From an uncultured Planctomycetia bacterium (GTDB lineage: Bacteria; Omnitrophota; Gorgyraeia; VGKH01; JBHPFN01): a DNA stretch of 64,000 nucleotides. The notes beneath the pieces were generated by a model. It had not been told where the DNA came from, did not search any database, and saw only the letters and a program-made list of their open reading frames with translations. Numbering within the stretch: position 1 is the first letter of the stretch; every line of letters begins with the position of its first letter. Made by a program: the position numbers and the translations under genes. The stretch covers positions 11,364 to 75,363 of the forward strand of contig CAYOSQ010000007.1 of the NCBI GenBank assembly GCA_964406665.1, read 5' to 3'. This document shows positions 1 to 64,000 of the stretch, piece after piece.

Positions 1-436
1 TCACTGCTGCTATTTTTGCAATAGCATAAGGTTCGTTAGTTAATTCAAGGCTTCCGGTTAAAAGAGAATCTTCTTTTATCGGCTGAGCAGTAAACTTTGG
101 ATAGATGCAGGATGAACCAAGATTTAAAAGTTTCCTTACTCCATGATTGTATGATGAATTAATAATATTGGCAGCAATTATAAGATTATCATAAATGAAT
201 TCTGCCTTATATGTAATATTTGCCAATATACCTCCAACCTTAGCTGCGGCAAGAAAAACATAATCAGGCTTCTCAACTTCAAAAAACTTATTTACTTCCT
301 GTTGATTCCTTAAGTCTAATTCTGAAGACGTCCTTAAAATCAAGTTATTATAATTATTTAATATAAGTTTATCTTTTATGGTTGAACCTACTAAACCAGC
401 ATGCCCTGCAATATAGATTTTTGAATTTTTTTCCAT
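1..436 (-). CDS. fcl: GDP-L-fucose synthase (GDP-4-keto-6-deoxymannose 3,5-epimerase/4-reductase), C-terminal part; the gene continues past the window start
   Basis: Reverse-strand translation from the ATG at 436 gives [20 protein letters not shown]...[19 protein letters not shown]..., the typical Fcl N-terminus with the glycine-rich NADP site. It lies directly downstream of gmd. It is absent from the ORF track because it runs off the window edge. Confidence 0.8.
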
Positions 437-444
437 CAAATTCT

Positions 445-1599
445 TTAACTCCCCTCTATTATTCCTTCATAAAAAGAAAAGTCATGATCTGTATAGGTGA
501 AACCCTTACTTTCAGATATTCTAATTCCATCTTTTTTAGGTTCTAAACCAATGAGCTTCATATCATAATCAACCATTATTTTAACAAGTTCTTCAAAGTT
601 TATTCTTGGCTCCCAATTAAGCAAGTTCTTTGCTTTTGATGCATCCGCATTAAGATGCTCGGCTTCAGTTGGTCTGAAGTACCTGGGGTCTATTTCGATT
701 AAAGTATCACCTGATTTTAGAACTGAGTTCCATTCCTTATCAATTGATTTGATTATTCCTTTTTCCTTTTCTTCTCGACCTTTCCATTCTATTTCTATGC
801 CTATATAACTAAACGCTGTTTGTAAAAATTCTCTTACCGAATGGCTCTCCCCCGTACCCACAACATAATCATCAGGGTTATCCTGCTGCAGCATAAGCCA
901 CATTGTCTCAACGTACTCCGGGGCAAATCCCCAATCTCTCCTAGCATCAAGATTTCCTAAGTAAATTTTTCTTTGTTTTCCTGCAAGCATATTTGCTATC
1001 GCACGGGTTATTTTCCTTGTAACAAAGGTTTCACCCCTTCTTGGGCTTTCATGATTAAAAAGTATGCCGTTACAGGCAAAAATATTGTAGGCTTCTCGAT
1101 AATTTACAGTCATCCAATAAGCATAAACCTTTGCAATCGCATATGGGCTACGAGGATAAAAAGGAGTTTCCTCATTTTGCGGAGCATCAGCAGCACCAAA
1201 CATCTCTGATGAAGAAGATTGATAAAGCTTTGATTTTATTCCGCTTCTTCTTATCGCTTCAAGAATCCTTGTACACCCTAATCCGGTAATGTTGCCGGTA
1301 AACTCCGGCATATCGAAAGAAACTCTTACATGAGACTGAGCACCAAGATGATAAATCTCATCTGGTCTAATTTTCCAAATGATCTCAGTTATTAATCCAG
1401 GATCAGATAAATCACCATAATGAAGAAACAGTCTTGTGTTTGGTTGATGCGGATCCTTATATATATGATCTATTCTATGTGTATTAAATGTCGAGGCTCT
1501 TCTAATTATACCGTGTACTTCATACTTCTTTGATAAAAGAAATTCAGTTAAGTACGAGCCATCTTGCCCGGTTATACCAGTTATCAACGCTTTTTTCAT
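445..1599 (-). CDS. gmd: GDP-mannose 4,6-dehydratase
   Basis: N-terminus [22 protein letters not shown] and the whole 384 aa are collinear with Gmd (extended SDR; the YxxxK active site sits in ...[10 protein letters not shown]...). Confidence 0.92.
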
Positions 1600-1714
1600 G
1601 CAATCTCCTTGTATGTTGAATTTTTAACAAGCCTTGCGTTACTTGAAAAGCAAACTTTTTCCTTAAGCTACCCTAATAAAATTAACAGGTAAGCAGGCTT
1701 GATAGGATTGACAG

Positions 1715-1728
1715 TAACTTATTGTAAA
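1715..1728. repeat. 14-nt direct repeat TAACTTATTGTAAA, copy 1, in the gmd-protease divergent intergenic region
   Basis: Exact repeat seen in sequence; the second copy is at 1838-1851. Confidence 0.6.
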
Positions 1729-1809
1729 ACAGCTTGTTCTGTATTGCAAGAAGATTTTATGAACTTGTAGATTTATGTCTTTCTCGAGTTTGCCTTGGAC
1801 TCAATTTTC

Positions 1810-1838
1810 TTGCACTAAATATTTAGTTATGATAAACT
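1810..1838 (+). promoter_or_regulatory. Candidate sigma70-type promoter for the protease gene: TTGCAC, 17 nt spacer, TAAACT
   Basis: -35-like TTGCAC at 1810-1815, 17-nt spacer, -10-like TAAACT at 1833-1838, about 40 nt upstream of the ATG at 1879. By-eye motif match only. Confidence 0.25.
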
Positions 1839-1851
1839 AACTTATTGTAAA
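1838..1851. repeat. 14-nt direct repeat TAACTTATTGTAAA, copy 2
   Basis: Exact repeat of 1715-1728, about 120 bp downstream, just upstream of the protease start. Confidence 0.6.
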
Positions 1852-1878
1852 TAAATACGTTAGCAATTCTTAAGAAGA

Positions 1879-2664
1879 ATGATGCCGCGCTCAAAAATAA
1901 TCACAAATACAAAAAAAGTTTTCCTTTCAGCTGTTTTATGCTTTTTCATTTGCACTTCCGCTACTTACGCCCTGGGGAGAGACTCAATTATCCAGGTTAT
2001 TCAAACCTCTATGCCATCTATAGTAGGCATAAGGGCTGATAACGCCAAACTTACTAAATCGCCTAAGCCAGTTGCGGTTAAAGACCCAAAAACCGGTAGG
2101 ATAGCAATTGCCAGGGGAGTTAGGGCGTCGACTTATTCTCGAGAAGGTTCTGGAGTAATTGTTGATAAATCTGGATTGATTTCTACAAATGCACACACTA
2201 TTTCAGGTGCGGACCGAATCATCGTAACGCTACACAACAAAAAAGAATATGAGGTAAAATCAGCCTCAGTTGTTCCGGGCGAAGACGTTGCATTTCTGTA
2301 TATCAACCCTTCTTCTGACCTAACGCCAATTGTTTTTTCTAACTCTGATGAAATAAAAATTGGTGACAAAGCCTATACTGTGGGAAGCTCTGAATTTCTT
2401 GAAGGAACTATTAGCGCAGGTCGTGTAACCGGATTAGGCAGAAATAAACAACTTAAAAACAAAACTATGGCCCCCGTTGCAATCATTCAAACAAGTTTTA
2501 ACGTCTACAAAGGAGATAGCGGAGGACCTCTTCTTGACTACCAGGGAAAATTACTAGGTTTAATTGTTGCAGGAAAAACTAAGACTTCTCACGCGAGCTT
2601 TGCTATCCCATCAAACAAAATCAAATTATATTACGATAATCTCATAAAAGATAAATCCAAATAA
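1879..2664 (+). CDS. Secreted trypsin-like (S1 family) serine protease
   Basis: N-terminal signal peptide. His in TNAHTI, Asp in GEDVAFLY, and the GDSGGPL serine motif are present in order. Confidence 0.8.
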   Translation: MMPRSKIITNTKKVFLSAVLCFFICTSATYALGRDSIIQVIQTSMPSIVGIRADNAKLTKSPKPVAVKDPKTGRIAIARGVRASTYSREGSGVIVDKSGLISTNAHTISGADRIIVTLHNKKEYEVKSASVVPGEDVAFLYINPSSDLTPIVFSNSDEIKIGDKAYTVGSSEFLEGTISAGRVTGLGRNKQLKNKTMAPVAIIQTSFNVYKGDSGGPLLDYQGKLLGLIVAGKTKTSHASFAIPSNKIKLYYDNLIKDKSK

Positions 2665-2746
2665 TGAATTCATATCAACTAAAAGCTTATTATTTATTTG
2701 TTTTAAAACTTAATAAAAATTAGTATAATTAATTAGGGTGATATAA

Positions 2747-3154
2747 ATGATTACGTATAAGATAGAAATGATTGAAGAAGCACTTAAAGAAATCTGTAAA
2801 AAGTTTACTTTAACTAAAAATCTTCAAATCAAAAAAATAAAACTCGAAAAAGAAGATCTACAATACCGGATAACGCTTTTAGATGATTCCCAGCACACAG
2901 TGAAGCAGGAATTATTAAATCAATACATCGAAACCTTAGGCGATAAAGGCGGCTTAGAAATAGCCGGCTGTCTGATGCATTCTATCGAGCAAGAAGAAAG
3001 TGCTTTCTCTTCAGGAGACAGTGATTCTGATGAAACCTGGGACGGAGACATTCAAGATGCTATCGACTATGTTAACAAGCAAAAAAAAGAAGATGGCACT
3101 GAAGATGATGTTGACTACCAGGAAGGAAAAGATGGCGAAGATAAATATTTCTAA
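2747..3154 (+). CDS. Hypothetical small acidic protein (Asp/Glu-rich C-terminus)
   Basis: 135-aa ORF with an AGGGTGA Shine-Dalgarno-like sequence upstream. No recognisable domain. Confidence 0.45.
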   Translation: MITYKIEMIEEALKEICKKFTLTKNLQIKKIKLEKEDLQYRITLLDDSQHTVKQELLNQYIETLGDKGGLEIAGCLMHSIEQEESAFSSGDSDSDETWDGDIQDAIDYVNKQKKEDGTEDDVDYQEGKDGEDKYF

Positions 3155-3160
3155 GATTTA

Positions 3161-5644
3161 TTAATATACCAGTGGTCCCTTTAACCTACGAATACGAAAT
3201 ACTGTTTGCTTCTTAATCACCTTTCTATTCTTCTTTAATTGATTTCTGTTAAGAAAGAGATTCTTCCAAGCCCTGAAAATCGGTCGAATATCTCCATGTG
3301 CACATAACAAAATTCTAAATGTCCACAAACTGCTTGTAGTCAACACGTAGTGCAAAGGTAAATTTAAAACAGCTACCTTGATTCTATTTTCCAAAAAAGT
3401 GGTGAAATATTCACAAGACCCGCTTATCTTTTCATCCTGCTTCTTTTTATGAAGAACTGTCACGCTGGGAAAATATAATATTCTATAACCGGCATCTAAA
3501 ATTCTGTAGGATAAATCAATTTCTTCGTTACCCTTATAAGAAAAGTTTCCATAGACTCCCACTTCCTTAAAAACATCACGGCGCATCGCACAGCCTGCCG
3601 CGATAAACCAAGAGGTTTCAAATTCTTGCCTATGAGATACCATCTTATCTCTCATCGGAAAAGCAGCTTTCTGCAACCTTTTATTAAAATAATCTACAAT
3701 TTTAAAAGCCAAGACTCCAATACTCTCATCATTAATTAATTTATCCACAATTTTGCTTACTGCATCTTTCTCAACAATCTCAACATCATCATCTAAACCT
3801 ATTATGATACCTCCTTTTGATTCATTTATAGCAATATTCCTTCCCGCACTTGCTCCTTTATTAGTATTTTGTCTTAAATATTTAATCTTTTCGTTTTTGA
3901 ATTCTGACTCAAAAAGCTTTTCGGTACCATCTTGAGAACCATTGTCTACTATAATTATTTCATAATTCTCATAGTCCTGCTTTTCAAGTGATAAAAGTAA
4001 TTCACGTAAATATCTTCTGCGGTTAAAAGTGACTATTATAATAGAAACTAGTAGATTTTCTCTGTTTAGATTTACTCTTTTAGCTGAATAGGCTGATCTT
4101 TCAATTCTTTTATCAACAAAAGCATATTCCTTTCCACCCTTTCCCCTTAACTTACCGGCAACCATAGAAAGGACAAATTTGTCTTCGGCATCAAGCTTCA
4201 AAACAAAAATACTAATCAAATATACAATTAAGGTAGAACAAGAAATAATCAAAAGTCTTTTTACTTGAAAAATGTCTTCGCTGATATACTCCTTGATAAA
4301 TCCAAGAAAAACAATACAGACACCAGCAGCAATTAGTCCTTTTAAAAAAGATATTTTGAAAGAATGCATCTTAAGAAAGTGAAAGACTTCAACTAATTGC
4401 ACAAAACTCATTAGCACTATTGAAATTCCGGTTGCAATAGCTGCTCCATGCATCCCGTACTGAGGAATAAGCAAAAAGTTCAATAGAACATTAATTCCGG
4501 CAACAGCAATATCATTAAACAAAATTATTTTATGATGTCCCGACATTATCAACATGTGTCTAGCCGGTCCAATACTACAACGTATAAGTTGCGCAACAAT
4601 CAATATTACCAATACGTAGGAACCCAAAACAAACTTATCTCCAAATAATGCCATGATGTCTCTAGCTAAGAATGCCACAATAATACATGCAGGCAATGTT
4701 AGGAAACTAATCCATTTAGCAGTAATCTTGAATAAGTTTTCCAGTTGTTGACGTTTATTTCTGTTATAAAGATCTGAAATAACAGGTGCAAAAATTGTAA
4801 CAAAAGACCTTAGGAAAATTGTAAGAATAAAGGCAATTTGAACGGCAACCCTATAAATACCAACCTCTACCTCTGTTTTAAAATACCCCAGCATTAAAGC
4901 ATCGGTCCACATAATCAGGAAAAATAAAAAGTCAGAAATGGATAAAGGAAGAGAAAAAGTTATAAGCTTAGAGGTCTCAAATAGAGGCTTAACATCTTTG
5001 GCCACCTTTAATTCTCTATTAATAAGAAATAAAGTTACGACCAAACTTAATACTGCAGAAATTATCCATGCACATATCGCTCCGTAAAGCTTAAATCCAG
5101 CAATGTAGAAAACGCCAATTAAGGATAGATTAACTAAAGGATTGAAGAAATTTCTTACTCCGACGAAATAACGAATTTTCTGAAAACCTCTAGTAACATA
5201 AAGCGCAACTATTAATGATGCTCCAAAAGGTACACCTAAAGAAAAAAGTTTTATAACATTATTTATGCTTATGTTATGGAAAATTCTCTCAGCGATAAAG
5301 CCTGAGCTTAAAAATAATATTGCCCCAATTGCAACTCCTACAATAAATGAAAATGTAATTGATTGAAAAACAACACCCTTAGCCCTCCTATAATCTCCCT
5401 CTCCTAAATACAGGGCAACATATCGAACCGCACCTTCGTGAAGACCAATTCTTGATAAAATCTCAGCAACACCAAAAATTGCAAAACCAAGCGAATAGAT
5501 ACCAAATAGCTCCGCGCCCAAAAATCTAGCAATTATAAGATGTGAAAGACCGTATATTCCGGCACCAAAAAGACTACCAAAGAAACTAATACCTGCCCCC
5601 CTGGCAACTTTTCTTACATCGTTTTCATTAAACTCTATAGTCAT
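3161..5644 (-). CDS. Fusion protein: Wzx-like polysaccharide flippase (MOP superfamily, about 12-14 TM helices) fused to a C-terminal GT2 glycosyltransferase
   Basis: N-terminal ~490 aa are polytopic and hydrophobic, typical of O-unit flippases. The C-terminal ~300 aa carry the GT2 signature ...IIIVTFNRRRYLRELLLSLEKQDYENYEIIIVDNGSQDGT...GLDDD... in one continuous reading frame. Confidence 0.75.
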   Translation of the reverse strand: MTIEFNENDVRKVARGAGISFFGSLFGAGIYGLSHLIIARFLGAELFGIYSLGFAIFGVAEILSRIGLHEGAVRYVALYLGEGDYRRAKGVVFQSITFSFIVGVAIGAILFLSSGFIAERIFHNISINNVIKLFSLGVPFGASLIVALYVTRGFQKIRYFVGVRNFFNPLVNLSLIGVFYIAGFKLYGAICAWIISAVLSLVVTLFLINRELKVAKDVKPLFETSKLITFSLPLSISDFLFFLIMWTDALMLGYFKTEVEVGIYRVAVQIAFILTIFLRSFVTIFAPVISDLYNRNKRQQLENLFKITAKWISFLTLPACIIVAFLARDIMALFGDKFVLGSYVLVILIVAQLIRCSIGPARHMLIMSGHHKIILFNDIAVAGINVLLNFLLIPQYGMHGAAIATGISIVLMSFVQLVEVFHFLKMHSFKISFLKGLIAAGVCIVFLGFIKEYISEDIFQVKRLLIISCSTLIVYLISIFVLKLDAEDKFVLSMVAGKLRGKGGKEYAFVDKRIERSAYSAKRVNLNRENLLVSIIIVTFNRRRYLRELLLSLEKQDYENYEIIIVDNGSQDGTEKLFESEFKNEKIKYLRQNTNKGASAGRNIAINESKGGIIIGLDDDVEIVEKDAVSKIVDKLINDESIGVLAFKIVDYFNKRLQKAAFPMRDKMVSHRQEFETSWFIAAGCAMRRDVFKEVGVYGNFSYKGNEEIDLSYRILDAGYRILYFPSVTVLHKKKQDEKISGSCEYFTTFLENRIKVAVLNLPLHYVLTTSSLWTFRILLCAHGDIRPIFRAWKNLFLNRNQLKKNRKVIKKQTVFRIRRLKGPLVY

Positions 5645-5666
5645 ATATTTTAAGTTTTTTGAAATT

Positions 5667-6581
5667 TTACAGTTTTAGCTTACGTACCATTCTTTTCAAC
5701 CCTAGCATAATATACCTAAAATCGCCATAAAGCAAATACCACATAATCCTTTTAAGCATATAAAATTTTGCTTTGAATTTATTCCTCTTTAGTGAATATT
5801 TCATTAATATCTTTTTATCATCGGCTATTTTCATATCCCAAATATTAGATGTTTTTGTCTGCGGATGACAATGCATAGCGCCCCAGAATTCCGGAATATG
5901 CTTAAACCGTACCTTAGATAAACCTAATCGAAGAAAAAAATCATAATCCATAGAAAAAAACCAATTTTCATCAATATAGCCAACTTTCTCAAAAAGCTCC
6001 CTCTTCCAAAAAGCAGATTCATTCACGATAATATTTCCTTCATGGATCAACGACCCAAGAGAAAAAGGCGTATATTTAAATTCAAAATTGTAATTCTCAT
6101 TTTCATCTACCAAAAGCTTATCTGCGAAGAAAACATCTACAGATGGATTATTTTTATAAATTGAGCCAACTCTATTAAAAACTCCTGGTAGATAAAAATC
6201 GTCTGAATTCTGCCATCCGATTAAATCCCCTGTACATCTTTCGAACCCTTTATTCAACGCATGGGTATGGCACCTATCTGGTTCGCTCACCCAATAAGAA
6301 AGATACTTTTCATATTTTCTAATTATGTCTACTGAACCATCTTTCGAATTACCATCAATTATTATATATTCCAGATTGGGATAGTTTTGATTCAATACAC
6401 TAAGAATTGTTTTCTCCAGATACTTTTCTTGATTAAGCGAAGACGTAACAATAGAAATCTTAGGCCATGATTCACATTTGCCTAAAACTACTCTCTCTTC
6501 AAATAGCGGCTTAGAAAGAAACTCTTGCGTCTTCTCAGCATCATAAGTATTCACCAATCGATTTTTTAAGATAGTTCCCAT
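5667..6581 (-). CDS. Family 2 glycosyltransferase
   Basis: ISIVTSSLNQEKYLEKTILSVLNQNYPNLEYIIIDGNSKDGS ... NSDDFY: GT-A/GT2 DxD architecture. Confidence 0.8.
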   Translation of the reverse strand: MGTILKNRLVNTYDAEKTQEFLSKPLFEERVVLGKCESWPKISIVTSSLNQEKYLEKTILSVLNQNYPNLEYIIIDGNSKDGSVDIIRKYEKYLSYWVSEPDRCHTHALNKGFERCTGDLIGWQNSDDFYLPGVFNRVGSIYKNNPSVDVFFADKLLVDENENYNFEFKYTPFSLGSLIHEGNIIVNESAFWKRELFEKVGYIDENWFFSMDYDFFLRLGLSKVRFKHIPEFWGAMHCHPQTKTSNIWDMKIADDKKILMKYSLKRNKFKAKFYMLKRIMWYLLYGDFRYIMLGLKRMVRKLKL

Positions 6582-6583
6582 AT

Positions 6584-7855
6584 TTATCTTCGCTTCTTCA
6601 ATAACTCTTCATATAACTTAATATAGCGCTCTGCCTCTAAAACCGAAGAAAACTCTTCTTCCACCTTCTGTCTTGTTGTTTGAGATAGCCTTTTCATTCG
6701 ATTAGAATTAGAAAGTACCCAGTTAATACCATGCGCTAAATCTGAAGATTCAAACGGCTTGACAAGATAGCCAGTATATTCATGTTTAATCATGTCGGGA
6801 ATTCCACCAATACTAAAAGCGACACAAGGCGTACCGCACGACATTGCCTCCAGAATTGTATTGGGAAAATTATCCTCGACCGACGGAGCCACAAATACAT
6901 CACATGCCGCATAAAGCAATGCCTTGGAGATCTCATCGTGCAAATAACCCATGGAATAAATTTGAGAAGGCCAGTGACCCTGCATGGGCTTTTGCCATGA
7001 GCCAAAAATAACTAAGCCTGGTAATGGTATCTCGTTTTTTTCTTTTAATATTTCAAGCGCAGATTCTAAATATTTATACCCCTTGCGCGGATCACTTAAA
7101 GGATTTACCGCTCCGAAAAGTAATAATTGTTTATCTTGAGGCAAATTAAGAAGCGTTCTTGCTTGAGCCTTAGGAATTTGCCGATAAGTTGCAGTATCTA
7201 CCCCGTTTGGAATGACCTCTATGCGAGCATTGCCGAATAGAGAACTGCGTCTGACGCAAGTAGCAAGCCAGTTGCTTGGCGATACTATAGTCAATGCAGA
7301 AGTATCCCAGCTACGTTTTTTTTGCTTCAATACCCTATATGAAAGATCACAACTGCATTTACTGCCCAATTGGGGACATTGACCGCATTGTTGCTCAAAA
7401 CCCTTACATGAACCTACATAATGACAGCCACCAGTAAAAGGCCACATGTCGGATAATCTCCACACCGCAGGCTTTCCTAACTGTAAAAGATGGCCGATAG
7501 TTTTTACGCCTAAAAATCCTCCACAAATCCAATACAGAGCAATGATATCAGCTTGTTGTACTTGAGACAACTTTTCTACGGGAAATAGTTGAAGCCAACC
7601 AGGATGCCAAACAACCCTTTTTTGTCTACGGGGCCAAGAAAGCAGTGGAAGAAGATCTAGATAGCCAGCAATCTTACTAAGAAACTTTCCCCTAGTCGAA
7701 GTAAATGCCCATTCTACGGTACTATCATCCGAAAGGCCCTTTTGTACCAATCGCTTGCTATCTATCCCTTTTTCCAAGAGAGCTTGATGTAAATGATGCG
7801 ACTCGCGAGCAGCCCCTCCTTGAAGATCGAATGTGTTAAGATGAACAACGCGCAC
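6584..7855 (-). CDS. GT4-family (GT-B fold) glycosyltransferase with a Cys-rich insertion
   Basis: N-terminal MRVVHLNTFDLQGGAARESHHL and C-terminal ...GTPCVAFSIGGIPDMIK...EEF are GT4-like. There is a 7-Cys insertion WPFTGGCHYVGSCKGFEQQCGQCPQLGSKCSC. Confidence 0.75.
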   Translation of the reverse strand: MRVVHLNTFDLQGGAARESHHLHQALLEKGIDSKRLVQKGLSDDSTVEWAFTSTRGKFLSKIAGYLDLLPLLSWPRRQKRVVWHPGWLQLFPVEKLSQVQQADIIALYWICGGFLGVKTIGHLLQLGKPAVWRLSDMWPFTGGCHYVGSCKGFEQQCGQCPQLGSKCSCDLSYRVLKQKKRSWDTSALTIVSPSNWLATCVRRSSLFGNARIEVIPNGVDTATYRQIPKAQARTLLNLPQDKQLLLFGAVNPLSDPRKGYKYLESALEILKEKNEIPLPGLVIFGSWQKPMQGHWPSQIYSMGYLHDEISKALLYAACDVFVAPSVEDNFPNTILEAMSCGTPCVAFSIGGIPDMIKHEYTGYLVKPFESSDLAHGINWVLSNSNRMKRLSQTTRQKVEEEFSSVLEAERYIKLYEELLKKRR

Positions 7856-9554
7856 TGATAAAACACTCCCTTTTTAAATAATCTGAACTTGAATCACATA
7901 GCGCCCATTCTGCAAATTCATATAAATCCTCAGCATTTTTGAGCTCATCCAACGAATGTATCGTTGGTAGTAAATTATGATCAAGTGGATGCACTCCCTT
8001 TTTCTTATAATTAAATTCTGCCTTGAAGCTTTTCATCTCCCACAGACGTAGATTAAAAATCGCATAAGCATGTTTTTTTGCAAGCATCATTTGCTCTTCT
8101 GTTAGCTGAGAAAATTCATGGATATGTTTTAGTTTATCGAGATATTGCTCTCGAGAATCAGAATCAATAGTAAAGCCAAAACCTGAGTACCTTCCCGTCC
8201 CTGCAGTAAAAACCGGCTTCCCGAAACAAGGAAGCTCCATACCCACAGTTCCTCGGACTGTAATACCGTAATCTGCTAACTCAAACAGCGAAAATGAATT
8301 AATGTCAGTATCTGGATGCAGCAAGAATATGTGTGCAGGCAATTCTCCAACTTTTTCTCTTATTAGAAATACCTCTCTTAATTCTCCGGATATCTTCTCG
8401 CGATTCCTCTTCCACACGTTTCCAGGATGAAGTTTAATTATCCAATTTACATTAGGATTTAAAACAGCCACTTTTACAGTTTCAATAAACCATTCCTCAT
8501 AATCCTCGAAAAGATCATCACCATAAAATAAATTAGCATCCCAAAGTATATGAGAAAACAAGACTGCAGTCTTCTTTTGTGAATCTATTCCTAATTGCGA
8601 GACTATCTCTTGCTTACTCTTCTTTTGTTTTCCTTGTTGATTTCTTCGACTCAAAAACCATATCCCTCCATAACGCTTCTCGAATTCATCAAGTACGGCA
8701 CTCTCCTGTTCCTGGCCCCATGGCATTGTCTTTATTTTCTCAAACGTCGAAGGTGAAAGCGAATTTGGATGCGACCCCATCGATTCCTTGTCAAATCGCT
8801 TGAAGGTCACCGCGTCATCTCGCAGTGGTTGGACAAATTGTATTACATCCATCTGTCTATTAAATGCTAAATCGGATATACCACCATATACCGAACCTTT
8901 TGCTTCGTTAAAAATAAGCATATCAGGATTTATTTCATCTAAAAGCATGCCTGAGGCATAAATTGTTTTTATTTCATCACGCAGCAAAAAACCGAAAAGT
9001 TCATGCAGCTTAGGATGAGCTAAATCAGGTGTTCCGTGCAAACGCCTAGCGAATGAGCTTAAAATCTGTTGACCTAAATGACAATTCTTGAACTTCCATT
9101 GCTTCACTTCTTGAAAGCTTATCTTTTTCTGCAAAAATTCTTCCGCGACACCCTCAACCTCCTCATTCTTCACGCGAGAAATAAAATCTTCTAAATATAC
9201 GAATTTACTTATTCCAAAAGATCGAAAATACTTCTGGGGCCAGACGCAATGCTTATAAGTCACAACAGTTATATCACACCCTCGAAGCTGCAAGGCTTTT
9301 GCAAACGTTGCCTCTTTTTTAACCTGATAGAGAAACTGCGTAAGGCTAACTATGCATACTTTTTTATTTATTAATTGCTCTGGAACTTCTTTAAAAAAAC
9401 TAAACTTCTTTTCAAGAATTGCATAATCGTGAACGATAGCCAATCGATGAAGAATGTTCCAATTGTTTTTAATCAATTGCAACTTTAGCTTCAACCACGG
9501 CATACCTGAAATAAATCTTGATAATCTTTCTCTTGCCCTCTTTATAATCATCAC
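7836..9554 (-). CDS. Capsule_synth-family protein (KpsC/KpsS/LpsZ-like beta-Kdo-transferase family), tentative
   Basis: ...VLFSHILWDANLFYGDD...IIKLHPGN... resembles the conserved KpsC/KpsS core (..fPLQvnxDsQi...lvvKhHPxd). The domain boundaries could not be checked. Confidence 0.4.
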   Translation of the reverse strand: MMIIKRARERLSRFISGMPWLKLKLQLIKNNWNILHRLAIVHDYAILEKKFSFFKEVPEQLINKKVCIVSLTQFLYQVKKEATFAKALQLRGCDITVVTYKHCVWPQKYFRSFGISKFVYLEDFISRVKNEEVEGVAEEFLQKKISFQEVKQWKFKNCHLGQQILSSFARRLHGTPDLAHPKLHELFGFLLRDEIKTIYASGMLLDEINPDMLIFNEAKGSVYGGISDLAFNRQMDVIQFVQPLRDDAVTFKRFDKESMGSHPNSLSPSTFEKIKTMPWGQEQESAVLDEFEKRYGGIWFLSRRNQQGKQKKSKQEIVSQLGIDSQKKTAVLFSHILWDANLFYGDDLFEDYEEWFIETVKVAVLNPNVNWIIKLHPGNVWKRNREKISGELREVFLIREKVGELPAHIFLLHPDTDINSFSLFELADYGITVRGTVGMELPCFGKPVFTAGTGRYSGFGFTIDSDSREQYLDKLKHIHEFSQLTEEQMMLAKKHAYAIFNLRLWEMKSFKAEFNYKKKGVHPLDHNLLPTIHSLDELKNAEDLYEFAEWALCDSSSDYLKRECFISARCSS

Positions 9555-12019
9555 ATAAGCTCCAAAAAATCACTGCTGATTTTCTTTGCAGCTATATTAA
9601 ATTCAAAAAGTTCCTCAAATGTAGCACGACCATTTTCGGCCAAGACTTCCTGCAATTCTTTATTATGCAATAATTCAATAATACTTTCCCCTATTTCTTC
9701 TGGATTACTTGCAGTCAATGCGTTTTTTCTATGTACCATATCTGGCATTCCCAAAGTATTAGCACTATGTGTTACCACAGGGCAGCCTAAGGACCATGCC
9801 GTAACAATACGCGTCCTATTGCCCAAAGGTATAGGATTTGGCACAAACATCAAATCCGCTGATTGCATATCATCCTTTATAGGATTAACCTGCCCCCTTA
9901 AAATTATATCTTTGCGCTGAGCGCATATTTCTTTGAGACAGGGTTCTGTATTAAAAGTGTGTCCAAGAAAATGTACTTCGAACCTGTCTCTCCCTAAATG
10001 TTTATCCAAAAAAGGCAATATAACGCGCACAAAATCATGAATACCCGGGCGATTAGCTGTGCCTCCGGTATTGCCGACATGAATCAATTTGTATTTTCGA
10101 TTAACAGAGTTCTTTTTCTTTCTCTGGTCTCGCCAAGTCCCCCCAGCTAAATCAGCTACCGGACCACGATAATACTTACAGCCTCGACCATCCACACGAC
10201 CAAACCATTCTGCATGATGCTTAGCTATTGCTCCTCGCCTAGCCGTTCTTCTAATCATACACTTCAATCTTCTATTTATCGTAAAATTGTAAACAGCAGT
10301 AATAAGCGCACTTCTTATATTTCTGATTAAACTTTTATTTGGTAAATTAAACCGCCAAGAATACCAGCGTACCAGATGATACGGATCTCCAAAAAAAGCA
10401 AAGATAGGAATATTATCGATATTCTTTAGCGACAATAATCCATCATAACTGCATGCAAAAATTGCTTCTGGGCCCAAGTTTTGAATAAGTTCTTTTACCT
10501 GATCAGACACCAAAAAATAAGGAACCAGTTTATCAAGAATATTTCGAGGCTTGTTATTAGGAAAAATTAAATGAACCTTAGCACCCTGAGATTCTAGGTT
10601 GACAACCAGTTCTTTAATATTTGTTTTAAACTCATCAGAAACAATGCAGCAGATATCAGGTTTTAAGCCTAGACTCAAGAAACCCTTAACAACTTCATAC
10701 GTGGTTATAGAGAAACCCCCAAAGCTCGGATTGGGAATGAAATCTGTCACTACACAAAACGACGTCTTCTTACTTTGATTATTATGCTCAGATGAAGGAA
10801 AAGATTTTTCTTCAAACAAAGAATCGACAATAATTGGGATATTTATTTGTGGGTTAAAGTACTTAATCCATGCTTTTCTACTATTTTCACCAATATTTTT
10901 CATGCATTGAGGATTACCTTTCACTGTTTTTAATCTTACAGATATCTCTTCAGGAGAATCAGAATACATAATATCCCTCTCTGGTACGAGTTCTGGAAGA
11001 CCGCCAGCAACCGAGCTATCTGCAATAACAGGTATTCCATACGATAGTGCTGTTATAATTCTAGTCCTGACCCCAACAGAATATTTCAAAAGCGATAGAA
11101 AAATATCTGCGTTTAAAAACTCTGACTCCAAAGTATCAAGATGCCCAAGAAACTTTAAATCAATATTACTCCATTTTGATTTAACCATGTGCTTCTTCTC
11201 GCATTTTCCTACAAATCGTACTTCAAACTCATAAGGCAGCCGAGATATTACTGGAAAAACTTCTTTATATAAATAATTGAGTGCTTTTCTTCCTGCTGTG
11301 GAATAAAGAGAACCCACGTGTAATGCTATTATTTTATTATCTAAAGAGCCATCTCTATAAGCGGTTTTTGCCTTTACTGGCTCTGGTGTAAAAAATCTAT
11401 AATGACGGCATGGAATCCCATAATTTTGCAACTCCTCGGATTGGTGTAAAGGAAAACTTCCTATTGCGAATCTTTCCCCATTGAAAATACTTAACTCCTT
11501 TTTAAGACGATTATTAACGTTTTTTAAACTCTCTTTACAAATCCACCCCTTCCATGAGCTTGGCTTTAGGAATGAATACGAGCCTCCCAAGGCCATCCTG
11601 TGTTGCAAAGGATCACCTAACATACATACCCGTGGAACCTTTAGTTCAGTTAAAGCTAATGCCCAACCTGCATCCAGCGACAAACAACCGTCTACTTGCT
11701 GCAATTCAAGACAATTTTCCTCTATTGACTGCTTACAGACTTCAAATTGATGAGCTTCTAGAAAATATCGCCATCCAAATATTAATCTTTTTTGCTTGTG
11801 TTCATATACAAAGTGATACTTTAACCCCTTCTCTTCCAAGTTACGCAAGTATTGTAAATCGCTGTGCTTATCTAAGAAATCTTCATTGACTCTAAAAAAA
11901 GCACTAACTTCATAATCATTTCTTACCAAATAGTCACAGGCAAGATAATTAAAAATGCCAGAGCCTCCCTGGGTAGGATCTGGTACTCCTGTTGAAAAGA
12001 ATGCTATCTTTTTTTTCAT
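9551..12019 (-). CDS. Tandem two-domain GT4 glycosyltransferase (WbdA-like architecture)
   Basis: 822 aa. The N-terminal half starts MKKKIAFFSTGVPDPTQGGSGIFNY (GT4 N-domain). The second half restarts with SFCVVTDFIPNPSFGGFSITTYEVVKG (a second GT-B unit). Confidence 0.7.
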   Translation of the reverse strand: MKKKIAFFSTGVPDPTQGGSGIFNYLACDYLVRNDYEVSAFFRVNEDFLDKHSDLQYLRNLEEKGLKYHFVYEHKQKRLIFGWRYFLEAHQFEVCKQSIEENCLELQQVDGCLSLDAGWALALTELKVPRVCMLGDPLQHRMALGGSYSFLKPSSWKGWICKESLKNVNNRLKKELSIFNGERFAIGSFPLHQSEELQNYGIPCRHYRFFTPEPVKAKTAYRDGSLDNKIIALHVGSLYSTAGRKALNYLYKEVFPVISRLPYEFEVRFVGKCEKKHMVKSKWSNIDLKFLGHLDTLESEFLNADIFLSLLKYSVGVRTRIITALSYGIPVIADSSVAGGLPELVPERDIMYSDSPEEISVRLKTVKGNPQCMKNIGENSRKAWIKYFNPQINIPIIVDSLFEEKSFPSSEHNNQSKKTSFCVVTDFIPNPSFGGFSITTYEVVKGFLSLGLKPDICCIVSDEFKTNIKELVVNLESQGAKVHLIFPNNKPRNILDKLVPYFLVSDQVKELIQNLGPEAIFACSYDGLLSLKNIDNIPIFAFFGDPYHLVRWYSWRFNLPNKSLIRNIRSALITAVYNFTINRRLKCMIRRTARRGAIAKHHAEWFGRVDGRGCKYYRGPVADLAGGTWRDQRKKKNSVNRKYKLIHVGNTGGTANRPGIHDFVRVILPFLDKHLGRDRFEVHFLGHTFNTEPCLKEICAQRKDIILRGQVNPIKDDMQSADLMFVPNPIPLGNRTRIVTAWSLGCPVVTHSANTLGMPDMVHRKNALTASNPEEIGESIIELLHNKELQEVLAENGRATFEELFEFNIAAKKISSDFLELM

Positions 12020-12021
12020 TT

Positions 12022-12585
12022 TTAATAATGATCCGGTGGATATAGATGTTTAACACATTCAACGTTTAAACTCATATAAACACCATTGTCAAAATCCTTG
12101 TGCGGCCAATATGCTTTAGAGAAATCATCAACATTTGCATGTTCGGTTTTTCTCCAATCATATTCCACCACGCGCTTAAACCCTGCCTCTATTAAAAGAG
12201 TTTTAAGTCCAGAAAATGCAAACTGCCTGTAGTGGATATTCGTATCGGTCTCTGATCCCCCGTATATCCAGTTTAAAAGATTTTCATAGTCACCTGATCT
12301 TTTATAAACCTCAACAGTGCCTTCCCAATCAGGAACAGCCATTCTTAACACCCCTCCTGGTTTTAATACGCGGTTCCATTCAAGGAGAGTTTTAAATGTC
12401 TTTGGTCTTGGCAAATGCTCTAAAACATGGCAGGCATATATCAGATCCACTGAGTCTTTTTCAAAAGAATCCAGCTTAGAGATATCGCACTTTATGATAT
12501 CAGCACCGGGGACATCTCTAATATCAATATTAGTAAATCCTTTTAGAATCTTATCCCCACAACCTAAATGCAGTTTTTTTGCCAT
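12022..12585 (-). CDS. Class I SAM-dependent methyltransferase (Methyltransf_11/23-like)
   Basis: Motif I LHLGCGDKILKGFTNIDI, an acidic loop, and motif post-I LKPGGVL. Confidence 0.75.
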   Translation of the reverse strand: MAKKLHLGCGDKILKGFTNIDIRDVPGADIIKCDISKLDSFEKDSVDLIYACHVLEHLPRPKTFKTLLEWNRVLKPGGVLRMAVPDWEGTVEVYKRSGDYENLLNWIYGGSETDTNIHYRQFAFSGLKTLLIEAGFKRVVEYDWRKTEHANVDDFSKAYWPHKDFDNGVYMSLNVECVKHLYPPDHY

Positions 12586-12597
12586 TGCTTTCTCCTT

Positions 12598-13710
12598 CTA
12601 TAATTTTTTGAAAACATCTCTCCATATTTTTAAACCATTAACAACGTTGTCAAAAAGCTTGTGGTCTTTTTTAAATTCTTTGCATACTTTCTTTATTTCA
12701 TTAGGAAACTGTTCAGAAATTTCAGAAAAAACTGACTTATAGTTATTCGATGTCATCTTGCAAAAGCTAAGCGCTTTTAAAAAAACATCCGTATGTTCTA
12801 AACCAAATCTCTCATCATCAAAATCTTTAAAATAATTATGAGGATTTCTATCTTGATTTACCAAAGGAGATCCATAAGTAACATAGTCACCAAGAAAGTC
12901 AGAAATGTGCCGCACTACAAAACTTGCCCAGATGTCATCATAGCGCCCTAGATAAGGAAGTAAAAAGTATGCTGGAATTATATCGCGCGATAATGCTGTA
13001 TTCTGAGAATTAAAAGGAGACCATGTGCCAATATCGCAGGCAATTTTATGCTGAAAGTTGTTGCTTTTTTTCGCATCATCAATGGGAAAATTCAAATTAG
13101 TAATTGCATCTACATCAGGCGCACCAAACCAAAGACCGGCATTTACTACAACACGTCCTTCTCGAGAAACAATCGACCTATTGGCAAAGGTTGCTTCAGT
13201 ACGTTTCGATAAAGGAAAACCCCTATGGAAAAAAGGCATTTTAAATTTTCCTGATTCTAACATTTCACATACATTCCACCAACCAGAAGAATTAGAAACA
13301 GCTTGCAGTTTTTGTGCTTCCCCGATATGGCCGTGCAAACCCAGATAGTCAGGTTGATTCAAAAAATTATCATCGTCAATTATTGCAACTATATCCGAAC
13401 CAGATTCATAAGCCATCAATATGGCGATGTTACGGCGCTGCACACAATTCCAGGGAATAAATTTAGCTAGACTTGGCCATCTTTTTAAATAATCCTCCTG
13501 CTCTTGAGGAGAAACAAGCTTACACTCAATATCAAATTTTTTCTCAAGCCCTTTACAAAATGAATAAGCCTCATCAGGTGTTTTTTTATCAGCAGCGATA
13601 ATTACATTTTGAAGATTTCTCTTAAATTTAATTGCATCTTTTATGTACGACTCAAAAAGTAGCGGAACATTTATGGTTGTCGTAACAAGGCTAAACGTTT
13701 TACCTTTCAC
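12598..13710 (-). CDS. Reversibly-glycosylated-polypeptide (RGP / UDP-arabinopyranose mutase, GT75) family homologue
   Basis: Collinear motif matches to plant RGP1 (cited from memory; sequence shown first, RGP1 second). IVAIIDDDNF matches IFTIDDDCF. HRGFPLSKRTEA matches RGYPFSLREGV. AGLWFGAPDVDA matches HGLWLNIPDYDA. GRYDDIWASFVVRHISDFLG matches [20 protein letters not shown]. Confidence 0.6.
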   Translation of the reverse strand: MKGKTFSLVTTTINVPLLFESYIKDAIKFKRNLQNVIIAADKKTPDEAYSFCKGLEKKFDIECKLVSPQEQEDYLKRWPSLAKFIPWNCVQRRNIAILMAYESGSDIVAIIDDDNFLNQPDYLGLHGHIGEAQKLQAVSNSSGWWNVCEMLESGKFKMPFFHRGFPLSKRTEATFANRSIVSREGRVVVNAGLWFGAPDVDAITNLNFPIDDAKKSNNFQHKIACDIGTWSPFNSQNTALSRDIIPAYFLLPYLGRYDDIWASFVVRHISDFLGDYVTYGSPLVNQDRNPHNYFKDFDDERFGLEHTDVFLKALSFCKMTSNNYKSVFSEISEQFPNEIKKVCKEFKKDHKLFDNVVNGLKIWRDVFKKL

Positions 13711-13722
13711 TAAGCATTCCTT

Positions 13723-14487
13723 TCATTTTCTTACAAAATGAACTAATGACGCTATTTGCGCCACCTTATGCACACAGTCAGTATCTTCTAATTCTCTCAT
13801 AAGTCTTCTAATATCATCATGACCAGTAGAATCAACGCGCGCATCAGCAGCATCATGAAACAAAACATGTCCTCCGGGCTTTACTGAAGAAATCCAGTGC
13901 TCGTAATCTTTCTTCACTCCTTCATATGAATGGTCTCCGTCAATAAACAATAAATCGCAACTAATCTTGCTATTATCGTAAGATGTGCTGTCAGCTACAA
14001 TAATCTCTACTTTTTCTCTCATGCCAATTTTCTTTAGAATTTCCTCAAATTCTTCATCATAACTTTTCTCCACCTCTTTTAACATCATCTTCACATGAAG
14101 ATCTAAAGAAATAAGCCTCCCTCTCTGCATTGCTGAGGCGATTAGGAATGACGAACCACCTTTAAAACGACCTATCTCAACACAGGTAGGTGCAGATAAT
14201 GATCTTACCAACTTAAATAGATAACTGGCTTCATCTAAATCCATTCTCAATATTCCCCGATTAAGAGGTGAGGACCAAAACAAAAAACATAGATCTTCAA
14301 ATCCTTTTATTTTCTCAGGAACTTTAATATTCGAAAATCTCACTGCAAGATTATGTTCTCTGCCGAGTGCTTCCATGCATTCATATTTAAATTGGGGAGC
14401 TATCCACGCAAAGACCTTTCTCCCAACTGGATTCAAAAATAATTTCTTTATTGTGTTTTTTATGAATTGCTTCATCTTTTTAGTCAA
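13723..14487 (-). CDS. SAM-dependent O-methyltransferase (TylF/MycF, Methyltransf_24-like)
   Basis: CVEIGRFKGGSSF ... FIDGDHSYEGVKKDYEHW...GGHVLFHDA, the typical TylF/CmcI-type fold signature. Confidence 0.65.
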   Translation of the reverse strand: MTKKMKQFIKNTIKKLFLNPVGRKVFAWIAPQFKYECMEALGREHNLAVRFSNIKVPEKIKGFEDLCFLFWSSPLNRGILRMDLDEASYLFKLVRSLSAPTCVEIGRFKGGSSFLIASAMQRGRLISLDLHVKMMLKEVEKSYDEEFEEILKKIGMREKVEIIVADSTSYDNSKISCDLLFIDGDHSYEGVKKDYEHWISSVKPGGHVLFHDAADARVDSTGHDDIRRLMRELEDTDCVHKVAQIASLVHFVRK

Positions 14488-15185
14488 ATCTTCAAAAAAT
14501 ACTCAGCCATTCTTATGTCTTCTTCCGAATCAATATCAACACTTTCACTTTTCTCCATCAGATATGGAACAATTGAATCACCGTACATGCTTTTTTTGTT
14601 TAAGATGCAATCATACGTAAAAACTAAAACAGCAGGCCCATTTCTAGCAAAGAGTTTCGGTTTATTTTGGCGTAGATTTTCTTTCTCATCAATATCTTTA
14701 ACTGTATAAAGCTTATCATCTTCAACTCTCATCAAGCTATCAGGAACATAGTTATGAGGCACCTCGACAACACTTACAACAGAATCAGCGCCTGAATTTA
14801 TTAACTTCTCTAGCGCCTCACTAATATGCTCAGCTTTTCTAAGTGGAGATGTAGGCTGAAGCAATGCAACATAATCAGGCTGATAATTCTCATTTTCTTT
14901 TAAAAAATTAATAGCGTGTTGCACAACATCAATCATGGGAGCATTATCATCTGAATATTCCCCCGGGCGCTTAAACGGTACATCGATTCCCCGATTCTGG
15001 CAATAGTTAATGATCTTATCGTCATCACTTGAAAGAATGATCTTTGAAAGTATTTTGCTGGACTTTGCAGCATCTATAGTGAATTGAATTAGTGGTTTCC
15101 CGCATAATTCAATCATATTTTTTCCAGGAATACCCTTAGACCCTCCGCGCGCTGGGATAATTGCTAAAATTTCTTTATTTTTCAT
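14484..15185 (-). CDS. neuA: Acylneuraminate (nonulosonate) cytidylyltransferase, CMP-NeuAc synthetase family
   Basis: ILAIIPARGGSKGIPGKN is the P-loop-like CTP site of NeuA/KdsB-type enzymes. Overlaps neuC by 1 nt. Confidence 0.85.
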   Translation of the reverse strand: MKNKEILAIIPARGGSKGIPGKNMIELCGKPLIQFTIDAAKSSKILSKIILSSDDDKIINYCQNRGIDVPFKRPGEYSDDNAPMIDVVQHAINFLKENENYQPDYVALLQPTSPLRKAEHISEALEKLINSGADSVVSVVEVPHNYVPDSLMRVEDDKLYTVKDIDEKENLRQNKPKLFARNGPAVLVFTYDCILNKKSMYGDSIVPYLMEKSESVDIDSEEDIRMAEYFLKI

Positions 15186-16369
15186 CAGTATCTTATCCTT
15201 TTCTGTACAGGAACTTTTGATAAATTCAACTTCTTTAATATTGCAACAATTCTTTTACCTGCACTTCCATCTCCATAGATAAAATCAGGTTTATATTTGC
15301 CATGATTAATCTGTTTTTTTATAGCATCAACAATTTGTTTCTTGTTGTATTTAACATTCTTGACGTTTTTTCCTCTTGATCGACCTTGCTGCCTACTTCC
15401 AATATTAACAGCTGGAACACCAATAATAGCTCCTTCCCTAATAGCGCTGCTAGAATTACCTATAAGACAACTACATTTATCCATCAAATGAATATATACT
15501 TCTGTAGGCAAATTTGTAAACACATGAAGCCAACTGTCAGGCTTGAATTTTTCTCTAAATGATCTAATCTCCTTTGAAGTCTCATCAGAACCTGCATCAG
15601 CGTTTGGCCACAACATGATCGTAGGCATGTTTAAATCTTTCAATGCCATCAAAGTCTCATGCATGTTCTTTCTATTGTCGCCATATTCTGTAGTTACTGG
15701 ATGCTGTGAAACCAAAAGAAACTTCTCCTCTAGAAACCTGAAGTTACCGCCGACACCTTTATGCTTCTTCCAAAATTCTTTTTCTGAAAAGCTTCTTTTT
15801 TTGCTTAAAATATCCTTAACTAAATCAACTCGGGGACACCCAACAGGAAAAACATATTTTTTATCTTCACCCATCTTAATAATTCTTTCTGCAGCTTTTT
15901 TGTTTGCAGGAAAATGTATGTGTGAAAATTTTGTCACAGCATGACGAATACTTTCATCAATTGTTCCAGAAACCTCTCCACCCATTGTGTGAACAATGTG
16001 GATATTCATATATGACGCTGCGACTGCAGTAGCAATAGTTTCAAACCTATCTCCAACAGTAATAACCAAATCGGGTTTATGATTCATGAAAAGTCCCGAC
16101 AACTCAATAATACCTAAACCAGCAGACATGGCCATGGTTTGAGGATTCTCTCCTTCAACAAGAATGTAAAATTTCTCGGTTATCTTGAAGCCGTCTTTTT
16201 CGATTAGATTAACCATCCTGCCATATCTTTCAAGCAAAGCAGAGGCGCCAACGAATATTAACAGCTCAAGATTAGGGCTTTTACGAATTTCTTCCATCAC
16301 AGATTTAATACTTGAATAGTTTGCTCTACTACCGATAACAACAGCTATTTTTTTTCGTTTCTTTCTCAT
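15185..16369 (-). CDS. neuC: UDP-N-acetylglucosamine 2-epimerase, hydrolysing type (NeuC/LegG-like)
   Basis: KIAVVIGSRANYSSIKSVMEEIRK...LELLIFVGASALLERYG ... HTMGGEVSG... is collinear with NeuC. Confidence 0.8.
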   Translation of the reverse strand: MRKKRKKIAVVIGSRANYSSIKSVMEEIRKSPNLELLIFVGASALLERYGRMVNLIEKDGFKITEKFYILVEGENPQTMAMSAGLGIIELSGLFMNHKPDLVITVGDRFETIATAVAASYMNIHIVHTMGGEVSGTIDESIRHAVTKFSHIHFPANKKAAERIIKMGEDKKYVFPVGCPRVDLVKDILSKKRSFSEKEFWKKHKGVGGNFRFLEEKFLLVSQHPVTTEYGDNRKNMHETLMALKDLNMPTIMLWPNADAGSDETSKEIRSFREKFKPDSWLHVFTNLPTEVYIHLMDKCSCLIGNSSSAIREGAIIGVPAVNIGSRQQGRSRGKNVKNVKYNKKQIVDAIKKQINHGKYKPDFIYGDGSAGKRIVAILKKLNLSKVPVQKRIRY

Positions 16370-16381
16370 TTATTATCAAGC

Positions 16382-17392
16382 TCACTTTCTTTCGATAATA
16401 TTCTCTTGTCGGTATGTTTCGATAATTTCAAATCTGGGCTCCTTAATATTTTCCACCTTCTTAAAAACACACCATACGTTCCAATCAGGATCAATAGATT
16501 GCGTCACGCACGATTCTATTCGCTGAAAAAAACCAACGAATTTTCTGAATTGATTAAAACCTCTTTCGCCTAAAAGTACCTGCAGACGATTTTTTATTGA
16601 AGACTTTCTTTGCTGAATAACTTCTTGATTAATCTGACTCGCATCACTTTTTTTTCGCTTTTTTTTAGAGAGAACTAAATTGACAATGTTTTGTTTTCCT
16701 AAAGTAATGCGGAGCAAAGCAGTGACAATGAACTTACGAAAATGATAGAACAAAAAGAATCGAAAAGGAATGATAGCGCCGATCCAGGTTACCTTATATT
16801 TTGTAGGTACGTAAGGAATAGCATGGCCCCTTTTATTCTGCATAATCGCTTTCTCTAAGACAAAACCATTAGCCCTGTAGAAATCGATTAAGAAATTGGG
16901 CGATGGATTTAAATAAAACCTGTTCGTCATATCTCCCAACACTGAAACAACCATAATTTTTCCGCCAATTTTAACCATGCTGGCAGTGTTGAAAAATGCC
17001 TGGATTGCATTCATGGCATAATGCGCTGATACATTAAGCATGAAATCATATTTATTCTCTAGTTCACTAGGAATAGGATAATTTAAATTGAATAAAACGT
17101 CTGCTCGTTTATTTATATCAAGCTCTTCATAAATCTTATACCCATAATGTTGAAACAATTTTGCGCAAAGTCGCTTGCTTGATCTATTTCTCTCTTCTCC
17201 AATTGCAGAATAGTGATTTTTTAGATCATCATCTTTAATGGTATTAATACCGTATTTTTTCAAACAGTTTTTCGTAACATGAAAATCCATAGTTCCAATA
17301 GTCAAAAACTTAAGATCTCTACCTGCAATCTCAGGCCTTATACTGCCTTCTAGTACATTAAAAGCATTAACTAAAGAATTTGCAACACCCAT
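16382..17392 (-). CDS. Hypothetical protein (possibly a Rossmann-like modifying enzyme)
   Basis: 336-aa ORF tightly packed between neuC and neuB. No confident motif. Confidence 0.45.
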   Translation of the reverse strand: MGVANSLVNAFNVLEGSIRPEIAGRDLKFLTIGTMDFHVTKNCLKKYGINTIKDDDLKNHYSAIGEERNRSSKRLCAKLFQHYGYKIYEELDINKRADVLFNLNYPIPSELENKYDFMLNVSAHYAMNAIQAFFNTASMVKIGGKIMVVSVLGDMTNRFYLNPSPNFLIDFYRANGFVLEKAIMQNKRGHAIPYVPTKYKVTWIGAIIPFRFFLFYHFRKFIVTALLRITLGKQNIVNLVLSKKKRKKSDASQINQEVIQQRKSSIKNRLQVLLGERGFNQFRKFVGFFQRIESCVTQSIDPDWNVWCVFKKVENIKEPRFEIIETYRQENIIERK

Positions 17393-17394
17393 AA

Positions 17395-18429
17395 TTACAC
17401 CTTTTTAACCAACATACTGTCTTTAATCTTTGTATTAGCCGAAATATCTATTTTTGTCTCTCTTCCGATAATTTCCCTATATCTATCAGCTCGTATACCA
17501 TCACCGGGCTTTTTGAAAGCCAACTTATCAAAAGTAATTTCCTCGCCTTTTGGAATATCCTGCTTAGCAACAATGCTTTTCTCAAAAACGACCTTAATTC
17601 CTTTTAACTCTTCAACAAGCTGATCTTTATTCACATTTAAGAAATTTTTATCATCAACAACTCCTAAAGCACCATCTTTGACTTCTTCTACAAATTTACT
17701 GAATTCATCAGGAAGCAATGAATGCTTTGCATCAGAACCCTGCAAATTCTGTGATAAAGTAAGGTGCCGCTCAATAACTTCAGCCCCTGAAGTAATTGCT
17801 GCAAATGAGGCATCGTTTTTGAGCGTGTGATCAGAAAACCCAACTCGACAACCATATCGCTGCTTCATTTCAGGCATTATGTTTATCCCAACCTTATTTT
17901 CTGGGCACGGATACAGCGAGGTACACTGCATTACTGTTAAATCTACACATCCGCTGCTTCGTAATGTTTCTACAGCATTATCTATCTCTTTCCATGAGCT
18001 CATTCCGGATGAAAGTAAAACAGGCTTCCCTAATGGGCCGATTTTCTCCAACAATGGTAAATTTGTAACTTCTCCTGATGGTATTTTATATCTCTCAACC
18101 CCAACATCTTCTAATAAATCAACGGCTTCAAGAGAAAAAACTGACGACATAAATTCAATATTGCGCTTCTGTGAATACTCCCTTAGCTCTTTCCATTCTT
18201 CTGCTGTAAAAGCTGTCCGCTCAAGATAATTTTTACGGCTTTCCTGTGCATAAAAACTTGGCGTAGGAGCATCGGGTAAACTTTCAGCATCAAAAATATG
18301 TGTTTGAAACTTAACCGCATCTGCTCCACACTCAGCAGCAGTTTTTACAAAATCTTTGGCTGACTCTACTGAACCATTATGTAGATTACCAACCTCAGCA
18401 ATTATAAAGATACTATTTTTCTCAGCCAT
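17395..18429 (-). CDS. neuB: N-acetylneuraminate (nonulosonate) synthase
   Basis: IFIIAEVGNLHNGSVESAKDFVKTAAECGADAVKFQTH is the NeuB TIM-barrel signature. The C-terminal SAF-like domain ...KQDIPKGEEITFDKLAFKKPG... is present. Confidence 0.9.
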   Translation of the reverse strand: MAEKNSIFIIAEVGNLHNGSVESAKDFVKTAAECGADAVKFQTHIFDAESLPDAPTPSFYAQESRKNYLERTAFTAEEWKELREYSQKRNIEFMSSVFSLEAVDLLEDVGVERYKIPSGEVTNLPLLEKIGPLGKPVLLSSGMSSWKEIDNAVETLRSSGCVDLTVMQCTSLYPCPENKVGINIMPEMKQRYGCRVGFSDHTLKNDASFAAITSGAEVIERHLTLSQNLQGSDAKHSLLPDEFSKFVEEVKDGALGVVDDKNFLNVNKDQLVEELKGIKVVFEKSIVAKQDIPKGEEITFDKLAFKKPGDGIRADRYREIIGRETKIDISANTKIKDSMLVKKV

Positions 18430-19741
18430 TTTTCACACAAAAATTACGTTTTTTAGACTTCTGTGAATATTGTTCCATATAAACGGGAGATAACTTAGCT
18501 CCTGATTGCTTAATCCATGCATAGTTAGACAAGTTAGACACCGGGAGATTATCTTTTTCAATGGAATATGGATGCTCTAAATCTACAATAAACTGTCTTA
18601 CCGCGCTATCGATTTCTTGTGCACTATTACTTTCTAAAGTCGCATTCTCAAATACATATTTGTAAAGATGTTCAGAAAGAAGCTTTTCAACCTCAATCAG
18701 TTCTCCCTGAGAATCTCTCAATGTTTTATAGTATATCCACGAATATGGCTGTCCATACCCAAAAGGAAACGCATTCAAGATTAAGCGTGGAATTCTATTA
18801 ACTCCGGAAAGCCAAACTCCGCCTCCACTATCACCAACAAAAATATCAGCTTCAGTAGCAGCAAAAAGATAGAAGAAATCCCTGTCAACATGAATAACCT
18901 TATAATCAATGAGTTTACCACCAAATTTATTTATGAATTTATCATCAACCTCTACATCTCCAGTAAGCAGAACCTGATATCCTTGACTATTGAGAAATTC
19001 AATCGCGGGAACATAATCCATAAGATCAGAACCAGCTCGTGATGAAGAAGTAATATCATGGGCATCTTTATTTTTTTGCCTTAAATACAAACAGCATAAT
19101 TTGTGATTTTCAATTCCATTTTTTGCTAAAAAATCCTTTATCTTTTTGCGTATTTTTTTACAATTATTTTCTGGTAAAAAGACTCTACCAGAAGAATCGT
19201 TTTTCATTAGATTAAAATATCCTATAACCCATCGGCAGGTTATTTCATAACCTGCCCCATTCAACGACTCAGGTAAAACAGAGTTATCTTTATGCAAAAT
19301 TATTTTATACATATCTAACATATAATTAATCTTTGCCTTTTTATTCAAAAATCGAGTATATTTCAAGAATAACCTATGTATATTTGACTTATACCAATCT
19401 GACACTGGAAACGCCCTAGCAATTCCCCTTAGTCGAATACCAAAATTCAACGGGAAAAAGACAATGCGCACATCTTTCCACATCAGAGAAATTTTTCTAT
19501 TGTGCCGTCCGCACTCTGAAAAAATTACAAAAATATTATTCTTTTTTGGATATAGCCTTCTTAATATATCTGGCGCGGTAACAGTATGCCCAAAACCACC
19601 TTCCGGCATAATAGTAATAGAATCTGCTTTAACTATCTTCGGAATAACTATAAAACCTTTAACAATAGAATACAAAAAGCAAAAAATTGTATTTACTATT
19701 TTAAGAAAAAATATGATTATAGACTTAATAAATCTTTTCAT
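18422..19741 (-). CDS. Putative GT-B-fold glycosyltransferase of an uncharacterised family, with an N-terminal TM anchor
   Basis: N-terminal TM segment, then a glycine-rich ...TIMPEGGFGHTV... and a later ...FVGDSGGGVWLSG... reminiscent of GT-B nucleotide-sugar sites. Its position beside neuB makes a nonulosonate transferase possible but unproven. Confidence 0.35.
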   Translation of the reverse strand: MKRFIKSIIIFFLKIVNTIFCFLYSIVKGFIVIPKIVKADSITIMPEGGFGHTVTAPDILRRLYPKKNNIFVIFSECGRHNRKISLMWKDVRIVFFPLNFGIRLRGIARAFPVSDWYKSNIHRLFLKYTRFLNKKAKINYMLDMYKIILHKDNSVLPESLNGAGYEITCRWVIGYFNLMKNDSSGRVFLPENNCKKIRKKIKDFLAKNGIENHKLCCLYLRQKNKDAHDITSSSRAGSDLMDYVPAIEFLNSQGYQVLLTGDVEVDDKFINKFGGKLIDYKVIHVDRDFFYLFAATEADIFVGDSGGGVWLSGVNRIPRLILNAFPFGYGQPYSWIYYKTLRDSQGELIEVEKLLSEHLYKYVFENATLESNSAQEIDSAVRQFIVDLEHPYSIEKDNLPVSNLSNYAWIKQSGAKLSPVYMEQYSQKSKKRNFCVKNG

Positions 19742-19748
19742 ATCCTTA

Positions 19749-20681
19749 TCAACTTTTAACTGCCTTAATGATTTCTTTTAAATCAATGACATCCATACAA
19801 TGCTTTTTTTGTTTACACTTAAAAGAATAACAAGGTAAACACTTATACATAGTTTTAGGCTTTATAACTATCCCTCTGCCGTAGAGATATACTTCTTTTT
19901 CATCAGTCGCACCAAAAAGGGTAATCACTTTCTTCTTAAATGCTAATGCCAAATGCAGGCCTAAGCTATCACTTGTTACAATAGTCTTACAAGAATTAAT
20001 CCAATCCATATAATCGTAGAGATTGTCCATTCCTTTTTGCCAAGAAACAGATAATTTATCTTTTTTTAGAAGTTTTTCTAGTTCTTTCCACTTTTTTGCG
20101 TTCATAGCTTTTGTAGGCCATTTCGAACCAACATAATAGTTAAAACCAACATCATACTTATTCTTTGTCTTTGGCTTATACCCGAGAGAATACTCTTGCT
20201 CTTTCCACTTCCCTCCGATCATTTCAACAATAATCTTCTGCCAGATGTTTCTTTGCCCTTTGGAAGCTTTTTCTGTAATGTATTCCTTAGCCACCATAGA
20301 CTGCATATAAGTATCATAAATACCTGTCTGAGAATTGAATCTAAAACCAATCCTTTCCCAAGCATCAATCATATCTGTTAATGCGCAAACGCCATCAATC
20401 TTTTCCAAATTGATAACAATGTCATATTTCTCACGCATAAGCACATAAGGAATAAACTCATCCCAGACTAAAAGCCTATCAATATGCTTATTGTTATTAA
20501 CTAAAGGAACTGCTTCGTTAGAGATAAGCCAGGTAATGTGCGAATTAGGGAACCTTTTCTTCAAAGGCTCTAAGATTACTGTACAGCGCACTACGTCGCC
20601 TAAGCTTACCACTTTGGTCATTTCCTGATCAAGAGTCTCAGAATAACCCATCTTTATTATTAATATTTTTTTATGTTCCAT
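19749..20681 (-). CDS. GT9-family glycosyltransferase (ADP-heptose:LPS heptosyltransferase-like)
   Basis: ILIIKMGYSETLDQEMTKVVSLGDVVRCTVILEPLKKRFPNSHITWL and VTSDSLGLHLALAFKKKVITLFGATD match RfaC/RfaF-type GT9. The true start is probably the internal Met MEHKK at 20681; the track ORF extends to 20729. Confidence 0.7.
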   Translation of the reverse strand: MEHKKILIIKMGYSETLDQEMTKVVSLGDVVRCTVILEPLKKRFPNSHITWLISNEAVPLVNNNKHIDRLLVWDEFIPYVLMREKYDIVINLEKIDGVCALTDMIDAWERIGFRFNSQTGIYDTYMQSMVAKEYITEKASKGQRNIWQKIIVEMIGGKWKEQEYSLGYKPKTKNKYDVGFNYYVGSKWPTKAMNAKKWKELEKLLKKDKLSVSWQKGMDNLYDYMDWINSCKTIVTSDSLGLHLALAFKKKVITLFGATDEKEVYLYGRGIVIKPKTMYKCLPCYSFKCKQKKHCMDVIDLKEIIKAVKS

Positions 20682-20685
20682 CTTA

Positions 20686-21624
20686 TTACCCTTTCCTGAA
20701 GATATAGTTCTCTTGTTTATCGTATTCACTTGGTGTTTTAGTTTTTTCCGAAGCTACAATTGCAAATCCTTTACTCTTTAAAATCTCCATAACTTTTTTA
20801 TGTTCTTTGAGATTATCAAAAAGTTCTATGTATATCTCCTGGACATAATTAAGTGTTTTACTTAAACCTTCGGTTACCATAAGTTCATTTGTATCAACAT
20901 CAATTTTTAACTTTGTAGGATAGGGTAGCTTAAATAATTTAATCATATCATCTATATTCATGCAAAAAGTATCCAGCTTAAACATATCTTTTTCATTAAT
21001 GTTAAATAATGGTTTTCTACCAACAGTATTTAAAGCTCCTCCTTTAGAAAATTCCCGTATATAAAAAGGTTTTAAAGCTGTAGTATCATCACAAGCTATG
21101 GGTACCGGAGTAATTAAATCATTCATTCTGTTTTTATAAATATTTGAATAAAGTGTTTGTAGATTGTTTATTTCTGGTTCGAATGCATACACCTTTACAC
21201 CCTTTGTTTTAGCAGCGTATAATGAATAACCACCTATGTTAGCTCCCACATCAAAGAAAATATCATCTTTTTTAAAAGAATCTATCCATTCAACCATAAG
21301 CTTTTCTTCCGTAAGCAAAGTTTGCGCCCTCCAAACCAACCTACCGTGCCCTGTGGAAAAGATAAGCTTTTCATTATTTGGTAACTTAACTTTTATTACC
21401 GGATCAAGCATTTGTTGAATTTCAACATATAAACGATTATTGCTGTTAAGCCTAAACATGACAATAATAACTTTTGCTAAAGTTCTTATAAATTTCACTA
21501 AAAAGCTAGGTTTATATCCATATTTTCCATCTTTTTTACTATCCGGTGATGGATATAGTAAATTATTTAACTTATCCTTAAAAGTCATAGCAAACCTTTC
21601 TTTTATTCTAGAATTCCTGACCAA
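20686..21624 (-). CDS. FkbM-family methyltransferase
   Basis: FFDVGANIGGYSLYAAKTKGVKVYAFEPEINN is the FkbM (Methyltransf_21) signature. Confidence 0.75.
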   Translation of the reverse strand: MVRNSRIKERFAMTFKDKLNNLLYPSPDSKKDGKYGYKPSFLVKFIRTLAKVIIVMFRLNSNNRLYVEIQQMLDPVIKVKLPNNEKLIFSTGHGRLVWRAQTLLTEEKLMVEWIDSFKKDDIFFDVGANIGGYSLYAAKTKGVKVYAFEPEINNLQTLYSNIYKNRMNDLITPVPIACDDTTALKPFYIREFSKGGALNTVGRKPLFNINEKDMFKLDTFCMNIDDMIKLFKLPYPTKLKIDVDTNELMVTEGLSKTLNYVQEIYIELFDNLKEHKKVMEILKSKGFAIVASEKTKTPSEYDKQENYIFRKG

Positions 21625-22448
21625 GGCAAAACAACAGAAATGTCTTTAGTATCCTTAAGCTTATGCTTAATTTCTGCCTGAATATCTTTATTATTGCTGC
21701 ACACCACAATAACGTCCCCATTTTTAAAATTTTCCACTCTTGGCAAGCGAAAGATTTTCTCGAACTTTCCTTTATAGCTATCGTCAAAATAGAAACAAAT
21801 TCCTCTATCTAAATTATTTCCTTGAACGAGCTCCTTAAATAAAGCCTGAAAATAATAAGAAACACCATAAAAAATGATTCGCTTGCCTTCAGAAGCCTTC
21901 TCACTTACTTTTTTTATAATTTCAGCTTTATTTATTTTAAACTTATCGAATAATGGTTTAACGTCAATTCTATCGCTGCCAGATTTCAGACTCTGTTTAT
22001 CTTTTCTAGCTAACACTCTTAAGAAATTTTTAGTATCACTATAGCAAATCTTAAAACCTTCTAAAGTATCTGATAAAGAACTAAGGTTAAAAAAGCTTAC
22101 GTGCTCAGGAGAAAAGTCTTCAACAAGAAATTCAAGAGAGTTATTCAAATATGGAATTTCGATAAAAAGTAATCCGTCATCATGCAATATTTCTTTTGCT
22201 TCAGCAATGATATTCTTCGAATTCTTCAAATGCTCTAAAGTATGATCTAAAATAATCAAATCGAATTTATAATCAAAAATGTCTTCTCTAAATTGTTTCT
22301 TTATTGTTGGTACTGATACATCGATATTCGCAGGATCAACACCCAAAATTTCCACAGAAGGATTCTTTTCCTTAATCATATACAAAATATCACCGCGGTT
22401 TGAGCCAATTTCTAAGATTTTAATATTTTTTTTTAGGCAACTTTCCAA
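21603..22448 (-). CDS. C-methyltransferase-like protein, SAM-binding plus C-terminal domain; the 3-prime fragment of a gene split by an A9 tract
   Basis: KILEIGSNRGDILYMIKEKNPSVEILGVDP...IILDHTLEHL is class I MT motif I/II, as in TylC3/NovU-type sugar C-methyltransferases. The ORF has no ATG; the track start is a TTG. Confidence 0.6.
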   Translation of the reverse strand: MESCLKKNIKILEIGSNRGDILYMIKEKNPSVEILGVDPANIDVSVPTIKKQFREDIFDYKFDLIILDHTLEHLKNSKNIIAEAKEILHDDGLLFIEIPYLNNSLEFLVEDFSPEHVSFFNLSSLSDTLEGFKICYSDTKNFLRVLARKDKQSLKSGSDRIDVKPLFDKFKINKAEIIKKVSEKASEGKRIIFYGVSYYFQALFKELVQGNNLDRGICFYFDDSYKGKFEKIFRLPRVENFKNGDVIVVCSNNKDIQAEIKHKLKDTKDISVVLPWSGILE

Positions 22449-22725
22449 TAATTAAATTAACTTTATCAATATTTTCTCTACTTCTTCTGGGAAACTCGAA
22501 TAAATCACTTTTTCTAAATTCTGCATAAACCTTTTTAATTATTTCATCATATTGCTTAGAATAAGCACTCCCCTGAAATACATAACCACAATCTTTACAC
22601 TGACTAATTAAAAACATCATGCTTCTTTCACTATTGGAAAAATACGCGCTTTCACTAGAATACACTTCCTCTAAATTAGAGCTTTCACACAGCGGACAGA
22701 TTGTACCTACTTTATTTTTTTTCAT
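22420..22725 (-). CDS. Zinc-ribbon N-terminal module (CPLC...CKDC) of the same C-methyltransferase-like gene; the 5-prime fragment
   Basis: C-x2-C ... C-x2-C Zn-ribbon, as found N-terminal to sugar C-methyltransferases. It ends in ...LPKKKY at an A9 run (22426-22434 on the + strand). Deleting one A fuses it in frame to 21603-22448. Confidence 0.5.
   Translation of the reverse strand: MKKNKVGTICPLCESSNLEEVYSSESAYFSNSERSMMFLISQCKDCGYVFQGSAYSKQYDEIIKKVYAEFRKSDLFEFPRRSRENIDKVNLIIGKLPKKKY
22426..22434. repeat. Homopolymeric T9/A9 tract at the junction of the two C-methyltransferase fragments
   Basis: Nine consecutive T (+ strand) seen directly. A -1 change restores a single ORF. Confidence 0.8.
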
Positions 22726-22728
22726 TGC

Positions 22729-23835
22729 TTAGATATATTCCATCAATTTCATACAATCCTTAACAATAATGTCCATATTGTCATAGTGGTATTTACCCAT
22801 CCTGCCAATGGAATAACAATCTTCTGGTAACAAAGCAAGATACTTATTGGCTTTTCTTATTTCCGATTTAAGTGGATAAGGATAAAGCTTGTTACCGAAA
22901 GATGGAAATTCAACCACTATTAATGTATCTGGAGATTTATATCCGGTCAAAAGCTTATATTCCATAACCCTTGTATAGGGCTCATCACCTGCATAATGCA
23001 AATAGTAATACGGCTCCGGGGTAACCTGCTTACAAGGTAAGATTATCTTTAAGAAGTCTCTACCGATATATTTAAGCTCACCGAATTTATAATCAAACAC
23101 CAGATCTATCGATGCTGAAGAAACAACAATATCAGCCGAAAACCACTTCCCCTTAACTAAAACTCTCTTTTTCTTTAAATTGAATTTCTCTACATAAGAA
23201 TTATAAATCACCTTACAACCTTCAACACATCTATCAAAATAAGAGTTATACCCATCAAGCTCAACTGGATAGGCAATAATCTTCTTCTTATCAAAGCATT
23301 GCTTAGAGCCCTGCTTTAATGCAACGCCTTTTGGAGAGAAAGAAAATTCATCTATGCTTCTGTTGTCTTTCATTTGCCACATCTTTTCAGAATATTTATG
23401 TATAAATTTATCATAAAGCGTTTTTCCCACAGAACGGATCCAGTAATCTTCAAAGTTTTTTGCAGATTTGATATCCTTTCTCTTTAGAAGCTCTCTATAA
23501 ACCCTATCTTTATCTGGCATACCATTAATCTCAGCTTTGTGAATTGGATATGTATAAAACTTGTTATCATCAGATACATAAGTTAAACAATGGTGTTTAA
23601 GTTTGCGTAACTTCAAAAATTTACTGAAATAATCCCAAACATACATCTCCTTCAGATCAATCAGAAGATGGCGTGGTCCGTAAGTGAAAGGATGACCATG
23701 ATAGAAGTACGTTCTACACCCTCCTCCTAGCTCATGACTTGCCTCCACAATTGTTACGTTAAAACCTTTTTGCTTTAACATATATGCGGCAGTGCAACCG
23801 GCAAATCCACCGCCAACTACCAAAGCTTTTTTCAT
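22729..23835 (-). CDS. glf: UDP-galactopyranose mutase
   Basis: MKKALVVGGGFAGCTAAYMLKQKGFNVTIVEASHELGGG (FAD site) and FDYKFGELKYIGRDF ... GRMGKYHYDNMDIIV are collinear with E. coli Glf. Confidence 0.85.
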   Translation of the reverse strand: MKKALVVGGGFAGCTAAYMLKQKGFNVTIVEASHELGGGCRTYFYHGHPFTYGPRHLLIDLKEMYVWDYFSKFLKLRKLKHHCLTYVSDDNKFYTYPIHKAEINGMPDKDRVYRELLKRKDIKSAKNFEDYWIRSVGKTLYDKFIHKYSEKMWQMKDNRSIDEFSFSPKGVALKQGSKQCFDKKKIIAYPVELDGYNSYFDRCVEGCKVIYNSYVEKFNLKKKRVLVKGKWFSADIVVSSASIDLVFDYKFGELKYIGRDFLKIILPCKQVTPEPYYYLHYAGDEPYTRVMEYKLLTGYKSPDTLIVVEFPSFGNKLYPYPLKSEIRKANKYLALLPEDCYSIGRMGKYHYDNMDIIVKDCMKLMEYI

Positions 23836-23866
23836 ACCCCTAACTCCTTAAGATTAATTTAAATCC

Positions 23867-23898
23867 AGATTGTTATATAACATGTTATATAACAATCT
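23867..23898. promoter_or_regulatory. 32-bp perfect palindrome AGATTGTTATATAACATGTTATATAACAATCT in the only sizeable gap (61 nt) of the long operon
   Basis: Reverse complement verified by hand; it is identical on both strands. It lies between the stop of the FkbM MT (23897) and the glf start (23835), about 30 nt upstream of the glf AAGGAG SD. Confidence 0.5.
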
Positions 23899-24850
23899 AT
23901 CCGGAAAACTTTTCATAAAACTTATTTGATTTAGGGAATTCCTCATCAAATAAATTCTTATATGTTGAATAAACCTCATTCTTATTTGTAGATGGAAGAG
24001 ATAGCATATATTTAAATAAAAACGCGATCTTTTCTTTTAATTTCTTAAATAACGGATCGTTTTTAAAACCATCAAATTTAACTTTTTTCTGATCTTTTGC
24101 TCGCTGCATTAAATAAATCGCAATATCAGTTGCATTATTATTCATAAGAAACAACCCCAGCAAAACAACGTTCTCTGCAATTTTTGTGCTATTTTGCTTA
24201 AAAATAATCTCCGGATCTCTGATCCACACTGTCTCACACCCAATTAGTTGTCCATATTTATTCGGAAGGGTGAACTTGCTTAATGCGTGGCCTCGTCCAT
24301 CATAGTTTAGGTTTATTAATTCGAATTTATGCTCTTTTAAGAAATTATGAATGTCTCCAAATAAAGGTGCACCTATATATACCGGAAGAAAATATGTCTC
24401 CAGCCTAATACCCAATACAGTTGAGTCGAGAACGCTTTCTGCTCCTTTTAGAACCTCTAATTCTGTTCCCTCTGTATCGATTTTTAAAAAATGAATATCT
24501 TTATTATGAAATATCGAATCAATTGTTTTAACTGCTACTTTCTTCTCCGAAACAATATCGGCTTCATTTACCATAAACATTTTCTTTTTTCTTAAGGCAG
24601 AATCATTGCTCAAGATTGAGCTTAAGCCATTATGAGCTCTTTGCTTAAAGTTCACCTTACCATCAGAGCTATAGAGCCCCTGGGAATAAACTTCAATATT
24701 CCTATTATCCGCATATTTTTTCCTTAAACGCAAAGCTTCTTTAAAATCCATTTCAAATAGATGAAAATTAGCAATGTCACACAGCTCTTTCCATGTTGGA
24801 TGCAACCCGTAACGCGCTCCCACATCAATAACATTACATTTTAATTTCAT
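23897..24850 (-). CDS. FkbM-family methyltransferase
   Basis: NVIDVGARYGLHPTWKE ... FkbM-type motif. 317 aa. Confidence 0.7.
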   Translation of the reverse strand: MKLKCNVIDVGARYGLHPTWKELCDIANFHLFEMDFKEALRLRKKYADNRNIEVYSQGLYSSDGKVNFKQRAHNGLSSILSNDSALRKKKMFMVNEADIVSEKKVAVKTIDSIFHNKDIHFLKIDTEGTELEVLKGAESVLDSTVLGIRLETYFLPVYIGAPLFGDIHNFLKEHKFELINLNYDGRGHALSKFTLPNKYGQLIGCETVWIRDPEIIFKQNSTKIAENVVLLGLFLMNNNATDIAIYLMQRAKDQKKVKFDGFKNDPLFKKLKEKIAFLFKYMLSLPSTNKNEVYSTYKNLFDEEFPKSNKFYEKFSG

Positions 24851-25929
24851 TTTTTGACTTCCTTTCTTGATTTAACATAGCAAAATTTACAGGCGCCTGG
24901 AATATTCATATCTAGATGTTTTTTTCTAAAATCTTTATATTGCTTAGAATTCCAAATTGATTTCAAATCACCCAACTTACCTAAACAAAAAATGTCAGGA
25001 TTACCTATCATGCAACAAGGTACAACCTTTTTATCCGAAGAAATAAAAGATCTCTCAAACGGCCAGGGACAAATGTTGTCTTTCGAATATTTTGTGGTAA
25101 TATCCCAAAATGATAAGTTTATATTTTCCTGGGCTGCCTGGTCTAACAAACTATCGATGTCTGATTGAGTGACGGCATTTGAAATGCGCTTAATTTTATT
25201 TTTCTTATCCCACTCTTTACTTCCCCATGCGCTTACATCTAAACTTATGGTTAATCTTTTGAATCCCAGTTTTTTCGCAAAAGTTGGGAATTTATGAAGC
25301 TCTTTAAAATTATCCTTTTGCAAGAGAGCCCACATTCTCGTTTTGTCAGTCCCAAATTTGTCGCAATACTCATTTATAAGCTTGCAGTTTTCTACAACAC
25401 GCTTAAAACGTGCGCCTTTTCTAATATTCTCATAAACGGATTTCGTGGTCCCATCTATGGAAATCTGCACTTCTCCATTAATAAAATCAACTATCTTCTT
25501 ATAATAGTCATTCTTATGGATTACAGTTGCATTTGTAGTAGTCCTAACCCAGATATCTTTCGCACTTGCATACTTAACCATCTCAATAAAATCGTCCTGC
25601 AGAAATGGCTCTCCCAGACCCTGAAGCTTAAGCTCGAAAACTCCTACTTGGTCATCAATAATTCTTTTGAAATCATCAAAACTAAGATCTGAGGCCCTCT
25701 TTTTTGATTTAAATGTTGATACCTGGCACATATCACAGCTTAAATTACACCTACTAACGTTCTCTATATCTAACTTAACAGGTAAATAATTAGGCTCTAT
25801 TGAGGTTTTCGAATTCTTGAATTTTTTATAGTTCTCATAACGCCCAGGGAACCTTTCAAAGCCCCGCTCTAAAGTTTCATTATAGGCAGCAAGGTCCGCC
25901 GAAGGTTTAGGAAATTTAAGCTTTTTCAT
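24847..25929 (-). CDS. Radical SAM enzyme with a C-terminal SPASM/twitch-like Cys cluster
   Basis: CNLSCDMC (CxxxCxxC), GLGEPFL glycine-rich SAM motif, and C-terminal CPWP...CCMIGNPDIFCLGKLGD...ACKFC. Confidence 0.8.
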   Translation of the reverse strand: MKKLKFPKPSADLAAYNETLERGFERFPGRYENYKKFKNSKTSIEPNYLPVKLDIENVSRCNLSCDMCQVSTFKSKKRASDLSFDDFKRIIDDQVGVFELKLQGLGEPFLQDDFIEMVKYASAKDIWVRTTTNATVIHKNDYYKKIVDFINGEVQISIDGTTKSVYENIRKGARFKRVVENCKLINEYCDKFGTDKTRMWALLQKDNFKELHKFPTFAKKLGFKRLTISLDVSAWGSKEWDKKNKIKRISNAVTQSDIDSLLDQAAQENINLSFWDITTKYSKDNICPWPFERSFISSDKKVVPCCMIGNPDIFCLGKLGDLKSIWNSKQYKDFRKKHLDMNIPGACKFCYVKSRKEVKK

Positions 25930-26731
25930 ACTCTATCCTTTGCCTAACCCAAGTTCTCAAAACTTCCTCTGAATTATTGGGGAAAAAATTGTATTTTTTT
26001 TGTGCCTTTTTAATCGATAAGTTAAAAAAGTTTCTATGCCTTTCTTCAATTAGTAGCTTAGACGGAGAATTAAGCTTGTCTTTAACAATTTCAATTACTT
26101 CTTTCAATGTTTTGTCTTTATTCGATGCTAAATTAATTACGTCAAATTTTTCTTTCAAATACAAATTACTTACGAACCTAAATATATCCTCTATTGATAT
26201 AAAATTGTTAAAGATTCTATCTGAATTAAATATCTCAACGTGTTCTTCTTTTAATAACTTTAAGAAACTTCTAGAAAGCAAGTTTGTTTCATTTTTAAAA
26301 CTTAGTATTGCAGGAAAGCGCAAACATAAACAATCCAATTCACTACTCTCTAGCATATCCTCACCTAAAAGCTTAAGCGCGCCATACAAACAAGGAGTCA
26401 AGCCGATATCATCTTCACATACGTTTTCCTTATCAATATCTCCATAAACTGAAGCTGCAGAGAAAAAAATCAGTTCTTTTATTTTATTCTTTTCAGCAAA
26501 ATTAATTACTTTCTTAAGAAAAGCTATGTTAGATTCATGCATTTCTGAATCAGTGGCAGGTGGCGATTTAGCTGCTAAATGTAAAATTCTTTTAGCACTT
26601 ACATCTTGATTCAAATCTAACGGTGCGATATCTGCCCCAGAATCTTTAAACAGCTTATACAAAACGGAGCCTACGCCACCAAGATGCCCTGTCATTAATA
26701 TTTTTTCCATTTGCTTACTCCTTTTAAACAA
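25916..26731 (-). CDS. NAD(P)-dependent epimerase/reductase (short extended-SDR, RmlD-like)
   Basis: ILMTGHLGGVGSVL (Rossmann), SAASVYG, LYGALK (YxxxK). Confidence 0.6.
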   Translation of the reverse strand: MFKRSKQMEKILMTGHLGGVGSVLYKLFKDSGADIAPLDLNQDVSAKRILHLAAKSPPATDSEMHESNIAFLKKVINFAEKNKIKELIFFSAASVYGDIDKENVCEDDIGLTPCLYGALKLLGEDMLESSELDCLCLRFPAILSFKNETNLLSRSFLKLLKEEHVEIFNSDRIFNNFISIEDIFRFVSNLYLKEKFDVINLASNKDKTLKEVIEIVKDKLNSPSKLLIEERHRNFFNLSIKKAQKKYNFFPNNSEEVLRTWVRQRIEYEKA

Positions 26732-27845
26732 AATCTAAATGCTCTCTGTCAGCATTTAGATATTCTAAAATCATCCTGTTTTTTGCATCTGCCACACAAT
26801 GATGATTACAAACCAAAGTTGGATTAATCTTAAAAAACTTGTCTTTACTACTAAACCAAAAATCCTTAAACCTTTTATCCTTTATTGTTCCTATTAAACC
26901 ATCTGCAAGATTATATGCCTTATCCTGACAAGGATAAATATTTAAATCTGCCCCTATAACCGGTAAGATTTGCAAATACGGGCACCATTTATACTTCTTT
27001 TCAAATCCATCTTCAAGCTCATGATATGAATCATAAATCTCAAAAGAATCATCTGCGAATTCTTCACTTGCTCGATTAATTTGACATTTTATAAGATCCA
27101 AAAGAGACTTGTGATACTTTTTATTTTTTTCCGCAGAATTACTGATAACACACGGGGAAACTTTAACGCTGTCAATTTTAATTTTTTTTAGCTTTTCAAT
27201 AAAATCAAATATGTGATTAGCATTATATTTATCAACTATAATCACTACACCTAAATAGCAGTTTCCTTTAATTCTTTTAAAATCTTCCATGTTTTTCATT
27301 ATCTTGGGAAACTCATCTTTCTTCACTCCTCTGTATTCTGCATAGCTTTCTTCATCCCAACCATCCATTGAAACCCTAAGCCAAGTAGCATTCTTGGCAA
27401 ATATTTCGGCAATTTCCCCTTCAAGCAAAGAACCATTGGTAAGCGCAGAAAATTTAATTGATGTCTTAGATAGCTTTTTTATAGTTTCTAGAATATGTGG
27501 ATAGCAAAACGGCTCTCCCCCTCCGCTAAAAGTAACTGCTTTAACTCCCATTTCAACTAAATCATCAATAATTTCAAACATTTTATCTCTAGGGATAAAA
27601 TCTTTCTTAGACATATCCTGTCCGAGTTGAAGATCATCTGTCTTATAAGCACAATAACTACAGTTATGCTGACACGTATTAGTAGGCTTTATCCTGATGT
27701 GTAGTGGTGATAATATTTTTGAATTTTCTTTTACAAGAGAATCAAGCTTGTCTTTGAAATGAAATATCTTAAGCTTCGTATAGAGAATTTTCTTATTTTT
27801 CATTTTATTCAAAATATATAAACTCAAAATCTCCGCTGTAGTCAA
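26724..27845 (-). CDS. Radical SAM enzyme (SPASM-like C-terminus)
   Basis: CQHNCSYC (CxxxCxxC), FSGGGEPF, and C-terminal CPY...YPCQD...CNHHC. Confidence 0.8.
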   Translation of the reverse strand: MTTAEILSLYILNKMKNKKILYTKLKIFHFKDKLDSLVKENSKILSPLHIRIKPTNTCQHNCSYCAYKTDDLQLGQDMSKKDFIPRDKMFEIIDDLVEMGVKAVTFSGGGEPFCYPHILETIKKLSKTSIKFSALTNGSLLEGEIAEIFAKNATWLRVSMDGWDEESYAEYRGVKKDEFPKIMKNMEDFKRIKGNCYLGVVIIVDKYNANHIFDFIEKLKKIKIDSVKVSPCVISNSAEKNKKYHKSLLDLIKCQINRASEEFADDSFEIYDSYHELEDGFEKKYKWCPYLQILPVIGADLNIYPCQDKAYNLADGLIGTIKDKRFKDFWFSSKDKFFKINPTLVCNHHCVADAKNRMILEYLNADREHLDFV

Positions 27846-28467
27846 ATTCCTTCAACAGCCACTCCCACTCTTGTTTGCCGAAGAAAGACTCACAAGTAAG
27901 CGCCCAACACTGAAGGTTAAAAAGCTCGGTTTCGTTTCTGAAGCTTTCCACAACTACGTATTTATTCTTTCCGACTCTCTCCATTTCACCAATTGCCTTT
28001 TTTAAATCGAAGATCGCCAAATTATGCAATGTCGTAATCGAAATCACCAAATCGAACTCATTATCGTCAAACGCATATTTATCCTGCGCCCTATGCTGAA
28101 AAAGATTCGACCTCACCTCTTCTTTAGCATTCTCTAGCGCATACCCTGAAATATCTATTCCTTTTACAGTACAATTTGACAACAATTGAGTAAATTCGTA
28201 TAAAAGATGTGCCTTACCACAACCTACGTCAAGAATCTTAGCGTTATCTTTCAATCCATAGACATCAATTAATTTTTCGGCAACGACCTTCCATCTGCCG
28301 TCATATCTATACCCTCCATATCCAAATCGCCTATTTCCATCCCAGTAATCCTGGCCATATTCTTTTGCCACTTTCATACAATGTACCTTTTTATCCTGCA
28401 TTCTGTCGATATAATCTCTTTTTGTTTTTTTATGAAGTGGCGTAACAATATTCATTAACTTACCCAT
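27805..28467 (-). CDS. Class I SAM-dependent methyltransferase
   Basis: ILDVGCGKAHLLYEF motif I. The start is probably the internal Met MGKLMNIV at 28467 (the track ORF extends to 28545 and overlaps the transketolase gene). Confidence 0.7.
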   Translation of the reverse strand: MGKLMNIVTPLHKKTKRDYIDRMQDKKVHCMKVAKEYGQDYWDGNRRFGYGGYRYDGRWKVVAEKLIDVYGLKDNAKILDVGCGKAHLLYEFTQLLSNCTVKGIDISGYALENAKEEVRSNLFQHRAQDKYAFDDNEFDLVISITTLHNLAIFDLKKAIGEMERVGKNKYVVVESFRNETELFNLQCWALTCESFFGKQEWEWLLKEFDYSGDFEFIYFE

Positions 28468-28474
28468 GACTACC

Positions 28475-29389
28475 TCACTTTGTGATTTTCTCGATATAGA
28501 TAGAAATCTCTTCAGCTGAAATTCCGAAATAATCGCGCATTCCATTTAGATCTTTGATTTCATGAATGAATTTATTTCTGATTCCCAGATTATGAAGCTT
28601 CCATTTAGGATTTCTCTTTAAGTATTCTTGAGCAATTATTGAACCTAAGCCACAAGTTAAATAATGTTCTTCAACAACAACCAAATTTTTTACATCTCTG
28701 CAAAGAAAAAAAAGTTTATCAAAATCAAGTGGCATGATCATTGGATTAGATATAAGTTTTGGCTTAATGCCTTTTTTAATCAATATGTCTCTAGCCTTTA
28801 TCACTTCTATACCGATTGAGCCATGAAAAACAATAGCTACGTCCTCTCCATCATTTATCAACTGTGGCTGAGATATATCAAACTTAGAATCTTTATGGAT
28901 ATTTGGTTCGCCTTTTTTTGCCAACCTTACATATAGTGGAGTTTCGCAGTTAAGTGAAAACTCTGCAGCTAATTTTGATTCTATAAGGTCTGCTGGAGAA
29001 ATCACAGCAAGGTTCGGCAATGTCTGAGCAATGCCCAAATCTTCTATAGAATAATGCGTCATCCCCTGCAATGGATAAGTTATGCCGCTTCCAATTCCCG
29101 TTAAGGTGACCGCAAGTCTCTGATAACAGATATCATTTCTGATTTGCTCATAGCATCTATACAATAAGAATGGAATTATGTTATAGGCATACACTTTAAA
29201 TCCAGCCAGCGAAAGACCAGCAGAGAAACTAATCATGTTTTGCTCGGCAATACCTAAATTAAGAAAATTATCAGCGCAACCTTCTTTCAATTCATCAAAC
29301 ACGCCTAAGCCCGCATCACCGCTGATTATAAACATATCTTTGCGTTTTTTTGCGTTATTTAAAACAGTATTGACGAATGCATTTCTCAT
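28475..29389 (-). CDS. Transketolase, C-terminal (pyrimidine-binding) subunit
   Basis: ...GDAGLGVFDELKEGCADNFLNLGIAEQNMISFSAGLSLAGFKVYAY... is collinear with split-transketolase B subunits. Confidence 0.85.
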   Translation of the reverse strand: MRNAFVNTVLNNAKKRKDMFIISGDAGLGVFDELKEGCADNFLNLGIAEQNMISFSAGLSLAGFKVYAYNIIPFLLYRCYEQIRNDICYQRLAVTLTGIGSGITYPLQGMTHYSIEDLGIAQTLPNLAVISPADLIESKLAAEFSLNCETPLYVRLAKKGEPNIHKDSKFDISQPQLINDGEDVAIVFHGSIGIEVIKARDILIKKGIKPKLISNPMIMPLDFDKLFFLCRDVKNLVVVEEHYLTCGLGSIIAQEYLKRNPKWKLHNLGIRNKFIHEIKDLNGMRDYFGISAEEISIYIEKITK

Positions 29390-30171
29390 GATAACTCTTT
29401 TAAGGCCTGCTTTTTATGCTCATCTCTTACAATATAATAATGCCAGATGAGTTCATTCTCCATAAAAGAAACACCCTTACCCTTAACTGTACAGGCTAAA
29501 ATTATTTTTGGCTTTCCCTGTGAATCCTTTTTTAAAGCACTTTCTATAGCAGCGTGATCATGGCCGTCAACCTCTTCAACATACCAGCCAAACGCTTCCC
29601 ACTTAGCCTTTAAAGGCTCAAAATAGCATATTTCCTTTGCCCTGCCATAACCTTGTAAGTTGTTATAATCCATGATTGCTGTAAAATTATCTATTTTTAA
29701 CTGTGCAGCAAACAATGCCCCCTCCCAAATAGAACCTTCCTGAGATTCACCGTCACCGATAACTGCAAATACCTTCCTGTCTAAATTATCTTTCTTAAAC
29801 CCATACGCCATACCTAAGCCAATATTAAAACCATGACCCAAAGAGCCTGTTGACACTTCAATACCTTTGGCTGTAAATCTATCTAAATGGGCAGGCAGCG
29901 TTCCATCATTCTTCAGATAGCCATCCAAAAACTTTCTTTCCATGAGGCCGCGCTCTACCAAAGTCGTATACAATGCCATATCTGCATGACCTTTACTCAA
30001 GACAAAAATATCCCTTTTATCCCAATCATCAAATTTTAATATCCTATAATATAGAACTGTCAGAATATCGACGCAAGAAAGACAGGAACCAACATGTGGA
30101 CACTTAGATCTATGCGCAAGTTCAATGATCTCTTTTCTTATATTATTCGCAATTATTTTTAATTCTTCCAT
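29386..30171 (-). CDS. Transketolase, N-terminal (thiamine-diphosphate-binding) subunit
   Basis: ...SKGHADMALYTTL..., GSLGHGFNIGLGMAY, and GDGESQEGSIWEGALFA ThDP motifs. Confidence 0.85.
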   Translation of the reverse strand: MEELKIIANNIRKEIIELAHRSKCPHVGSCLSCVDILTVLYYRILKFDDWDKRDIFVLSKGHADMALYTTLVERGLMERKFLDGYLKNDGTLPAHLDRFTAKGIEVSTGSLGHGFNIGLGMAYGFKKDNLDRKVFAVIGDGESQEGSIWEGALFAAQLKIDNFTAIMDYNNLQGYGRAKEICYFEPLKAKWEAFGWYVEEVDGHDHAAIESALKKDSQGKPKIILACTVKGKGVSFMENELIWHYYIVRDEHKKQALKELS

Positions 30172-30173
30172 AG

Positions 30174-31235
30174 TTAAATAAAGTTTACATGCTCAACTTC
30201 AGGATGTTTAAGTTCCCATAAAAAACTATTAATCTGATGATGCCTGCAGTTAGGCTGACACATTTTTTTATCATAAGTTTTATTGATATAGTCAATAGTC
30301 TTCCGCCTTTTACTCCACACCTGTGAAAATGATTTTTCAAAAATATTTCCCAGAGATGTTTTTTTGTCATGCTGATAAGAAAAACATGTATAAACTTCTC
30401 CATCTTCACGGATATAAATGATAAACGGAAGACCATAGCACTCTTTATAAAACCTATCTTTGGAAATATTACTTCTACTTCTGACGATAAAAGAAAAACT
30501 CTCATCGGATAAAGATTCTGCTGACCTACTTAAAGATTTAATAAAATCATCAGTTAACCAATCATTATTTAAACCAGATTGATTTTTGCTATGTCCATAA
30601 AAATACTTTACAACAAAATAATCAACACCTGCTTTCTTCATTGTCTTAGCACAATCAACTACAAAATCTTTATTATCATCTAAAATAATATATTGTATGC
30701 CTATAGTAATGTCTGCATTTAGTTCATTTTTTTTAACTCTTAGTTTCTGAATATTATTTAAAACTAAAGAATAGTCTTCCTTTTTTGCTTTATGAACCTT
30801 TGCATAATTTTCGGCGTTTCCTGAATTAAATGAAAACCTTATCCAGGTAAGAGATTTTGCCAAAATACCAAGATCATCTTCTTTAAGCAAAGCTCCGTTA
30901 GTGCTTAAGGCTACGTCGATGCCTTTCTCTTTAGCATATGCAATTGATGGAACAGTCTCTTGGTTTATCAGGGGCTCACCAGTACCGGCAAAAACCATTG
31001 ATTTAATACCTGAATCTTTTAACTCATCAATCAAAGTTTTCATTCTGCCTTGTTTAAACATCCCCTTATGGCCTAAATATTCATAATGGCAAAAAATGCA
31101 GCCGTGATTACAATTTGCAGATGGTGAAATTTCTGCATAAATAGGCTTTATGTTTTTTCCGGACAAAAAATCAACAAGTGCTTGCGGGTGATACAAAAGC
31201 TTATGTCCGTCTAGCTCGAATTTAGCCACTAACAA
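30174..31235 (-). CDS. Radical SAM enzyme (SPASM-like C-terminus)
   Basis: CNHGCIFC (CxxxCxxC), FAGTGEPL, and C-terminal C...C...CQPNC. Confidence 0.8.
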   Translation of the reverse strand: MLVAKFELDGHKLLYHPQALVDFLSGKNIKPIYAEISPSANCNHGCIFCHYEYLGHKGMFKQGRMKTLIDELKDSGIKSMVFAGTGEPLINQETVPSIAYAKEKGIDVALSTNGALLKEDDLGILAKSLTWIRFSFNSGNAENYAKVHKAKKEDYSLVLNNIQKLRVKKNELNADITIGIQYIILDDNKDFVVDCAKTMKKAGVDYFVVKYFYGHSKNQSGLNNDWLTDDFIKSLSRSAESLSDESFSFIVRSRSNISKDRFYKECYGLPFIIYIREDGEVYTCFSYQHDKKTSLGNIFEKSFSQVWSKRRKTIDYINKTYDKKMCQPNCRHHQINSFLWELKHPEVEHVNFI

Positions 31236-32127
31236 CCTCTTTCTCAGACTCAGATAGATCGCGGATATTTTTAATTTCTACTGAAGTATGTCCGAATATC
31301 TGCAAACGGTTAGTCTTGACCTTTATATCACAAGGGTTACAGTGACCAAACAGATAACAAGGCCGATAAATGTCCTCTATTTGAAAATTCTCATCAAGAA
31401 TATGTCCGATGGGTTGCCTTTTAGAATAAAGGTCTGAATGGCATCGGTAAATGTTCCCTGCAGGACCAACGATGAGTTCCGTTGTTTTGCATTCGCAGAA
31501 TTTATTTATCTCTTCGCTTACTGCTAAAGGATATTTATATGTACCGTGCCATTTTTTACCATCATACCCAAGATATTCTTTTGTCCTAAAATCTATACCG
31601 AGCTTTTTACAGCGCCCTTGTATATCTCTTATATGCTCAGCATTTTCTGGTGTCATCACAGAATATAATCCTACATAAAATCCTGCATCTGCCAACCGCA
31701 GAATTTTTTTGATAATTTCTTCGATATCATTTTGTCCTGGATGATAGCTTGCTCTGATTGCGGCATATTTTGCTTCACGGGTAAACTTCGAAGGCGGGAT
31801 ATTCTTGATAAACTCATCAACCTCAAACATCAAATTAGTAAGTAGATCCAGCTTTATGTTATCTCTAATACCATTAACTATCTCATAAAATCCTGGATGA
31901 ATCGTTGGTTCTCCGCCTTGAAAAGTCACCGGTAAATCTTCCCTGTTAATCTGTATTCTATTTATCGCATCAATCCACTCTTTAGCAATTAATGATGCGC
32001 GAGTTATTTCATTTCTCGGTGATTTTAAATCTTTATAATTAATACAATAATCACAAGATAAATTACAGTTAAGCGTTAAAAACATTGCAACATAATTATA
32101 GTGTTTTGGGATAGGAATAGGTTTCAT
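31222..32127 (-). CDS. Radical SAM enzyme
   Basis: CNLSCDYC (CxxxCxxC), FQGGEPT. Confidence 0.8.
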   Translation of the reverse strand: MKPIPIPKHYNYVAMFLTLNCNLSCDYCINYKDLKSPRNEITRASLIAKEWIDAINRIQINREDLPVTFQGGEPTIHPGFYEIVNGIRDNIKLDLLTNLMFEVDEFIKNIPPSKFTREAKYAAIRASYHPGQNDIEEIIKKILRLADAGFYVGLYSVMTPENAEHIRDIQGRCKKLGIDFRTKEYLGYDGKKWHGTYKYPLAVSEEINKFCECKTTELIVGPAGNIYRCHSDLYSKRQPIGHILDENFQIEDIYRPCYLFGHCNPCDIKVKTNRLQIFGHTSVEIKNIRDLSESEKEVVSG

Positions 32128-32129
32128 TT

Positions 32130-33773
32130 TTATAACTGTAAATACTTATTAGCAAATTTTCTAACAGATTCTCTGTGAGATACTGCAATTATAGTTAACT
32201 CAGGATAATTCTTACGGATTTCCACAAAAATTTTCTCTTCAGTGATTTCGTCTATATTTGCTGTTGCTTCATCTAGAATTAACACGCTTGGATTGTATAG
32301 CAAGGCCCGAGCAAGAGAAATGCGTTGCTTCTGCCCCGCTGAAATCCCTTCTCCTGATTCTCCAAGCTTATAGGATAATCCACCATCCAATTCATGTATA
32401 AATGTACAGCAGGAAATATTTAGCACCTTTTCAAGATCATTGCTTGCCAAATCTTTATTTCTTACTCCGTAAAAAAGATTTTCTCTAACAGTGCTGTCGA
32501 TGAGAAATGGATCTGTCCCGGAATATCCAACATTGCTTCTAAAAACTTCCCGGCTCCACAAAGACAAGTCAACATTATTCCATTTAATATCTCCGCTAAG
32601 TTTCTCCACAATTCCTAAGATCGTCATAAGAAATGTTGTCTTTCCTTTTCCGGATTCTCCCTTAACCAGCAAAAAATCACCTTTATTAATTTCGAGATTA
32701 ACATCTTTAAGCAGTTCTGCGTTTCGTCCAATGCTTAGATCTTTAACGCTAAGACTTTCAGGAACGCCTCTATATGATTTAAGGTCTTCTCTAGCTTCGT
32801 TTTCAGTCTTATCTGAAAACATTTCTGAATACTCTAGAAAATTTGTTAAAAATGGATAACAAAACTGAACATGGCCAAAAGACCTAGCGAGTTGAGAAAT
32901 AGCTTGAGGCAATCTAATCAATAAATATATAAATGTAATAAGAGTACCACTTTCGACGTAATTTTCTCTGTGGTTACCCCAAATAGTAAATATCACTATT
33001 AACACCCCGGCAAAAAGTGGCCAAGTATTATTAACTGAAATCCCAACTGCATACTTTATAAACTGCTTGTAAATAGTATTGTTAACAGTATTTAGATTAC
33101 TTAGTTCTCGATTATTTGTTCCAACTATTCTTAAAAAATAAATATTGCGTAAATCCCGTAATATATTTAAAGAAAACATTTTAAGGTTTTTATGGAAACT
33201 TCCTGCATAAGACTGGTAAGCACTTTTTAGAATAATTGTCGGGAAGATCATGACCGCTACTGCAACTAAGGCAACAAGTGTAAGGTTTGCAGAAATAACT
33301 GCCATCCCCACTAGAATAGTAAGCATTAGGAAAAAAGCGCTGATCATTTGGCAAAAAGATGAAACAAAATTGCCTACCTTGGGAGTGAGATTAGTTGTTA
33401 TATGACTAACTTCTGCAACAGAAAGATAACTATTTTCTGCATCAGTCCCTAAAATTGCAAGTCCTAGCATTCTCCTTACTCTGGAGCTAAAAGTTTCATA
33501 TGAAAAATCCGGCAGGAAACTGGCTAAAAAATAAAAACAAAAACGCACTACTGCAACAGAGGCAAGAAAAACTGTTGGCATTGTAGCAAAAGGCAGCAAA
33601 ATACTTGGGATGTTCTTTGATTGAATCAAATCAAAGCTAACTAAAAAGTTTTGCAGAGCAAAACCAAAAATCATCTCGATAAGGCCTAAGAAAAACCCTA
33701 AGAATATCGTGGTAATAAAAAGAAAAAATACCTTTTTGCCAAATAATCTTTTAACTTTTTCAAAAAAAGTCAT
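32130..33773 (-). CDS. ABC exporter, fused permease plus ATPase half-transporter
   Basis: N-terminal ~6 TM helices. Walker A GESGKGKTT, signature ISAGQKQRISLARAL, Walker B ILDEATANID. Confidence 0.85.
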   Translation of the reverse strand: MTFFEKVKRLFGKKVFFLFITTIFLGFFLGLIEMIFGFALQNFLVSFDLIQSKNIPSILLPFATMPTVFLASVAVVRFCFYFLASFLPDFSYETFSSRVRRMLGLAILGTDAENSYLSVAEVSHITTNLTPKVGNFVSSFCQMISAFFLMLTILVGMAVISANLTLVALVAVAVMIFPTIILKSAYQSYAGSFHKNLKMFSLNILRDLRNIYFLRIVGTNNRELSNLNTVNNTIYKQFIKYAVGISVNNTWPLFAGVLIVIFTIWGNHRENYVESGTLITFIYLLIRLPQAISQLARSFGHVQFCYPFLTNFLEYSEMFSDKTENEAREDLKSYRGVPESLSVKDLSIGRNAELLKDVNLEINKGDFLLVKGESGKGKTTFLMTILGIVEKLSGDIKWNNVDLSLWSREVFRSNVGYSGTDPFLIDSTVRENLFYGVRNKDLASNDLEKVLNISCCTFIHELDGGLSYKLGESGEGISAGQKQRISLARALLYNPSVLILDEATANIDEITEEKIFVEIRKNYPELTIIAVSHRESVRKFANKYLQL

Positions 33774-33786
33774 CTTTTACAACCTA

Positions 33787-34299
33787 TTAGTACCCAATTA
33801 GTTTTCGGAGGGAATTAATGTTTTTTGTTGTCTTAGCCACTTTATTTATAAGATTATCCAAATCTTTAATGTTTTCTTGATATGCCTTTAATTCATTCTT
33901 TTGTTCTACACTAAGAGCGACCATATCAAGAGTAGCTAGCTTTGCCTTAACCTCATCCAACGAACCCCTACCCTCATCAAGAATACCAGAAAAGATTTCT
34001 ACAGAATGATTAATCACAAAGTTCATAATATCCCTGTTAGCTTCGTAATGGTCTTTGCGGTTTTCCTGCACCCAAACCCTTTTAGCTGCTCCCCATTTCT
34101 CTAAACGCCTAATATTTATGCTAACATTACCCTTGCTCATCCTACAAACCCTACCTAGTTGATCTAAGTCTAGAGCACTCTTGCTAAAATAAAGAGCAGC
34201 GTAAAGCTGCCCAATAGATTTATTCAAACCTATCTTGTTGGTCAGATAGCCGAATCTAAAAATTAGTTCTTCTTGTAAACTTGCAATCTCTTTATTCAT
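33787..34299 (-). CDS. GbsR/MarR-type HTH transcriptional regulator, first gene of the long minus-strand array
   Basis: ...LGRVCRMSKGNVSINIRRLEKWGAAKRVWVQENRKDHYEA... matches the GbsR-family wing/HTH pattern (GdRrdyYeA). Confidence 0.55.
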   Translation of the reverse strand: MNKEIASLQEELIFRFGYLTNKIGLNKSIGQLYAALYFSKSALDLDQLGRVCRMSKGNVSINIRRLEKWGAAKRVWVQENRKDHYEANRDIMNFVINHSVEIFSGILDEGRGSLDEVKAKLATLDMVALSVEQKNELKAYQENIKDLDNLINKVAKTTKNINSLRKLIGY

Positions 34300-34436
34300 A
34301 GATATTAATAGTGTTCAAAATTATTAAAACACCAGATATGTCTTCTTCCAGTCATTTTTTATGCTTTTTCTTATCATGTTTTCCTCCCGATTATCCATTA
34401 AGAAGGATGGCAAAGAGTATCCTTAGGTTCGTTTTA

Positions 34437-35009
34437 TCAAATAGTATCAGTTTTCTTAATTTGACTTAATGCGCATGGATTTGTACACCCCGGGTTAAAG
34501 CAATGCAGATCAATGTCAATGTTTTCACTCAATATTTTGATGTAATTAAACTTAGGGGGCACGTTATCTTTTTGCTCAAATGGACCCAGTTTTGTCTCGG
34601 TGTAAAGAACATAATCCGTTAAGGGAATCCAAAGGTGATATTTCCCGGCAGGATTCATATAAACAAAATTTTCTTGAGGGGTAAGTAAAGTTTTTTTGAG
34701 GAGATCCCCATTATCATCAAACATGAGGGCAAGCATTTCTCCTTCAATCATTTGCAGAAATTCATCTTTCTCAATATGTTTGTGTGGTTTTCTACATTTT
34801 CTATCTTTATATTCTAAGATTACCATCGCGTGTAATAATTTATCACAACTCTGATGCATGCAAAATCTTATATTCGCATTATTACCATTGCGAGAAATGA
34901 GTTTCATTTTCTCAATATTTTTCCGATGAAACACAGCAGGCTCACTATCTACAAAATAAGTGATTGATTTCGCCTTTATTTCTTTGAAATTATCAATTTT
35001 TTCATTCAT
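34437..35009 (-). CDS. Cupin-fold protein (possibly WbuC-like) with a Cys-rich tail
   Basis: Small beta-rich ORF with HxH-type residues (IRFCMHQS...HAMVI...PHKH) and C-terminal HCFNPGCTNPC. The family call is weak. Confidence 0.3.
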   Translation of the reverse strand: MNEKIDNFKEIKAKSITYFVDSEPAVFHRKNIEKMKLISRNGNNANIRFCMHQSCDKLLHAMVILEYKDRKCRKPHKHIEKDEFLQMIEGEMLALMFDDNGDLLKKTLLTPQENFVYMNPAGKYHLWIPLTDYVLYTETKLGPFEQKDNVPPKFNYIKILSENIDIDLHCFNPGCTNPCALSQIKKTDTI

Positions 35010-35073
35010 TTTTTAGAATATAAATATTTTTTTATAAATTTTTCAAAAATAGACAGTTTTGACTCCATTTTCT

Positions 35074-35106
35074 AGCGTTTAGTTTGTTCAAAACAATTTA
35101 AACGCT
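35074..35106. other. Imperfect 33-nt hairpin (AGCGTTTAGTTTGTT-caaa-ACAATTTAAACGCT) followed by ATTTTTGG
   Basis: Seen in sequence; 2 mismatches in a 15-bp stem. It lies between the GT87 stop and the cupin start. Possible operator or terminator-like element. Confidence 0.3.
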
Positions 35107-35179
35107 ATTTTTGGATTATACAACACTCACCACATGCTGTCAATGACAATTTAAGGGTATGATATTATGATTTAAGCGC

Positions 35180-36595
35180 TTAGGTAGGTAGTTTTAATGA
35201 TTGTTTCATTCGAATGGATTCGTAAAGATTCTTTCTTAACATAAGTAAAAGCCCAATAAACAATGCTAAGCCAGCTATTACATATTTGTGAACAAGAAGA
35301 GTTCCTCCTCCGGGTAATATTTTTACAAAGACGCTATCAGTAATCGCAGCAATTGTAAAGCCAGATAAGCAAATTAACGCTCCTAAAATGTTCTCTTCTT
35401 TCTTGCGCTGCAGAATCTCCTTTAAAACATAAGCAAAACCAGGTATAAACCAAATGGTATTCATTACCCAGGTTCTAACCCCTGATAAAACTATAACAAC
35501 TAATACAATCTGCCAGAATAGGAACTCTTGGGCATTGGACCATTCAAACCTAGCCTCGAAACTTTTAAATAAATTAAGAAAAACAACAATAATAAATGTA
35601 GCTAAAATTAAAAAGGATAAAAAAGTATCTTTATGGTCAGCAAATTTAGTTCGATTGAACATAATATATAGCCTTCTACCTAATTTAGTCCCTTTTATAG
35701 CTTTTACAAGCGTAGCATTATGAGAAAACCTTAAAGTTGAAGAACTATAATAAACTCCGTCTTTTACGGTCTTTCCAGCCGGTGTATTAGTGTACTTTAA
35801 ATATAAAGGAACAATCATCATAGGCAACATCATATTCATAGTCCCTTCTTCTTGAAACTGAGATATTCTCGGAAGATGCTTTGAAAAATAGTCGAGATTT
35901 AAAGTTCTACAAGAGAAAAATGAAACTATCACAAGTATGCCTATGCCAATAGCATATCCAGAAAGAACCCTCCATTTTCTCCTCAACATTAAAAAAGGAA
36001 CTAAAAATAAACAATAGGGTTTGAAAAATGTTGCCAGCGAGATTAATCCTCCGGAAAGATACTCTCCCTTATTCTGCTTAAGCATAAACATCATAGCTAG
36101 CATTATCAACAATAAGTTTATGGCATCAATTTGTCCTCTTTCAATTTCCGCCAGAAAAGGAAAAAATAAACAAATAAAGATACCGCAACTCAAAAGTACT
36201 TCAGCGGACAATTCTAACTTTATTATGTTACAAGCGATAATCAACGAAGAAATAACAGATAGAATAAGTATCGATATCCAAACCCACTTAGCAACTTTGT
36301 AAGGAAGCAAGGCTAATGGTCTTGTTAAAAAAGCAACAAGTGGAGTATAGGTAAATCTGCTGTGTTTATAAATTGCTACTCCATCCCAAATAGGTGGATC
36401 TCTGCGGATATGGTTTTTGTAAGGAGATAATCCGCTATTCATTGACTCAGCAGCCGTATAAGAAGCTGAGAAATCCATCTGCAGGCTTTCATTGCCAAAC
36501 TCAACAACATAGCTTATAAAGCGCACAGAAACACAAATGAAAATAATAGATAAAATAATTCTTATAGCTAGTTTACGAGATATTTTTCTTTGCAT
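35180..36595 (-). CDS. GT87/DUF2029-family integral-membrane (GT-C) glycosyltransferase
   Basis: MDFSASYTAA...SPYKNH...FTYTPLVAFLTRPLALLPYKVAKWVW matches the DUF2029 N-terminal signature (DF..Y...G..PY....FtYPP..a.l..PlalLp). Polytopic. Confidence 0.65.
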   Translation of the reverse strand: MQRKISRKLAIRIILSIIFICVSVRFISYVVEFGNESLQMDFSASYTAAESMNSGLSPYKNHIRRDPPIWDGVAIYKHSRFTYTPLVAFLTRPLALLPYKVAKWVWISILILSVISSLIIACNIIKLELSAEVLLSCGIFICLFFPFLAEIERGQIDAINLLLIMLAMMFMLKQNKGEYLSGGLISLATFFKPYCLFLVPFLMLRRKWRVLSGYAIGIGILVIVSFFSCRTLNLDYFSKHLPRISQFQEEGTMNMMLPMMIVPLYLKYTNTPAGKTVKDGVYYSSSTLRFSHNATLVKAIKGTKLGRRLYIMFNRTKFADHKDTFLSFLILATFIIVVFLNLFKSFEARFEWSNAQEFLFWQIVLVVIVLSGVRTWVMNTIWFIPGFAYVLKEILQRKKEENILGALICLSGFTIAAITDSVFVKILPGGGTLLVHKYVIAGLALFIGLLLMLRKNLYESIRMKQSLKLPT

Positions 36596-36708
36596 ATTTA
36601 CAAATTACCATATGTGCATACCAATGTCAACGAAAGACAATTTTCATAAACATAATTGCCCTTGTGATTTATAAATAATTATGCTATAACTTTGTTCTAA
36701 GGAGGAAC

Positions 36709-37476
36709 GTGATGATTTATTTTATTTTACCGATTTATAACGAGGCAAGAAATCTTAGAGAGCTAATTAATGAAATCAGGCAGCTTCTGCTTGGGCAAGA
36801 ATGTAAGATCGTAGCCGTAAATGATGGAAGCACTGATTCTTCCCTTGATGTGTTAAACGAATTAGGCGATAAAGACTTATTGATAGAAAGCCAAAGAATA
36901 AATATGAACATCGGGGCTGTTTTTTCTGCAGGCATCTTACGCATACTTCAAGAGTCAACAAACCCTAATGATATTGTTATCATAATGGAAAGTGATCAAA
37001 CTAGCTCTCTTGATGAGATAAATGACCTTCTACATGAAATTAATAAAAACAACAAAGATGTGGTTGTCGCTTCAAGGTACAAAAAAGGTGGTGGCTATGC
37101 TCATTTTCCTATTTTGAGAAATCTGTTTAGCCATTGTGCAAACAAACTATTAAGCAGCATCTTTCCCATAAATGACGTAAAGGATTATACTATCTTTTTC
37201 CGTGCATACAGAATAAGCGCTCTTAAGAAAGCTGTTAATTATTTCGGAAAATTTGGATTAATTCAGTCCCGGGGATTTGCCGCCAATGCAGAGCTACTTA
37301 TCAAACTGTCTTTTTTTACTAACCAAATTACAGAAGTCCCTTTTGTTTATGATTACTCTAAGAAAAAAGGTAGAAGTAAAATAAGGATACTAAGCACCAT
37401 CAATGAAACTATAATGCTCATCGGATATCTGAAAGAAATATACCGCAAACTGGAAAAATTCAGAGACATTAAATAA
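36709..37476 (+). CDS. Dpm1-like GT2 polyprenyl-phosphate sugar synthase
   Basis: IYFILPIYNEARNLRELINEIRQ ... VAVNDGSTDSS... ...SDQTSSLDEI... is collinear with Dpm1/Ppm1 type. AAGGAGG SD at 36694-36700. The track start is a GTG; an ATG follows at 36712. Confidence 0.8.
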   Translation: MMIYFILPIYNEARNLRELINEIRQLLLGQECKIVAVNDGSTDSSLDVLNELGDKDLLIESQRINMNIGAVFSAGILRILQESTNPNDIVIIMESDQTSSLDEINDLLHEINKNNKDVVVASRYKKGGGYAHFPILRNLFSHCANKLLSSIFPINDVKDYTIFFRAYRISALKKAVNYFGKFGLIQSRGFAANAELLIKLSFFTNQITEVPFVYDYSKKKGRSKIRILSTINETIMLIGYLKEIYRKLEKFRDIK

Positions 37477-37477
37477 G

Positions 37478-37494
37478 TGTATTTTTTAAAAATA
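37478..37494. terminator. AT-rich palindrome GTATTTTTTAAAAATAC between convergent genes
   Basis: Seen in sequence between the + gene stop (37476) and the - gene stop (37513). Weak stem (A/T only). Confidence 0.25.
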
Positions 37495-37512
37495 CTTCCG
37501 CAGCAAAAAATA

Positions 37513-38922
37513 CTATTTTCTCAAAAAAACTTCGAGGGCACGATTGGCGAAAGTCTTGAAAGACTCAGGGATAAACTGCCGTATTGCTGTCAAATAAACA
37601 AAACAGCTATCAAAAAAAAGCACAAAAAGCGCTTTAGGGAAGCTAGTTTTTCTTAATACTTTAAATCTAAAAGTAATCTTTTCCCAATAAATTATTGCAG
37701 AAGAAATCTGTGGATACTTAAGCAACGAAGAAAACTGATGAGAATACGGCAAAATTTTACTATCCAGCCATTGATTATCTATGCATAGTTTATACAAGGC
37801 TGTGCCAGGATAGGGCTGGAAAATAGAAACCTGTAAAAAATTTGGCCCTACCTCCCTGTTTAAATCAATTGTCTCCTTTATCTCAGCTGTAGTCTCATAT
37901 GGCAGACCGACAATATTATAAGAATATGTCGGTAATCCTACATCGTGGCAGGTTTTAAATGCATTTTTTATCTGCTTATTAGAAACGTTCCTATTTAAAA
38001 CCTCTTTTCTGATTTTCTCAGAGCCACTCTCTATTCCTATGCAAACATTGGTACATCCGCTTCCCTTCAAATATTCACAAAGCTTAGGCGTAACCATTTC
38101 TGTTCTTGTGCTACATGAGTAAGTAAGATTAAAATCCTTGGGCAATTGCTGGCTGAACTCTTTAACCCAATTAATCGGAATAGCAAAAAGATCATCATGA
38201 AAAAACAACCTCTTGATTCCATACTTTTCTTTAAGCTCTTTAATTTCCTTAATTACATTTTTAACTGAACGCTTACGTATTAATTTACCTTTATCCTCAT
38301 ACAACTTGTGAAGATAAGAATTAATACAATAAGAACAATCATATGGGCAACCTCGCGAAGACATAATGTCCGCACCGCCGTTCCTCGATTTTATGTAACG
38401 CTCAATCTGAAAAATCTCTCTATCAGGAAATGGAATTGAATCAAGATCTGCAATAGGTGCATCTGCATCGTTGCGAATTATCTTCCCATTATCTTTTAAC
38501 CACAAGCCCTTTATATCAACAATCTGTTTTTTAGACTCAAGCCTATTACACAGCTCCAGCAAAGGCTTCTCCCCTTCTCCGATACAAACAATATCAACTG
38601 ACTTCTTAGCGATTACGCTTTCTGGCGCAACAGTTGGATGAACTCCACCAAAGATTATTTTTACCTCATTACCGAATTTATGCTTGATTTTCTCAGCAAT
38701 TTTTATTGAACGGTTAAATTCCCCCGTCCGCACTGAAAAAGCAACTATTTGAGGCTGAAACTTATCGATCTCCCTAATGGCAGTCTGAGAATTTCCTCCC
38801 CAGGTATAATCAACCAAGGCAGTTTTATGACCAGAATTCTTAATATATGCAGAAAGATATGCGATACCTAAAGAAATATTTTCCTGCCGCATAAAATTAG
38901 GATAAACAAATAATACCTTCAT
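37513..38922 (-). CDS. B12-binding radical SAM enzyme (class B rSAM)
   Basis: MKVLFVYPNF...LGIAYLSAYIKNSGHKTALVD (cobalamin-binding Rossmann), then SSRGCPYDCSYC (CxxxCxxC). Confidence 0.8.
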   Translation of the reverse strand: MKVLFVYPNFMRQENISLGIAYLSAYIKNSGHKTALVDYTWGGNSQTAIREIDKFQPQIVAFSVRTGEFNRSIKIAEKIKHKFGNEVKIIFGGVHPTVAPESVIAKKSVDIVCIGEGEKPLLELCNRLESKKQIVDIKGLWLKDNGKIIRNDADAPIADLDSIPFPDREIFQIERYIKSRNGGADIMSSRGCPYDCSYCINSYLHKLYEDKGKLIRKRSVKNVIKEIKELKEKYGIKRLFFHDDLFAIPINWVKEFSQQLPKDFNLTYSCSTRTEMVTPKLCEYLKGSGCTNVCIGIESGSEKIRKEVLNRNVSNKQIKNAFKTCHDVGLPTYSYNIVGLPYETTAEIKETIDLNREVGPNFLQVSIFQPYPGTALYKLCIDNQWLDSKILPYSHQFSSLLKYPQISSAIIYWEKITFRFKVLRKTSFPKALFVLFFDSCFVYLTAIRQFIPESFKTFANRALEVFLRK

Positions 38923-39054
38923 AATTTCAAAAGTACCTTTCAATGAAATAGTTACAGGTATATTGTATAGCTCTGTAAGAAAAATATCAAGCTAAGCTAC
39001 GATTATCTATTTTTTTGTTGCCAGCTTAACATTTATAGTATATGATTTGATAAT

Positions 39055-41142
39055 ATGATTATATCGCTTGCAGTATTTTTAGTTATTATCATCGGCCTTG
39101 GTTCTATAGCAAGAATTGCTGGCTGGTCCAAAGAAGATGCCCTTGAGAAATTTTTTATTACTTCTGGAATTGGATTACTTGCGATTCCTGTTGTAGGAGT
39201 CATATTCAACCTTCTAGGCATACCGATTGATTTCAAAAATTTTATCTATCTTGCTTTAACAATCCTTATCTTCTCTGTAATAATAGAGTTAATCCGCAAA
39301 TCTTCCAGATCCAGCATAAAAAATCTTATAAAAGAATTAATCTCCCTTCCCAATATTGCGCTATTAGTTATTTTTGGTATAGCCCTTTATATGTATTTAA
39401 AAGGAAGTTTTTCATATGAATGGTTTGAAGATTATGATCCCTGGCTTTATGCAGCCTCTACGAAATTCATTGCGCTTGAGAAAACTTTTAATTCTTCATT
39501 CTGGTCTCGAGTTTCCCAGCCGTATCCTCAGGGATTCCAAATCATCTTGGCAATTTTGCATCAGACCAATTCCAGCTTAAGCTGGACAATGAAATTTTTT
39601 AACGCAATAATTGTCTCCCTAAGCTACCCTATGTTTTATTATCTTTCTAAAAAACTAGTTCCGGGAAAATGGCCTTCCATAATCGGCACTGCTGCCCTTT
39701 TGTCTATGCCTGCTTGGTTAACTCATTTTATTTTCCCTTTCAGCCTTAGCATGACATCAATCCCGATTTTCTTTTATGCGCTTATTAAAAGTGAAGAAAA
39801 CAATAAATGGTTTACAATTGCACTCATTTCATTTATATCCATATGGTTCATTCACTTTTATTCAAGCTTTGTTATAACAATTATGTTATTTCTTTACTGG
39901 TTAAATAAATCGTTCTGTGAAAATAAATTTAATAAATCTATAATCTGGTTAACAATTTCAGGGATGGTTGTAAGTCTCTCAATTTTCTGGCTGCCTTCTC
40001 TTTATAAATTTAAGGATGAAATTCTCATAGATCAAAAAGTTCCTGCAGGATTACACGTATTTATCAATCCCATTAAATCGCTTATTGAAACCGGATACTG
40101 GATTAATGTTTTATCATTTATTTTATTTTTTATAATTATCATCTCAACACAAAAATTCTGGAGACGCGCCCTGAGCAGAATTACTTCTAAGTTTAATTTT
40201 AAATATACTAAAGCAACAATCTTTACAATTGCAATATCTTTAACAATGGTTGTGTTGTTGTGGCCGAAAAAGTTCATGCGCGTGCTTGGTTCAGGATCCA
40301 TGCCATATACCCTTGAACATTTTCTTTCTCTGAATACCGAACGCAACCTTATCCAAAATCCGTTTGGAATAGGAGCTGTTTCAATGGCTCTAGCTGCAGT
40401 TGGCTTTATTTACTGTATTGTCATAATAGCCAAGCTATTCTCGAAAGAAAAACAATTCACTGCACTAATATTTGTTTGGAGTATCTTTACTTTTTTAGGC
40501 GTAAGCAGTGCGAGATTTTCCTTAAACCTTATGCCTTTTAGAATGTGGTCATTCTTCGCGTTTTCTGTAGCTCTGCTTGTAGCTTTATGTTATAATCTAA
40601 TAACCAACAAAATAAAACAGCCGATACTGAAAATTTGCCTAACTGTTCTTTTGATAATTGGGTTTTCCTTCACATGGTTTCCTATAAAATACAAGCTAAA
40701 CAGCAATAGATGGAAAGAAGGTTGGCTAACCACCATTCAAGCTATTAATCTATATGTTTGGGTAGGTGAAAACTTACCCAAAAATTCCAAGGTGTACTCA
40801 CTGGGAACAAACCAATGTGTCCCCATAGTCTTTGATATGATTTCTTACCCTTGGGATTACGAAGTAAAAAATTATATAAATAAAGATATTGAGAATTCGC
40901 CATCGGATAATTATGAATTTCTTAAAGCCAAAGGCTATGAATACGTTATCGTTGATGTTTCTAGCTCCTTGTATCATTTTAACTACACTCATTACGAGCT
41001 TCCTGAAGGTGTAAAAAACGTACTCTTTATCAAAAATCTAAAATTGCTAAACTTCAAAAAAGCAATTATGCGACAGATGGATAATAAATTTGAACTCATC
41101 AAAGAATTCGGCGATACCGGAGCAATTTTTAAAATACTATAA
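39055..41142 (+). CDS. Polytopic GT-C membrane protein; degenerate STT3/PglB-family paralogue
   Basis: EL1-like EDYDPWLYAASTKF...W...YPQG resembles STT3 efDPYfnYraTrF...W...YPlG. The C-terminal NLPKNSKVYS-LGTNQ-CVPI sits at the ntPedAKVmS-WWDYG-yqI position. NYEFLKAKGYEYVIVD resembles AYkIMRsLDVDYVLV. The DxD and WWDYG acidic residues are missing. Confidence 0.45.
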   Translation: MIISLAVFLVIIIGLGSIARIAGWSKEDALEKFFITSGIGLLAIPVVGVIFNLLGIPIDFKNFIYLALTILIFSVIIELIRKSSRSSIKNLIKELISLPNIALLVIFGIALYMYLKGSFSYEWFEDYDPWLYAASTKFIALEKTFNSSFWSRVSQPYPQGFQIILAILHQTNSSLSWTMKFFNAIIVSLSYPMFYYLSKKLVPGKWPSIIGTAALLSMPAWLTHFIFPFSLSMTSIPIFFYALIKSEENNKWFTIALISFISIWFIHFYSSFVITIMLFLYWLNKSFCENKFNKSIIWLTISGMVVSLSIFWLPSLYKFKDEILIDQKVPAGLHVFINPIKSLIETGYWINVLSFILFFIIIISTQKFWRRALSRITSKFNFKYTKATIFTIAISLTMVVLLWPKKFMRVLGSGSMPYTLEHFLSLNTERNLIQNPFGIGAVSMALAAVGFIYCIVIIAKLFSKEKQFTALIFVWSIFTFLGVSSARFSLNLMPFRMWSFFAFSVALLVALCYNLITNKIKQPILKICLTVLLIIGFSFTWFPIKYKLNSNRWKEGWLTTIQAINLYVWVGENLPKNSKVYSLGTNQCVPIVFDMISYPWDYEVKNYINKDIENSPSDNYEFLKAKGYEYVIVDVSSSLYHFNYTHYELPEGVKNVLFIKNLKLLNFKKAIMRQMDNKFELIKEFGDTGAIFKIL

Positions 41143-41144
41143 AA

Positions 41145-42008
41145 ATGCCCAAAGTTAGCATTATTCTCCCAGCATTCAACGAAGAAAAATCAATAGGACC
41201 GCTTATCCGTCAAATCCAAACAATTATTAAAGAGGATTATGAAATTTTAGTTGTTGATGACGGCTCTACTGATAAAACTTTCTCGCAGGCACAAAAAGCA
41301 GGTGCTCGAGTACTTAAACACCCTTACCAACTAGGTAATGGCGCTGCAGTAAAAACCGGCATGAGAAATGCCGTTGGGGACATTTTCCTTCTTTTGGATG
41401 CAGATGGCCAGCACGATCCCAAATACATACCAGAAATTCTAAGCTTGATGGAAGAATACGACATGGTTGTAACTGCTCGCACAAAATGGACTGATGCTCC
41501 CTTGCATCGTAAATTTGCAAATGTAATTTATAATGCCCTTGCTTCTTATTTATCAAAGACTAAGATTCTTGATCTAACGTCTGGATTCAGGGCTATAAAA
41601 GCAAAAATTGCTAGAAATTTTATTTATTTACTGCCGAATACATTTTCTTATCCCTCCACTCTTACTATGGCTATATGCAAAACCGGCCATAGCTTGACTT
41701 ATGTTCCGGCAAAGCTAAAACCGAGAATCGGAAAAAGTAAAATAAACCTAATTTCCGACGGCGTTAGATTTATATTAATAATAATGAAGATTGCAACTCT
41801 CTTTAATCCCATGAGAATATTCTTCCCAACTAGCCTTGCTATTTCTGCCATGGGAATAGGCCATGCTGCCTATAAAATATTCGTACGCCACGAGCAATAT
41901 ACCGGCCTTTCTTTATTGTTTATTACTACTGGTATTATGGTATTTCTCTTAGGGCTTATTGCAGAACAAATTACTCAGCTTCGCCTTGAAAGAAGCGAAG
42001 GTAACTAA
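41145..42008 (+). CDS. GtrB/Dpm1-like GT2 polyprenyl-phosphate glycosyltransferase with C-terminal TM helices
   Basis: VSIILPAFNEEKSIGPLIRQIQ...ILVVDDGSTDKT...LLLDADGQHDP..., then two C-terminal hydrophobic helices. Confidence 0.8.
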   Translation: MPKVSIILPAFNEEKSIGPLIRQIQTIIKEDYEILVVDDGSTDKTFSQAQKAGARVLKHPYQLGNGAAVKTGMRNAVGDIFLLLDADGQHDPKYIPEILSLMEEYDMVVTARTKWTDAPLHRKFANVIYNALASYLSKTKILDLTSGFRAIKAKIARNFIYLLPNTFSYPSTLTMAICKTGHSLTYVPAKLKPRIGKSKINLISDGVRFILIIMKIATLFNPMRIFFPTSLAISAMGIGHAAYKIFVRHEQYTGLSLLFITTGIMVFLLGLIAEQITQLRLERSEGN

Positions 42009-42030
42009 ACTATCCTCATTCACCCTTAAC

Positions 42031-43128
42031 ATGATCCACGTTTTTATTGGAACAAAAGCTCAATTCATAAAAGTAGCGCCAATTCTAAAAGAACTAGATA
42101 ACCGCACTATTTCCTACAGATTAATCGACAGTTGCCAGCATAGTGATATCACAAAAGATCTAAGAAAAATATTCTCGATAAAAAATCCGGATGCATTTTT
42201 AGATGAAAAATTTACTAACATAAATTCTCTTCCTAAAGCTTTTCTCTGGGTTTCGAAAATAATCTTTAGAATTATTTTTTTAAAAAATAAGCTCAGAAAC
42301 AGTCTCTTTGGGGAAAATCCTTACGGTGTATGTTTAATTCACGGAGACACTCTCTCTACTCTTTTAGGTTTAATCATTGCTAAATCCTGCGGATTAAAGG
42401 TTGCTCACCTTGAAGCGGGGTTAAGAAGCTTTGACCTTTTTAACCCTTTTCCTGAAGAAATCATCAGGATCATTTGCATGAAGTTTGCTGACTACCTTTT
42501 TACCCCCTCACAATGGGCAGAAGATAACTTAATCAAAATGAATATAAGAGGAGAAATATTTAATGTAGGAGAAAACACAATTATTGATTCTATGGGGCTT
42601 ATGCTACCGCAAAAAAAGGATTTTAAATTTTCTGATATGAAGCCATATGCGATTATGAGTATTCATCGATTCGAAAACATTTATTCTTCTAAAAGACTTA
42701 AGCTTATCATCAATCTTGCACTTCAAATTTCTAATAAGTTAAATTTATTTTTTATTATGCATCAACCCACACAAAAAAAATTAGAGCGCTCAGGAGCTAT
42801 AAATCGCATAAAAAAAGAAAAGATCTATAATTATCCACTGACAAGCTATGATAATTTTATACTCATCCTAAAAAATGCTGAATTTATTATTACGGATGGC
42901 GGAAGCATCCAAGAAGAAAGCTATGCCCTTGATATCCCCTGTTTGTTAATGAGAAAAAAGACAGAGCGACAAGATGGTATTAGCGAAAATGTATGTCTTT
43001 CTAAATTCGATTCAAAAATAATTGATAATTTTTTAAAAGATTATAAAAGTTTTAGGAGTTTAAAATCTCAAAACGATGAAAGTCCTTCGAAAAAAATCGT
43101 AGATATAATTAGCGGCTTTCCTTCTTAA
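42031..43128 (+). CDS. UDP-N-acetylglucosamine 2-epimerase (WecB/Epimerase_2 family)
   Basis: MIHVFIGTKAQFIKVAPILKEL, HLEAGLRSFD, PFPEEIIRIICMKFADYLFTPSQ. The start was taken at the MIHVF Met; the track ORF starts at 41959. Confidence 0.75.
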   Translation: MIHVFIGTKAQFIKVAPILKELDNRTISYRLIDSCQHSDITKDLRKIFSIKNPDAFLDEKFTNINSLPKAFLWVSKIIFRIIFLKNKLRNSLFGENPYGVCLIHGDTLSTLLGLIIAKSCGLKVAHLEAGLRSFDLFNPFPEEIIRIICMKFADYLFTPSQWAEDNLIKMNIRGEIFNVGENTIIDSMGLMLPQKKDFKFSDMKPYAIMSIHRFENIYSSKRLKLIINLALQISNKLNLFFIMHQPTQKKLERSGAINRIKKEKIYNYPLTSYDNFILILKNAEFIITDGGSIQEESYALDIPCLLMRKKTERQDGISENVCLSKFDSKIIDNFLKDYKSFRSLKSQNDESPSKKIVDIISGFPS

Positions 43129-44116
43129 AACTAAAAGACTTAAAATTATCTAACCAGCCTTTTAAAATTCCTAGATAAAACATAATCAGATATTTCCATA
43201 ACAAAGGCGTAACAATCAGAATGTCTTTCTTTTTTTCTATTATGGAAAAGACTGCAAAAAAATAAATTAATAAAAAAGCTAAAAATGCCGAGGCAAGATA
43301 CATAGGTTGCCCAAAAGCTGCATAGGCGATAAAAAATAATATAGTAACAGGCAAAAGCGCAGCTATGCGGTAAAGCATATTACGCTTAATATAAAAATCA
43401 AAAAATGTTACACCCCTTTTTAAAACCCAGGATGAGAGCTCTTTCGAATCTTCGCGTTGAGAATAATGAATTTTTATATTTCTATGCTTAAGTATTTTAA
43501 TATTCTCGCGAAAAACGATATTTTCTATCAAGGCTATATCATCATTGGTGTTTTTAGTAAAAACTTCGGGAATTGATCTGAAAAATAAATCTTTTTCTAT
43601 AAAAAGGCATGTTGTTCCTTTGGGGATTCTACGAAAATTATTTTTAGTAATAAACACTTGTCCTTCCTTTTCATTAAGAGGAAAATACGGATAATAGTAT
43701 CTTCTTCTTATTAAAAAGAATAGCCGCTCAGTAGGAGTCATTGTTTTCTCTAATTCCAGCTGCCTACCTGCAATAAGCGGAGAATATCCTAAGCTCCAAT
43801 ACTGCTTTAAAATATCCTCGCTAGCTTCAACTTTTGCATCTATAAATAAAATAGTATTATAACTTGCTTGCTCAGCTCCAGTTTTTCGAGCAATAATTTT
43901 TCCGCAGTTTTTTGTCAAACGGATTATTCTTACAGGATAATTGCTTACAACTTCCGCAGAATTATCTGAAGAGCCATCATCTACAACAATTATCTCATAA
44001 TCATTGCTTAAACTAGCACCGCTAAGCTTAAGCAAGGCATCTAGACATTTTCCAATGAATTTTGATTCATTGTAAATAGGTACTACTATCGATATTCTTT
44101 CATGAGTTGGATTCAT
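43109..44116 (-). CDS. GT2 glycosyltransferase with C-terminal membrane helices
   Basis: ISIVVPIYNESKFIGKCLDALLK...IIVVDDGSSDNS...FIDAKVE, then hydrophobic C-terminal helices. Confidence 0.75.
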   Translation of the reverse strand: MNPTHERISIVVPIYNESKFIGKCLDALLKLSGASLSNDYEIIVVDDGSSDNSAEVVSNYPVRIIRLTKNCGKIIARKTGAEQASYNTILFIDAKVEASEDILKQYWSLGYSPLIAGRQLELEKTMTPTERLFFLIRRRYYYPYFPLNEKEGQVFITKNNFRRIPKGTTCLFIEKDLFFRSIPEVFTKNTNDDIALIENIVFRENIKILKHRNIKIHYSQREDSKELSSWVLKRGVTFFDFYIKRNMLYRIAALLPVTILFFIAYAAFGQPMYLASAFLAFLLIYFFAVFSIIEKKKDILIVTPLLWKYLIMFYLGILKGWLDNFKSFSFKKESR

Positions 44117-44134
44117 AAGATTAATTTCCTAAAA

Positions 44135-45967
44135 TTATTTTTTTAAAAGCTTTCTATTTATTCTCAAAACATACAGAGCTTTCATCTTTTCATCTATGTA
44201 TCCTGCATACTTTTTGTTTCTATCCAGCTCTTTTAATTGATTTAAATACTTACCTACCTTATCAAAATCTCCCTCCTGCCAATAGAATTCAGTAAGTTGA
44301 AAAACTAATCGAATAGTTGCTTCTCCGTGTGGCAATATCTCAAGCAAATGCTCGAATACGGATATTACCGCTTCCGTGGTATTTTCTACAGGATTATAAT
44401 ACTCAATGGCTGTAAGACCATTAACGTAAATATGTTTAAAATTATCTTCATTAAAATTTTCTTTATTATTTATAATTTCTTTATAAATTCCTTTTGAAGC
44501 AAATGCAAAGAATAATTTTTGATTAGGAATATTAAAACCGGCAAGTTTTCTTGCAGCTAGTATCAAGTTTCGATTACTGGTAGTTAACAGAGGAGAATAT
44601 TTCAATTCTTCATCATTGAAATAAAAGTACTCACCGTGCCAATCCGGAGTGAACCCACCATCAATTAAGGTTTCCATAATCAAAGCATCGCCTCTTTTTA
44701 CGCGCTCTTTTAGAGCAGCGTAGAAATCTCTCCAGGACCTATCCGCTGGGGCCAACTTTCTAGATTCAGCTCTAGCATTAAAAATATTATTCCCAACTAA
44801 TAGCAGCAGGCCTAATGTAATTATAGTCATAAAAGAATTTTTCATCCTTTTACTCTTTACTTTTCTCTCAATAATTTCTAAAAAGTCTTTTAAGCCAATT
44901 ACTACAACAAAAAACATAATAGGAATATAGGTTAGCACGTACCGTGGCTTAAAATCAGCTCCTTTAGTAGCAAGCCCAAACATAAACCAGCAAATAACAG
45001 GATAAATCAACATCACAAGCAATAAAGTCGTCTTTATCTGGGCAGTTTTTTTATCAAAAGAAGCCTCGCGCCTCTGTAATATTGAAGTTAGTAGAATTAC
45101 CGGAACTGCCAGAAATAATAAATATTTATAGTTTCCTATCAAGTCATAAAAAAGAAAATAATTTGAAGCTGAATATTCATTGATCAATCCAGCAGCCCTC
45201 TCCATCCATTGATCAAAGGGATTAAACCAAGCAGTGGATGAATTCTTTATGCGAGAAAAGATAGGATAAAATAATCCCAATGCTGCGAAATAGGGAATAA
45301 TGTCGCAACAGACTCTTTCGTGAATTTTCTGTTTTACAAAAAATAGCCCCAAAAACGCAGAAGTCACTCCAAAAACAAAAAGCATAACTATGGGCTGAAA
45401 ACCAATTGAACAAAGAAGGATAAATTGAGAAATTGTAAAGACTACACCATTCTTTACATTTTTTTCTTTGACAAAAGTATAATAAGAAAAAATAAACAAG
45501 ATAACACAAAAAACTGATACAGAATAAGGTCTTCCCTCAGCAGAATAGCGAATTAGCCAGGGATTAAAACAAATCAGCAAAAAACCAAAGAAAGCTATTA
45601 TTTTTCCGTAGTATTTCAATATGCAGAGAAAAAACAAAAAACAAGTAAAAGCACCAAAGAAAACTGCATGGATGCGAACCCCCATCTCATTTAAACCAAT
45701 AAAAGAGATGCCTATTGCTTCAAGATAATAATCTAAAGGAGGTTGCTGTTGAGATGCCGCCAAATCAATAATATTTGAAGTTATTATTTCTGCGGAAGGA
45801 TTCTGATTTTTAAATGTATCATCAAGCCAAATGCTTCTTGAACAGTACATCGCCTGTCGATCTTCATCCATCCAAATACTTCTAAAGGAAATCTCCCCCA
45901 GCCTTACAATAAAGGCTATAAAAAAAAGTACAACTATTAAAAGAATTAGAGAAAATTTATTATTCAT
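44135..45967 (-). CDS. PMT_2/ArnT-like GT-C glycosyltransferase fused to a C-terminal TPR-containing soluble domain (TMTC-like architecture)
   Basis: WMDEDRQAMY...QQPPLDYYL...GLNEMGVRIHAVFFGAFT is the PMT_2 (GT39/GT83) N-terminal signature. About 11 TM helices, then ~250 aa of helical repeats. Confidence 0.6.
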   Translation of the reverse strand: MNNKFSLILLIVVLFFIAFIVRLGEISFRSIWMDEDRQAMYCSRSIWLDDTFKNQNPSAEIITSNIIDLAASQQQPPLDYYLEAIGISFIGLNEMGVRIHAVFFGAFTCFLFFLCILKYYGKIIAFFGFLLICFNPWLIRYSAEGRPYSVSVFCVILFIFSYYTFVKEKNVKNGVVFTISQFILLCSIGFQPIVMLFVFGVTSAFLGLFFVKQKIHERVCCDIIPYFAALGLFYPIFSRIKNSSTAWFNPFDQWMERAAGLINEYSASNYFLFYDLIGNYKYLLFLAVPVILLTSILQRREASFDKKTAQIKTTLLLVMLIYPVICWFMFGLATKGADFKPRYVLTYIPIMFFVVVIGLKDFLEIIERKVKSKRMKNSFMTIITLGLLLLVGNNIFNARAESRKLAPADRSWRDFYAALKERVKRGDALIMETLIDGGFTPDWHGEYFYFNDEELKYSPLLTTSNRNLILAARKLAGFNIPNQKLFFAFASKGIYKEIINNKENFNEDNFKHIYVNGLTAIEYYNPVENTTEAVISVFEHLLEILPHGEATIRLVFQLTEFYWQEGDFDKVGKYLNQLKELDRNKKYAGYIDEKMKALYVLRINRKLLKK

Positions 45968-46124
45968 AATAACTAAGAATTACCGATGATGATTTTTTCA
46001 TTTCTGTATTTATTTTACCTTACCGCATATATGTGTCAATCTTATAATCGTTTAAGTTATAACTTGTTAATTTGCTTGTTCTTAAACTAGCCTAATGATA
46101 CAATATCCGAAAAGGAGGCAAAAA

Positions 46125-46649
46125 ATGAAACTATTAAAAATAATAATTGTCATCTCTTTTTGTGCTATTATCTTTCTACCTGCATCAACATTTGCACAAA
46201 AAAAGCAATACAAATTCTTTGACGGTGAAGATTGGACATATATAGATAGGCTAGAAATACCTGGAGAAACTAAGGTAAAAATTAAGGCACTGGTGTTAAG
46301 ACCAATGTATGAAACTACATTTTTGATGGGAAGTCCTGCGGTTGAAACTTCTGGGCCGATCATTGATTTTCTTCCTGATCTAGATAAGTTTTACGAACAC
46401 AAAGAAAACAAACCACTCCCCCTTCTCTTTGCATTAAAAATAATTGAAGCGCAAAGACGTGGAGCCTCAATACCAACAACTCAAAAACTTAGAAGTTCAA
46501 TGATTATTAAGCTAGTTAATGCAGGCGTAATAGATCCTGCCCGCATAAAGAAACTTTATGGAGAAAAAACTACAGAACCACCCCAAGAAAAACCTGGAAA
46601 AGAAGAATCTGAGGAGAAAAAAGGATTTTTCGGATTATTCAACCGGTAG
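46125..46649 (+). CDS. Secreted hypothetical protein
   Basis: Strong AAGGAGG SD 8 nt before the ATG at 46125. Signal peptide MKLLKIIIVISFCAIIFLPASTFA. The track ORF starts further upstream at 46095. Confidence 0.5.
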   Translation: MKLLKIIIVISFCAIIFLPASTFAQKKQYKFFDGEDWTYIDRLEIPGETKVKIKALVLRPMYETTFLMGSPAVETSGPIIDFLPDLDKFYEHKENKPLPLLFALKIIEAQRRGASIPTTQKLRSSMIIKLVNAGVIDPARIKKLYGEKTTEPPQEKPGKEESEEKKGFFGLFNR

Positions 46650-46672
46650 GAATTAATAATTTCTGTTTTGGA

Positions 46673-47854
46673 TTACTGACTTCTAATACCGTATTCTTCC
46701 ACAATGAATCTTTTCCATTTATCTTCGAACTTATCAAAGTTGTCCCCAAAAACCTTCTCTAGCGCACTCTCTGCAGACATGCCCATTCCCAGATATTCCA
46801 ATATATTTTTGAGCCCGCTATTTCCAACTCTTTTTACAATAAAATCTACAAGTAGATAAGACTCGATATACATAAGGGTTACCATGTTCATATCTTTCAT
46901 ATGCGAAAAATCCTGAGGTATCTGCCTTATAGGCCTTATACCAAAATGAGAAATATATTTTTTTATTAAATCCCTATCTCTCATTTCTACAAAATCTTCC
47001 GCTTTGCTTGCAATTCCTTCATTAAGCCATAATGGACAGTTACCTTTAGTTATTTCATGCACGAGTGCATGCGCATATTCATGATAAACAATTTTTATAA
47101 CATCCTGATCAGTATACTTAAATTTATTTACAGGAATTCTTAACTTTCCATCAAAAATAGCCATTGTCCAATGAGGCCTTCGATGTAACAATTGGTCATA
47201 ATTATTCTCTGAATACAATATTGCGATAACTTTATTAGCAGGATATTGATCAAGAAACATCCCTACCCTTCCATATCCTTCTTCAAGATATGTTCTAATA
47301 TAGGATAATTTATTTACTGGCAGATCGCTAGAATAAGCTATCACGAAATGCATTGTTTCATATTTACCAAAACTCTTCTCGACCTTCTCTTCGCCGCTTA
47401 CTTTATCTAGAAGTTCCCTTAAACCTTTAAGTTCTGGCTTTAAGGCATAGGCTTTACTTAGATATACTTTTGCCTTTTTCATATCCTGAATCCTATAATA
47501 GGCCTGGCCGATATTGTAAAGAGTAAATGGATTACCTTGGTCAAAATTGAGAGCTTGCTCAAACTTCTCAATTGCCAGCCCTGGATTACCATTATTCATA
47601 AGATAAAATGCATAGTTGTTGTAAGCAATTGAAAGGTTCTTTTTAATATTATTATTGGCAGGACTATAAAGATGGGCAGTCTTTAAATCATTTATTGCAC
47701 CTTGGTAATTATTGTTTCTGAGCTTGTTCAGGCCACTTTCATTATATTTGTAAGCCGCCTCATCTGAGCAAAACGCAAGCTTAACAAACAATAAAAAAGC
47801 TAGTAAAACCATAAAGGGTATGATTCTGCGAAAAGTTTTTTTTGTCATCAACAA
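46673..47854 (-). CDS. TPR-repeat protein with a C-terminal Peptidase_MA-like HExxH domain
   Basis: N-terminal signal/TM, TPR-like repeats, then YHEYAHALVHE...PLWLNEGIASKAE (the HExxH...P.W..EG.A pattern of the Peptidase_MA_2 family). Confidence 0.45.
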   Translation of the reverse strand: MLMTKKTFRRIIPFMVLLAFLLFVKLAFCSDEAAYKYNESGLNKLRNNNYQGAINDLKTAHLYSPANNNIKKNLSIAYNNYAFYLMNNGNPGLAIEKFEQALNFDQGNPFTLYNIGQAYYRIQDMKKAKVYLSKAYALKPELKGLRELLDKVSGEEKVEKSFGKYETMHFVIAYSSDLPVNKLSYIRTYLEEGYGRVGMFLDQYPANKVIAILYSENNYDQLLHRRPHWTMAIFDGKLRIPVNKFKYTDQDVIKIVYHEYAHALVHEITKGNCPLWLNEGIASKAEDFVEMRDRDLIKKYISHFGIRPIRQIPQDFSHMKDMNMVTLMYIESYLLVDFIVKRVGNSGLKNILEYLGMGMSAESALEKVFGDNFDKFEDKWKRFIVEEYGIRSQ

Positions 47855-47926
47855 TCATTATAGGCTTAATTGTATGGCTGTCAATAAAACTAACCGTGTT
47901 TTAAATTTTAAAAAGATAAGATGTAA

Positions 47927-47956
47927 TTGACCTATCTATGAACCTAATGGTATAAT
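47927..47956 (+). promoter_or_regulatory. Near-consensus sigma70-type promoter: TTGACC, 18 nt spacer, TATAAT
   Basis: TTGACC at 47927-47932 and TATAAT at 47951-47956, seen directly. The -10 ends 1 nt before the ATG at 47958. Confidence 0.4.
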
Positions 47957-47957
47957 T

Positions 47958-49313
47958 ATGCAAAATAATAAGAGAATTTATCATAAAATGTCAAAAAGAT
48001 CTAATTACTATCTCAAAGAAATTGAAAATTATATAAATTTCCTGATCCCACCCCATTCTTCTGTATTAATGTTGGGTTGTGGATGCGGTGAAATCTTAGG
48101 CTCGCTTAAACCCTCTCGAGGATTAGGCATTGACTGCGAAATCAAAAACATAGACGCCGCAAGAAAAAGCTTCCCCTCTCTTGAATTTCAAGCTGGCATA
48201 AATGAGCTAAAAAATATTCATGAGAAATTTGATTATATCCTAATCTATGACATCCCTAATGATATAGATTCGCTTAAGAAAACTTTAAAAATACTAGAAA
48301 GTTGCTCCCTGTCAGATTCTCGAATTATAATAATCCATGATAAGAAAAAAACCTGCCCTGAATGTAATGCTAAGAATAAAGTTTCTACTCTTAAGTGGAG
48401 TGCTATTAAAGGTGCTATTTCACAAGAATCAATCGAACCCATTAAAGAAGCCCATAGAACTCTCATTTGCAAATATATTCCACTTATTTCAGTGCTTTTC
48501 AATAAAATAATCATAAACCTACCGATTTTCTGGAGATTTTCTTTAATTAATATTCTAGTAGCCAAACCTACTAAAACCAGAAAACCCCAAAAAGATGTAT
48601 CCTGCTCTGTCATAATTCCCTGCCGTAACGAAAAAGGTAATATTGAACCTGCAATTAAAAGAACTCCCAAGATGGGTAGTCATACAGAATTTATCTTTAT
48701 AGAAGGACATTCTCAAGACGGTACGCTTGAAGAATGCTACAGAGTGCAAAAGGCTTATCCAGAAAAAGATATAAAAGTATTCGTACAAGACAACGTAGGC
48801 AAGCGAGATGCAGTATACAAGGGCTTCGCTAATGCGAAAGGCGATATTTATATAATACTTGATGCAGATTTAACAGTTTTACCAGAAGACCTGTCTAAAT
48901 TTTTCAACGCTATCGCCTCAGGAAAAGGAGAATTCATAAATGGCTCAAGGTTAGTTTTAAAAATGGAAAAAGAAGCAATGCGAAAACTAAATTGGCTGGC
49001 TAATAAATTTTTTGGCTTTATGTTCTCCTATTTGCTCTCACAAAAACTCACTGATACATTATGTGGAACAAAAGTTTTGTGGAAAGATGATTTTCAAAGA
49101 ATAGTCGCTGGCAGATGCTATTTTGGTAACTTTGACCCCTTTGGTGATTTTGACCTAATACTCGGATCTGCAAAATTAAATCTAAAATTTGTTGAAATCC
49201 CCATCAGGTATCAAGCTAGAAAATATGGCTCTACTCAGATATCGAGATTTAGGCATGGGCTACTGCTTCTTAAAATGACAATATTTGCCATGAGAAAAAT
49301 AAAATTTATTTAG
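47958..49313 (+). CDS. Fusion: class I SAM methyltransferase (N-terminal) plus GT2 polyprenyl-phosphate glycosyltransferase (C-terminal)
   Basis: VLMLGCGCGEILGSL (MT motif I), then CSVIIPCRNEKGNIEPAIKR ... ILDADLT (GT2 DxD). The real start may be the Met at 47988, given the promoter position. Confidence 0.7.
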   Translation: MQNNKRIYHKMSKRSNYYLKEIENYINFLIPPHSSVLMLGCGCGEILGSLKPSRGLGIDCEIKNIDAARKSFPSLEFQAGINELKNIHEKFDYILIYDIPNDIDSLKKTLKILESCSLSDSRIIIIHDKKKTCPECNAKNKVSTLKWSAIKGAISQESIEPIKEAHRTLICKYIPLISVLFNKIIINLPIFWRFSLINILVAKPTKTRKPQKDVSCSVIIPCRNEKGNIEPAIKRTPKMGSHTEFIFIEGHSQDGTLEECYRVQKAYPEKDIKVFVQDNVGKRDAVYKGFANAKGDIYIILDADLTVLPEDLSKFFNAIASGKGEFINGSRLVLKMEKEAMRKLNWLANKFFGFMFSYLLSQKLTDTLCGTKVLWKDDFQRIVAGRCYFGNFDPFGDFDLILGSAKLNLKFVEIPIRYQARKYGSTQISRFRHGLLLLKMTIFAMRKIKFI

Positions 49314-49323
49314 AGAGGCTATT

Positions 49324-50814
49324 TTGGGAAAAGGTAAAAAAGCAAAATTAGAATTAGAGAAAAGAAATGTAATCATTGTTATTGCAATAATCTTTGCAGT
49401 TGGGCTATTTTACTTCTTTACTTTAAGAGAAGGCCACAACTGGGGTGGAGATTTTGCCATGTATATCCATCATGCTAAGAATATTGCAGAGGGCTTAAAC
49501 TATAGGGAAACCGGATATATATTTAACCCTCTAAACCCGATTGCCCCTAAAACCTTTCCTCCTGTTTTCCCTCTTTTGCTGTCGCCGATTTATTTAATAT
49601 TCGGCTTAAATTTAGCCGTAATGAAAGTCGAGGTAGTTTTATTCTTCCTAGCATCAGTTTTTTTAATGTTTCAAATATTCAAGGATGATCTACCGTTTAA
49701 ATATATTATCCCTCTTATTATTCTAATAAGCCTTCATCCATTCTTCTGGTCTTTCAGGAATAACGTCATTTCTGATTTTCCGTTTTTATTTTTTGTATAT
49801 TTAAGCATCTTTTTAATCCACAGAAAGCGACCCAAGGATAAATCCAAGAAATTTCAATTCCTAAATGCTGTCTTAACTGGATTTGCTGTATACTTAGCCT
49901 GCGGAACAAGAAGTATAGGCATTGTATTAATTCCCACTTTGATTTTAAGCGAGATTTCTCGATATAGAAAAATAACTAAGTTTTCAGTAATTTCCACACT
50001 CACCACAATTCTATTTTTGCTATTACAAACAATCTTCTTTTACAGCGCACGGGGAAATCTGGAGTTCTTCTTCTTAAGCAAAAAAGTTGTATTATTTAAT
50101 ATTTCGATGTATTCAAAGATAGCTTTCTTGTTCTGGAATAACGGATATATCCAACCTTTGAGCTTAGGACTATTAATCTTAATGTGCATTTTAGCTGCAG
50201 CCTCTTACATAACCAGAACCAGAAAAAAAATCACTGCATTGGAAATATTTCCTTTCTTTTACTCAATTCCAATTATTGTTTGGCCATACTTTGATGGCCC
50301 AAGATTTATTTTCCCGCTTATTCCTCTCTTCTTATTCTATGCTTTTACTGGACTTTACAGAATTATCTTAAATCGCAAGAAAAAAATCGAGAAAATTGCA
50401 TTTATCACAGTTTTCTCTTTATGTTTTTTAACTTATTTTCTTCAATACACAAAGATGGATTTCGGCAAAATACATGAAGGAATAGCTAAAAAGGAGAGCG
50501 TCGAACTCTTTAACTACATCAAAAAATCTTCTGAAAAAGACGATGTTTTCATCTTCGTAAAGCCGCGAGTATTATCTTTTTATACCGAAAGAAAAACCGC
50601 AATTTATCCTATAGTAAAAAATGATACTGAATTCTGGAAATATCTTTTGCAAATAAAAGCTAGTTATTTAATTGTTAACAAAAACTTTCCTAATGATTTG
50701 AGAATACTTTTACCATTTGTTTTAAAATTCAAAAGCTATTTAAGCAACGTATTTTCTAATGATGACTTTATTCTACTCAAAATCCAGTGGAACTTATTAC
50801 CCTACAATAAGTAA
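49324..50814 (+). CDS. PMT_2/ArnT-like GT-C membrane glycosyltransferase
   Basis: GGDFAMYIHHAKNIAEG...TFPPVFPLLLSPIYLIFGLNLAVMK is the PMT_2-type N-terminal loop. About 11-12 TM helices. Confidence 0.6.
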   Translation: MGKGKKAKLELEKRNVIIVIAIIFAVGLFYFFTLREGHNWGGDFAMYIHHAKNIAEGLNYRETGYIFNPLNPIAPKTFPPVFPLLLSPIYLIFGLNLAVMKVEVVLFFLASVFLMFQIFKDDLPFKYIIPLIILISLHPFFWSFRNNVISDFPFLFFVYLSIFLIHRKRPKDKSKKFQFLNAVLTGFAVYLACGTRSIGIVLIPTLILSEISRYRKITKFSVISTLTTILFLLLQTIFFYSARGNLEFFFLSKKVVLFNISMYSKIAFLFWNNGYIQPLSLGLLILMCILAAASYITRTRKKITALEIFPFFYSIPIIVWPYFDGPRFIFPLIPLFLFYAFTGLYRIILNRKKKIEKIAFITVFSLCFLTYFLQYTKMDFGKIHEGIAKKESVELFNYIKKSSEKDDVFIFVKPRVLSFYTERKTAIYPIVKNDTEFWKYLLQIKASYLIVNKNFPNDLRILLPFVLKFKSYLSNVFSNDDFILLKIQWNLLPYNK

Positions 50815-50874
50815 CTACGGTATTTCCAGAACGCTCAATCATAAACAAAATTGATAAATAAACAGTAACTCTGC

Positions 50875-50891
50875 AGTAAATGGCATTTACT
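50875..50891 (+). terminator. Weak hairpin AGTAAAT-ggc-ATTTACT followed by TTGTTATC
   Basis: Seen in sequence 60 nt downstream of the 49324-50814 stop. AT-only stem, so it is weak. Confidence 0.25.
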
Positions 50892-50939
50892 TTGTTATCA
50901 AATTGAATTATAATAATCTAAGAAAAGAATTCAAATAAT

Positions 50940-53111
50940 ATGAAAATAATCATTTTTTCACTTATAGGTCTGTTTTTAGTTTTTCTTCTGCTAATATCTC
51001 TTCTTTTAAGCATAGATCGCCTTAGTTCGAGAAAATCAACAAAATCATCAATACCAAAAAAGATAACAAGAAAAACATCAAAAGCTAAAAAGATATTTTT
51101 CAACAGCTTGTTTATCTTGTTGCTGTCTTTTATTTCAATTGCGCTTGTTTATACATCTTACAATATTAATTCAATGGTTTCCAAAAAGAGTTCCACTTCA
51201 GACAAAAAAAAGACTGTTCTAGATAAAAGTATTCAAGGTGGGGTTTTAGAAAATAGCTCTGGTAGAGACTATTCTATCGATACAAAAACCGCATCTTCAA
51301 AAATATCAAAAGAAACAAGCAGTAAAGAAAGTGGCTCTTTAACCACATCTGAACAAAAATACTCACGAGGCCAAAGCGAAACTGCCGAATCAACTTTTTT
51401 AATGGATATCCCCTCAAGCACTCAAGAATCATCCACTTTGACAACTTTTTCTGACACTTTTACACCAACTACTTCAGAATTTGATTCTTCAACTTTTTTG
51501 AACATTATGTCTTCATCCTTTTCGAAAAATAAAGATGAAAAAGAATCAAAGCCTATTGCTTACTTAAAAGGTGCAAAGCCTGGTGAAATATTTATCACTG
51601 CTTTTTACGATCAAATGAAAAATGGTAAATTCACAAAATCTGAAAAGATAGGTTTTTCTCAATCTGAAAATAACCTTTGCAACAATATAAATATAGCCAT
51701 AAACCTGCCTAGCTTAAGAAAATCCCAACTAACACAACTTCCCTTTACTATCAATGGTTCAATTGTACCCCAAACTTCTAAAGATTTACCCTTAGAATTA
51801 AATAAAAAGGGAATTTTAAAACCTTTAAAAGATTTTAAAAAAAGTGAGTTTGATTATACGATAAAAAACTGCATAGGATCACCCAGTATCGTCCTAGAGA
51901 GAAAAAAGACAGAATGGTTAACGAAAGAGATAAAAAACATACCTGAGGAACTAATTGGGTTTTTAAAAGCAGTAAAAGAAAAAAATAGTTTTGTAAAACT
52001 TGCCACTGTAGCATCTATATTGAATTCCTATTTCGGATATCAGGCTTCTCTTGAACCAATTGAACTACCTAAAAACAATACCTGGGGAAATCTTTTAACA
52101 GAAAAAATAGCTCTTAATGAAAAGCTGCTTTGCGACTGCGATGTATTATCAACCTATTCTTACATTTTTCTTCAATATTTGGATTTCAACCCAATCTTAC
52201 TTATTGGTTATTTTAACAGCCCTAAACATAGCGAATCTCTAATGGCTGAGGAACTACATGCAACTCTATTGATTGAATCAGATGGTAAATGGATTATATT
52301 TGAGCCAACACTGTTCGTTCATAATTTTACTTTTGAAATTATCAAAAAGAAATTAAAAATTATCGGACCAGTTTTTAAAGGCATTCTTTCTACTGATTTA
52401 ACCGAAAGAGGTATTGATCCAGAATCGTCCATGTCTTATATAATTGAGAATTCTGAAATCGGCTATTTCAGAATTCCTGAAAGCATATCAGAAGACCTGG
52501 AAGAAATTAATCATCAATCTCAAGCAGAAATTAAGCTCGCTAAATTGATTATAGAAATATTGTCTTTTAAGGATAATAAGTCTAAAAATTATAATGATAG
52601 CGGAGACACCACTTTTCCTATAATGTTATTAGTTCAATCTTCTATTGTAATGTATTTTTTGAGCATTATTTTAATTAAGCTATTCGCCGCACTCAAAGGT
52701 TTTAGAAGAATTGTATTCCCTATAGATAAACCATTCTTTTACATCTATCATTTGTTGCTTTTTGCTGTTTTTGTGAGCATATTAAGCCGTTCTCTTGCAG
52801 GCGAAGCTTCAGCCTATTGGAGCAAATCAACAACCGCTAACTTCTTAGGAATCACTTTTTGCCTATCTGCTGGTATAAGTAGTGCTATATTAATGATCGT
52901 CTTTCTATTTTCTGATAAAACTGAAACTATGTACAGCAATAAACTTATCCAATCCATCAATGACAGATCGTACCTTATCGTTGGATTACTATTCACTATT
53001 TCTGCCTTACTCTACTCTCCAAGCAATATTGTCTTTATAAGTTCGCTTTTAATAATAGTTCTATTTATTGTAGAAATAAAAAAAATATGCGATAATCTAA
53101 AGATAGTTTGA
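50940..53111 (+). CDS. Membrane-anchored transglutaminase-like protein with an S/T-rich linker and C-terminal TM helices
   Basis: N-terminal TM, then a ~120-aa Ser/Thr-rich low-complexity region. Transglutaminase-like core: Cys in LLCDCDVLSTYSY, His in ELHATLLIE, acid in GKWIIFEPT. Four or more C-terminal TM helices follow. Confidence 0.55.
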   Translation: MKIIIFSLIGLFLVFLLLISLLLSIDRLSSRKSTKSSIPKKITRKTSKAKKIFFNSLFILLLSFISIALVYTSYNINSMVSKKSSTSDKKKTVLDKSIQGGVLENSSGRDYSIDTKTASSKISKETSSKESGSLTTSEQKYSRGQSETAESTFLMDIPSSTQESSTLTTFSDTFTPTTSEFDSSTFLNIMSSSFSKNKDEKESKPIAYLKGAKPGEIFITAFYDQMKNGKFTKSEKIGFSQSENNLCNNINIAINLPSLRKSQLTQLPFTINGSIVPQTSKDLPLELNKKGILKPLKDFKKSEFDYTIKNCIGSPSIVLERKKTEWLTKEIKNIPEELIGFLKAVKEKNSFVKLATVASILNSYFGYQASLEPIELPKNNTWGNLLTEKIALNEKLLCDCDVLSTYSYIFLQYLDFNPILLIGYFNSPKHSESLMAEELHATLLIESDGKWIIFEPTLFVHNFTFEIIKKKLKIIGPVFKGILSTDLTERGIDPESSMSYIIENSEIGYFRIPESISEDLEEINHQSQAEIKLAKLIIEILSFKDNKSKNYNDSGDTTFPIMLLVQSSIVMYFLSIILIKLFAALKGFRRIVFPIDKPFFYIYHLLLFAVFVSILSRSLAGEASAYWSKSTTANFLGITFCLSAGISSAILMIVFLFSDKTETMYSNKLIQSINDRSYLIVGLLFTISALLYSPSNIVFISSLLIIVLFIVEIKKICDNLKIV

Positions 53112-53123
53112 TTTTAAAATCGC

Positions 53124-54410
53124 ATGAAAATGAAAAACTTAATTCACATACTTTTTATTTCTATTGCTACCATATCTTTTTTAACTATGCAGCCTTGTCC
53201 TTTTTTAATAGCTTTAGGAGATACGAAACCTGCCATAGAGGAAGAAATTCCCGATTACTATATGCCCTACTTGGAGTTTTTAGAAGAAGTTTACAATAAA
53301 ATGGACCAATATTACTATAAGCCTATTTCAAAAGATGTTTACGATACTTATGTGGAAAAGTACAAAAGATCTGTTTTGAGTAAGATCGGAAAACATGATA
53401 AAAAAATTAATAGAATTGCTCATATTGGAGCAGGTCTTATGGTTAACCATTTAAAGGATAGAAAAGAAGATAACTTTACTAATTTTATTCCACCAAAAGA
53501 GGCTAAAGAATATGCAAAGAAAGTATACGGCTATGAAAACGGCATAGGAATAACTGGAACTGTAACCGAAAAAGGATATAAGATTACTCATGTACAAATA
53601 AGGTCAGATGCCTATAAAAAAGGCATATCTTCAGAAGATATTGTTCTTAAAATTAATGATTTTGATATCTTATCGCTAAGCGAAGAAGATTTAAATAATT
53701 ATCTTTTCCCCCCACTAGAAACAATAATTAAACTGGAAATTCTTTCATACAAAGAAGAAAAAACTAAGATATATAAAGTTGTCTGCGAAGAATATTTTAA
53801 AGAAACAATTACCAATATTTCTACCAACACACCTAGAGTTTTTTGCTTAAAAATTCATACATTCAACAGAAAAACTTCCGATGATTTTAAGGAATACATT
53901 AAAGATTTTACAAAAAAAGATATCGATTTACTTATCATTGATCTAACAGATAATCCTGGAGGCCCCCCTTTGGCAGTACATGAGCTTTCTGGAATATTCT
54001 TCCCTCCCGAAACCAAGCTGGTTTACTACAAAAAAAGGGAGGCTGAAAAGTTTGGCTTAATATCGCCGGAATCAAATATCCACTATGATGGAAAGGTTGC
54101 AATTTTAGTAAATAAAATGAGTGGGAGCGCTTCTGAAATTCTTGCCGGTACAATGAAAGCCTACAAAAGAGCTATTGTCGTGGGAAAAGAATCAACGGCA
54201 GGAAGAGCATTTCTTAAAAGCACCTTCAATTTTGAAGATGGCTCTATGCTCGCCATGGTAACCGGTTTTGCCTATCTTGCCGATGGAACTAAATTCGGCA
54301 TGGAAGGTGTCTCTCCAAATGTAAAAGTACCAATGGATGCAGATAACATGTTATTATATATTATTGATAAATACAAAGAAAACGCCTTAGCCAAACCAAG
54401 CCTTCAATAA
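53124..54410 (+). CDS. S41-family C-terminal processing (tail-specific) peptidase
   Basis: A PDZ-like segment, then DLTDNPGGPPLAVHELSGIFF and KMSGSASEILAGTMKAYKRAIVVGKESTAGRAF (the Ser/Lys dyad region). Confidence 0.85.
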   Translation: MKMKNLIHILFISIATISFLTMQPCPFLIALGDTKPAIEEEIPDYYMPYLEFLEEVYNKMDQYYYKPISKDVYDTYVEKYKRSVLSKIGKHDKKINRIAHIGAGLMVNHLKDRKEDNFTNFIPPKEAKEYAKKVYGYENGIGITGTVTEKGYKITHVQIRSDAYKKGISSEDIVLKINDFDILSLSEEDLNNYLFPPLETIIKLEILSYKEEKTKIYKVVCEEYFKETITNISTNTPRVFCLKIHTFNRKTSDDFKEYIKDFTKKDIDLLIIDLTDNPGGPPLAVHELSGIFFPPETKLVYYKKREAEKFGLISPESNIHYDGKVAILVNKMSGSASEILAGTMKAYKRAIVVGKESTAGRAFLKSTFNFEDGSMLAMVTGFAYLADGTKFGMEGVSPNVKVPMDADNMLLYIIDKYKENALAKPSLQ

Positions 54411-54414
54411 AATT

Positions 54415-56883
54415 ATGTCTTGTTTTAAAAAATTGAACAATAAATTCCTGACTTATCTGCTGATTTCAATAACTGTAATCACCATTGGGCTACATTTTAG
54501 ACTTTATCCTATCACCATCAATTTAAACAGACAAAATCTTTCTGCTTCGAGGATTGCTCTCTTCATAAATATAAAGAAAACTCTAGCCAGAAAAATTAAT
54601 GCTGCTTTCCCAAACCTTCCACAAGAAAACAAAAATGTTTTGATAAATAAAGGATTTGAAAGTTTTACAAAAAAGGATCCTGAAAAATTAAAAGCCTTGA
54701 TAGATGAATTCAAATCAAAAAATGAGAATTCATTATATAGATACTTTCTTCTTGGCTCTGATTCCTATTATTTCTATTATCTAACAAAAGAGATAGTTTC
54801 CCACGGAGCCATATCCAAACAAATAAAAAACGGAAGTTACTTTGATGTTCTTATGAGTGCACCTGGCGGCCATTGGAGGAAAATTGAAGCTCACCCCTAT
54901 TTCGGTTTTTCCATCTACAAACTATTCACTGTTTTTTCTAAAGATTTTTCTCTTCTCTGGGCTTTATCTATTGTTCCTTTAATACTTTTTACTGTCTCGG
55001 CCTTAATTTTTATTTTAATTTGTTTAAATCTAAAGATTGATAAAATTAACATTCTTTTCAGCTCTTTATTCTTTTGTCTTTCTCCAATCTTCATTCAACG
55101 CAGTTCTTTTGGTTGGTACGATAGTGACCCATACAATATTCTATTCTTGTGCCTTGCGCTTTTTATAATTCTTAAGTTAGTAAAAAATGAAACTCATATC
55201 TTCTGGTCCCTTTCCTTGGGTTTTGTTACAGGACTATATTCATTATTTTGGCAGGGCTGGGTTTTGCTACCTGCTCTGTCTTTTTCATCTATGTTTTTTG
55301 TTTTAATCATAAAGGTTATCGAAAAACAAAAATTTACAATATTATTAAAAAAAATCGGGCTATTTTCTGCAAGTTTTCTTATTTTTGCAATAATTATACT
55401 TTCTCCTAAAGGCTTCGCAAATTCTGCTTCCGATATTTCAAGCATCATCTTTGGTTTTTTTCAGCTAAATTCAAATTTATGGCCTGATATCTTCTTAACC
55501 GTCGGAGAACTAAAGTCGCCCAATGCTTTAAAGATTATTCACACATTAGGTGGCTATGTGTTTATCGGAGTTGCTGTTTTGGGTTTTATCTTATTATGCT
55601 TTGGAAGAATCAAAAATTCAGATAAAGGACAGAGTATTGTAATAGTAGTTTCGACAATTTTATGTTTATTATTAACCAGAAACGCTGAACGCTTTGTCCT
55701 CTTTTTATTAGTTCCTATTTCAATTTGTTTTGCGCTAGGAATTAATGAGATCTGGAGGGCTGTAAATACGCAGTACTCAAAAATATCCAAGTTGAGAAAA
55801 AATCATTGTAACTGTGCAGCGACTTTTACATTATCCCTACTTTTGATTTCTCCCTTTATTTACGGCCATGCAACATCTCTTTCTCAAGTCCCTCTTTTTA
55901 ACATCGTATGGAAAGATTCACTTGAAAAAATAAAGAACAAGACTGATAAATCAGCAGTAGTCAATTCCTGGTGGCCTCCTGGACACTTCATTAAAGCTAT
56001 TGCTGAAAGAAGAGTAACTTTTGACGGTGCAACAATCAACACTCCTCAGGCATACTGGATGGCTAATTTCTTTTTATCAAATAGTGAAGAAGAAGCTTTA
56101 GGCATACTAAGAATGTTAAATACCAGCAGCAATGAAGCAACTGAATTTATGATTGATAAAAGAATTCCTCTTCAGAAAGCAATACCTTTATTAAAAGAAA
56201 TAATTGTAAAAAGTAAGCAATCTGCCAAGGATACCCTGAAAAACTATTTAGATGATAAAGATATAGAGCGTATTTTAATATTAACTCATTCAAGCCCCCC
56301 TCCTTCCTATTGCCTTATTTATAATGAAATGGTGGAGAACGCTCTTGGTCTTCGGTTCGTCAAAAATTGGAATTTCAATAAAGCATTTAATATTAAGAAG
56401 GAGCGGTATGCCGCTTTAAAAAAGGGAAAGTTCTTCTGGAGGGGAACCAAAGACTATATAGGAGAGGCTTGGTCTGTTTCTGGTGGTCCAACATACATCG
56501 GAGAAGAATCTTACGAAATCTCCACTAATAATAATTCAATTCGATTTGCTAACGGAGTAATCCTAGATAAAGAATTAATGATTGCTAAAATCGATAGGCT
56601 TGAAGACAAAATATCCGGGGTTCCCCATTCCTTGCTTTATGTAAAAAATAATAAACTAATAGAGAAAAAACTTGAAAATCCGACTATTAAGCTTTCTGTC
56701 TTAATTATTCCTCATTCTAATAACAGTCAAAGTTCAATTGTTGCTCCCGCTGAAGTTCTAAAATCTATTCTTTTTAGGCTTTATTATCTTGATGGGCTGG
56801 GATTAAAAAGGTTTGAAAAGGTTATTCAAGAAGAAAACCCTTTGCTTAAAACAAGGATTTTTGTCTTTAAAATTATCTGGTAA
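54415..56883 (+). CDS. STT3/PglB/AglB-family oligosaccharyltransferase homologue with WWPPG in place of WWDYG
   Basis: EL1 GSDSYYFYYLTKEIVSHGAISKQIKNGSYFDVLMSAPGG resembles STT3 fDPYFNYRtTRFlaeeGfykfhNWFDDrAWYPlG. RSSFGWYDSDPYNILF resembles RSvAGsYDNEgIAIF. The C-terminal soluble domain NKTDKSAVVNSWWPPGHFIKAIAERRVTFDGATIN...NFFLSNSEEEALGILRML resembles NTpEdAkVmSWWDYGYQI..mANRTtLVDNNTWNN...SSnEeaAYkIMR.L. About 13 TM helices. Confidence 0.6.
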   Translation: MSCFKKLNNKFLTYLLISITVITIGLHFRLYPITINLNRQNLSASRIALFINIKKTLARKINAAFPNLPQENKNVLINKGFESFTKKDPEKLKALIDEFKSKNENSLYRYFLLGSDSYYFYYLTKEIVSHGAISKQIKNGSYFDVLMSAPGGHWRKIEAHPYFGFSIYKLFTVFSKDFSLLWALSIVPLILFTVSALIFILICLNLKIDKINILFSSLFFCLSPIFIQRSSFGWYDSDPYNILFLCLALFIILKLVKNETHIFWSLSLGFVTGLYSLFWQGWVLLPALSFSSMFFVLIIKVIEKQKFTILLKKIGLFSASFLIFAIIILSPKGFANSASDISSIIFGFFQLNSNLWPDIFLTVGELKSPNALKIIHTLGGYVFIGVAVLGFILLCFGRIKNSDKGQSIVIVVSTILCLLLTRNAERFVLFLLVPISICFALGINEIWRAVNTQYSKISKLRKNHCNCAATFTLSLLLISPFIYGHATSLSQVPLFNIVWKDSLEKIKNKTDKSAVVNSWWPPGHFIKAIAERRVTFDGATINTPQAYWMANFFLSNSEEEALGILRMLNTSSNEATEFMIDKRIPLQKAIPLLKEIIVKSKQSAKDTLKNYLDDKDIERILILTHSSPPPSYCLIYNEMVENALGLRFVKNWNFNKAFNIKKERYAALKKGKFFWRGTKDYIGEAWSVSGGPTYIGEESYEISTNNNSIRFANGVILDKELMIAKIDRLEDKISGVPHSLLYVKNNKLIEKKLENPTIKLSVLIIPHSNNSQSSIVAPAEVLKSILFRLYYLDGLGLKRFEKVIQEENPLLKTRIFVFKIIW

Positions 56884-56887
56884 GAAA

Positions 56888-57820
56888 CTATTCAAAAACT
56901 GGTCTCACTTGCCCTTGAATCTGCACCTTTCCAGTACCCCCAACTTTAACCCTAGTGGTAACAGTACCTGTACCTGACTGTCTAACTGTGTTATCATCGG
57001 GAGTTTCAACTCCATCGTCTACCATTTGGGTCTTTATCGTAAGCTTACCTTTTCCTGAAACCTGAGATGTAGGCTGACCCGTAGATAAATCAACAGTTTG
57101 TGGATCACCATTCGCAGGTTGAGCCTTAGGTCTATTATCATATTCTTTGATTGCATTTGTTACATTCAAACCACCACCACTACTATGCTTTCTCATAATC
57201 TTTTCTAACTGAGTGGCTAAAAATTCCTCTCTTATCTCTCTTAGTCTTGTCACAGAATCTAAAGCTGCATAATTATCACCCATTAATAAGTAGGTCAAAC
57301 CATTAAGGTAAAGCAGCTTTTCAAATTTGGGTCTTTGCTTCTCGGCTTTTAAAAAATACTCATTAGCTTTATAAGCATCTTTTTTATCAATAAGATAAAG
57401 CAATCCTAAATTAAAGTTTAAATAAAAATAATTAGTGTCAAATTTCAAACCTTTTTTGAAAATTTCAATTGCAGCATCTTTATCATTAAGTTTATTTAGA
57501 GTTGAACCAATATAGTTATAAACTTCCACTTGTGCTGGATTAATAGAAATTGATTTATTAAAATTTTCTAACGCTTTTTCCTCAAAGCCTTTCTTCTGAG
57601 AATAAATACTCCCCAGCAGATTATAAGCATAAAAAAAACTAGGGGCAATTTTTATAACATCATGACAAATTAATTCTACTTGCTCATACTCTCCTGCTTC
57701 AAATAATTCCTGTGCTTGTTTCATCAACGTGTAAACCGAATCATTCTGGGCAAATACAATCCCATCTTTAAAAAAAGTGAACATAAAAATAAGAATAATT
57801 ACGATCAGAGACTTCTTCAT
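56888..57820 (-). CDS. Secreted TPR-repeat protein with a Gly/Thr/Val-rich C-terminal tail; last gene of the T2SS-like operon
   Basis: Signal peptide MKKSLIVIILIFMFTFFKDGIVFAQ, several TPR-like units, and a ~90-aa low-complexity C-terminus. Confidence 0.55.
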   Translation of the reverse strand: MKKSLIVIILIFMFTFFKDGIVFAQNDSVYTLMKQAQELFEAGEYEQVELICHDVIKIAPSFFYAYNLLGSIYSQKKGFEEKALENFNKSISINPAQVEVYNYIGSTLNKLNDKDAAIEIFKKGLKFDTNYFYLNFNLGLLYLIDKKDAYKANEYFLKAEKQRPKFEKLLYLNGLTYLLMGDNYAALDSVTRLREIREEFLATQLEKIMRKHSSGGGLNVTNAIKEYDNRPKAQPANGDPQTVDLSTGQPTSQVSGKGKLTIKTQMVDDGVETPDDNTVRQSGTGTVTTRVKVGGTGKVQIQGQVRPVFE

Positions 57821-57829
57821 CTTTAAACC

Positions 57830-58444
57830 TTATTCCATTTCTTCTTCTGATATCTCTTCTTCTACGGCAATTTCAGGAACAGATCCATCAGGCATAATAA
57901 TTATCTTCTCAACTGTCAAAGCACATTTTGCTTCATAATCATCTCGGTTTTTAGGAGAGATTTCAAAAGAGGCTACTCGCATTGGCTTTTGAGAATCTTC
58001 GATTGAATAAATAAAATCTGTAAGTGCCTCCATTTTGCCGGAGCATTCAATTGATAAGGTACTACGAATAAAACCCTTTTTTAATTCAGAATAAACAGGA
58101 TTAATATTAGTAAGTGCCACATTGGAGGATTTTGCCAGCTTTTCCACCTCGCTTAAAAAAAATGCTGTTCTTTGATCTTGAGTAGAGTCTAAATTAGCAT
58201 AAAAATCTCCGTGTAATTCATCTTCACCAATAATTTTATCTTTATATTGTAGAATCATCAGATTCTTTTCAATTAGTTTCGTCTGAGAATCAATTCTTTC
58301 CTCAAGCAAATTTGATTCTCGTGAAATAGGACCAACAACTAATCTGTCAAACAAAGCCAAACACACAAGGCCTCCCGCAATATACAGAATCTTTTTTTCT
58401 TTTGGTGAAAGTCCAGAAATGAATGCTTTTAGCATATTAGCCAT
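57830..58444 (-). CDS. GspM/PilO-like bitopic inner-membrane protein
   Basis: Short cytoplasmic N-terminus, single TM (ILYIAGGLVCLALF), a coiled segment, then a ~120-aa periplasmic domain. The position after the gspL-like gene is typical. Confidence 0.45.
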   Translation of the reverse strand: MANMLKAFISGLSPKEKKILYIAGGLVCLALFDRLVVGPISRESNLLEERIDSQTKLIEKNLMILQYKDKIIGEDELHGDFYANLDSTQDQRTAFFLSEVEKLAKSSNVALTNINPVYSELKKGFIRSTLSIECSGKMEALTDFIYSIEDSQKPMRVASFEISPKNRDDYEAKCALTVEKIIIMPDGSVPEIAVEEEISEEEME

Positions 58445-58445
58445 A

Positions 58446-59909
58446 TTAAGACCTCTGTTCTATAAGCAACGATAAACCAAAATCAGCAAGCTCTTTTCCC
58501 TGCAACATTCTACTTTTAGTAAAATCTACTTTTACATTTTTAAACGACTTGTTGTTTTCTAAATCTGTTACTAAAGAAAAAACCATCGACATTGAATCGG
58601 CGGTTCCTGTAAGCATAACAGAACCATCTTCTCGCAATCCTATGCTGCTTAGATATACCTCATCAGGCATTGCACTGTAAAGTTCAGTCAACACATAAAG
58701 AGACACACCTTTTTTATCTAAAAATCTTTTTATGGTACCTGTCCTTTTTCTAATTTCCTTAAGATCTTGAACTTCCTCATTTTTTTCTGAATATCTAGAA
58801 AGTAAATTCTTTAAATATATTTTCTTAAAAATCATACCTGTCAATAGAAGAGCGCAAAGAATTACAAGTACAGCCATGGCCGACATACCCATGATCGTCA
58901 CTTCTTTTGCCTTAGCTTTCAAAGCTTGATTAATCTTAACATCTTCAGGAATAAGATTAAGTTTACTTTGCTGAAACGCAAATGAAGCAGCAATAATATC
59001 TAAAAAAGAACTATCTTTATTTCCGGAAAGCGCTTCAGAAATGTCCTTATTCGTAGCAAAAATCTTTGAATATGGGATTACGTCCACTCCGGTACCAGCT
59101 ACCCCTTTTACTTCTTCTGTAAAGCTAGATACACAATCAGTCGCACCAACTACAAAAAAGTGAGCTGGCAAAGAATCCATGTTTTCCGATTGGTAAGATT
59201 CTACAGACTTTTTTATCTCATCAAGGATTTTTTGCTTGTTTGTTTGAAGATCAGCAGTAATTTCTGCTGCTCCTATAGGAATTGATCTTGTGTAAACAAC
59301 AACACCTTTATTGCTAATTATAAAATCAATATTATATTTATCTACATGAATTAAACCTAAGGTTTTATCTCTCAACTCCTTTGGCTGTATGCTGCAACAC
59401 AATTGGGAAATTGGCTCTGAAGTTAAAAAAGCAGTATTAGCCTTAAATCCTGCTTTTTTTATAGTTTCGTACCGGCCTGAGACTACGTCTCTTTTAACTA
59501 AAACTAGCAATATCTTTGTATATCTTTCGTGGAATACACCAATATTCATGTAATCCATTACGATTTCATCACGAGAATATGGCGTATGCCTACCAGCTTG
59601 CAAATCAATAATTTCTTTTATTTCCTTCTTATCGATTGAAGGGATTTCTATATTTTTAGTTATTGCAAAGTGTGACGGTATAACATTAACTGTTTCGCAT
59701 TTTTTGATATGATGCTTAGCCGCAAACTCCTTTATTTTCTCAGGAATCTTTTCATCAGCATCACTGGAAATTTCTGAAGCAAAAACCCCTACTATCTCTT
59801 GCTTTTCTTTACTAATCTTAACAAAGGCCAGCTTAAGACATTTCTCAGCAATTTCTATTACAAAAAAATCTTTATAGGCAGTAGCAATATTTTTTTCCGC
59901 TGGAACCAT
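58446..59909 (-). CDS. GspL-like protein: PilM-like actin-fold cytoplasmic domain, one TM, and a PilN-like periplasmic domain
   Basis: 487 aa. The N-terminal ~330 aa has a PilM-like two-subdomain pattern. TM helix MGMSAMAVLVILCALLLTGMIF, then a ~120-aa C-terminal domain. Same architecture as T2SS GspL. Confidence 0.6.
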   Translation of the reverse strand: MVPAEKNIATAYKDFFVIEIAEKCLKLAFVKISKEKQEIVGVFASEISSDADEKIPEKIKEFAAKHHIKKCETVNVIPSHFAITKNIEIPSIDKKEIKEIIDLQAGRHTPYSRDEIVMDYMNIGVFHERYTKILLVLVKRDVVSGRYETIKKAGFKANTAFLTSEPISQLCCSIQPKELRDKTLGLIHVDKYNIDFIISNKGVVVYTRSIPIGAAEITADLQTNKQKILDEIKKSVESYQSENMDSLPAHFFVVGATDCVSSFTEEVKGVAGTGVDVIPYSKIFATNKDISEALSGNKDSSFLDIIAASFAFQQSKLNLIPEDVKINQALKAKAKEVTIMGMSAMAVLVILCALLLTGMIFKKIYLKNLLSRYSEKNEEVQDLKEIRKRTGTIKRFLDKKGVSLYVLTELYSAMPDEVYLSSIGLREDGSVMLTGTADSMSMVFSLVTDLENNKSFKNVKVDFTKSRMLQGKELADFGLSLLIEQRS

Positions 59910-59913
59910 TTTA

Positions 59914-60981
59914 TTAAAATTCCTCCGAATTTACGTATTGATATCCCCAGTATTTTATCTTTCCACCTCTGTCAAAAACACAAATAATCCTTGCCTGCAA
60001 ATCATCATCATCCAATGAACCTCTACAATGTGCAGTAAAGGTACTTGAGCTTATATCTAAGTTTCCTTCTTCTATTACCTTATCTAAATCTTCCTTCTCC
60101 TTATCAGATAAATCGTAATAGCTGGATAGCTCACTTTCAATATCAACAAGGGAGCTAAAAATGTTATCGTCAAAAGTCCCCTCAGTCATATCTGGACCAG
60201 AACGGAAATTTGCAATTTTATACACCAAAGTATCCGATAAACCTAGAGAAAATAATGTTGTTTTTGAAGCAGTGTTGATATTAACCTTTCCGTTACTAAA
60301 AACAGTTATATGGTCTCTAATCTTTAAAAAAACGTCCTTGCTTAAGCCCTTGATAAGAAGCAATTCCTCCAAATTCTTTAATTCAACATTACTCGGATGA
60401 TATTCGTATCCGGAATTAGAATAATCTACGCGTTCACTCAGATTTCTTTCATCATTATTCAGAATATCATCACCATCGCGCCAATCAATAAGCGAACTAA
60501 CTACCTGGGAAACTATAACAGGATCAAAAATACCCAAAGACGAAAATAGCCTTTCAATCATTTCTTTTGATGCGAAATTAATGTTAATTTTCCTTTCTTC
60601 ATCTACAACACCATATTTTCTTTCCTTTCGCCCAGTAACGTTATTAAAATATGTATAAGAAACAGAAAACCTACCATTGGAAAGCTTGACATTTCTAAAT
60701 GCACCCAAATTATGCGCCCAAAAATCATTTAATGAATCACTATCAAAGGTTAAGTCTCTTTTTTTCTCTGCTCTAACCATATTGATGCTTTTTAACATAC
60801 CAGAGTAAACTATGCTGTACAATTTATCTCTAGCTTCAATCTTTTTTCTTACAAGGATTTCCTGTCTAACCATAGAACCTGAATAAATTGCAATTATGCT
60901 AAGAAATAATAGTGTCCATAAAGCCAAAATCAAAGCACTACCATTATCAGCTAAGGTTAATTTAGTTTTAGAATTAAACAT
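59914..60981 (-). CDS. GspK-like minor pseudopilin
   Basis: N-terminal hydrophobic segment GSALILALWTLLFLSIIAIY without Glu5. Two helix-hairpin-helix-like INxNTAS motifs (ININFASKEM, VNINTASKTTLFSLGLS) characteristic of GspK. Confidence 0.6.
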   Translation of the reverse strand: MFNSKTKLTLADNGSALILALWTLLFLSIIAIYSGSMVRQEILVRKKIEARDKLYSIVYSGMLKSINMVRAEKKRDLTFDSDSLNDFWAHNLGAFRNVKLSNGRFSVSYTYFNNVTGRKERKYGVVDEERKININFASKEMIERLFSSLGIFDPVIVSQVVSSLIDWRDGDDILNNDERNLSERVDYSNSGYEYHPSNVELKNLEELLLIKGLSKDVFLKIRDHITVFSNGKVNINTASKTTLFSLGLSDTLVYKIANFRSGPDMTEGTFDDNIFSSLVDIESELSSYYDLSDKEKEDLDKVIEEGNLDISSSTFTAHCRGSLDDDDLQARIICVFDRGGKIKYWGYQYVNSEEF

Positions 60982-60993
60982 GTTTTATGCTCA

Positions 60994-61605
60994 TTAAACG
61001 CTAATTGGAATTTCTATAACTTTAGTAAAACTTTCCGTTGAATCACTGTTATTTCTTATTTTTATATTAATCTCAACAGCTATAGGTAATTGATCGCTTA
61101 AAGTATATTTTTTTTCAAAACCACCACCTACACCCCCTGACACAAAAAAAGCAAACGTAGCTTCCTCTACGTTAGCTAAACTAGAAAGATCGACTTCAGG
61201 ACTAGTAAATCCATATTTATACATTTTTCTTCTTATCTCTTTTCTCTCAGGAATATAAACATACTCTATCCGACTAATTGCATCATCCTGAAATAATAAA
61301 GCTGATTGGGCATTTTCGGAAACAACTAAATATTCAGGATTATGAACCAGAAAAGAAACAGAAAAAGAGCTTCCGTTAAAATCTGAAGAAGCAATATCGC
61401 AATAATTCCTTAAATCAGAAGATACCTTATCAAAAAAAATCAACACTTCTCCATCTGGACGATTAGCTTCTATCCATTTCCAAACTGTTATACCGCTAGT
61501 AAAAGTTTTATATATTCCTAAACCCACAAAAGTCATTATGGATGCAACTAATAAAATCTCTACTAAGGTTATCCCTTTTTTTCTTAAAACTTTCTTTCGC
61601 ATCAT
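60994..61605 (-). CDS. GspJ-like minor pseudopilin
   Basis: Class III signal KKG|ITLVEILLVASIMTFVGLGIY. 203 aa. Confidence 0.55.
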   Translation of the reverse strand: MMRKKVLRKKGITLVEILLVASIMTFVGLGIYKTFTSGITVWKWIEANRPDGEVLIFFDKVSSDLRNYCDIASSDFNGSSFSVSFLVHNPEYLVVSENAQSALLFQDDAISRIEYVYIPERKEIRRKMYKYGFTSPEVDLSSLANVEEATFAFFVSGGVGGGFEKKYTLSDQLPIAVEINIKIRNNSDSTESFTKVIEIPISV

Positions 61606-61608
61606 AGC

Positions 61609-62001
61609 CTATAAACGTTTTATGTATAATTGCTTACTGATAGATACCTCTTTTCTCTCCTCATTCCAAGAGGCGGTTATATCTAAGCTATACAAATCCG
61701 GGAAATCTCTGATCTTTTTTACTCTTAGCTTAAAATCAATCTCAGGATTATGCCCTTCGACAACGTTAGACAAAAACTCATTAGAAATATCTTTGGTTTT
61801 AAGAGTCCTTTTTATATCCCATATTTTTTCTTCTATCTTTAATTGCGCTTGAAATCTGTTTTCTAAATGCTTCAAAGCAGCCATAGAGCCAAAAAGAATC
61901 CTAAAAATACTAGTAATGCCAAATGCCAAAACAGCCATGGCAACTAAGATTTCAAGAAGCATAAATGCTCTTTTTCTTTTAAAAAAATATTTTCTTAGCA
62001 A
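61609..62001 (-). CDS. GspI-like minor pseudopilin
   Basis: Prepilin-like N-terminus KRKRAFMLLEILVAMAVLAFGI (Ala at the -1 position). 130 aa. Confidence 0.5.
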   Translation of the reverse strand: MLRKYFFKRKRAFMLLEILVAMAVLAFGITSIFRILFGSMAALKHLENRFQAQLKIEEKIWDIKRTLKTKDISNEFLSNVVEGHNPEIDFKLRVKKIRDFPDLYSLDITASWNEERKEVSISKQLYIKRL

Positions 62002-62005
62002 ATAA

Positions 62006-62455
62006 TTACTCCCAATTTACTATGTTACTGTCATCATCAGATCCGGTACGCCCCAAAGAATAAAGATCATAATCATTTCCGTGAGCTCCAGGATATTTAT
62101 AAATATACTCATTGCCCCAGGGATCTCTTACGATCCCACCCTCAATGTATGGACCATTCCAATTCTTAGGCCTAGGCTCTGTGGATGGCCTTGAAAACAA
62201 AGACTTTAACCCTTGGCTTGTTGTCGGATATCTTCCATTATCTAATTCATAAAGCCTTAAAGCAGTTGGTATGTTTACCTTAATATCAGCTAGAGCAATA
62301 GACTCTTTAGCTTGCTCAGACCTACCCGTAAGCCGAGGCACCACCATTGCTGCTAAAGCACTGATAATAACTACAACGAGTAATATTTCAATAATTGTAA
62401 AACCTAAGCTTTCCCTAAATGATCTTGGTCTAAAAGAAAAATTATTAAGAAACAC
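62006..62455 (-). CDS. gspG: Type II secretion major pseudopilin GspG
   Basis: Leader ...RESLG|FTIIEILLVVVIISALAAMVVP (G-1, F+1, E+5). C-terminal NWNGPYIEGG...DPWGNEYIY...YDLYSLGRTGSDDD calcium-site region, typical of GspG. Confidence 0.85.
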   Translation of the reverse strand: MFLNNFSFRPRSFRESLGFTIIEILLVVVIISALAAMVVPRLTGRSEQAKESIALADIKVNIPTALRLYELDNGRYPTTSQGLKSLFSRPSTEPRPKNWNGPYIEGGIVRDPWGNEYIYKYPGAHGNDYDLYSLGRTGSDDDSNIVNWE

Positions 62456-62469
62456 TAGCTTCCTCCTTA

Positions 62470-63684
62470 TTAAAGACGCATAAAGTTTAACTGGAAAATC
62501 GGCAAAAGCACAGCACTTACTATAAAACCAACAACCAAACCAATAATTAATACCATGGCTGGCTCTAAAAGCGTTGTTAAAGTTTTCACAGCATCTTCAC
62601 AATCAGTTTTAAAAGACTCTGCGATATTCGATAAAGCTTCGTAAAGCTTTCCGGATTCTTCGCCTACGCTTATTATGTTATATATAAACGGCGGAAATAA
62701 TTTAGATTTTTTGAGAGCACTACTTAATGTCCCGCCCCCCTCTAACTCTTGGAGACTTTTTGTTAAATTATCCTTTATCACAAATTCGTTGACTATCGGC
62801 AAAGATATGTCTATAGCCTTAATAATCGGTATGCCACTATGTAGTGACATTTCTAAAGCTCTAGCAAAACGGGCGAATTCAGATTTAAAAATCAATTGAC
62901 CAAAAATTGGAATTTTTAACTTTAGATTAGAAATATATGATTTAAAAACATCGTTACTCATTGCCCGTTTAAAAATCAATAAAAATAGCAGCATAAACAG
63001 AGCGATCCAAGGAAGGTTGCTTCTTAAAAAATCACTTATCATTATCAAAATTCTCGTCGGCAAAGGTAGCTCAACGTTTAAATTTGTAAACAAAGGAATA
63101 ATCTTTGGCATAACATTTGTAAAAATAAATATAATTGAGCCAATGCCTACAAGCAAAATAAGAATAGGGTATGCTAACGCGGACTTAATTTTTGATTGAA
63201 GCTCAAGTTGTTTATAGTAATAATCAGAAATTCGAAGAAGTGCTTGATCAACACCTCCACTATCTTCTCCAGCTTTTATCATCGCGATAAAAAAAGATGA
63301 GAAGACCTTTGGATAACTCTTAAGGCTCACAGAGAAAGGATGGCCTTTTTTTACTTTTTCTCCAATGTCTAATAAAATCGTAGAAAAATATTTGTCATTT
63401 GTTTGTTCAGCAAGAATGCGTAAGGCTTTCAATATGGGAATGCCTGACTTCAAAAGATTTGAAAGTTGCCGAGAAAAAATTACAAGATTTTTCAAATTAA
63501 CACCCAATAACTTCTTCCAGCTCTTTCTAACTACAGCATCCTTCTCCTGCTCTTCTTCAATGCTGATAGCCACATAACCTTTCTTTGCCAAAAGATCAAC
63601 TATCTCTTGAGAACTATTAGCGCTAATAGACCCCTCAATGATTTGATCCGGACCGCTTTTAGCTTTATAAATATAATTTTTCAT
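62470..63684 (-). CDS. gspF: GspF/PilC-family inner-membrane platform protein
   Basis: 404 aa with two repeated T2SF domains, each ending in a TM pair. ...SGIPILKALRILAEQ... and ...SGIPIIKAIDISLPIV... are the paired conserved motifs. Confidence 0.85.
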   Translation of the reverse strand: MKNYIYKAKSGPDQIIEGSISANSSQEIVDLLAKKGYVAISIEEEQEKDAVVRKSWKKLLGVNLKNLVIFSRQLSNLLKSGIPILKALRILAEQTNDKYFSTILLDIGEKVKKGHPFSVSLKSYPKVFSSFFIAMIKAGEDSGGVDQALLRISDYYYKQLELQSKIKSALAYPILILLVGIGSIIFIFTNVMPKIIPLFTNLNVELPLPTRILIMISDFLRSNLPWIALFMLLFLLIFKRAMSNDVFKSYISNLKLKIPIFGQLIFKSEFARFARALEMSLHSGIPIIKAIDISLPIVNEFVIKDNLTKSLQELEGGGTLSSALKKSKLFPPFIYNIISVGEESGKLYEALSNIAESFKTDCEDAVKTLTTLLEPAMVLIIGLVVGFIVSAVLLPIFQLNFMRL

Positions 63685-63690
63685 AATCTT

Positions 63691-64000
63691 CTACTCGAAC
63701 ATTTTTATATCCAACACTTTTTGTTTTGCAGCTTCTTTTTTTGTAAATTTATCTATTCGCTTTCTATCAGCTCCTGCAATATCAAGAAAACAAACTGCAA
63801 CATAAAAACATCTTGGTAAATCCTTCTCCACCCTGACAACTTTTGCCAAGCATTGAATGGATTCTTTATCCGACGGTAAATCAATCTTCAACTCTAAGAT
63901 TGAGTCCTCTGGTGTCAAATAGCGTGACTCAAAAACTAAACCACCGGCACTAATATTAGTTGAGCTGGAAAATACATTCTTGAAATCTTTATCTTTAATT
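63691..64000 (-). CDS. PilZ-domain protein, C-terminal part; the ORF continues past the window end
   Basis: The reading frame is open to the window edge. ...STNISAGGLVFESRYLTPEDSILELKIDLPSDKESIQCLAKVVRVEK...YVAVCFLDI fits a PilZ beta-barrel pattern. The track ORF started at an internal TTG. Confidence 0.5.
   Translation of the reverse strand, partial: IKDKDFKNVFSSSTNISAGGLVFESRYLTPEDSILELKIDLPSDKESIQCLAKVVRVEKDLPRCFYVAVCFLDIAGADRKRIDKFTKKEAAKQKVLDIKMFE

Follow-up and report, generated by a model that had tools for sequence, protein, structure and literature searches.

The 64,000-nucleotide window that we analysed carries a surface-glycan operon whose promoter-proximal genes encode four radical SAM enzymes (rSAM-A to rSAM-D), a transketolase-like ThDP enzyme and methyltransferases. 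These three classes of gene recur together with sugar genes in more than 10 phyla. This recurrence favours radical-mediated tailoring of a nucleotide sugar or glycan with the participation of a ThDP C2-transferase, as had been proposed in the initial annotation. We consider it very likely that the cassette serves sugar or glycan tailoring, and our explanation of the locus as a whole, a conserved but uncharacterised sugar-tailoring cassette in a surface-glycan operon, is in our judgment reasonably probable. The further statement that no described pathway matches this combination was borne out by our searches, in which no paper describing it was found.

Organization of the operon

The gene coordinates that had been given were correct, with every listed ORF in its place and on the minus strand (Table 1). 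However, the module does not end at 34299 as was thought; its true start is one gene further upstream, at a gene for a WbuC-family cupin that is also assigned to DUF6016 in the JGI precomputed Pfam data. The module genes are closely packed or overlapping downstream of one consensus promoter, and GC content is uniform over the region. The promoter candidate lies in the 170-bp gap that precedes the cupin gene and is the sole 12/12 sigma-70 match between 22000 and 37600, in a scan in which the total number of promoter-like sites did not exceed the shuffled expectation. With the gathering score as the threshold for Pfam calls, the assignments of split transketolase, class I methyltransferase, SDR, ABC protein, FkbM protein and glf were all upheld, and a TIGR04372 glycosyltransferase passed its curated cut-off. 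The GbsR/MarR-like regulator was found at its reported position, but its family match is sub-threshold only (cut-offs of 218 for CudC and 27 for MarR_2).

Table 1. Features of the module and its downstream genes, listed in the direction of transcription.
Feature	Coordinates	Strand	Evidence
Candidate module promoter, TTGACA-17-TATAAT	35115..35143	-	12/12 sigma-70 consensus; consensus match only
WbuC-family cupin (DUF6016), first module gene	34437..35009	-	NCBIfam TIGR04366 76.7 bits, cut-off 42
GbsR/CudC/MarR-like winged-helix regulator (accessory)	33787..34299	-	CudC 63.8 bits, MarR_2 19.5 bits
Fused TMD-NBD ABC exporter (accessory)	32130..33773	-	Pfam ABC_membrane + ABC_tran
rSAM-A, 301-aa radical SAM, twitch/SPASM-like C-terminal Cys cluster	31222..32127	-	PF04055 45.7 bits
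rSAM-B, radical SAM/SPASM-twitch, remotely DesII-like	30174..31235	-	PF04055 68.2, SPASM 34.8 bits
TK-N, transketolase-like ThDP enzyme, N-terminal (PP-domain) subunit	29386..30171	-	Transketolase_N 111.7 bits
TK-C, transketolase-like ThDP enzyme, C-terminal (Pyr + C domain) subunit	28475..29389	-	Transket_pyr + Transketolase_C
MT220, class I SAM methyltransferase, 220 aa	27805..28467 (ORF to 28545)	-	Methyltransf_31 76.7 bits
rSAM-C, paralogue of rSAM-B, four-Cys twitch-like C-terminus	26724..27827 (ORF to 27845)	-	PF04055 79.7 bits
Short extended SDR, RmlD/epimerase-like	25916..26710 (ORF to 26731)	-	Epimerase 41.2, RmlD_sub_bind 28.5 bits
rSAM-D, radical SAM/SPASM, hallmark partner of Glf-like mutase	24847..25929	-	PF04055 60.1, SPASM 37.7 bits
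FkbM-family methyltransferase	23897..24850	-	PF05050 69.5 bits; TIGR01444 68.6 bits, cut-off 37.7
Glf-like FAD-dependent NDP-sugar pyranose/furanose mutase	22729..23835	-	GLF 90.2 bits
TylC3-like methyltransferase (Zn-ribbon N-terminus + MT domain), frameshifted	21603..22725	-	Alignment to L009 MT380
Second FkbM-family methyltransferase	20686..21624	-	PF05050 43.7 bits
GT9 (heptosyltransferase-family) glycosyltransferase	19749..20729	-	Glyco_transf_9 50.4 bits

The cupin is probably a keto-sugar epimerase or isomerase and the SDR probably a keto-sugar reductase. The ABC exporter resembles HepA, MsbA and PglK, in each case below cut-off, and is possibly a flippase of this type for a lipid-linked glycan. 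The Glf-like mutase aligns over its full length with UDP-galactopyranose mutases and keeps the YTRV.E.K and Y.Y.NMD motifs, while scoring under the UGM equivalog cut-off (115 vs 304). Likewise, the GT9 protein is below the heptosyltransferase equivalog cut-offs; it has counterparts of 53-80% identity in related loci (L009, L010, L012, L013, L028 and L042) and is probably the transferase for the tailored sugar. What had been called a C-methyltransferase-like gene does encode a methyltransferase, but it is not intact. It is split by a +1 frameshift that falls within an A9 tract, such that residues 3-103 of its L009 homologue MT380 align in frame -1 and residues 102-377 in frame -2. The tract is identical in two independent assemblies, and L009, L011, L028 and L031 carry a fused version of the gene.

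The radical SAM enzymes

All four rSAMs contain CX3CX2C as described, at residues 21 (rSAM-A), 42, 58 and 61. Conserved C-terminal Cys clusters had been credited to three of them, whereas our alignments identified one in each: C213/229/257/263/266 in rSAM-A, the four invariant residues C266/284/326/330 in rSAM-B, C288/306/346/350 in rSAM-C and C287/305/306/347/350 in rSAM-D. Radical_SAM was above its gathering score in all four proteins and SPASM in rSAM-B and rSAM-D; none of the four matched a curated family at any cut-off. rSAM-B and rSAM-C are full-length paralogues (24.5% identity over 355 aa, E 1e-32). For rSAM-D, 2231 homologues were retrieved at E<=1e-10, and their alignment contains 60 invariant columns, 8 of which are Cys.

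The ThDP enzyme and MT220

The ThDP enzyme genes lie directly downstream of the rSAM-B gene. Their products share the two-subunit architecture of the Carboxydothermus hydrogenoformans split transketolase (221 bits for TK-N against 6YAK and 133 bits for TK-C against 6YAJ), and neither subunit reached the NCBIfam transketolase cut-offs. The GDG...N ThDP motif and the catalytic His positions of the N subunit are conserved. In contrast, cluster-linked TK-C proteins have Gly, Gly and Gln/Leu where human H416, S345 and D424 stand; this holds for the window protein and, of 25 linked homologues, for all those whose sequence spans the region. Judging from these alignments, the acceptor and phosphate pocket is altered, with loss of the canonical His, Ser and Asp, whereas two of the four canonical phosphate ligands are kept (Arg, and Lys/Arg). 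The enzyme thus appears to combine retained catalytic and ThDP residues with the loss of canonical sugar-phosphate and acceptor residues.

The true start of MT220 is probably 28467 rather than 28545, since its homologues are 220 aa in length. The protein is highly conserved: at least 8000 homologues were found, and among the best 120, identity is 67-77% and almost every sequence has a length of exactly 220 aa.

Recurrence of the cassette across genomes

Loci were fetched with rSAM or methyltransferase baits, and all co-occurrence counts are conditional on the bait. rSAM-D, rSAM-A and MT220 each retrieved loci, from more than 10 phyla. Within 10 kb on either side of rSAM-D (84 loci), we found GLF in 52, MT220 in 51, the transketolase pair in 43, the SDR in 29, the second FkbM methyltransferase in 19, rSAM-C in 18 and the cupin in 16. 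The cupin recurs in the order cupin-SDR-rSAM-D-GLF, and the SDR typically lies between the cupin and rSAM-D. HldE-like proteins (21 loci), GmhA-like SIS proteins (15) and transaldolase (9) are further recurrent neighbours, as are TylF and TylC3 methyltransferases, an APH kinase, a DegT aminotransferase, and RmlD-like and extended SDRs. Because the same genes co-occur across phyla, their grouping is not due to chance.

The core of the cassette is [rSAM-B]-TKN-TKC-MT220-rSAM-C, in which rSAM-C follows MT220 in L009, L010, L012, L028, L044, L077, L161 and L162. The complete set of four rSAMs together with the transketolase, MT220, SDR, GLF and GT9 is present in Omnitrophota (L009 and L010), Brocadia (L012 and L013) and Sulfurimonas (L028). 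Four MT220-baited contexts were sampled, all set among sugar genes; the ThDP pair was upstream in 4/4 and an rSAM was directly downstream in 3/4 and one gene further in the other. Among 40 metagenome loci retrieved with rSAM-A, a B-type rSAM was present in 25, a B12-rSAM in 26 and a ThDP pair in 16; the pair was no more than 2-3 genes from a B-type rSAM in 14 of those 16, and GT9 adjoined the B-type rSAM in 14/40. Whole or as sub-cassettes, these genes were always amid sugar-activation and glycosyltransferase genes, in many phyla. The regulator was found in 2 of the 84 rSAM-D loci, both from Omnitrophota relatives, and an HTH gene occupies its position in one MT220-baited locus. Close homologues of the ABC exporter were found in 3/84 loci; ABC exporters are also present in L011, L046, L080 and one MT220-baited locus.

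Comparison with known systems

DesII, the TDP-4-amino-4,6-dideoxy-D-glucose deaminase/dehydrogenase of the desosamine pathway, is a radical SAM enzyme that acts on a nucleotide sugar and yields a 3-keto-deoxy sugar. Both the rSAM-B/C family profile (3.6e-19; BlsE, BtrN and viperins are also listed) and rSAM-B alone have it as their best PDB match, but the likeness is remote (49 bits for rSAM-B against a family cut-off of 450). DesII is not known to have the four-Cys C-terminal auxiliary-cluster motif of rSAM-B and rSAM-C, and its context is a macrolide rather than a surface glycan. BtrN, BlsE, AprD4, HygY and NeoN, from antibiotic pathways, are small twitch/SPASM rSAMs that possess auxiliary Fe-S clusters and catalyse the oxidation, dehydration, decarboxylation or epimerisation of sugars. 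The similarity of this group to our proteins is at the superfamily level only, and the present loci differ in having four such rSAMs in one operon, coupled with a ThDP enzyme, in surface-glycan loci of many phyla.

YerE (yersiniose) and the E1alpha/beta pair AviB1/AviB2 (avilamycin) are ThDP enzymes of deoxysugar pathways that attach a two-carbon branch to keto-sugar nucleotides, and the avilamycin cluster also encodes a radical SAM sugar epimerase, AviX12. These systems resemble the cassette in that a ThDP enzyme is found inside a sugar cluster; as with AviB1/AviB2, E1alpha/beta pairs occupy the transketolase slot in related loci. The enzyme encoded in the window is instead of the split transketolase type, closest to 6YAK/6YAJ, which predicts that the unit transferred is a glycolaldehyde and not acetyl or hydroxyethyl. 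Similarity to the ADP-/GDP-heptose pathway comes from GmhA-like, HldE-like and HldD-like genes in related loci and from GT9 in the window. However, the related-locus counterparts are all below the equivalog cut-offs, the HldE-like domain order is reversed, and activation genes are absent from the window operon.

Alternative explanations

The ThDP enzyme might instead build the sugar skeleton. It would generate sedoheptulose-7-phosphate or an unusual higher ketose phosphate, in some loci with transaldolase, GmhA-like and HldE-like enzymes would isomerise, phosphorylate and nucleotidylate the product, and the rSAMs and methyltransferases would tailor it only afterwards; the lincomycin octose route (LmbR/N/P/K/O) is of this kind. 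Contiguity of the GmhA-like and HldE-like genes with TKN-TKC in L007, L011, L077 and L162, the transaldolase of nine loci (333.9 vs an equivalog cut-off of 282) and the two basic phosphate ligands of TK-C argue for such a route, and the sub-cut-off scores of the GmhA-like and HldE-like proteins are compatible with a non-standard ketose phosphate. Yet the operons of the window and of its closest relatives, L009 and L010, have the transketolase and neither a GmhA-like nor an HldE-like gene, and no linked TK-C protein retains the phosphate-binding His and Ser or the acceptor-selecting Asp. Moreover, the slot can be taken by E1alpha/beta pairs, which use 2-oxoacids and not ketose phosphates, and the transketolase is closely flanked by rSAM-B and MT220/rSAM-C. 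We regard this route as unlikely, although it is the strongest competitor. That an independent small-molecule pathway with its own regulator and exporter merely resides in the glycan operon, as the initial annotation also entertained, is improbable. Many combinations of rSAM, methyltransferase and ThDP enzymes occur in natural-product clusters, and the regulator and ABC exporter do head the block. However, these two are its least conserved members, the partners that are conserved (Glf-like mutase, GT9, WbuC cupin, RmlD-like SDR and HldE-like protein) are specific to glycans, genes for a carrier protein, NRPS, PKS or other scaffold are absent, and the genes, uniform in composition, overlap like those of one operon.

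Tailoring of a hopanoid-, ladderane- or ether-type lipid is suggested by an upstream B12-rSAM that best matches HpnJ (187 bits) and a ladderane-associated B12 rSAM model, by the tetraether synthase GDGT-MAS as the best PDB sequence match of rSAM-D (4e-8), and by the presence of the module in anammox Brocadia. We consider it very improbable, as all of these scores are far below cut-off, many phyla that carry the module are without ladderanes, and the operon has no lipid-synthesis genes, with sugar genes dominating every locus. There is hardly any likelihood that the enzymes are SPASM/twitch maturases of a RiPP, protein or cofactor like PqqE, anSME and the sactisynthases, despite their SPASM domains and weak matches to many maturase models. 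The initial annotation had named grouping with peptide maturases and a nearby precursor gene as evidence against a role in sugar tailoring; every maturase score was 5-20 times under its cut-off, and no conserved small ORF was found. The sole gap ORF (29 aa, 34324-34413) is impossible in L009 because the corresponding gap is 70 bp. SuiB, SkfB and CteB are among the top Foldseek neighbours of the AF2 model of rSAM-D (pLDDT 92), but its structural neighbours are of a generic kind (TM 0.5-0.63 for SuiB, viperin and SkfB), and the model begins with two helices and not an RRE. Only 20-60 aa precede CX3CX2C in the rSAMs, too few to accommodate a RiPP recognition element. Protease, PqqD and leader-processing genes are also absent, and the synteny is with sugar genes.

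Proposed pathway

For the sugar-tailoring cassette, we propose an activated sugar as the substrate, probably one of the heptose type because GmhA-like and HldE-like genes are present in related loci and the transferase belongs to GT9; alternatively, it could be the nonulosonic acid or a GDP-mannose derivative that other genes of the operon produce. The twitch enzymes rSAM-B and rSAM-C would abstract ring hydrogens to create keto or deoxy centres, the transketolase-like enzyme would transfer a two-carbon ketol unit onto a carbonyl to give a branched or chain-extended sugar, and MT220 would methylate this product. We put forward the order of keto formation by rSAM followed by ThDP-dependent C2 transfer only tentatively, as a possible sequence of events. 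The two phosphate ligands kept in TK-C and the transaldolase of nine loci suggest that the ThDP enzyme may act on sugar phosphates before activation. Epimerisation and the reduction of the keto group that is left would then fall to the cupin and SDR, another radical step together with ring contraction would be the task of rSAM-D and the Glf-like mutase, and the FkbM and TylC3-type enzymes would add methyl groups. GT9 would install the tailored sugar, and the lipid-linked glycan may be flipped across the membrane by the ABC protein. Because this block recurs beside sugar-activating genes across phyla and has never been characterised, the cassette probably makes an unusual, hitherto undescribed surface sugar.

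Gene content and boundaries of the cassette

The glycan genes of the window form a long minus-strand array (~445 to 36595), and the cassette of radical SAM (rSAM), transketolase-like (TKN and TKC subunits), methyltransferase, SDR and Glf-like genes lies at its head. G+C content is ~33% throughout and composition is unbroken at the cassette. The same sequence is also present on marine metagenome contigs (JGI 3300009008 and 3300009374, ENA SUTE22-1), and the nearest named relatives of several of the proteins are from Candidatus Omnitrophota (67-77% identity), so the source bacterium probably belongs to Omnitrophota. Gene assignments with Pfam and NCBIfam models confirmed all of the genes listed in the initial annotation at their coordinates; these genes overlap or are a few bases apart, as within one operon. 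The reported unit had the right genes but the wrong 5′ end, as a WbuC-family cupin gene precedes it. Residues 28-148 of the cupin match TIGR04366 with 76.7 bits (cut-off 42), which places it in that family. The region's only perfect sigma-70 consensus (35143→35115) is ahead of the cupin gene; taken together, the promoter and terminator scans did not exceed shuffled expectation. Four upstream genes (GT87, GT2, a gene for a 695-aa protein and PMT_2) were considered as members of the module and left out. Their resemblance to the conserved module went no further than what GT2 enzymes and B12-rSAMs share in general (20-37% identity).

Coordinates of the cassette genes and of other genes in the window
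Feature	Position	Strand	Remarks
T2SSF platform protein, PilM-PilN fusion	58446-63684		type IV pilus/type II secretion
STT3/PglB-type oligosaccharyltransferase	54415-56883		Pfam STT3, 73 bits
GT-C enzyme	44135-45967
B12-binding rSAM	37513-38943		best model HpnJ
GT2	36709-37476		left out of module
GT-C enzyme	35180-36595
WbuC-family cupin	34437-35009		TIGR04366
GbsR/CudC/MarR-like regulator	33787-34299	minus	scores below cut-offs
Fused ABC exporter	32130-33773	minus
rSAM-A	31222-32127	minus	PF04055
rSAM-B (SPASM)	30174-31235	minus	PF04055
TKN	29386-30171	minus	Transketolase_N
TKC	28475-29389	minus	Transket_pyr + Transketolase_C
MT220	27805-28467	minus	class I methyltransferase, 220 aa
rSAM-C	26724-27845	minus	PF04055
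Short extended SDR	25916-26731	minus
rSAM-D (SPASM)	24847-25929	minus	PF04055
FkbM methyltransferase	23897-24850	minus
Glf-like	22729-23835	minus	GLF
TylC3-like methyltransferase	21603-22725	minus	frameshifted
Second FkbM methyltransferase	20686-21624	minus
GT9	19749-20729	minus
Nonulosonic-acid set	14484-18429
NeuB	17395-18429
336-aa protein	16382-17392		between NeuB and epimerase
Hydrolysing UDP-GlcNAc 2-epimerase	15185-16369
CMP-transferase	14484-15185
370-aa protein	12598-13710		RGP/STELLO-like
827-aa flippase-GT2 fusion	3161-5644		distal end of operon

The gene annotated as C-methyltransferase-like is broken by a +1 frameshift. The frameshift occurs in an A9 tract at ~22425-22433 (minus strand CCTAAAAAAAAATATT) and separates the Zn-ribbon segment (101 aa) of the TylC3-like reading frame from its methyltransferase segment (281 aa); an A8 tract would restore the frame. 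The A9 tract is identical in two independent assemblies (L001 and L003; L numbers denote loci retrieved with homologue baits), and the homologues in L009, L011, L028 and L031 are fused. Through this tract, a glycan-modifying gene could undergo phase variation or slippage during transcription.

Family tests of the four radical SAM proteins

All four proteins belong to the radical SAM superfamily. PF04055 scores were 45.7 (rSAM-A), 68.2 (rSAM-B), 79.7 (rSAM-C) and 60.1 bits (rSAM-D) against a cut-off of 29.5, and the previously noted CX3CX2C motif was found in each, at residues 21, 42, 58 and 61. Members of the SPASM/twitch subgroup carry a Cys-rich C-terminal domain with one (twitch) or two (SPASM, 7-Cys motif) auxiliary 4Fe-4S clusters. 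C-terminal Cys clusters had been reported for three of the proteins; they are indeed present, but in all four, and the residues are conserved among homologues (five in A, four in B, four in C and five in D). The Pfam SPASM model scored above cut-off in rSAM-B (34.8) and rSAM-D (37.7) and not in A or C. Judged from these Cys counts, a single, twitch-like auxiliary cluster would fit better than a full SPASM domain. rSAM-B and rSAM-C are paralogous over their full length (E 1e-32), and four C-terminal Cys residues are invariant in each.

When a profile of the B/C family was compared with the PDB, DesII was the best match (E 3.6e-19, over the rSAM core only), followed by SkfB, MoaA, BlsE, SuiB, anSME, BtrN and viperins. 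DesII converts a nucleotide-sugar to a 3-keto-deoxy sugar, the type of electrophile attacked by the ThDP carbanion in yersiniose and avilamycin branching. rSAM-B fell outside the DesII family TIGR04426 (49.1 bits, cut-off 450), and B, C and A scored 61.3, 67.9 and 31.9 bits with the viperin-like model NF038283 (cut-off 180). Sequence searches of the PDB with single rSAMs returned remote matches only, and Foldseek with the AF2 model of rSAM-D found generic rSAM neighbours, from which no function was assigned. Overall, family assignment was secured only for the radical SAM superfamily, the WbuC cupin family and the general transketolase fold.

The transketolase-like enzyme has an altered substrate pocket

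The nearest structure to the split transketolase-like enzyme was the genuine split transketolase of Carboxydothermus (221 and 133 bits); with the NCBIfam transketolase model the scores were 226 and 119 bits, below the cut-off of 488. Alignment to 6YAK and human transketolase indicated that TKN keeps the ThDP/Mg motif and catalytic His residues (GHA, H, GDGE...N, WH). In the pocket of the transketolase Pyr domain (human numbering, with equivalents in E. coli), H416 and S345 bind phosphate and D424 selects the acceptor. S345 and H416 are each replaced by Gly, and D424 by Gln or Leu, in the window TKC and, without exception, in those of the 25 cluster-linked homologues that cover the region. Of the basic ligands, one Arg is retained and the other (R474 position) is Lys or Arg. 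As a whole, TKC does not carry the transketolase sugar-phosphate/acceptor pocket defined by S345, H416, D424 and R474.

The ThDP slot after rSAM-B is occupied by different enzyme types. In half of the ThDP loci retrieved with rSAM-A it contains an E1alpha/E1beta pair (E1_dh 233 bits; L094, L143, L093, L095), and elsewhere a split transketolase, TKN with a truncated, 173-aa TKC (L099, L108, L125, L130) or a minimal pair of 205 and 174 aa (L163, a MAG labelled Nanoarchaeota). No more than 2-3 genes separate the ThDP pair from a B-type rSAM in 14 of 16 pairs. This interchangeability of transketolase and E1 enzymes argues for C2-unit transfer to an unusual acceptor rather than for pentose-phosphate housekeeping.

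Other sugar enzymes of the cassette

The WbuC cupin appears to pair with the RmlD-like SDR in epimerizing and reducing keto-sugars. The Glf-like protein scored 90.2 bits with Pfam GLF, above the cut-off, and could be aligned over its full length with UDP-galactopyranose mutase structures; the nucleotide-sugar motifs YTRV.E.K and Y.Y.NMD are kept. Because its score with the UGM equivalog TIGR00031 (115.3) is far under the cut-off of 303.75, this protein is probably a mutase-type enzyme for a sugar other than that of UGM. GT9 was recognized by Pfam (50.4 bits, cut-off 22), and its scores with the heptosyltransferase I/II/III (WaaC/WaaF/WaaQ) equivalogs were 39-48 against cut-offs of 135-185. A PDB search with MT220 found generic methyltransferases only.

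The cassette is conserved in distant phyla

An alignment of rSAM-D homologues was used as bait against public genomes. The 80 loci returned were from Omnitrophota, Planctomycetota (Brocadia), Nitrospirota, Campylobacterota, Cyanobacteria, Alpha-, Gamma- and 'Delta'-proteobacteria, Acidobacteriota, Verrucomicrobiota, Latescibacterota and others. Loci of Omnitrophota (L009, L010), Brocadia (L012, L013) and Sulfurimonas (L028) have the complete set of four rSAMs, transketolase, MT220, SDR, Glf-like protein and GT9. The additional families that recur in the rSAM-D loci are all sugar-related.

Families within ±10 kb of rSAM-D (n=84 loci), followed by additional families in rSAM-D loci
Family	Loci	Remarks
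Glf-like mutase	52/84
MT220	51/84
Transketolase pair	43/84
SDR	29/84
FkbM	19/84
rSAM-C	18/84
WbuC cupin	16/84
GT9	7/84
rSAM-A	5/84
ABC exporter	3/84
Regulator	2/84
HldE-like nucleotidyltransferase/kinase fusion	21	not in window
Additional extended SDRs	17-20
GmhA-like SIS isomerase	15	not in window
TylF methyltransferase	14	not in window
TylC3-type methyltransferase	11
APH-type kinase	11	not in window
GFO/IDH/MocA oxidoreductases	10	not in window
Bona fide transaldolase	9	not in window

The HldE-like proteins (L006, L007, L032, L053, L077, L162, L163) have an N-terminal nucleotidyltransferase and a C-terminal PfkB kinase domain, the opposite order to that of E. coli HldE. They and the GmhA-like proteins score well under the heptose-pathway equivalog cut-offs, which hints at a non-standard sugar phosphate substrate.

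Because these loci had been retrieved with an rSAM bait, reverse baits were also used. In MT220 contexts the ThDP pair was upstream in all four sampled and an rSAM was downstream, with one intervening gene in a single context and none in the other three; HldE-like, GmhA-like, SDR, DegT, NeuB or GT9 genes surround them. One of these contexts is nearly a gene-by-gene counterpart of the window (HTH, rSAM-A, rSAM-B, GT9, TKN, TKC and a methyltransferase, then MT220, rSAM-C, SDR, methyltransferases, ABC exporter and B12-rSAM). The rSAM-A bait retrieved 40 metagenome loci of at least 6 kb, which contained a B-type rSAM (25), B12-rSAM (26), DPM1-like GT2 (26), GT9 (14) and ThDP pairs (16). These results define a conserved core, [rSAM-B]-TKN-TKC-MT220-rSAM-C, a second sub-cassette, cupin-SDR-rSAM-D-Glf-like, and a third, GT9-rSAM-B...rSAM-A.

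Carriers occur in more than 10 phyla, among cultured as well as uncultured bacteria, with more than 2000 homologues of rSAM-D and at least 8000 of MT220. The best 120 MT220 homologues are 67-77% identical, come from distant phyla and nearly all have exactly 220 aa; this protein is far more conserved than its transketolase or rSAM neighbours at the same loci (31-46% identity). The module had no match in PLSDB plasmids or complete E. coli genomes. From these data we conclude that the cassette is a real conserved feature.

Proposed function and alternative explanations

The block is very probably a sugar-tailoring cassette that feeds the surface glycan. This was also the reading preferred in the initial annotation, and the recurrence of the genes across phyla among sugar-related genes favours it. 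The order of reactions is proposed tentatively and may well differ from the real one: rSAM-B and rSAM-C would generate keto or deoxy centres, the transketolase-like enzyme would add a C2 unit, MT220 would methylate, the cupin and SDR would finish the ring, rSAM-D and the mutase would then act, and GT9 would transfer the sugar. It is a real possibility, somewhat short of even, that the combination of [twitch rSAM]-split TK-like-MT220-[twitch rSAM] with rSAM-D/Glf-like mutase and GT9 constitutes a novel and widespread route to a surface-glycan sugar by radical SAM and ThDP C2 chemistry, the product being branched or higher-carbon, methylated and possibly furanosidic.

In the main rival, the transketolase-like enzyme would assemble an unusual ketose phosphate, and activation by GmhA-like and HldE-like enzymes would be the next step. 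The way in which the genes are arranged in L007, L011, L077 and L162 and the co-occurrence of transaldolase speak for it, but activation genes are absent from the operon of the window and its closest relatives, the pocket residues of TKC are altered and E1 enzymes can take the place of transketolase; we consider it unlikely. Peptide maturation by the rSAMs, which the initial annotation had named as an outcome that would overturn its reading, is very unlikely. The best scores with RiPP and protein-maturing families (PqqE, SCIFF, sacti-/ranthipeptide synthases, anSME) reached 45-76 bits where the cut-offs are 265-855, the locus lacks a conserved small ORF as a precursor candidate, and the rSAM N-termini have only 20-60 aa, modelled in rSAM-D (AF2, pLDDT 92) as two helices and not an RRE.

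A separate small-molecule pathway residing in the operon had also been suggested. An independent metabolite made for export is an unlikely product, given that conservation is lowest for the regulator and exporter and that scaffold genes are absent. A lipid-tailoring role would rest only on weak hits. Bradyrhizose is a C10 bicyclic O-antigen sugar whose biosynthetic genes are unknown (PMC4743980, PMC9912281); a link to it (C7 + C2 + C1 = C10) was dropped as unsupported, and no named photosynthetic Bradyrhizobium was among the top 120 matches to the Bradyrhizobium rSAM-D.

Other glycan genes in the window

The B12-binding rSAM upstream of the cassette scored 187 bits with HpnJ, the hopanoid cyclitol-ether ring-contraction enzyme (cut-off 578). 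Of the 40 metagenome loci with rSAM-A, 26 also have B12-rSAMs, frequently more than one, so this fifth rSAM may be functionally part of the same system. After the cassette, the operon continues with a nonulosonic-acid set, an arrangement also seen in L009 and L010. The 370-aa protein matches weakly to plant RGP (UDP-arabinopyranose mutase family) and STELLO glycosyltransferases, a family that is unusual in a bacterial glycan locus. At the operon's distal end, a Wzx-type flippase (Polysacc_synt) is fused to a GT2 glycosyltransferase. The STT3/PglB-type enzyme, which adjoins an S41 peptidase, and several GT-C enzymes (GT87, PMT_2) suggest protein glycosylation, possibly the glycan's destination. 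Glycosylation might be directed at the type IV pilus/type II secretion proteins, whose genes lie downstream of those for glycosylation.

Relation to known systems

Full-text literature searches found no published description of this gene combination, in agreement with the initial failure to match it to a pathway. Papers on the anammox S-layer glycan report heptose and nonulosonic acids, with no tie to the cassette genes.

The closest known systems are carbohydrate rSAMs of the DesII, BtrN and BlsE type, the ThDP C2-branching enzymes YerE and AviB1/B2, the genuine split transketolase, and the GmhA/HldE/GT9 heptose pathway. The cassette is best classed as radical SAM sugar tailoring combined with ThDP C2 transfer, in surface-glycan loci of many phyla. 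To our knowledge, radical SAM sugar tailoring and ThDP C2 branching are known almost solely from antibiotic deoxysugar pathways. The cassette would be a case of the two chemistries acting jointly in ordinary loci for cell-surface glycans, and its carriers belong to such distant lineages as Omnitrophota, anammox Planctomycetota, Campylobacterota, cyanobacteria and rhizosphere Alphaproteobacteria. It contains several large enzyme families without a characterized member (rSAM-A to rSAM-D, the altered-pocket transketolase-like subfamily and MT220). Cultured carriers, among them Azospirillum, Bradyrhizobium, Thalassobaculum, Paramagnetospirillum and Pseudolabrys, offer tractable entry points. The cassette points to at least one unknown monosaccharide that may be common in environmental bacteria.

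Follow-up and report, generated by a model that had tools for sequence, protein, structure and literature searches.

A split transketolase-family gene pair within a radical-SAM-rich glycan cassette, probably serving sugar biosynthesis outside the pentose-phosphate pathway

Does a transketolase whose two halves are encoded in the middle of a glycan operon belong to the pentose-phosphate pathway, or does it serve the glycan? An earlier note on the window, which is the whole stretch of 64,000 nucleotides analysed here, had favoured the glycan and described N- and C-terminal transketolase subunits encoded by two overlapping genes within a biosynthetic array. The gene structure it described proved correct. 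In the ORF listing both genes (TKN and TKC) are intact on the minus strand, exactly where the note had placed them, each carries transketolase Pfam domains, and the TKN stop and TKC start share the letters ATGA, a 4-bp overlap. The order, a PP-domain gene and then an adjacent, co-oriented gene for the Pyr and C-terminal domains, is that of split-gene transketolases. The pair is packed tightly between two neighbours. TKN starts 2 nt beyond the end of the upstream radical-SAM gene, and the methyltransferase gene on the other side most likely starts at 28467, 8 nt past the TKC stop, because this start gives a product of 220 aa, as in all homologues.

The minus strand carries all genes from about 36595 down to 3161, with short gaps, in what amounts to a single-strand glycan operon of ∼33 kb, and therefore the pair truly lies within a glycan operon, as had been claimed. 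Besides the features in Table 1, this operon encodes glycosyltransferases, NeuC/NeuB/NeuA, UDP-galactopyranose mutase, methyltransferases, an ABC exporter and a Wzx-GT2 fusion. When the family profile of rSAM2 was compared with solved structures, the best matches were the cytosylglucuronate decarboxylase BlsE (3e-17) and DesII (1.5e-16), and those nearest to rSAM3 were TYW1, viperin-like enzymes, MoaA, BlsE and DesII. The extended SDR, which lies two genes downstream of the pair, has ADP-heptose 6-epimerase as its top NCBIfam match, at a score far under the cut-off for that model. Both halves of the GT9-like protein are matched by heptosyltransferase I/II/III models, and its family profile matches the GT9 structures 3TOV and 1PSW. 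No 4,6-dehydratase gene adjoins the pair in the operon. The only one found is Gmd (445-1599), which we considered as the source of a 4-keto acceptor and rejected; a GDP-fucose synthase gene comes next, and thus the two most simply form a GDP-fucose pair. A 101-aa ORF at 22420-22725 resembles a zinc ribbon and is without carrier-protein features.

Table 1. The transketolase-family gene pair and associated features of the operon (positions in the window).
Feature	Coordinates	Strand	Size and profile matches
TKN, ThDP/Mg-binding (PP-domain) subunit of split transketolase-family enzyme	29386..30171	-	261 aa; PF00456 (Transketolase_N) E 4.8e-32
TKC, Pyr-domain and C-terminal-domain subunit, non-canonical substrate pocket	28475..29389	-	304 aa; PF02779 (Transket_pyr) E 1.1e-23; PF02780 (Transketolase_C) E 2e-12
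rSAM2, radical-SAM/SPASM enzyme	30174..31235	-	PF04055, PF13186
rSAM1, radical-SAM enzyme, weakly STM4011-like	31222..32127	-	PF04055; NF038073 1.1e-11, below cut-off
MT31, class-I SAM methyltransferase, directly 3' of TKC	27805..28467	-	220 aa; PF13847 2e-21
rSAM3, radical-SAM enzyme paired with MT31	26724..27845	-	PF04055 3.6e-22
Extended SDR, NDP-sugar epimerase/reductase type	25916..26731	-	PF01370, PF04321
rSAM4, second radical-SAM/SPASM enzyme	24847..25929	-	PF04055, PF13186
GT9-like glycosyltransferase (heptosyltransferase family), conserved transferase of the cassette	19749..20729	-	PF01075
WbuC-family cupin (DUF6016), recurrent in the cassette	34437..35009	-	TIGR04366 1.4e-21, above cut-off; PF19480

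Relatives of the pair were sought in 185,579 species genomes through peptide patterns of the query, and the loci recovered fell into two groups, 28 at 62-80% identity and 52 at 49% or less. The latter we label housekeeping-type on the basis of their residues, scores and neighbours. The 28 close loci, referred to below as the subfamily, span about six phyla, with members in Omnitrophota, Brocadia (including Ca. Brocadia pituitae, AP021856.1), Geobacteraceae (including Geobacter sp. OR-1, NZ_BAZF01), Pirellulales, Nitrospira, Thermodesulfovibrionales and Desulfobulbales, and in every one of them the pair is accompanied by cassette genes. By clustering, the most conserved partner is rSAM2 (23 of 28 loci, often in two copies), followed by a GT9 gene that adjoins the pair in 22 loci and whose product is 42-56% identical to that of the window, by rSAM3 and MT31 (16 loci each, the two adjoining one another in nearly all), and by rSAM1 (13 loci; 20 of 31 by tblastn with a distant member). 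An RmlD-like SDR directly follows TKC in 10 relatives, and most of the others have RmlD-like or other extended SDRs. The gene for rSAM4 is common to the Omnitrophota and Brocadia loci, and cupin homologues occur in L013, L015, L020, L092 and L093. None of the 52 more distant loci had radical-SAM, GT9 or MT31 neighbours. The nearest relative is an Omnitrophota single-cell genome (L011, 80% identity), where the pair is present and syntenic; its presence in the orthologous cluster of close relatives was a check that the earlier note had put forward. Identities of 62-80% across phyla fit horizontal spread of an accessory cassette, consistent with the subfamily moving between phyla as part of a radical-SAM-rich unit. 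Two metagenome loci and a Novimethylophilus MAG share this layout, and two of the three also encode C-methyltransferases of the TylC3 type, an aminotransferase (DegT) and a hexapeptide acetyltransferase, together a tailoring set for NDP-keto-sugars.

The scores of the pair on family models also set it apart. On the NCBI transketolase equivalog model (NF004559, cut-off 488 bits), TKN scored 226 bits (model positions 15-279) and TKC 119.5 bits, and the sum of the two halves, which approximates a whole-protein score, was 345 bits and thus below the cut-off, with values of 659, 669 and 500 bits for the ordinary split pairs of L040, L073 and L070. TKC scored nearly as high on the dxs model (TIGR00204, cut-off 466 bits) as on the transketolase model; the dxs scores were 37.7 bits for the N-terminal and 110.8 bits for the C-terminal subunit, and with these values and two chains the enzyme does not classify as a DXS. 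At E ≤ 0.001 in Pfam and NCBIfam, the matches were to transketolase, DXS, phosphoketolase and 2-oxoacid dehydrogenase E1-type models, with one weak match of TKC to a 2-oxoacid:acceptor oxidoreductase model, and neither subunit matched a model of the acetohydroxyacid synthase (AHAS) or pyruvate decarboxylase type.

The transketolase active site lies at the subunit interface, and residues of both subunits are numbered here as in E. coli TktA. In the window, TKN conserves H26, H66, H100, D155, G156, N185 and H261, and TKC keeps R358, E411, F437 and H473 and carries the changes S385G, F434I, H461G, D469Q, Q474Y and R520K. A pairwise alignment with human transketolase gave the same mapping, so that two independent sequence alignments agree. 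Across the subfamily (28 TKN and 25 TKC sequences), H26, H66, H100, D155, N185, H261, R358, E411, F437 and H473 are invariant; the ThDP/Mg2+ motif GDG...N and the cofactor-activating Glu411 are thus present throughout, as are the five histidines (H26, H66, H100, H261, H473) that bind the hydroxyls of the donor ketose (PMC11387542). In canonical enzymes the phosphate of the substrate is bound by R358, S385, H461 and R520, and D469 selects the stereoisomer, favouring (2R)-hydroxy-aldehyde acceptors (PMC11387542). Of the phosphate-binding set only R358 is retained in the window protein, and in the subfamily S385G, H461G and Q474Y occur in 25/25 TKC sequences and R520K in 24/25. Asp469 is replaced in all 25, by Gln (as in the window), Met, Ala or Gly.

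These substitutions extend beyond the subfamily. Among the best 150 TKC relatives from 1.84 billion representatives, 134 were full-length, of which 132 carry Gly461 and only 3 keep Asp469, most of this wider clade having Leu, Ala or Gln at position 469; the number of representatives with Gly461, counted over clusters at 50% identity, is thus at least 132. We looked up seven of the wider-clade loci, and while three lay on contigs too short to be informative, all four with informative flanks were sugar-nucleotide or glycan operons. The genes of one of these run from an NTP-transferase through two extended SDRs, TKN and TKC to GT2, DegT, Wzy and Bac_transf, another has a PglF-like dehydratase, DegT and methyltransferases, a third has the order HldE-like, SDR, TKN, TKC, and the fourth combines a radical-SAM/SPASM gene with an RmlD-like SDR. 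Among the wider-clade loci, L095 and L102 have sugar-nucleotide and SDR genes upstream of the pair. TKC is a member of this larger clade, whose split transketolases are non-canonical and reside in sugar-nucleotide operons. The association with the cassette in 28 of 28 loci, the replacement of sugar-phosphate and stereoselecting residues, the score below the equivalog cut-off and the glycan context of the wider clade together argue for a dedicated role, and make it very unlikely that the pair is a housekeeping transketolase. The earlier note therefore has good, if indirect, support in taking the enzyme as dedicated.

It went too far in regarding ThDP-dependent two-carbon transfer as an established route to branched-chain and higher-carbon sugars where the transketolase family is concerned. 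The ThDP enzymes with an established role in C2 branching of NDP-keto-sugars are of the YerE type (decarboxylase family) and the E1 type, whereas split-gene transketolases have been put forward as the source of the hydroxyacetyl branch in miharamycin and amipurimycin but never shown to act in vitro, and for no enzyme of the transketolase family has a ketone or an NDP-sugar been demonstrated as acceptor (PMC12247030). By the description in that review, the miharamycin and amipurimycin pathways resemble the present case in having a split transketolase in a sugar pathway, downstream of a presumed keto-forming enzyme. They are encoded in Streptomycete nucleoside-antibiotic clusters with only 13 sequences catalogued (PMC12247030), whereas the subfamily, as far as a comparison by description goes, occupies surface-glycan loci of mostly anaerobic Gram-negatives together with radical-SAM and GT9 genes. 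YerE/YerF of yersiniose A biosynthesis shares the general logic, in which an NDP-sugar is converted to a keto-sugar, a ThDP enzyme forms the C-C bond and an adjacent reductase follows, in loci of the O-antigen type; the window pair likewise sits in a sugar-nucleotide operon next to a reductase. However, YerE is a member of the AHAS-like decarboxylase superfamily whose donors are pyruvate or longer 2-oxo acids, while the window enzyme, with no match to models of that kind at E ≤ 0.001, belongs to the transketolase superfamily and has the histidines for a hydroxylated donor. Among solved structures the best match comes from Carboxydothermus hydrogenoformans, whose split transketolase (6YAK/6YAJ; E 1.5e-64 and 1e-37) has the same two genes, a PP chain and a Pyr plus C-terminal chain, the ThDP/Mg motif and the catalytic residues. 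Identity to it is only 45% for the N-terminal subunit (6YAK chain A) and 30% for the C-terminal one, and its C chain has the canonical H461, D469, Q474 and R520 where the window protein has Gly, Gln, Tyr and Lys. Our literature search for transketolase subunits in polysaccharide loci found a single paper, on the wps-2 exopolysaccharide cluster (Wzx/Wzy) of Actinoplanes missouriensis, in which a methyltransferase, a TKN of ∼270 aa, a TKC of ∼300 aa and DegT are adjacent (PMC13390465). In this comparison by layout, the L099 locus resembles wps-2, whose genes were annotated by domain only and reported without radical-SAM or GT9 partners (PMC13390465). Nothing joining a transketolase and radical SAM with heptosyltransferase or nonulosonic acid genes was found in the literature searched.

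Taken with the genes around it, the pair probably forms a heteromeric transketolase-family carboligase that depends on ThDP and makes glycan sugars rather than serving the pentose-phosphate pathway. Most likely it would transfer a C2 ketol to a carbonyl on a nucleotide-activated sugar, and the product would be either branched or extended in its chain; which sugar this is, and which of the two forms it takes, we can only infer. Since H100 and H473 are retained, a hydroxylated C2 donor is favoured, and because the donor-binding histidines are kept as a set, dihydroxyethyl-ThDP would be formed from a hydroxymethyl-ketone donor such as hydroxypyruvate or a ketose. A neighbouring enzyme would create the carbonyl on the nucleotide-activated sugar. 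In the window this would most likely be rSAM2, which its likeness to BlsE and DesII makes a candidate generator of the sugar carbonyl, and in other loci a 4,6-dehydratase or an HldD-like SDR could take this part; as no 4,6-dehydratase is adjacent here, the source of the acceptor carbonyl depends on the weak analogy of rSAM2 to DesII and BlsE. Joining of the C2 ketol to a ketone would yield a hydroxyacetyl-branched sugar, and joining to an aldehyde a sugar longer by two carbons. The adjacent SDR would then reduce the product, the adjacent methyltransferase and radical-SAM enzymes would tailor it, and the GT9-like or another transferase of the operon would place it in the glycan. More tentatively, rSAM1-rSAM2-TKN-TKC-MT31-rSAM3-SDR with GT9 could constitute an O2-independent route to an undescribed sugar, in which a radical-SAM enzyme, by oxidation or dehydration of a nucleotide-activated hexose or heptose, makes a carbonyl without the usual alpha-hydroxyl, the altered transketolase adds C2 as an extension or a branch, possibly to a C8 or C9 skeleton, and the SDR, methyltransferase and other radical-SAM enzymes finish the sugar. 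We hold this full scheme to be possible but doubtful. If true, it would be the first path by which a transketolase yields higher-carbon or hydroxyacetyl-branched sugars for a glycan. It would differ from the NeuB/KdsA aldol, LmbR transaldolase and YerE routes, and anammox bacteria, Geobacteraceae, Nitrospirota and Omnitrophota would share it.

GT9 enzymes are known for ADP-heptose, and GT9 is the most conserved transferase partner of the pair, raising the question of whether the pair might instead supply a precursor, making sedoheptulose-7-phosphate or a non-standard heptulose or octulose phosphate that a GmhA-type isomerase and an HldE-type kinase/nucleotidyltransferase activate and GT9 transfers. 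Immediately upstream of rSAM2-TKN, L020 carries a SIS/GmhA-like gene and HldE-like genes, and L019 and L102 likewise have HldE-like genes flanking the pair, so that, together with GT9, a sugar-phosphate route also fits; HddA/HddC/DmhA-like genes occur in L038 and a DmhA-like gene in L041, and heptose oligomers are present in anammox S-layer glycans (bioRxiv 10.1101/2020.12.03.409086). In its native reaction a transketolase joins an aldehyde and a C2 ketol into a ketose; here R358, together with the Lys or Arg residues at 520 and 521, might still bind a phosphate, and Gly385 and Gly461 might just extend the channel to take a longer acceptor. Nevertheless we judge precursor supply unlikely, given that every member of the subfamily has substitutions at Asp469 and at two of the four residues that bind phosphate, and that central metabolism already provides sedoheptulose-7-phosphate. 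An HldE-like gene lies within 10 kb of the pair in only 2 of the 28 loci, with a GmhA-like gene in one of these and neither type in the window, and the recurring partners are instead SDRs of the NDP-sugar type, C-methyltransferases and DegT.

Two further readings change the donor or the fate of the C2 unit. All characterised sugar-branching ThDP enzymes use 2-oxo acids, and the near-equal scores of TKC on the DXS and transketolase models would suit a DXS- or YerE-like carboligase that decarboxylates pyruvate and adds an acetyl (hydroxyethyl) branch to a keto-sugar, with no glycolaldehyde unit involved. This seems improbable for an enzyme whose TKN is so clearly transketolase-like and in which the donor-hydroxyl-binding H26, H100, H261 and H473 are invariant, H100 being among the residues changed (H100L) when pyruvate use was engineered (PMC10787763). 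The dihydroxyethyl-ThDP might also be oxidised, so that the glycolyl group acylates an amino sugar or a nonulosonic acid. Transketolase-like enzymes supply glycolyl units in this manner in naphthyridinomycin and quinocarcin assembly, NeuC/NeuB/NeuA share the operon, and DegT aminotransferases are frequent neighbours, but the annotated neighbours (ORFs of at least 90 aa, a limit that a small carrier could fall under) included neither a lipoyl/E2-like nor an acyl-carrier partner, and we regard the reading as highly improbable. As for an ordinary pentose-phosphate transketolase that merely sits in a glycan operon, the split architecture and the full set of cofactor and catalytic residues are those of real transketolases; yet in 28/28 loci of different phyla the pair is found with the cassette, its pocket is altered, its model score falls short of the threshold and its distribution is patchy. 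With identities of 62-80% between phyla but at most 49% to ordinary split pairs as well, this reading is scarcely credible.

On the reading of a dedicated glycan-sugar carboligase, the sequences point to a recognisable clade of split transketolases, much larger than the 13 Streptomyces sequences behind the transketolase-branching proposal, which is found in sugar-nucleotide and glycan loci across bacteria and has one branch locked into the radical-SAM/GT9 cassette of environmentally important anaerobes (anammox bacteria, Geobacteraceae, Nitrospirota and Omnitrophota). Its signature (R358, G385, I434, G461, non-Asp469, H473, Y/H474 and usually K520) would allow annotators to avoid a pentose-phosphate transketolase label in reconstructions of uncultured organisms. 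The clade may also offer natural transketolases for ketones or bulky non-phosphorylated acceptors, which biocatalysis groups now seek by engineering D469, R520 and H461. Unusual monosaccharides are predicted on the surfaces of cassette-bearing bacteria, for which Geobacter sp. OR-1 is a cultured carrier; its pair scored 216 and 113 bits on NF004559.

The earlier note placed two overlapping split-transketolase genes within a glycan array, and this is borne out by exactly matching open reading frames on the minus strand, their domain matches (tabulated below) and an ATGA common to the stop codon of TKN (ThDP-binding subunit) and the start codon of TKC (Pyr and C-terminal domains). TKN starts 2 nt past the end of the upstream radical-SAM gene, and the downstream methyltransferase gene most likely starts 8 nt past the TKC stop. 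Among solved structures, the closest is the Carboxydothermus hydrogenoformans split-gene transketolase (6YAK/6YAJ; E values of 1.5e-64 and 1e-37), to which the N chain is 45% and the C chain 30% identical, and the pair is a member of the transketolase superfamily with split architecture.

Features of the window and of related loci
Feature	Position	Strand	Remarks
TKN	29386-30171	-	261 aa; PF00456 Transketolase_N, E 4.8e-32
TKC	28475-29389	-	304 aa; PF02779 Transket_pyr, E 1.1e-23; PF02780 Transketolase_C, E 2e-12
Four radical-SAM genes	24847-32127	-	within 7.3 kb around the pair
ABC exporter	32130-33773	-	weak resemblance to PglK flippase model
GT87	35180-36595	-	GT-C-like membrane protein
B12-binding radical-SAM	37513-38943	-	just outside the operon
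Second UDP-GlcNAc 2-epimerase-family gene	41959-43128	+	
PMT_2	44135-45967	-	GT-C-like membrane protein
STT3-type oligosaccharyltransferase	54415-56883	+	822 aa; PF02516, E 4e-20; ~20 kb from the operon
Type II secretion / type IV pilus genes	57830-63684	-	adjoin the glycan region; GspF-like, PilM-PilN fusion, GspK-like, GspM-like
NeuB, NeuC, NeuA region	14484-18429	-	NeuC above curated cut-off; NeuB just under N-acetylneuraminate synthase cut-off; PseF/NeuA-like cytidylyltransferase; 336-aa protein without family match between NeuB and NeuC
Wzx-GT2 fusion	3161-5644	-	827 aa; Wzx-type flippase (Polysacc_synt/MatE) + GT2 glycosyltransferase domain
GDP-mannose 4,6-dehydratase, then GDP-L-fucose synthase-like gene	1-1599	-	E 1e-144 (dehydratase); 5' part of second gene, crossing window start
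L037 (Bacteroidaceae contig) TKC	1702-2637		pair 49% identical
L022, TKN and TKC parted	10888-12471		inserted ORFs
L029, TKN and TKC parted	1858-3069		inserted ORFs

From ~36595 down to 3161, all genes lie on the minus strand with short gaps. In transcription order, the operon opens with GT87, a WbuC-type cupin, a small regulator-like protein and the ABC exporter, followed by the radical-SAM genes rSAM1 and rSAM2, TKN, TKC, the class-I methyltransferase MT31, rSAM3, an extended SDR and rSAM4 (radical-SAM/SPASM). Next come an FkbM methyltransferase, UDP-galactopyranose mutase, two further methyltransferases, the heptosyltransferase-like gene GT9, a TIGR04372 glycosyltransferase, NeuB, an unknown gene, NeuC and NeuA, and the 3' part holds more methyltransferases and glycosyltransferases, with the Wzx-GT2 fusion last. 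Since this fusion and the ABC exporter share one operon, two export types are present. The radical-SAM density is unusually high for a glycan locus, and reaches five or six genes per 20 kb in related Geobacteraceae loci. With its STT3-type and GT-C-like proteins, the locus could serve protein N-glycosylation instead of LPS or capsule synthesis. The genes at the window start are an ordinary GDP-fucose pair. Exact matches of the window are marine metagenome contigs.

A pattern-based scan of one genome per species, biased to close relatives, yielded 80 loci sharply split into two groups. The close group, or subfamily (28 loci, TKN 62-80% identical to the window's), is spread over Omnitrophota, Ca. 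Brocadia and Brocadiaceae, Geobacteraceae (among them an isolate, Geobacter sp. OR-1), Pirellulales, Nitrospira, Thermodesulfovibrionales and Desulfobulbales. The distant group (52 loci, at most 49% identical) spans Firmicutes, Saccharibacteria, Bacteroidales and other lineages as well as Nitrospirales, Thermodesulfovibrionia and Planctomycetia. The pair is kept in the orthologous cluster of a close relative: the nearest named one, an Omnitrophota single-cell genome (L011), has a syntenic cluster that includes it, with TKN 80% identical.

Window operon proteins were searched against all 80 loci, in which ORFs of at least 90 aa were called mechanically, and close-group ORFs were clustered. Among the 28 close loci, TKC partners TKN in 25, an rSAM2-type SPASM enzyme, often in two copies, occurs in 23, GT9 in 22, rSAM3 and MT31 in 16 each (MT31 adjoining rSAM3 in nearly all), and rSAM1 in 13. 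An RmlD-like SDR lies directly 3' of TKC in 10, and most of the remaining close loci have other extended SDRs, GT2 genes and several B12-radical-SAM genes. This search found radical-SAM, GT9 and MT31 neighbours in none of the 52 distant loci. Three more neighbourhoods, located via protein identity, share this core: those of a Novimethylophilus MAG, of a 609-kb MAG contig and of a short contig labelled Deferribacteres. The first two add TylC3-type C-methyltransferases, a WbuC cupin, a DegT aminotransferase and a hexapeptide acetyltransferase, a set typical for the tailoring of NDP-keto-deoxysugars. Further sugar-activation genes in individual loci are HldE-like (L019, L020), SIS/GmhA-like (L020), HddA/HddC/DmhA-like (L038) and DmhA-like (L041); NeuB occurs in L017 and L028, and NeuA with NeuC in L020. 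In several relatives (L022, L029, L012, L013), TKN and TKC are parted by ORFs that are membrane-protein-like (403-527 aa) or small (~100 aa), and in two Brocadiaceae MAGs (L024, L035) the cassette stops after TKN, with no TKC in the ~6-10 kb of downstream flank examined, which suggests cassette decay or rearrangement. Cytochrome c biogenesis genes, perhaps by coincidence, lie directly upstream of the GT9-rSAM2 part in three Geobacter/Desulfobulbales loci (ResB in L014, L025 and L036, joined in L014 and L025 by confirmed CcsA-like genes).

E. coli TktA, whose numbering is used here, served as the reference for aligning the window protein with the subfamily and the distant group. Cofactor and catalytic residues (D155, G156, N185, E411, F437) and the histidines forming hydrogen bonds with the donor sugar (H26, H66, H100, H261, H473) are invariant in the subfamily. 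Substrate phosphate is held by R358, S385, H461 and R520, and the stereoisomer is selected by D469 (PMC11387542). R358 is kept, while in the C subunit S385 and H461 are both Gly in 25 of 25 subfamily members, R520 is Lys in 24 of the 25, and throughout the subfamily D469 is replaced by Gln, Met, Ala or Gly, Q474 by Tyr and F434 by Ile. The window protein reads R-G-E-I-F-G-x-H-Y-K-[RK], as do all 25 members apart from small differences in the final two positions; most distant pairs have the E. coli pattern R-S-E-[FY]-F-H-D-H-Q-R. Pairwise HMMER alignments to human TK and 6YAJ gave the same residue mapping, and the Carboxydothermus enzyme, in contrast to the window subfamily, keeps the canonical residues. 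As judged from these alignments, the window enzyme would still form the ThDP-bound dihydroxyethyl unit, and appears to have lost the pocket fitted to short sugar phosphates bearing a (2R)-hydroxyl. The two glycines would widen the pocket, with basic residues still in place, which would suit a larger anionic acceptor, for instance a nucleotide sugar.

The solved structures best matched by the rSAM2 family profile are the cytosylglucuronate decarboxylase BlsE (3e-17) and DesII (1.5e-16), with MoaA, CteB, anSME and BtrN lower. BlsE and DesII abstract hydrogen from the sugar ring of a nucleoside or nucleotide sugar, and the latter can additionally convert a sugar hydroxyl into a ketone. The profile built for GT9 finds GT9 structures, heptosyltransferase II among them. 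These similarities are weak, and support a role on sugars, with no particular reaction indicated.

The interpretation in the earlier note is supported in part: the dedicated glycan-pathway role is very likely, and that the product is a C2-branched or higher-carbon sugar is less firm. In the best-supported mechanism, which we consider probable, the pair would move a C2 ketol onto the carbonyl of a nucleotide sugar, giving a branched or chain-extended product. That the pair supplies sugar phosphates is unlikely, given the altered phosphate-binding residues. A pyruvate-using variant is rather less likely again; H100L is one of the changes engineered for pyruvate use (PMC10787763), and H100 is invariant here. 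Transfer of a glycolyl unit seems quite improbable, and a plain housekeeping transketolase hardly credible. The pair departs from canonical transketolase in three defining features (the phosphate-binding set, Asp469 and the curated cut-off), and no pentose-phosphate genes were found near it in the annotated window surroundings. Against the NCBI equivalog NF004559 (cut-off 488 bits), with the two halves summed as an approximation, the window pair scored 345 bits (226 + 119.5) and that of Geobacter sp. OR-1 (L033) 329 bits (216 + 113); the distant-group pairs L040, L073 and L070 scored 659 (334 + 325), 669 (359 + 310) and 500 bits (233 + 266). The distant group is probably housekeeping-type, and the subfamily C subunit scores about equally with the DXS and transketolase models.

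Ketol transfer by the window pair has partial parallels in known systems. The earlier note took ThDP-dependent two-carbon transfer as an established route, which is correct for YerE-like (decarboxylase-family) and E1-type enzymes, known to branch NDP-keto-sugars by C2 or longer, and for the transketolase family is a proposal only. Split-gene transketolases have been put forward as the source of the hydroxyacetyl branch in miharamycin and amipurimycin, where neither this step nor any of 13 further Streptomyces candidates has been examined in vitro (2025 review, PMC12247030). On our reading, YerE/YerF follow similar pathway logic, although the window pair lies outside the YerE family. An Actinoplanes exopolysaccharide cluster likewise has adjoining methyltransferase, TKN and TKC (methyltransferase-TKN-TKC-DegT), noted there by domain only (PMC13390465).

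A full search of 1.84 billion cluster representatives returned 906 TKC relatives at E <= 1e-30. Among the 134 full-length sequences in the best 150 of these, Gly461 occurs in 132, Ile434 in 122, E411 with H473 in all 134, and Asp469 in only 3; at position 520, 82 have Lys and 35 have Arg. By these counts, the window subfamily, with Tyr474 as its mark, forms a single branch within a large non-canonical clade. Seven clade members were looked up, and all four with informative flanks lie in sugar-nucleotide or glycan loci. L095/L096 has an NTP-transferase, NUDIX, two extended SDRs, TKN and TKC, then GT2, DegT, GT2, Wzy and Bac_transf; L097 has rSAM-SPASM, TKN, TKC, an RmlD-like SDR, a SPASM protein, a methyltransferase and glycosyltransferases; L099 has GT4, Bac_transf, TKN, TKC, a TylF-type methyltransferase, DegT, a methyltransferase and a PglF-like 4,6-dehydratase; and L102 has an HldE-like gene, an extended SDR, TKN, TKC, a zinc-ADH, a kinase, an SDR, two methyltransferases and an RmlD-like SDR. 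The logic common to these four loci is an activated sugar, a carbonyl-capable enzyme, the transketolase pair, a reductase and a methyltransferase. The L037 pair has an intermediate signature, R-G-E-I-F-G-L-H-H-K-G, which is the commonest pattern of the wider clade. In three Gemmatimonadota loci (L061, L068, L050), pairs 42-43% identical have an extended-SDR (DmhA-like) gene directly upstream, with a GT4 gene nearby in two of the three, and the pocket residues of the L061 TKC are still near-canonical, so that glycan-locus transketolases may have had more than one origin.

Follow-up and report, generated by a model that had tools for sequence, protein, structure and literature searches.

To our knowledge, every characterized enzyme of the STT3/PglB/AglB family (GT66) is a protein N-glycosyltransferase. 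Archaeal AglB attaches AglJ-initiated, Dol-P-linked glycans to type IV pilins and archaellins by N-glycosylation; it keeps the WWDYG motif and uses N-X-S/T sequons. In the Campylobacter pgl-type pathway, a lipid-pyrophosphate oligosaccharide is transferred en bloc to the Asn of (D/E-X)-N-X-S/T. A second group comprises three-component GT2/flippase/GT-C systems, a common route of periplasmic glycan decoration; GtrA/GtrB/GtrC, ArnC/ArnT and the GT136 pentofuranose systems share the logic of a synthase and a GT-C, with or without an epimerase (PMC11127046). Streptococcal GtrB/PgtC2 and Pgf O-glycosylate Ser/Thr-rich disordered regions and thereby shield them from proteolysis (PMC12041528).

We analyzed a 64-kb stretch of DNA (the window) from an uncultured Omnitrophota bacterium, using Pfam and NCBIfam profiles for domain and family calls, AF2 models and Foldseek for folds, and hhalign for remote profile matches. 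Its 22-kb region at 34437–56883 encodes five polytopic GT-C-type proteins (35180, 39055, 44135, 49324 and 54415, named by first coordinate), each with 10–14 hydrophobic segments. Four GT2 genes (36709, 41145, 43109 and 47958) each adjoin a GT-C gene, and three protease-type genes are present (46673, 50940 and 53124). The open reading frames named in an earlier sequence-only reading all lie where it placed them, and its description of a dense extracytoplasmic glycosylation module is borne out, as a toolkit of the polyprenyl-phosphate-sugar/GT-C kind. That reading overlooked 34437, 46673, the transglutaminase-like domain of 50940, 53124 and a T2SS-like operon.

The whole module is colinear, gene for gene, with GCA_042567325.1, at identities of 61% (39055), 50% (the STT3-like protein) and 42% (44135). 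Colinearity was seen in this one other genome only, and most of the set is absent within 10 kb of the STT3-like gene in 80 more distant loci. The 22-kb set is thus lineage-specific; what persists phylum-wide is the STT3-like gene, a serine protease gene and the T2SS-like operon. We favor, with a probability of about 0.5, a two-layer periplasmic-face glycosylation island in which a sequon-independent STT3-type transferase would be tied to a pseudopilus system.

The lineage-specific layer (about 34.4–50.8 kb) appears to consist of four Gtr-like lipid-sugar cassettes. In the first, a 471-aa GT87-family GT-C (35180–36595, minus strand; 12 hydrophobic segments) is the divergent partner of a soluble 255-aa Dpm1-like GT2 (36709–37476, plus strand; Pfam GT2 4.5e-18). 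The GT87 call, already made from the letters, is secure (1.4e-24, 87.6 bits, cut-off 25). The best NCBIfam matches of 36709 are Dol-P-hexose transferase, PgfS, PpgS and ArnC, all far below equivalog cut-offs.

The second cassette is a single plus-strand operon that begins with 39055 (39055–41142, 695 aa). It continues with a 287-aa GT2 (41145–42008; Pfam GT2 1e-29) carrying two C-terminal hydrophobic segments, a candidate AglJ/PpgS-like polyprenyl-phosphate sugar synthase whose NCBIfam matches to AglJ (the best, 1.4e-36) and PpgS (1e-23) both fall below cut-off; PgfS is also among its best matches. The last gene encodes the anticipated WecB-type UDP-GlcNAc 2-epimerase (41959–43128; Pfam Epimerase_2 2e-52; TIGR00236 wecB 2e-50, 172 bits, cut-off 210). 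With the listed TTG start this gene would overlap its predecessor, and translation probably begins farther downstream.

The other two cassettes are less clear-cut at the family level. A 335-aa GT2 (43109–44116, minus strand) matches Pfam GT2 in its N-terminal half only (1.7e-24) and has four hydrophobic segments after residue 250. We regard it as a generic GT2 whose C-terminal transmembrane bundle fits a GtrB-like protein but is not specific to one; of four GT2s described as Dpm1/GtrB-like, three are Dpm1/AglJ-like. It forms an operon with 44135 (44135–45967, minus strand, 610 aa), an ArnT/PMT_2-like GT-C that itself scores just below the PMT_2 cut-off (2.4e-5, 25.1 bits against 26.1). The 44135 family profile matches ArnT 5ezm (E 5e-5), PMT_2 is matched by 6 of 10 homologues, and D34-E35 is invariant in the family. 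The fourth GT2 (47958–49313, plus strand) is indeed a methyltransferase fusion (Pfam Methyltransf_31 5e-5 at the N-terminus; GT2 2.8e-21). AglJ is the best NCBIfam match of its GT2 half (5.5e-26), far below the equivalog cut-off. Adjoining it is a 496-aa protein (49324–50814, plus strand) with 10 hydrophobic segments, a PMT_2 match of 6e-3, an LA_3751/2 match of 1.6e-9 and an hhalign probability of 80% to the 44135 family; it is probably a GT-C. Both 49324 and 44135 lie under Pfam gathering cut-offs, and of the proposed PMT_2/ArnT-like pair 49324 is only weakly GT-C-like. The TMTC-like C-terminal TPR domain once assigned to 44135 is not supported, nor is the TMTC analogy, as the C-terminal domain is not a TPR array: neither 44135 nor nine homologues have a TPR match in Pfam, and the matches of residues 533–590 to designed TPR proteins were not significant (E 0.5–8).

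The remaining GT-C of this layer, 39055, has neither a Pfam match nor a WWDXG motif, and it must be the second of the two proteins that had been called STT3-like. The call survives by remote homology and fold: hhalign aligns it with the STT3 clade at 93.7% (E 1.9e-7), and its AF2 model (pLDDT 86) retrieves yeast and human STT3 (1e-9), DPY19 (8e-9) and AglB in Foldseek. It thus resembles the DPY19 C-mannosyltransferases about as well as STT3. Its family has an invariant first-loop Asp (D128) and an invariant Arg (R496). The resemblances of 39055 to DPY19 and of the 44135 family to ArnT and PMT (GT39/GT83) stop short of sequence-level membership, and MIR and TPR domains are absent.

Several genes lie between or beside the cassettes. 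A B12-binding radical SAM protein, as predicted from the sequence, is encoded at 37513–38943 (minus strand, 476 aa; Pfam B12-binding 5e-19, Radical_SAM 2e-27); it is HpnJ-like (TIGR03471 6e-55, 187 bits, below the cut-off of 578), and such genes adjoin GT-C/GT2 genes in loci L006 and L088 too. A 184-aa secreted protein (46095–46649, plus strand) with an N-terminal signal-like hydrophobic segment has no Pfam or NCBIfam family match and has an orthologue in L005/L089. The gene at 50940–53111 (plus strand, 723 aa) does not encode a GT-C; its product is a membrane protein in which a Ser/Thr-rich linker is followed by a transglutaminase-like Cys-His-Asp/Glu domain and by C-terminal transmembrane segments. 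In its family C400 and H440 are invariant and position 455 is Asp by consensus, Glu in the window; among 19 members, 4 weakly match Transglut_core and 5 give PEMT-like matches. The family is rare (49 representatives), and some members are domains within giant proteins.

In this layer, the cytoplasmic GT2 of each cassette would load a sugar onto polyprenyl phosphate, with the WecB-like epimerase supplying UDP-ManNAc for one cassette and the fused methyltransferase and the B12 radical SAM protein possibly tailoring sugars. The lipid-linked sugar would then be flipped across the membrane, and the adjacent GT-C (GT87, 39055, 44135 or 49324) would transfer a single sugar to a putative periplasmic acceptor. 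Four adjacent GT2/GT-C pairs, one with an auxiliary epimerase, parallel the three-component systems. In contrast to those systems, neither a GtrA nor a MATE flippase turned up beside the pairs, and no GtrA-type flippase was found among the scanned ORFs of the 64-kb window; the GT-Cs belong to other, partly unclassified, families, and the arrangement of four cassettes and an STT3-like gene in tandem is unusual. The streptococcal systems likewise combine a GT2 (36709 and 41145 match PgfS) with a GT-C, and a Ser/Thr-rich linker protein is encoded here too (50940; 40% Ser+Thr in residues 80–205), together with proteases. This likeness is at the level of genes, however; the host is a diderm, and the linkers of 50940 orthologues are only moderately rich in Ser/Thr (11–21%).

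The cassettes, and possibly the STT3-like enzyme as well, could instead decorate a surface polysaccharide, LPS or lipoglycan rather than proteins, an alternative that the sequence-only reading also raised. Side chains would then be added after polymerization, in the manner of Gtr, Arn or mycobacterial LAM systems. The target would be the glycan made by the adjoining 3–34 kb cluster, a 31-kb O-antigen/capsule-like cluster on the minus strand directly upstream of the cassettes. It contains a Wzx-GT2 fusion, GT4s, NeuB, NeuC-like and CMP-transferase genes, a GT9, UGM, methyltransferases, radical SAMs and an MsbA/PglK/HepA-like ABC transporter (32130). A WbuC-family cupin (34437–35009, minus strand, 190 aa; TIGR04366 1.4e-21, 76.7 bits, cut-off 42), with an orthologue in the colinear locus L089, also favors this reading, as do the ArnT match of 44135 and the frequent use of three-component systems to decorate periplasmic glycans. 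Glycolipid-modifying enzymes are known in both the GT87 and the ArnT-like families. Against this, characterized STT3-type enzymes, as far as we know, and the closest folds to 39055 (STT3 and DPY19) act on proteins. The STT3-like gene is operonic with proteases, and its phylum-wide link is to a T2SS-like operon, not to O-antigen genes. Nor does the region encode an ordinary Arn lipid-A pathway: our searches found no ArnA/B/D genes and no equivalog-level Arn or Gtr match, and the ArnC/ArnT-like similarities are far below family cut-offs. We consider this reading as a whole unlikely, though by no means negligible; the four cassettes, lying beside that cluster, could equally well act on its glycan.

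The core of the island is 54415 (54415–56883, plus strand, 822 aa). This protein matches Pfam STT3 (4e-20, 73 bits, cut-off 24.5), and its AF2 model (pLDDT 89) retrieves PglB first (1e-20, TM 0.69), then AglB and STT3. It is a bona fide STT3/PglB-fold enzyme that shares with GT66 enzymes the family, the fold including the C-terminal periplasmic domain, a first-loop Asp, R...DxD, a fifth-loop Glu (TVGEL in 54415) and a phosphate-binding Arg. Across 83 clade members D116, R229, D238, E365 and R426 vary little or not at all, and D236 (of the D236/D238 pair) is also in the conserved set. These residues and the WW motif map onto D56, R147, D154/D156, E319, R375 and WWD of PglB (PMC7226087), so catalytic, metal-binding and phosphate-binding residues are all retained. 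The exception is WWDXG, whose Asp hydrogen-bonds to the +2 Ser/Thr of the N-X-S/T sequon (PMC7226087). WWPPG of 54415 (519–523) aligns with WWDYG of STT3A, and all 83 members (54415 and 82 relatives) carry WW(P/S/C)PG, with Pro in 60, Ser in 18, Cys in 5 and Asp in none at position 521; the hydrogen-bond acceptor is therefore missing clade-wide. Ascertainment explains part of this lack of Asp, since 80 loci were found with a peptide pattern containing WW[PSD]PG; in a homology-only search, 21 of 23 members had no Asp at this position. Given the complete catalytic set and the replacement of the Asp by Pro, Ser or Cys, we infer an active transferase that works independently of the N-X-S/T code, and the canonical N-glycosylation implied by the sequence-only reading finds no backing. 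N-X-S/T is absent from the mature GspG-like pseudopilin, which fits a non-sequon enzyme yet leaves no predicted acceptor site.

Canonical pgl-type N-glycosylation is accordingly very improbable. The Pfam STT3 match, PglB as best structural match, the PglK-like ABC transporter among the matches of 32130, and DegT and PglD-like genes close to the STT3 homologue in L006 all speak for it. But the Asp is replaced in every clade member, neither an MXXI nor a DK motif could be recognized as conserved, and no initiating phosphoglycosyltransferase of the PglC/WecA type was found among the scanned ORFs of the 64-kb window. The neighboring GT2s belong to the monophosphate-donor (Dpm1/AglJ) type rather than to a lipid-pyrophosphate pathway. 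The archaeal pathway offers a parallel: it too links an STT3-family enzyme to a type IV filament-class machine, and AglJ-like GT2s occur here (41145 and 47958). Unlike AglB, 54415 lacks WWDYG, the AglJ matches of the GT2s are far below cut-off (126 against 325 bits), and the host is a diderm bacterium whose pseudopilus is of the T2SS type (GspG, GspK, GspL/M-like); the association here is one of gene neighborhood.

That neighborhood, sampled at 80 species-level loci whose STT3 proteins share a median pairwise identity of 35%, sets the clade further apart from known GT66 enzymes, as the gene is operonic with a serine protease. In the window it closes a five-gene plus-strand operon (47958, 49324, 50940, 53124 and 54415; intergenic gaps of 10, 125, 12 and 4 nt), directly downstream of a 428-aa S41 C-terminal processing peptidase with a PDZ domain (53124–54410, plus strand; Peptidase_S41 4e-34, TIGR00225 prc 6e-45). 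A co-directional serine protease gene, S1 or S41, directly precedes the STT3-like gene in 55 of 65 informative loci (gap −38 to +269 nt). Since this is Trypsin_2 in 41–43 and S41 in 12, two unrelated protease families share one slot. The window also encodes a Trypsin_2 peptidase (1879–2664, plus strand; 9e-25), orthologous to the protease encoded immediately ahead of STT3 in most other Omnitrophota (39% identity, E 5e-68, with L068:9175–9939); ~48 kb of glycan genes (3161–50814) lie between it and STT3.

On the other side, a T2SS-like operon starts 4 nt past the STT3 stop codon. Its last gene, convergent with STT3, encodes a secreted TPR protein (56888–57820, minus strand; Pfam TPR) and is the most constant STT3 neighbor (60 of 80 loci). 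GspM-like, GspL-like (PilM-PilN), GspK, three pseudopilin (including GspG) and GspF genes occupy 57830–63684 on the minus strand (Pfam T2SSM, weak; PilM_2/PilN; T2SSK_1st; T2SSG 7.5e-31; T2SSF 1e-57; N_methyl). The operon continues beyond the window edge. Among loci with at least 6 kb on both sides, 32 of 36 have T2SS-like genes no more than 10 kb from STT3.

This order could simply be inherited, the STT3-like enzyme being a general envelope glycosyltransferase with no functional coupling to its neighbors. STT3 and the T2SS operon are convergent in most loci and therefore not co-transcribed there, T2SS genes are not nearby in 4 of the 36 fully flanked loci, and the window tolerates the ~48 kb of glycan genes between the Trypsin_2 orthologue and STT3. 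A housekeeping-type split transketolase also recurs upstream of STT3 in 8–9 loci, which indicates some backbone synteny. Yet adjacency persists at 35% median identity while the flanks past the protease are otherwise variable, which argues against general synteny, and one operonic slot is filled by two unrelated protease families. In L007, L051 and L077, STT3 is on the T2SS strand, ahead of GspK and S41, and in L007 and L051 it sits between the TPR gene and GspK. Genes also shuttle between the T2SS operon and the STT3 flank. The TPR and Peptidase_MA_2 metalloprotease (46673–47854, minus strand, 393 aa; Peptidase_MA_2 3e-18) belongs to a family that 20 loci carry within the T2SS-like operon and 8 S41-clade loci carry upstream of STT3, on its far side, and WecB/Dpm1-like GT2/PMT_2 cassettes abut STT3 at the T2SS operon end in ~8 loci. 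We therefore regard inherited order without coupling as quite unlikely.

In the two-layer reading, the phylum-conserved layer (46.7–56.9 kb and the T2SS-like operon) would center on the STT3/PglB-fold transferase. The enzyme would work together with its operonic periplasmic serine protease, and its candidate substrate may be a protein component or cargo of the neighboring T2SS-like pseudopilus system.

The 822-aa STT3-like protein encoded at 54415–56883 (+) scores 73.1 bits against the Pfam STT3 family (PF02516; gathering cut-off 24.5). Its AF2 model (pLDDT 89) best matches PglB (6gxc; E 1.4e-20, TM 0.69); a further match is to 3aag, an isolated C-terminal domain. By Pfam and the model alike, 54415 has the GT66 architecture of a GT-C transmembrane fold followed by a C-terminal periplasmic domain. 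As the basis for mapping active-site positions we used PglB, in which D56, R147, D154/D156, E319 and R375 serve in catalysis and in the binding of metal and pyrophosphate (PMC7226087). In an alignment of 83 clade members (median pairwise STT3 identity 35%), D116, R229, D238, E365 and R426 of 54415 are kept in 82–83 sequences and D236 in 74.

54415 thus has its fold and catalytic set in common with PglB, AglB and STT3 but differs from them in lacking WWDXG. Residues 519–523, WWPPG, correspond to WWDYG of human STT3A, and phmmer pairs SWWPPGH with SWWDYGY. W519, W520, P522 and G523 are invariant or almost so across the alignment, whereas position 521, the third of WWDXG, varies: 60 of the 83 members have P, 18 have S and 5 have C, and D is absent, an absence to be read together with the peptide pattern containing WW[PSD]PG by which the 80 loci described below were retrieved. 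An independent homology search gave an Asp-less third position in 21 of 23 members; WWDFG was found only in two distant outgroup proteins of ~990 aa, P0029 and P0030. The sequon's +2 Ser/Thr forms a hydrogen bond with the WWD motif (PMC7226087). Downstream of the WW motif, no conserved form of the motif that contacts the +2 residue (bacterial MXXI or archaeal/eukaryotic DK, sought as DxxK) is evident in the clade alignment; what is conserved there is a clade-specific motif, LRMLN.

Because the catalytic residues are conserved and the Asp of WWD is replaced, the clade appears to retain the chemistry of the family and to have lost its sequon reader. 54415 fails the WWDXG test and therefore should not be filed as a canonical N-OST, so that canonical pgl-type N-glycosylation, which the shared fold and catalytic set might otherwise suggest, is highly improbable here. 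To our knowledge, the characterised bacterial STT3-type OSTs come from Campylobacterota and Desulfobacterota, and all carry WWDXG.

Homologues of 54415 are annotated as Candidatus Omnitrophota, and a genome scan placed the clade in 168 or more species-level genomes, of which the majority are titled Omnitrophota and a sizeable minority otherwise (e.g. "uncultured Planctomycetales"). An identical STT3-like protein is encoded on several metagenome contigs. Our literature search found no link between Omnitrophota and STT3 or between Omnitrophica and oligosaccharyltransferase. The nearest STT3 relatives with WWDFG (~990 aa, 25% identity; locus L088, 10001–12982) lie in a glycan cluster with GT4, epimerase, deacetylase and formyltransferase genes and no T2SS genes. 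This cluster also has DUF2304 and a PMT gene paired with a B12-radical SAM gene, and the pairing of B12-radical SAM with a GT-C was seen again in L006 and in the window.

The surroundings of STT3 in 80 loci were compared in two ways: by searching them with the window proteins (tblastn) and by clustering, without bias, every ORF up to 7 kb from STT3. Of the 36 loci with 6 kb or more of flank to either side, 32 have a T2SS-like operon no farther than 10 kb from STT3. The operon encodes a TPR protein, a GspM-like protein, a PilM-PilN fusion (GspL-like), GspK, minor pseudopilins, GspG and GspF; the window has F, G, K, the L-like PilM-PilN fusion, M-like and J-like genes. In three loci (L005–L007), inspected gene calls include a GspE with MshEN and PilZ domains, which at the downstream end of the operon has an ATP-synt_ab (V/A-type ATPase-like) gene beside it. 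Neither a secretin (GspD) nor GspC was seen in the window or in the inspected loci. The mature GspG-like pseudopilin has no N-X-S/T sequons.

The operon is usually convergent with STT3, and its TPR gene ends within ~0.5 kb of the STT3 stop. In the window (56883–56888) the stop codons of the two convergent units are 4 nt apart and therefore leave no room for separate terminators. The STT3-abutting TPR protein (56888–57820 (-) in the window; cluster 1 in L008–L087) has a disordered C-terminal tail with a recurrent short motif resembling K[IV]R[LI][KR]G, which is GTGKVQIQG in the window clade. L007, L051 and L077 differ in that STT3 runs in the same direction as the T2SS genes. The order in L007 and L051 is PilMN, M, TPR, [DUF2304, GT2], STT3, GT2, GspK, S41, and in L077 only the STT3, GspK, S41 part of it was seen.

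Directly upstream of STT3 and co-directional with it (gap -38 to +269 nt), the 65 informative loci have a Trypsin_2 peptidase in 41–43 cases and an S41 peptidase in 12. The two never occur together, and therefore two unrelated serine-protease families share one slot. The Peptidase_MA_2 family has members between GspG and GspF in 20 loci; in the 8 S41-clade loci they are on the opposite side of STT3. In ~8 loci the T2SS operon ends, right beside STT3, in a cassette of WecB, Dpm1-like GT2 and PMT_2. Past the protease the upstream flank is highly variable, its largest recurrent families being a response regulator (10 loci) and a split transketolase (8–9 loci). Because of this variability the linkage of STT3 to the T2SS-like operon is more than general synteny, though some backbone synteny exists; a purely historical arrangement with no functional coupling, which that backbone would fit, is rather unlikely.

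In the window the slot upstream of STT3 is occupied by the S41 C-terminal processing peptidase at 53124. A Trypsin_2 peptidase, orthologous (39% identity) to the protease directly upstream of STT3 in most other Omnitrophota, is encoded at 1879–2664 (+), ~52 kb upstream of STT3. This conserved partner is therefore separated from the STT3 operon core by ~48 kb of glycan genes (3161–50814), an arrangement resembling an insertion of the glycan island between Trypsin_2 and STT3.

The part of this island nearest to STT3 falls within a 22-kb stretch (34437–56883) described in the sequence-only reading as a protein-glycosylation-like toolkit rich in GT-C enzymes. Every ORF named there was found in place, and Pfam and NCBIfam agree with the calls of a GT87, four GT2 domains, a WecB-like epimerase (41959), a B12-binding radical SAM protein (37513; HpnJ-like, below cut-off) and the STT3-family protein 54415. 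The GT2 domains are at 36709, 41145, 43109 and 47958, the last with a fused N-terminal methyltransferase. All four had been called Dpm1/GtrB-like; this holds as the best NCBIfam match for 36709, 41145 and 47958 (Dpm1/AglJ/PpgS/ArnC type, always far under the equivalog cut-offs); 43109 is of generic GT2 type, and hydrophobic segments form a bundle in its C-terminal part.

Five GT-C transferases had also been counted, and all five candidates have 10–14 hydrophobic segments. Two score above their Pfam cut-offs, namely 54415 and 35180, a GT87 member with 12 such segments (Pfam GT87, 87.6 bits; cut-off 25). Single-sequence phmmer of 44135, 49324 and 50940 against the PDB gave nothing significant, and for these we used profiles instead. 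44135 is just below the PMT_2 cut-off (25.1 versus 26.1 bits). Its family profile matches ArnT (5ezm, E 5e-5), D34-E35, an acidic first-loop motif, is invariant in the family, and PMT_2 is matched by 6 of the 10 homologues, a small set. 49324 is weakly GT-C-like (PMT_2, 17.1 bits). The 695-aa protein 39055 has no match in Pfam or NCBIfam; its family aligns with the STT3 clade (hhalign 94%, E 2e-7), and its AF2 model (pLDDT 86) best matches yeast and human STT3, DPY19 and AglB. On this modelling 39055 is a predicted remote STT3/DPY19-fold GT-C without the WWDXG motif. A TMTC-like C-terminal TPR domain had been assigned to 44135. Neither this protein nor 9 homologues has a TPR Pfam match (E<0.01), and the TPR-like signals, to designed TPR proteins over ~55 residues, reach only E 0.5–8; the TMTC-like label is therefore unsupported.

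These genes form four cassettes: GT2 36709 with GT87 35180 (divergent); GT-C 39055 with GT2 41145 and WecB; GT2 43109 with GT-C 44135; and GT2 47958 with GT-C 49324. Each has a GT2 synthase adjoining a GT-C transferase as in Gtr-type systems, the GT2 subfamily being read from below-cut-off best matches; the Gtr, Arn and GT136 three-component systems are the comparison (PMC11127046). The last cassette opens an operon of five plus-strand genes, 47958-49324-50940-53124-54415, separated by 10, 125, 12 and 4 nt. No GtrA or MATE flippase was found among the ORFs at 34.4–56.9 kb. An ordinary Arn lipid A-Ara4N pathway, which would have emptied the glycosylation proposal, does not describe the region: it has no ArnT NCBIfam match and no ArnA/B/D-type domains, and ArnC (PRK10714) matches reach 39–68 bits (cut-off 529). 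That the cassettes instead decorate LPS or capsule, as their Gtr-like build would allow, is a plausible though less likely alternative.

Besides the S41 peptidase, genes of the stretch that go unmentioned in the sequence-only reading encode a WbuC cupin (34437), a 184-aa secreted protein (46095), a TPR protein with a Peptidase_MA_2 metalloprotease domain (46673) and a 723-aa membrane protein (50940–53111, +). The last was considered as a second STT3-like protein and ruled out: it is a transglutaminase-like membrane protein, not a GT-C. Cys400 and His440 are invariant in its family and position 455 is acidic (Asp in the consensus, Glu in the window); few members match Transglut_core, and those weakly. 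The family is rare (49 representatives among 1.84 billion proteins), and some members have a PEMT/ICMT-like C-terminal membrane domain. The ~255-aa transglutaminase-like domain also occurs inside giant proteins of 2,100–7,500 aa. The linker of 50940 is 40% Ser/Thr, and orthologue linkers are disordered with 11–21% Ser+Thr. Streptococcal GtrB/PgtC2 and Pgf systems O-glycosylate Ser/Thr-rich disordered regions (PMC12041528); the composition of the 50940 linker hints only weakly at a conserved O-glycan acceptor.

One other genome, GCA_042567325.1, carries the complete 22-kb set in the same gene order (61% identity for 39055, 50% for STT3 and 42% for 44135). This is the sole full match, and phylum-wide conservation of the module was ruled out. 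Among the 80 species-level loci, the GT87, 44135, 39055 and B12-radical SAM genes almost never lie within 10 kb of STT3, and the dense module is therefore a lineage-specific accretion. Conservation, which the sequence-only reading had proposed to check, thus holds for that genome and not across the 80 further loci. Its observation is largely confirmed, save the TPR/TMTC detail and one weak GT-C call, and its interpretation is partly supported.

Further upstream, 445–34299 is taken up by a large cluster of glycan genes, most of them minus-strand. Among their products are GDP-mannose dehydratase, a Wzx-GT2 fusion, GT4s, a NeuB/NeuC-like/CMP-transferase nonulosonic-acid set, GT9, UDP-galactopyranose mutase, FkbM-type and other methyltransferases, five radical SAM proteins, a split transketolase and an MsbA/PglK/HepA-like ABC transporter. 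The fusion (3161–5644 (-), 827 aa) joins a Wzx/MATE-like polysaccharide flippase domain to a GT2 domain, and near it an 822-aa protein (9551–12019) has two GT4 (Glyco_trans_1_4) stretches. The nonulosonic-acid set (13723–19741 (-)) comprises NeuB (3e-74), a NeuC-like UDP-GlcNAc 2-epimerase and a CMP-sugar cytidylyltransferase, together with an O-methyltransferase and a TIGR04372 glycosyltransferase. Sugar-tailoring genes are unusually dense at 24847–32127 (-), with four radical SAM proteins (two with SPASM), the N and C subunits of the split transketolase, a SAM methyltransferase and an NAD epimerase; a split transketolase is, as noted, also recurrent upstream of STT3 in 8–9 other Omnitrophota loci. 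Between the ABC transporter (32130–33773) and the WbuC cupin, a 170-aa protein (33787–34299 (-)) weakly resembles CudC-type transcriptional regulators (1.7e-17, below cut-off) and is conserved in the colinear genome (L089). The Wzx-GT2 fusion and the ABC transporter are the only flippase candidates in the window; no initiating phosphoglycosyltransferase or GtrA-type flippase was found among its scanned ORFs.

The WW(P/S/C)PG clade may constitute a new class of protein glycosyltransferase within the STT3 family, one whose acceptor code is not N-X-S/T; it would work as a unit with an operonic periplasmic serine protease, possibly at a site that cleavage exposes or defines, and target pseudopilins, the TPR partner or cargo of the T2SS-like system. 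We give this reading a probability of about one in four. On our preferred, less far-reaching reading, the GT2 enzymes would make polyprenyl-monophosphate sugars, one of them probably derived from ManNAc via WecB. A flippase would carry the sugars over the membrane, where the GT-C enzymes would attach single sugars at the periplasmic face. Together with the partner protease, an active and sequon-independent STT3-like enzyme would act on some component, or on cargo, of the T2SS-like apparatus.

Archaeal AglB glycosylates pilins and archaellins with AglJ-initiated Dol-P glycans, and this system offers a comparison for the pairing of STT3 with T2SS genes. A preprint by West-Roberts et al. (bioRxiv 10.1101/2023.11.21.568195) describes T2SS-like loci beside Omnitrophota giant genes; searched for STT3 and glycosylation terms, its text gave no link to STT3 or to pseudopilin glycosylation.

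The locus is of interest mainly for its STT3 clade, which spans the phylum, lacks WWD and is linked through gene order with proteases and a pseudopilus system. With the four tandem GT2/GT-C cassettes come several further GT-C families that are uncharacterised, among them the 39055 family, a predicted STT3/DPY19 fold with no Pfam model. Omnitrophota are ultra-small, possibly predatory or host-dependent bacteria. If the STT3-like clade is active, it would widen the range of acceptor chemistry known for OSTs, provide new enzymes for glycoengineering and indicate glycosylation of a secretion or adhesion apparatus in this phylum. If it is indeed a new class, it would be a bacterial counterpart of archaeal AglB-dependent pilin glycosylation and may offer a window on the evolution of OST acceptor specificity.
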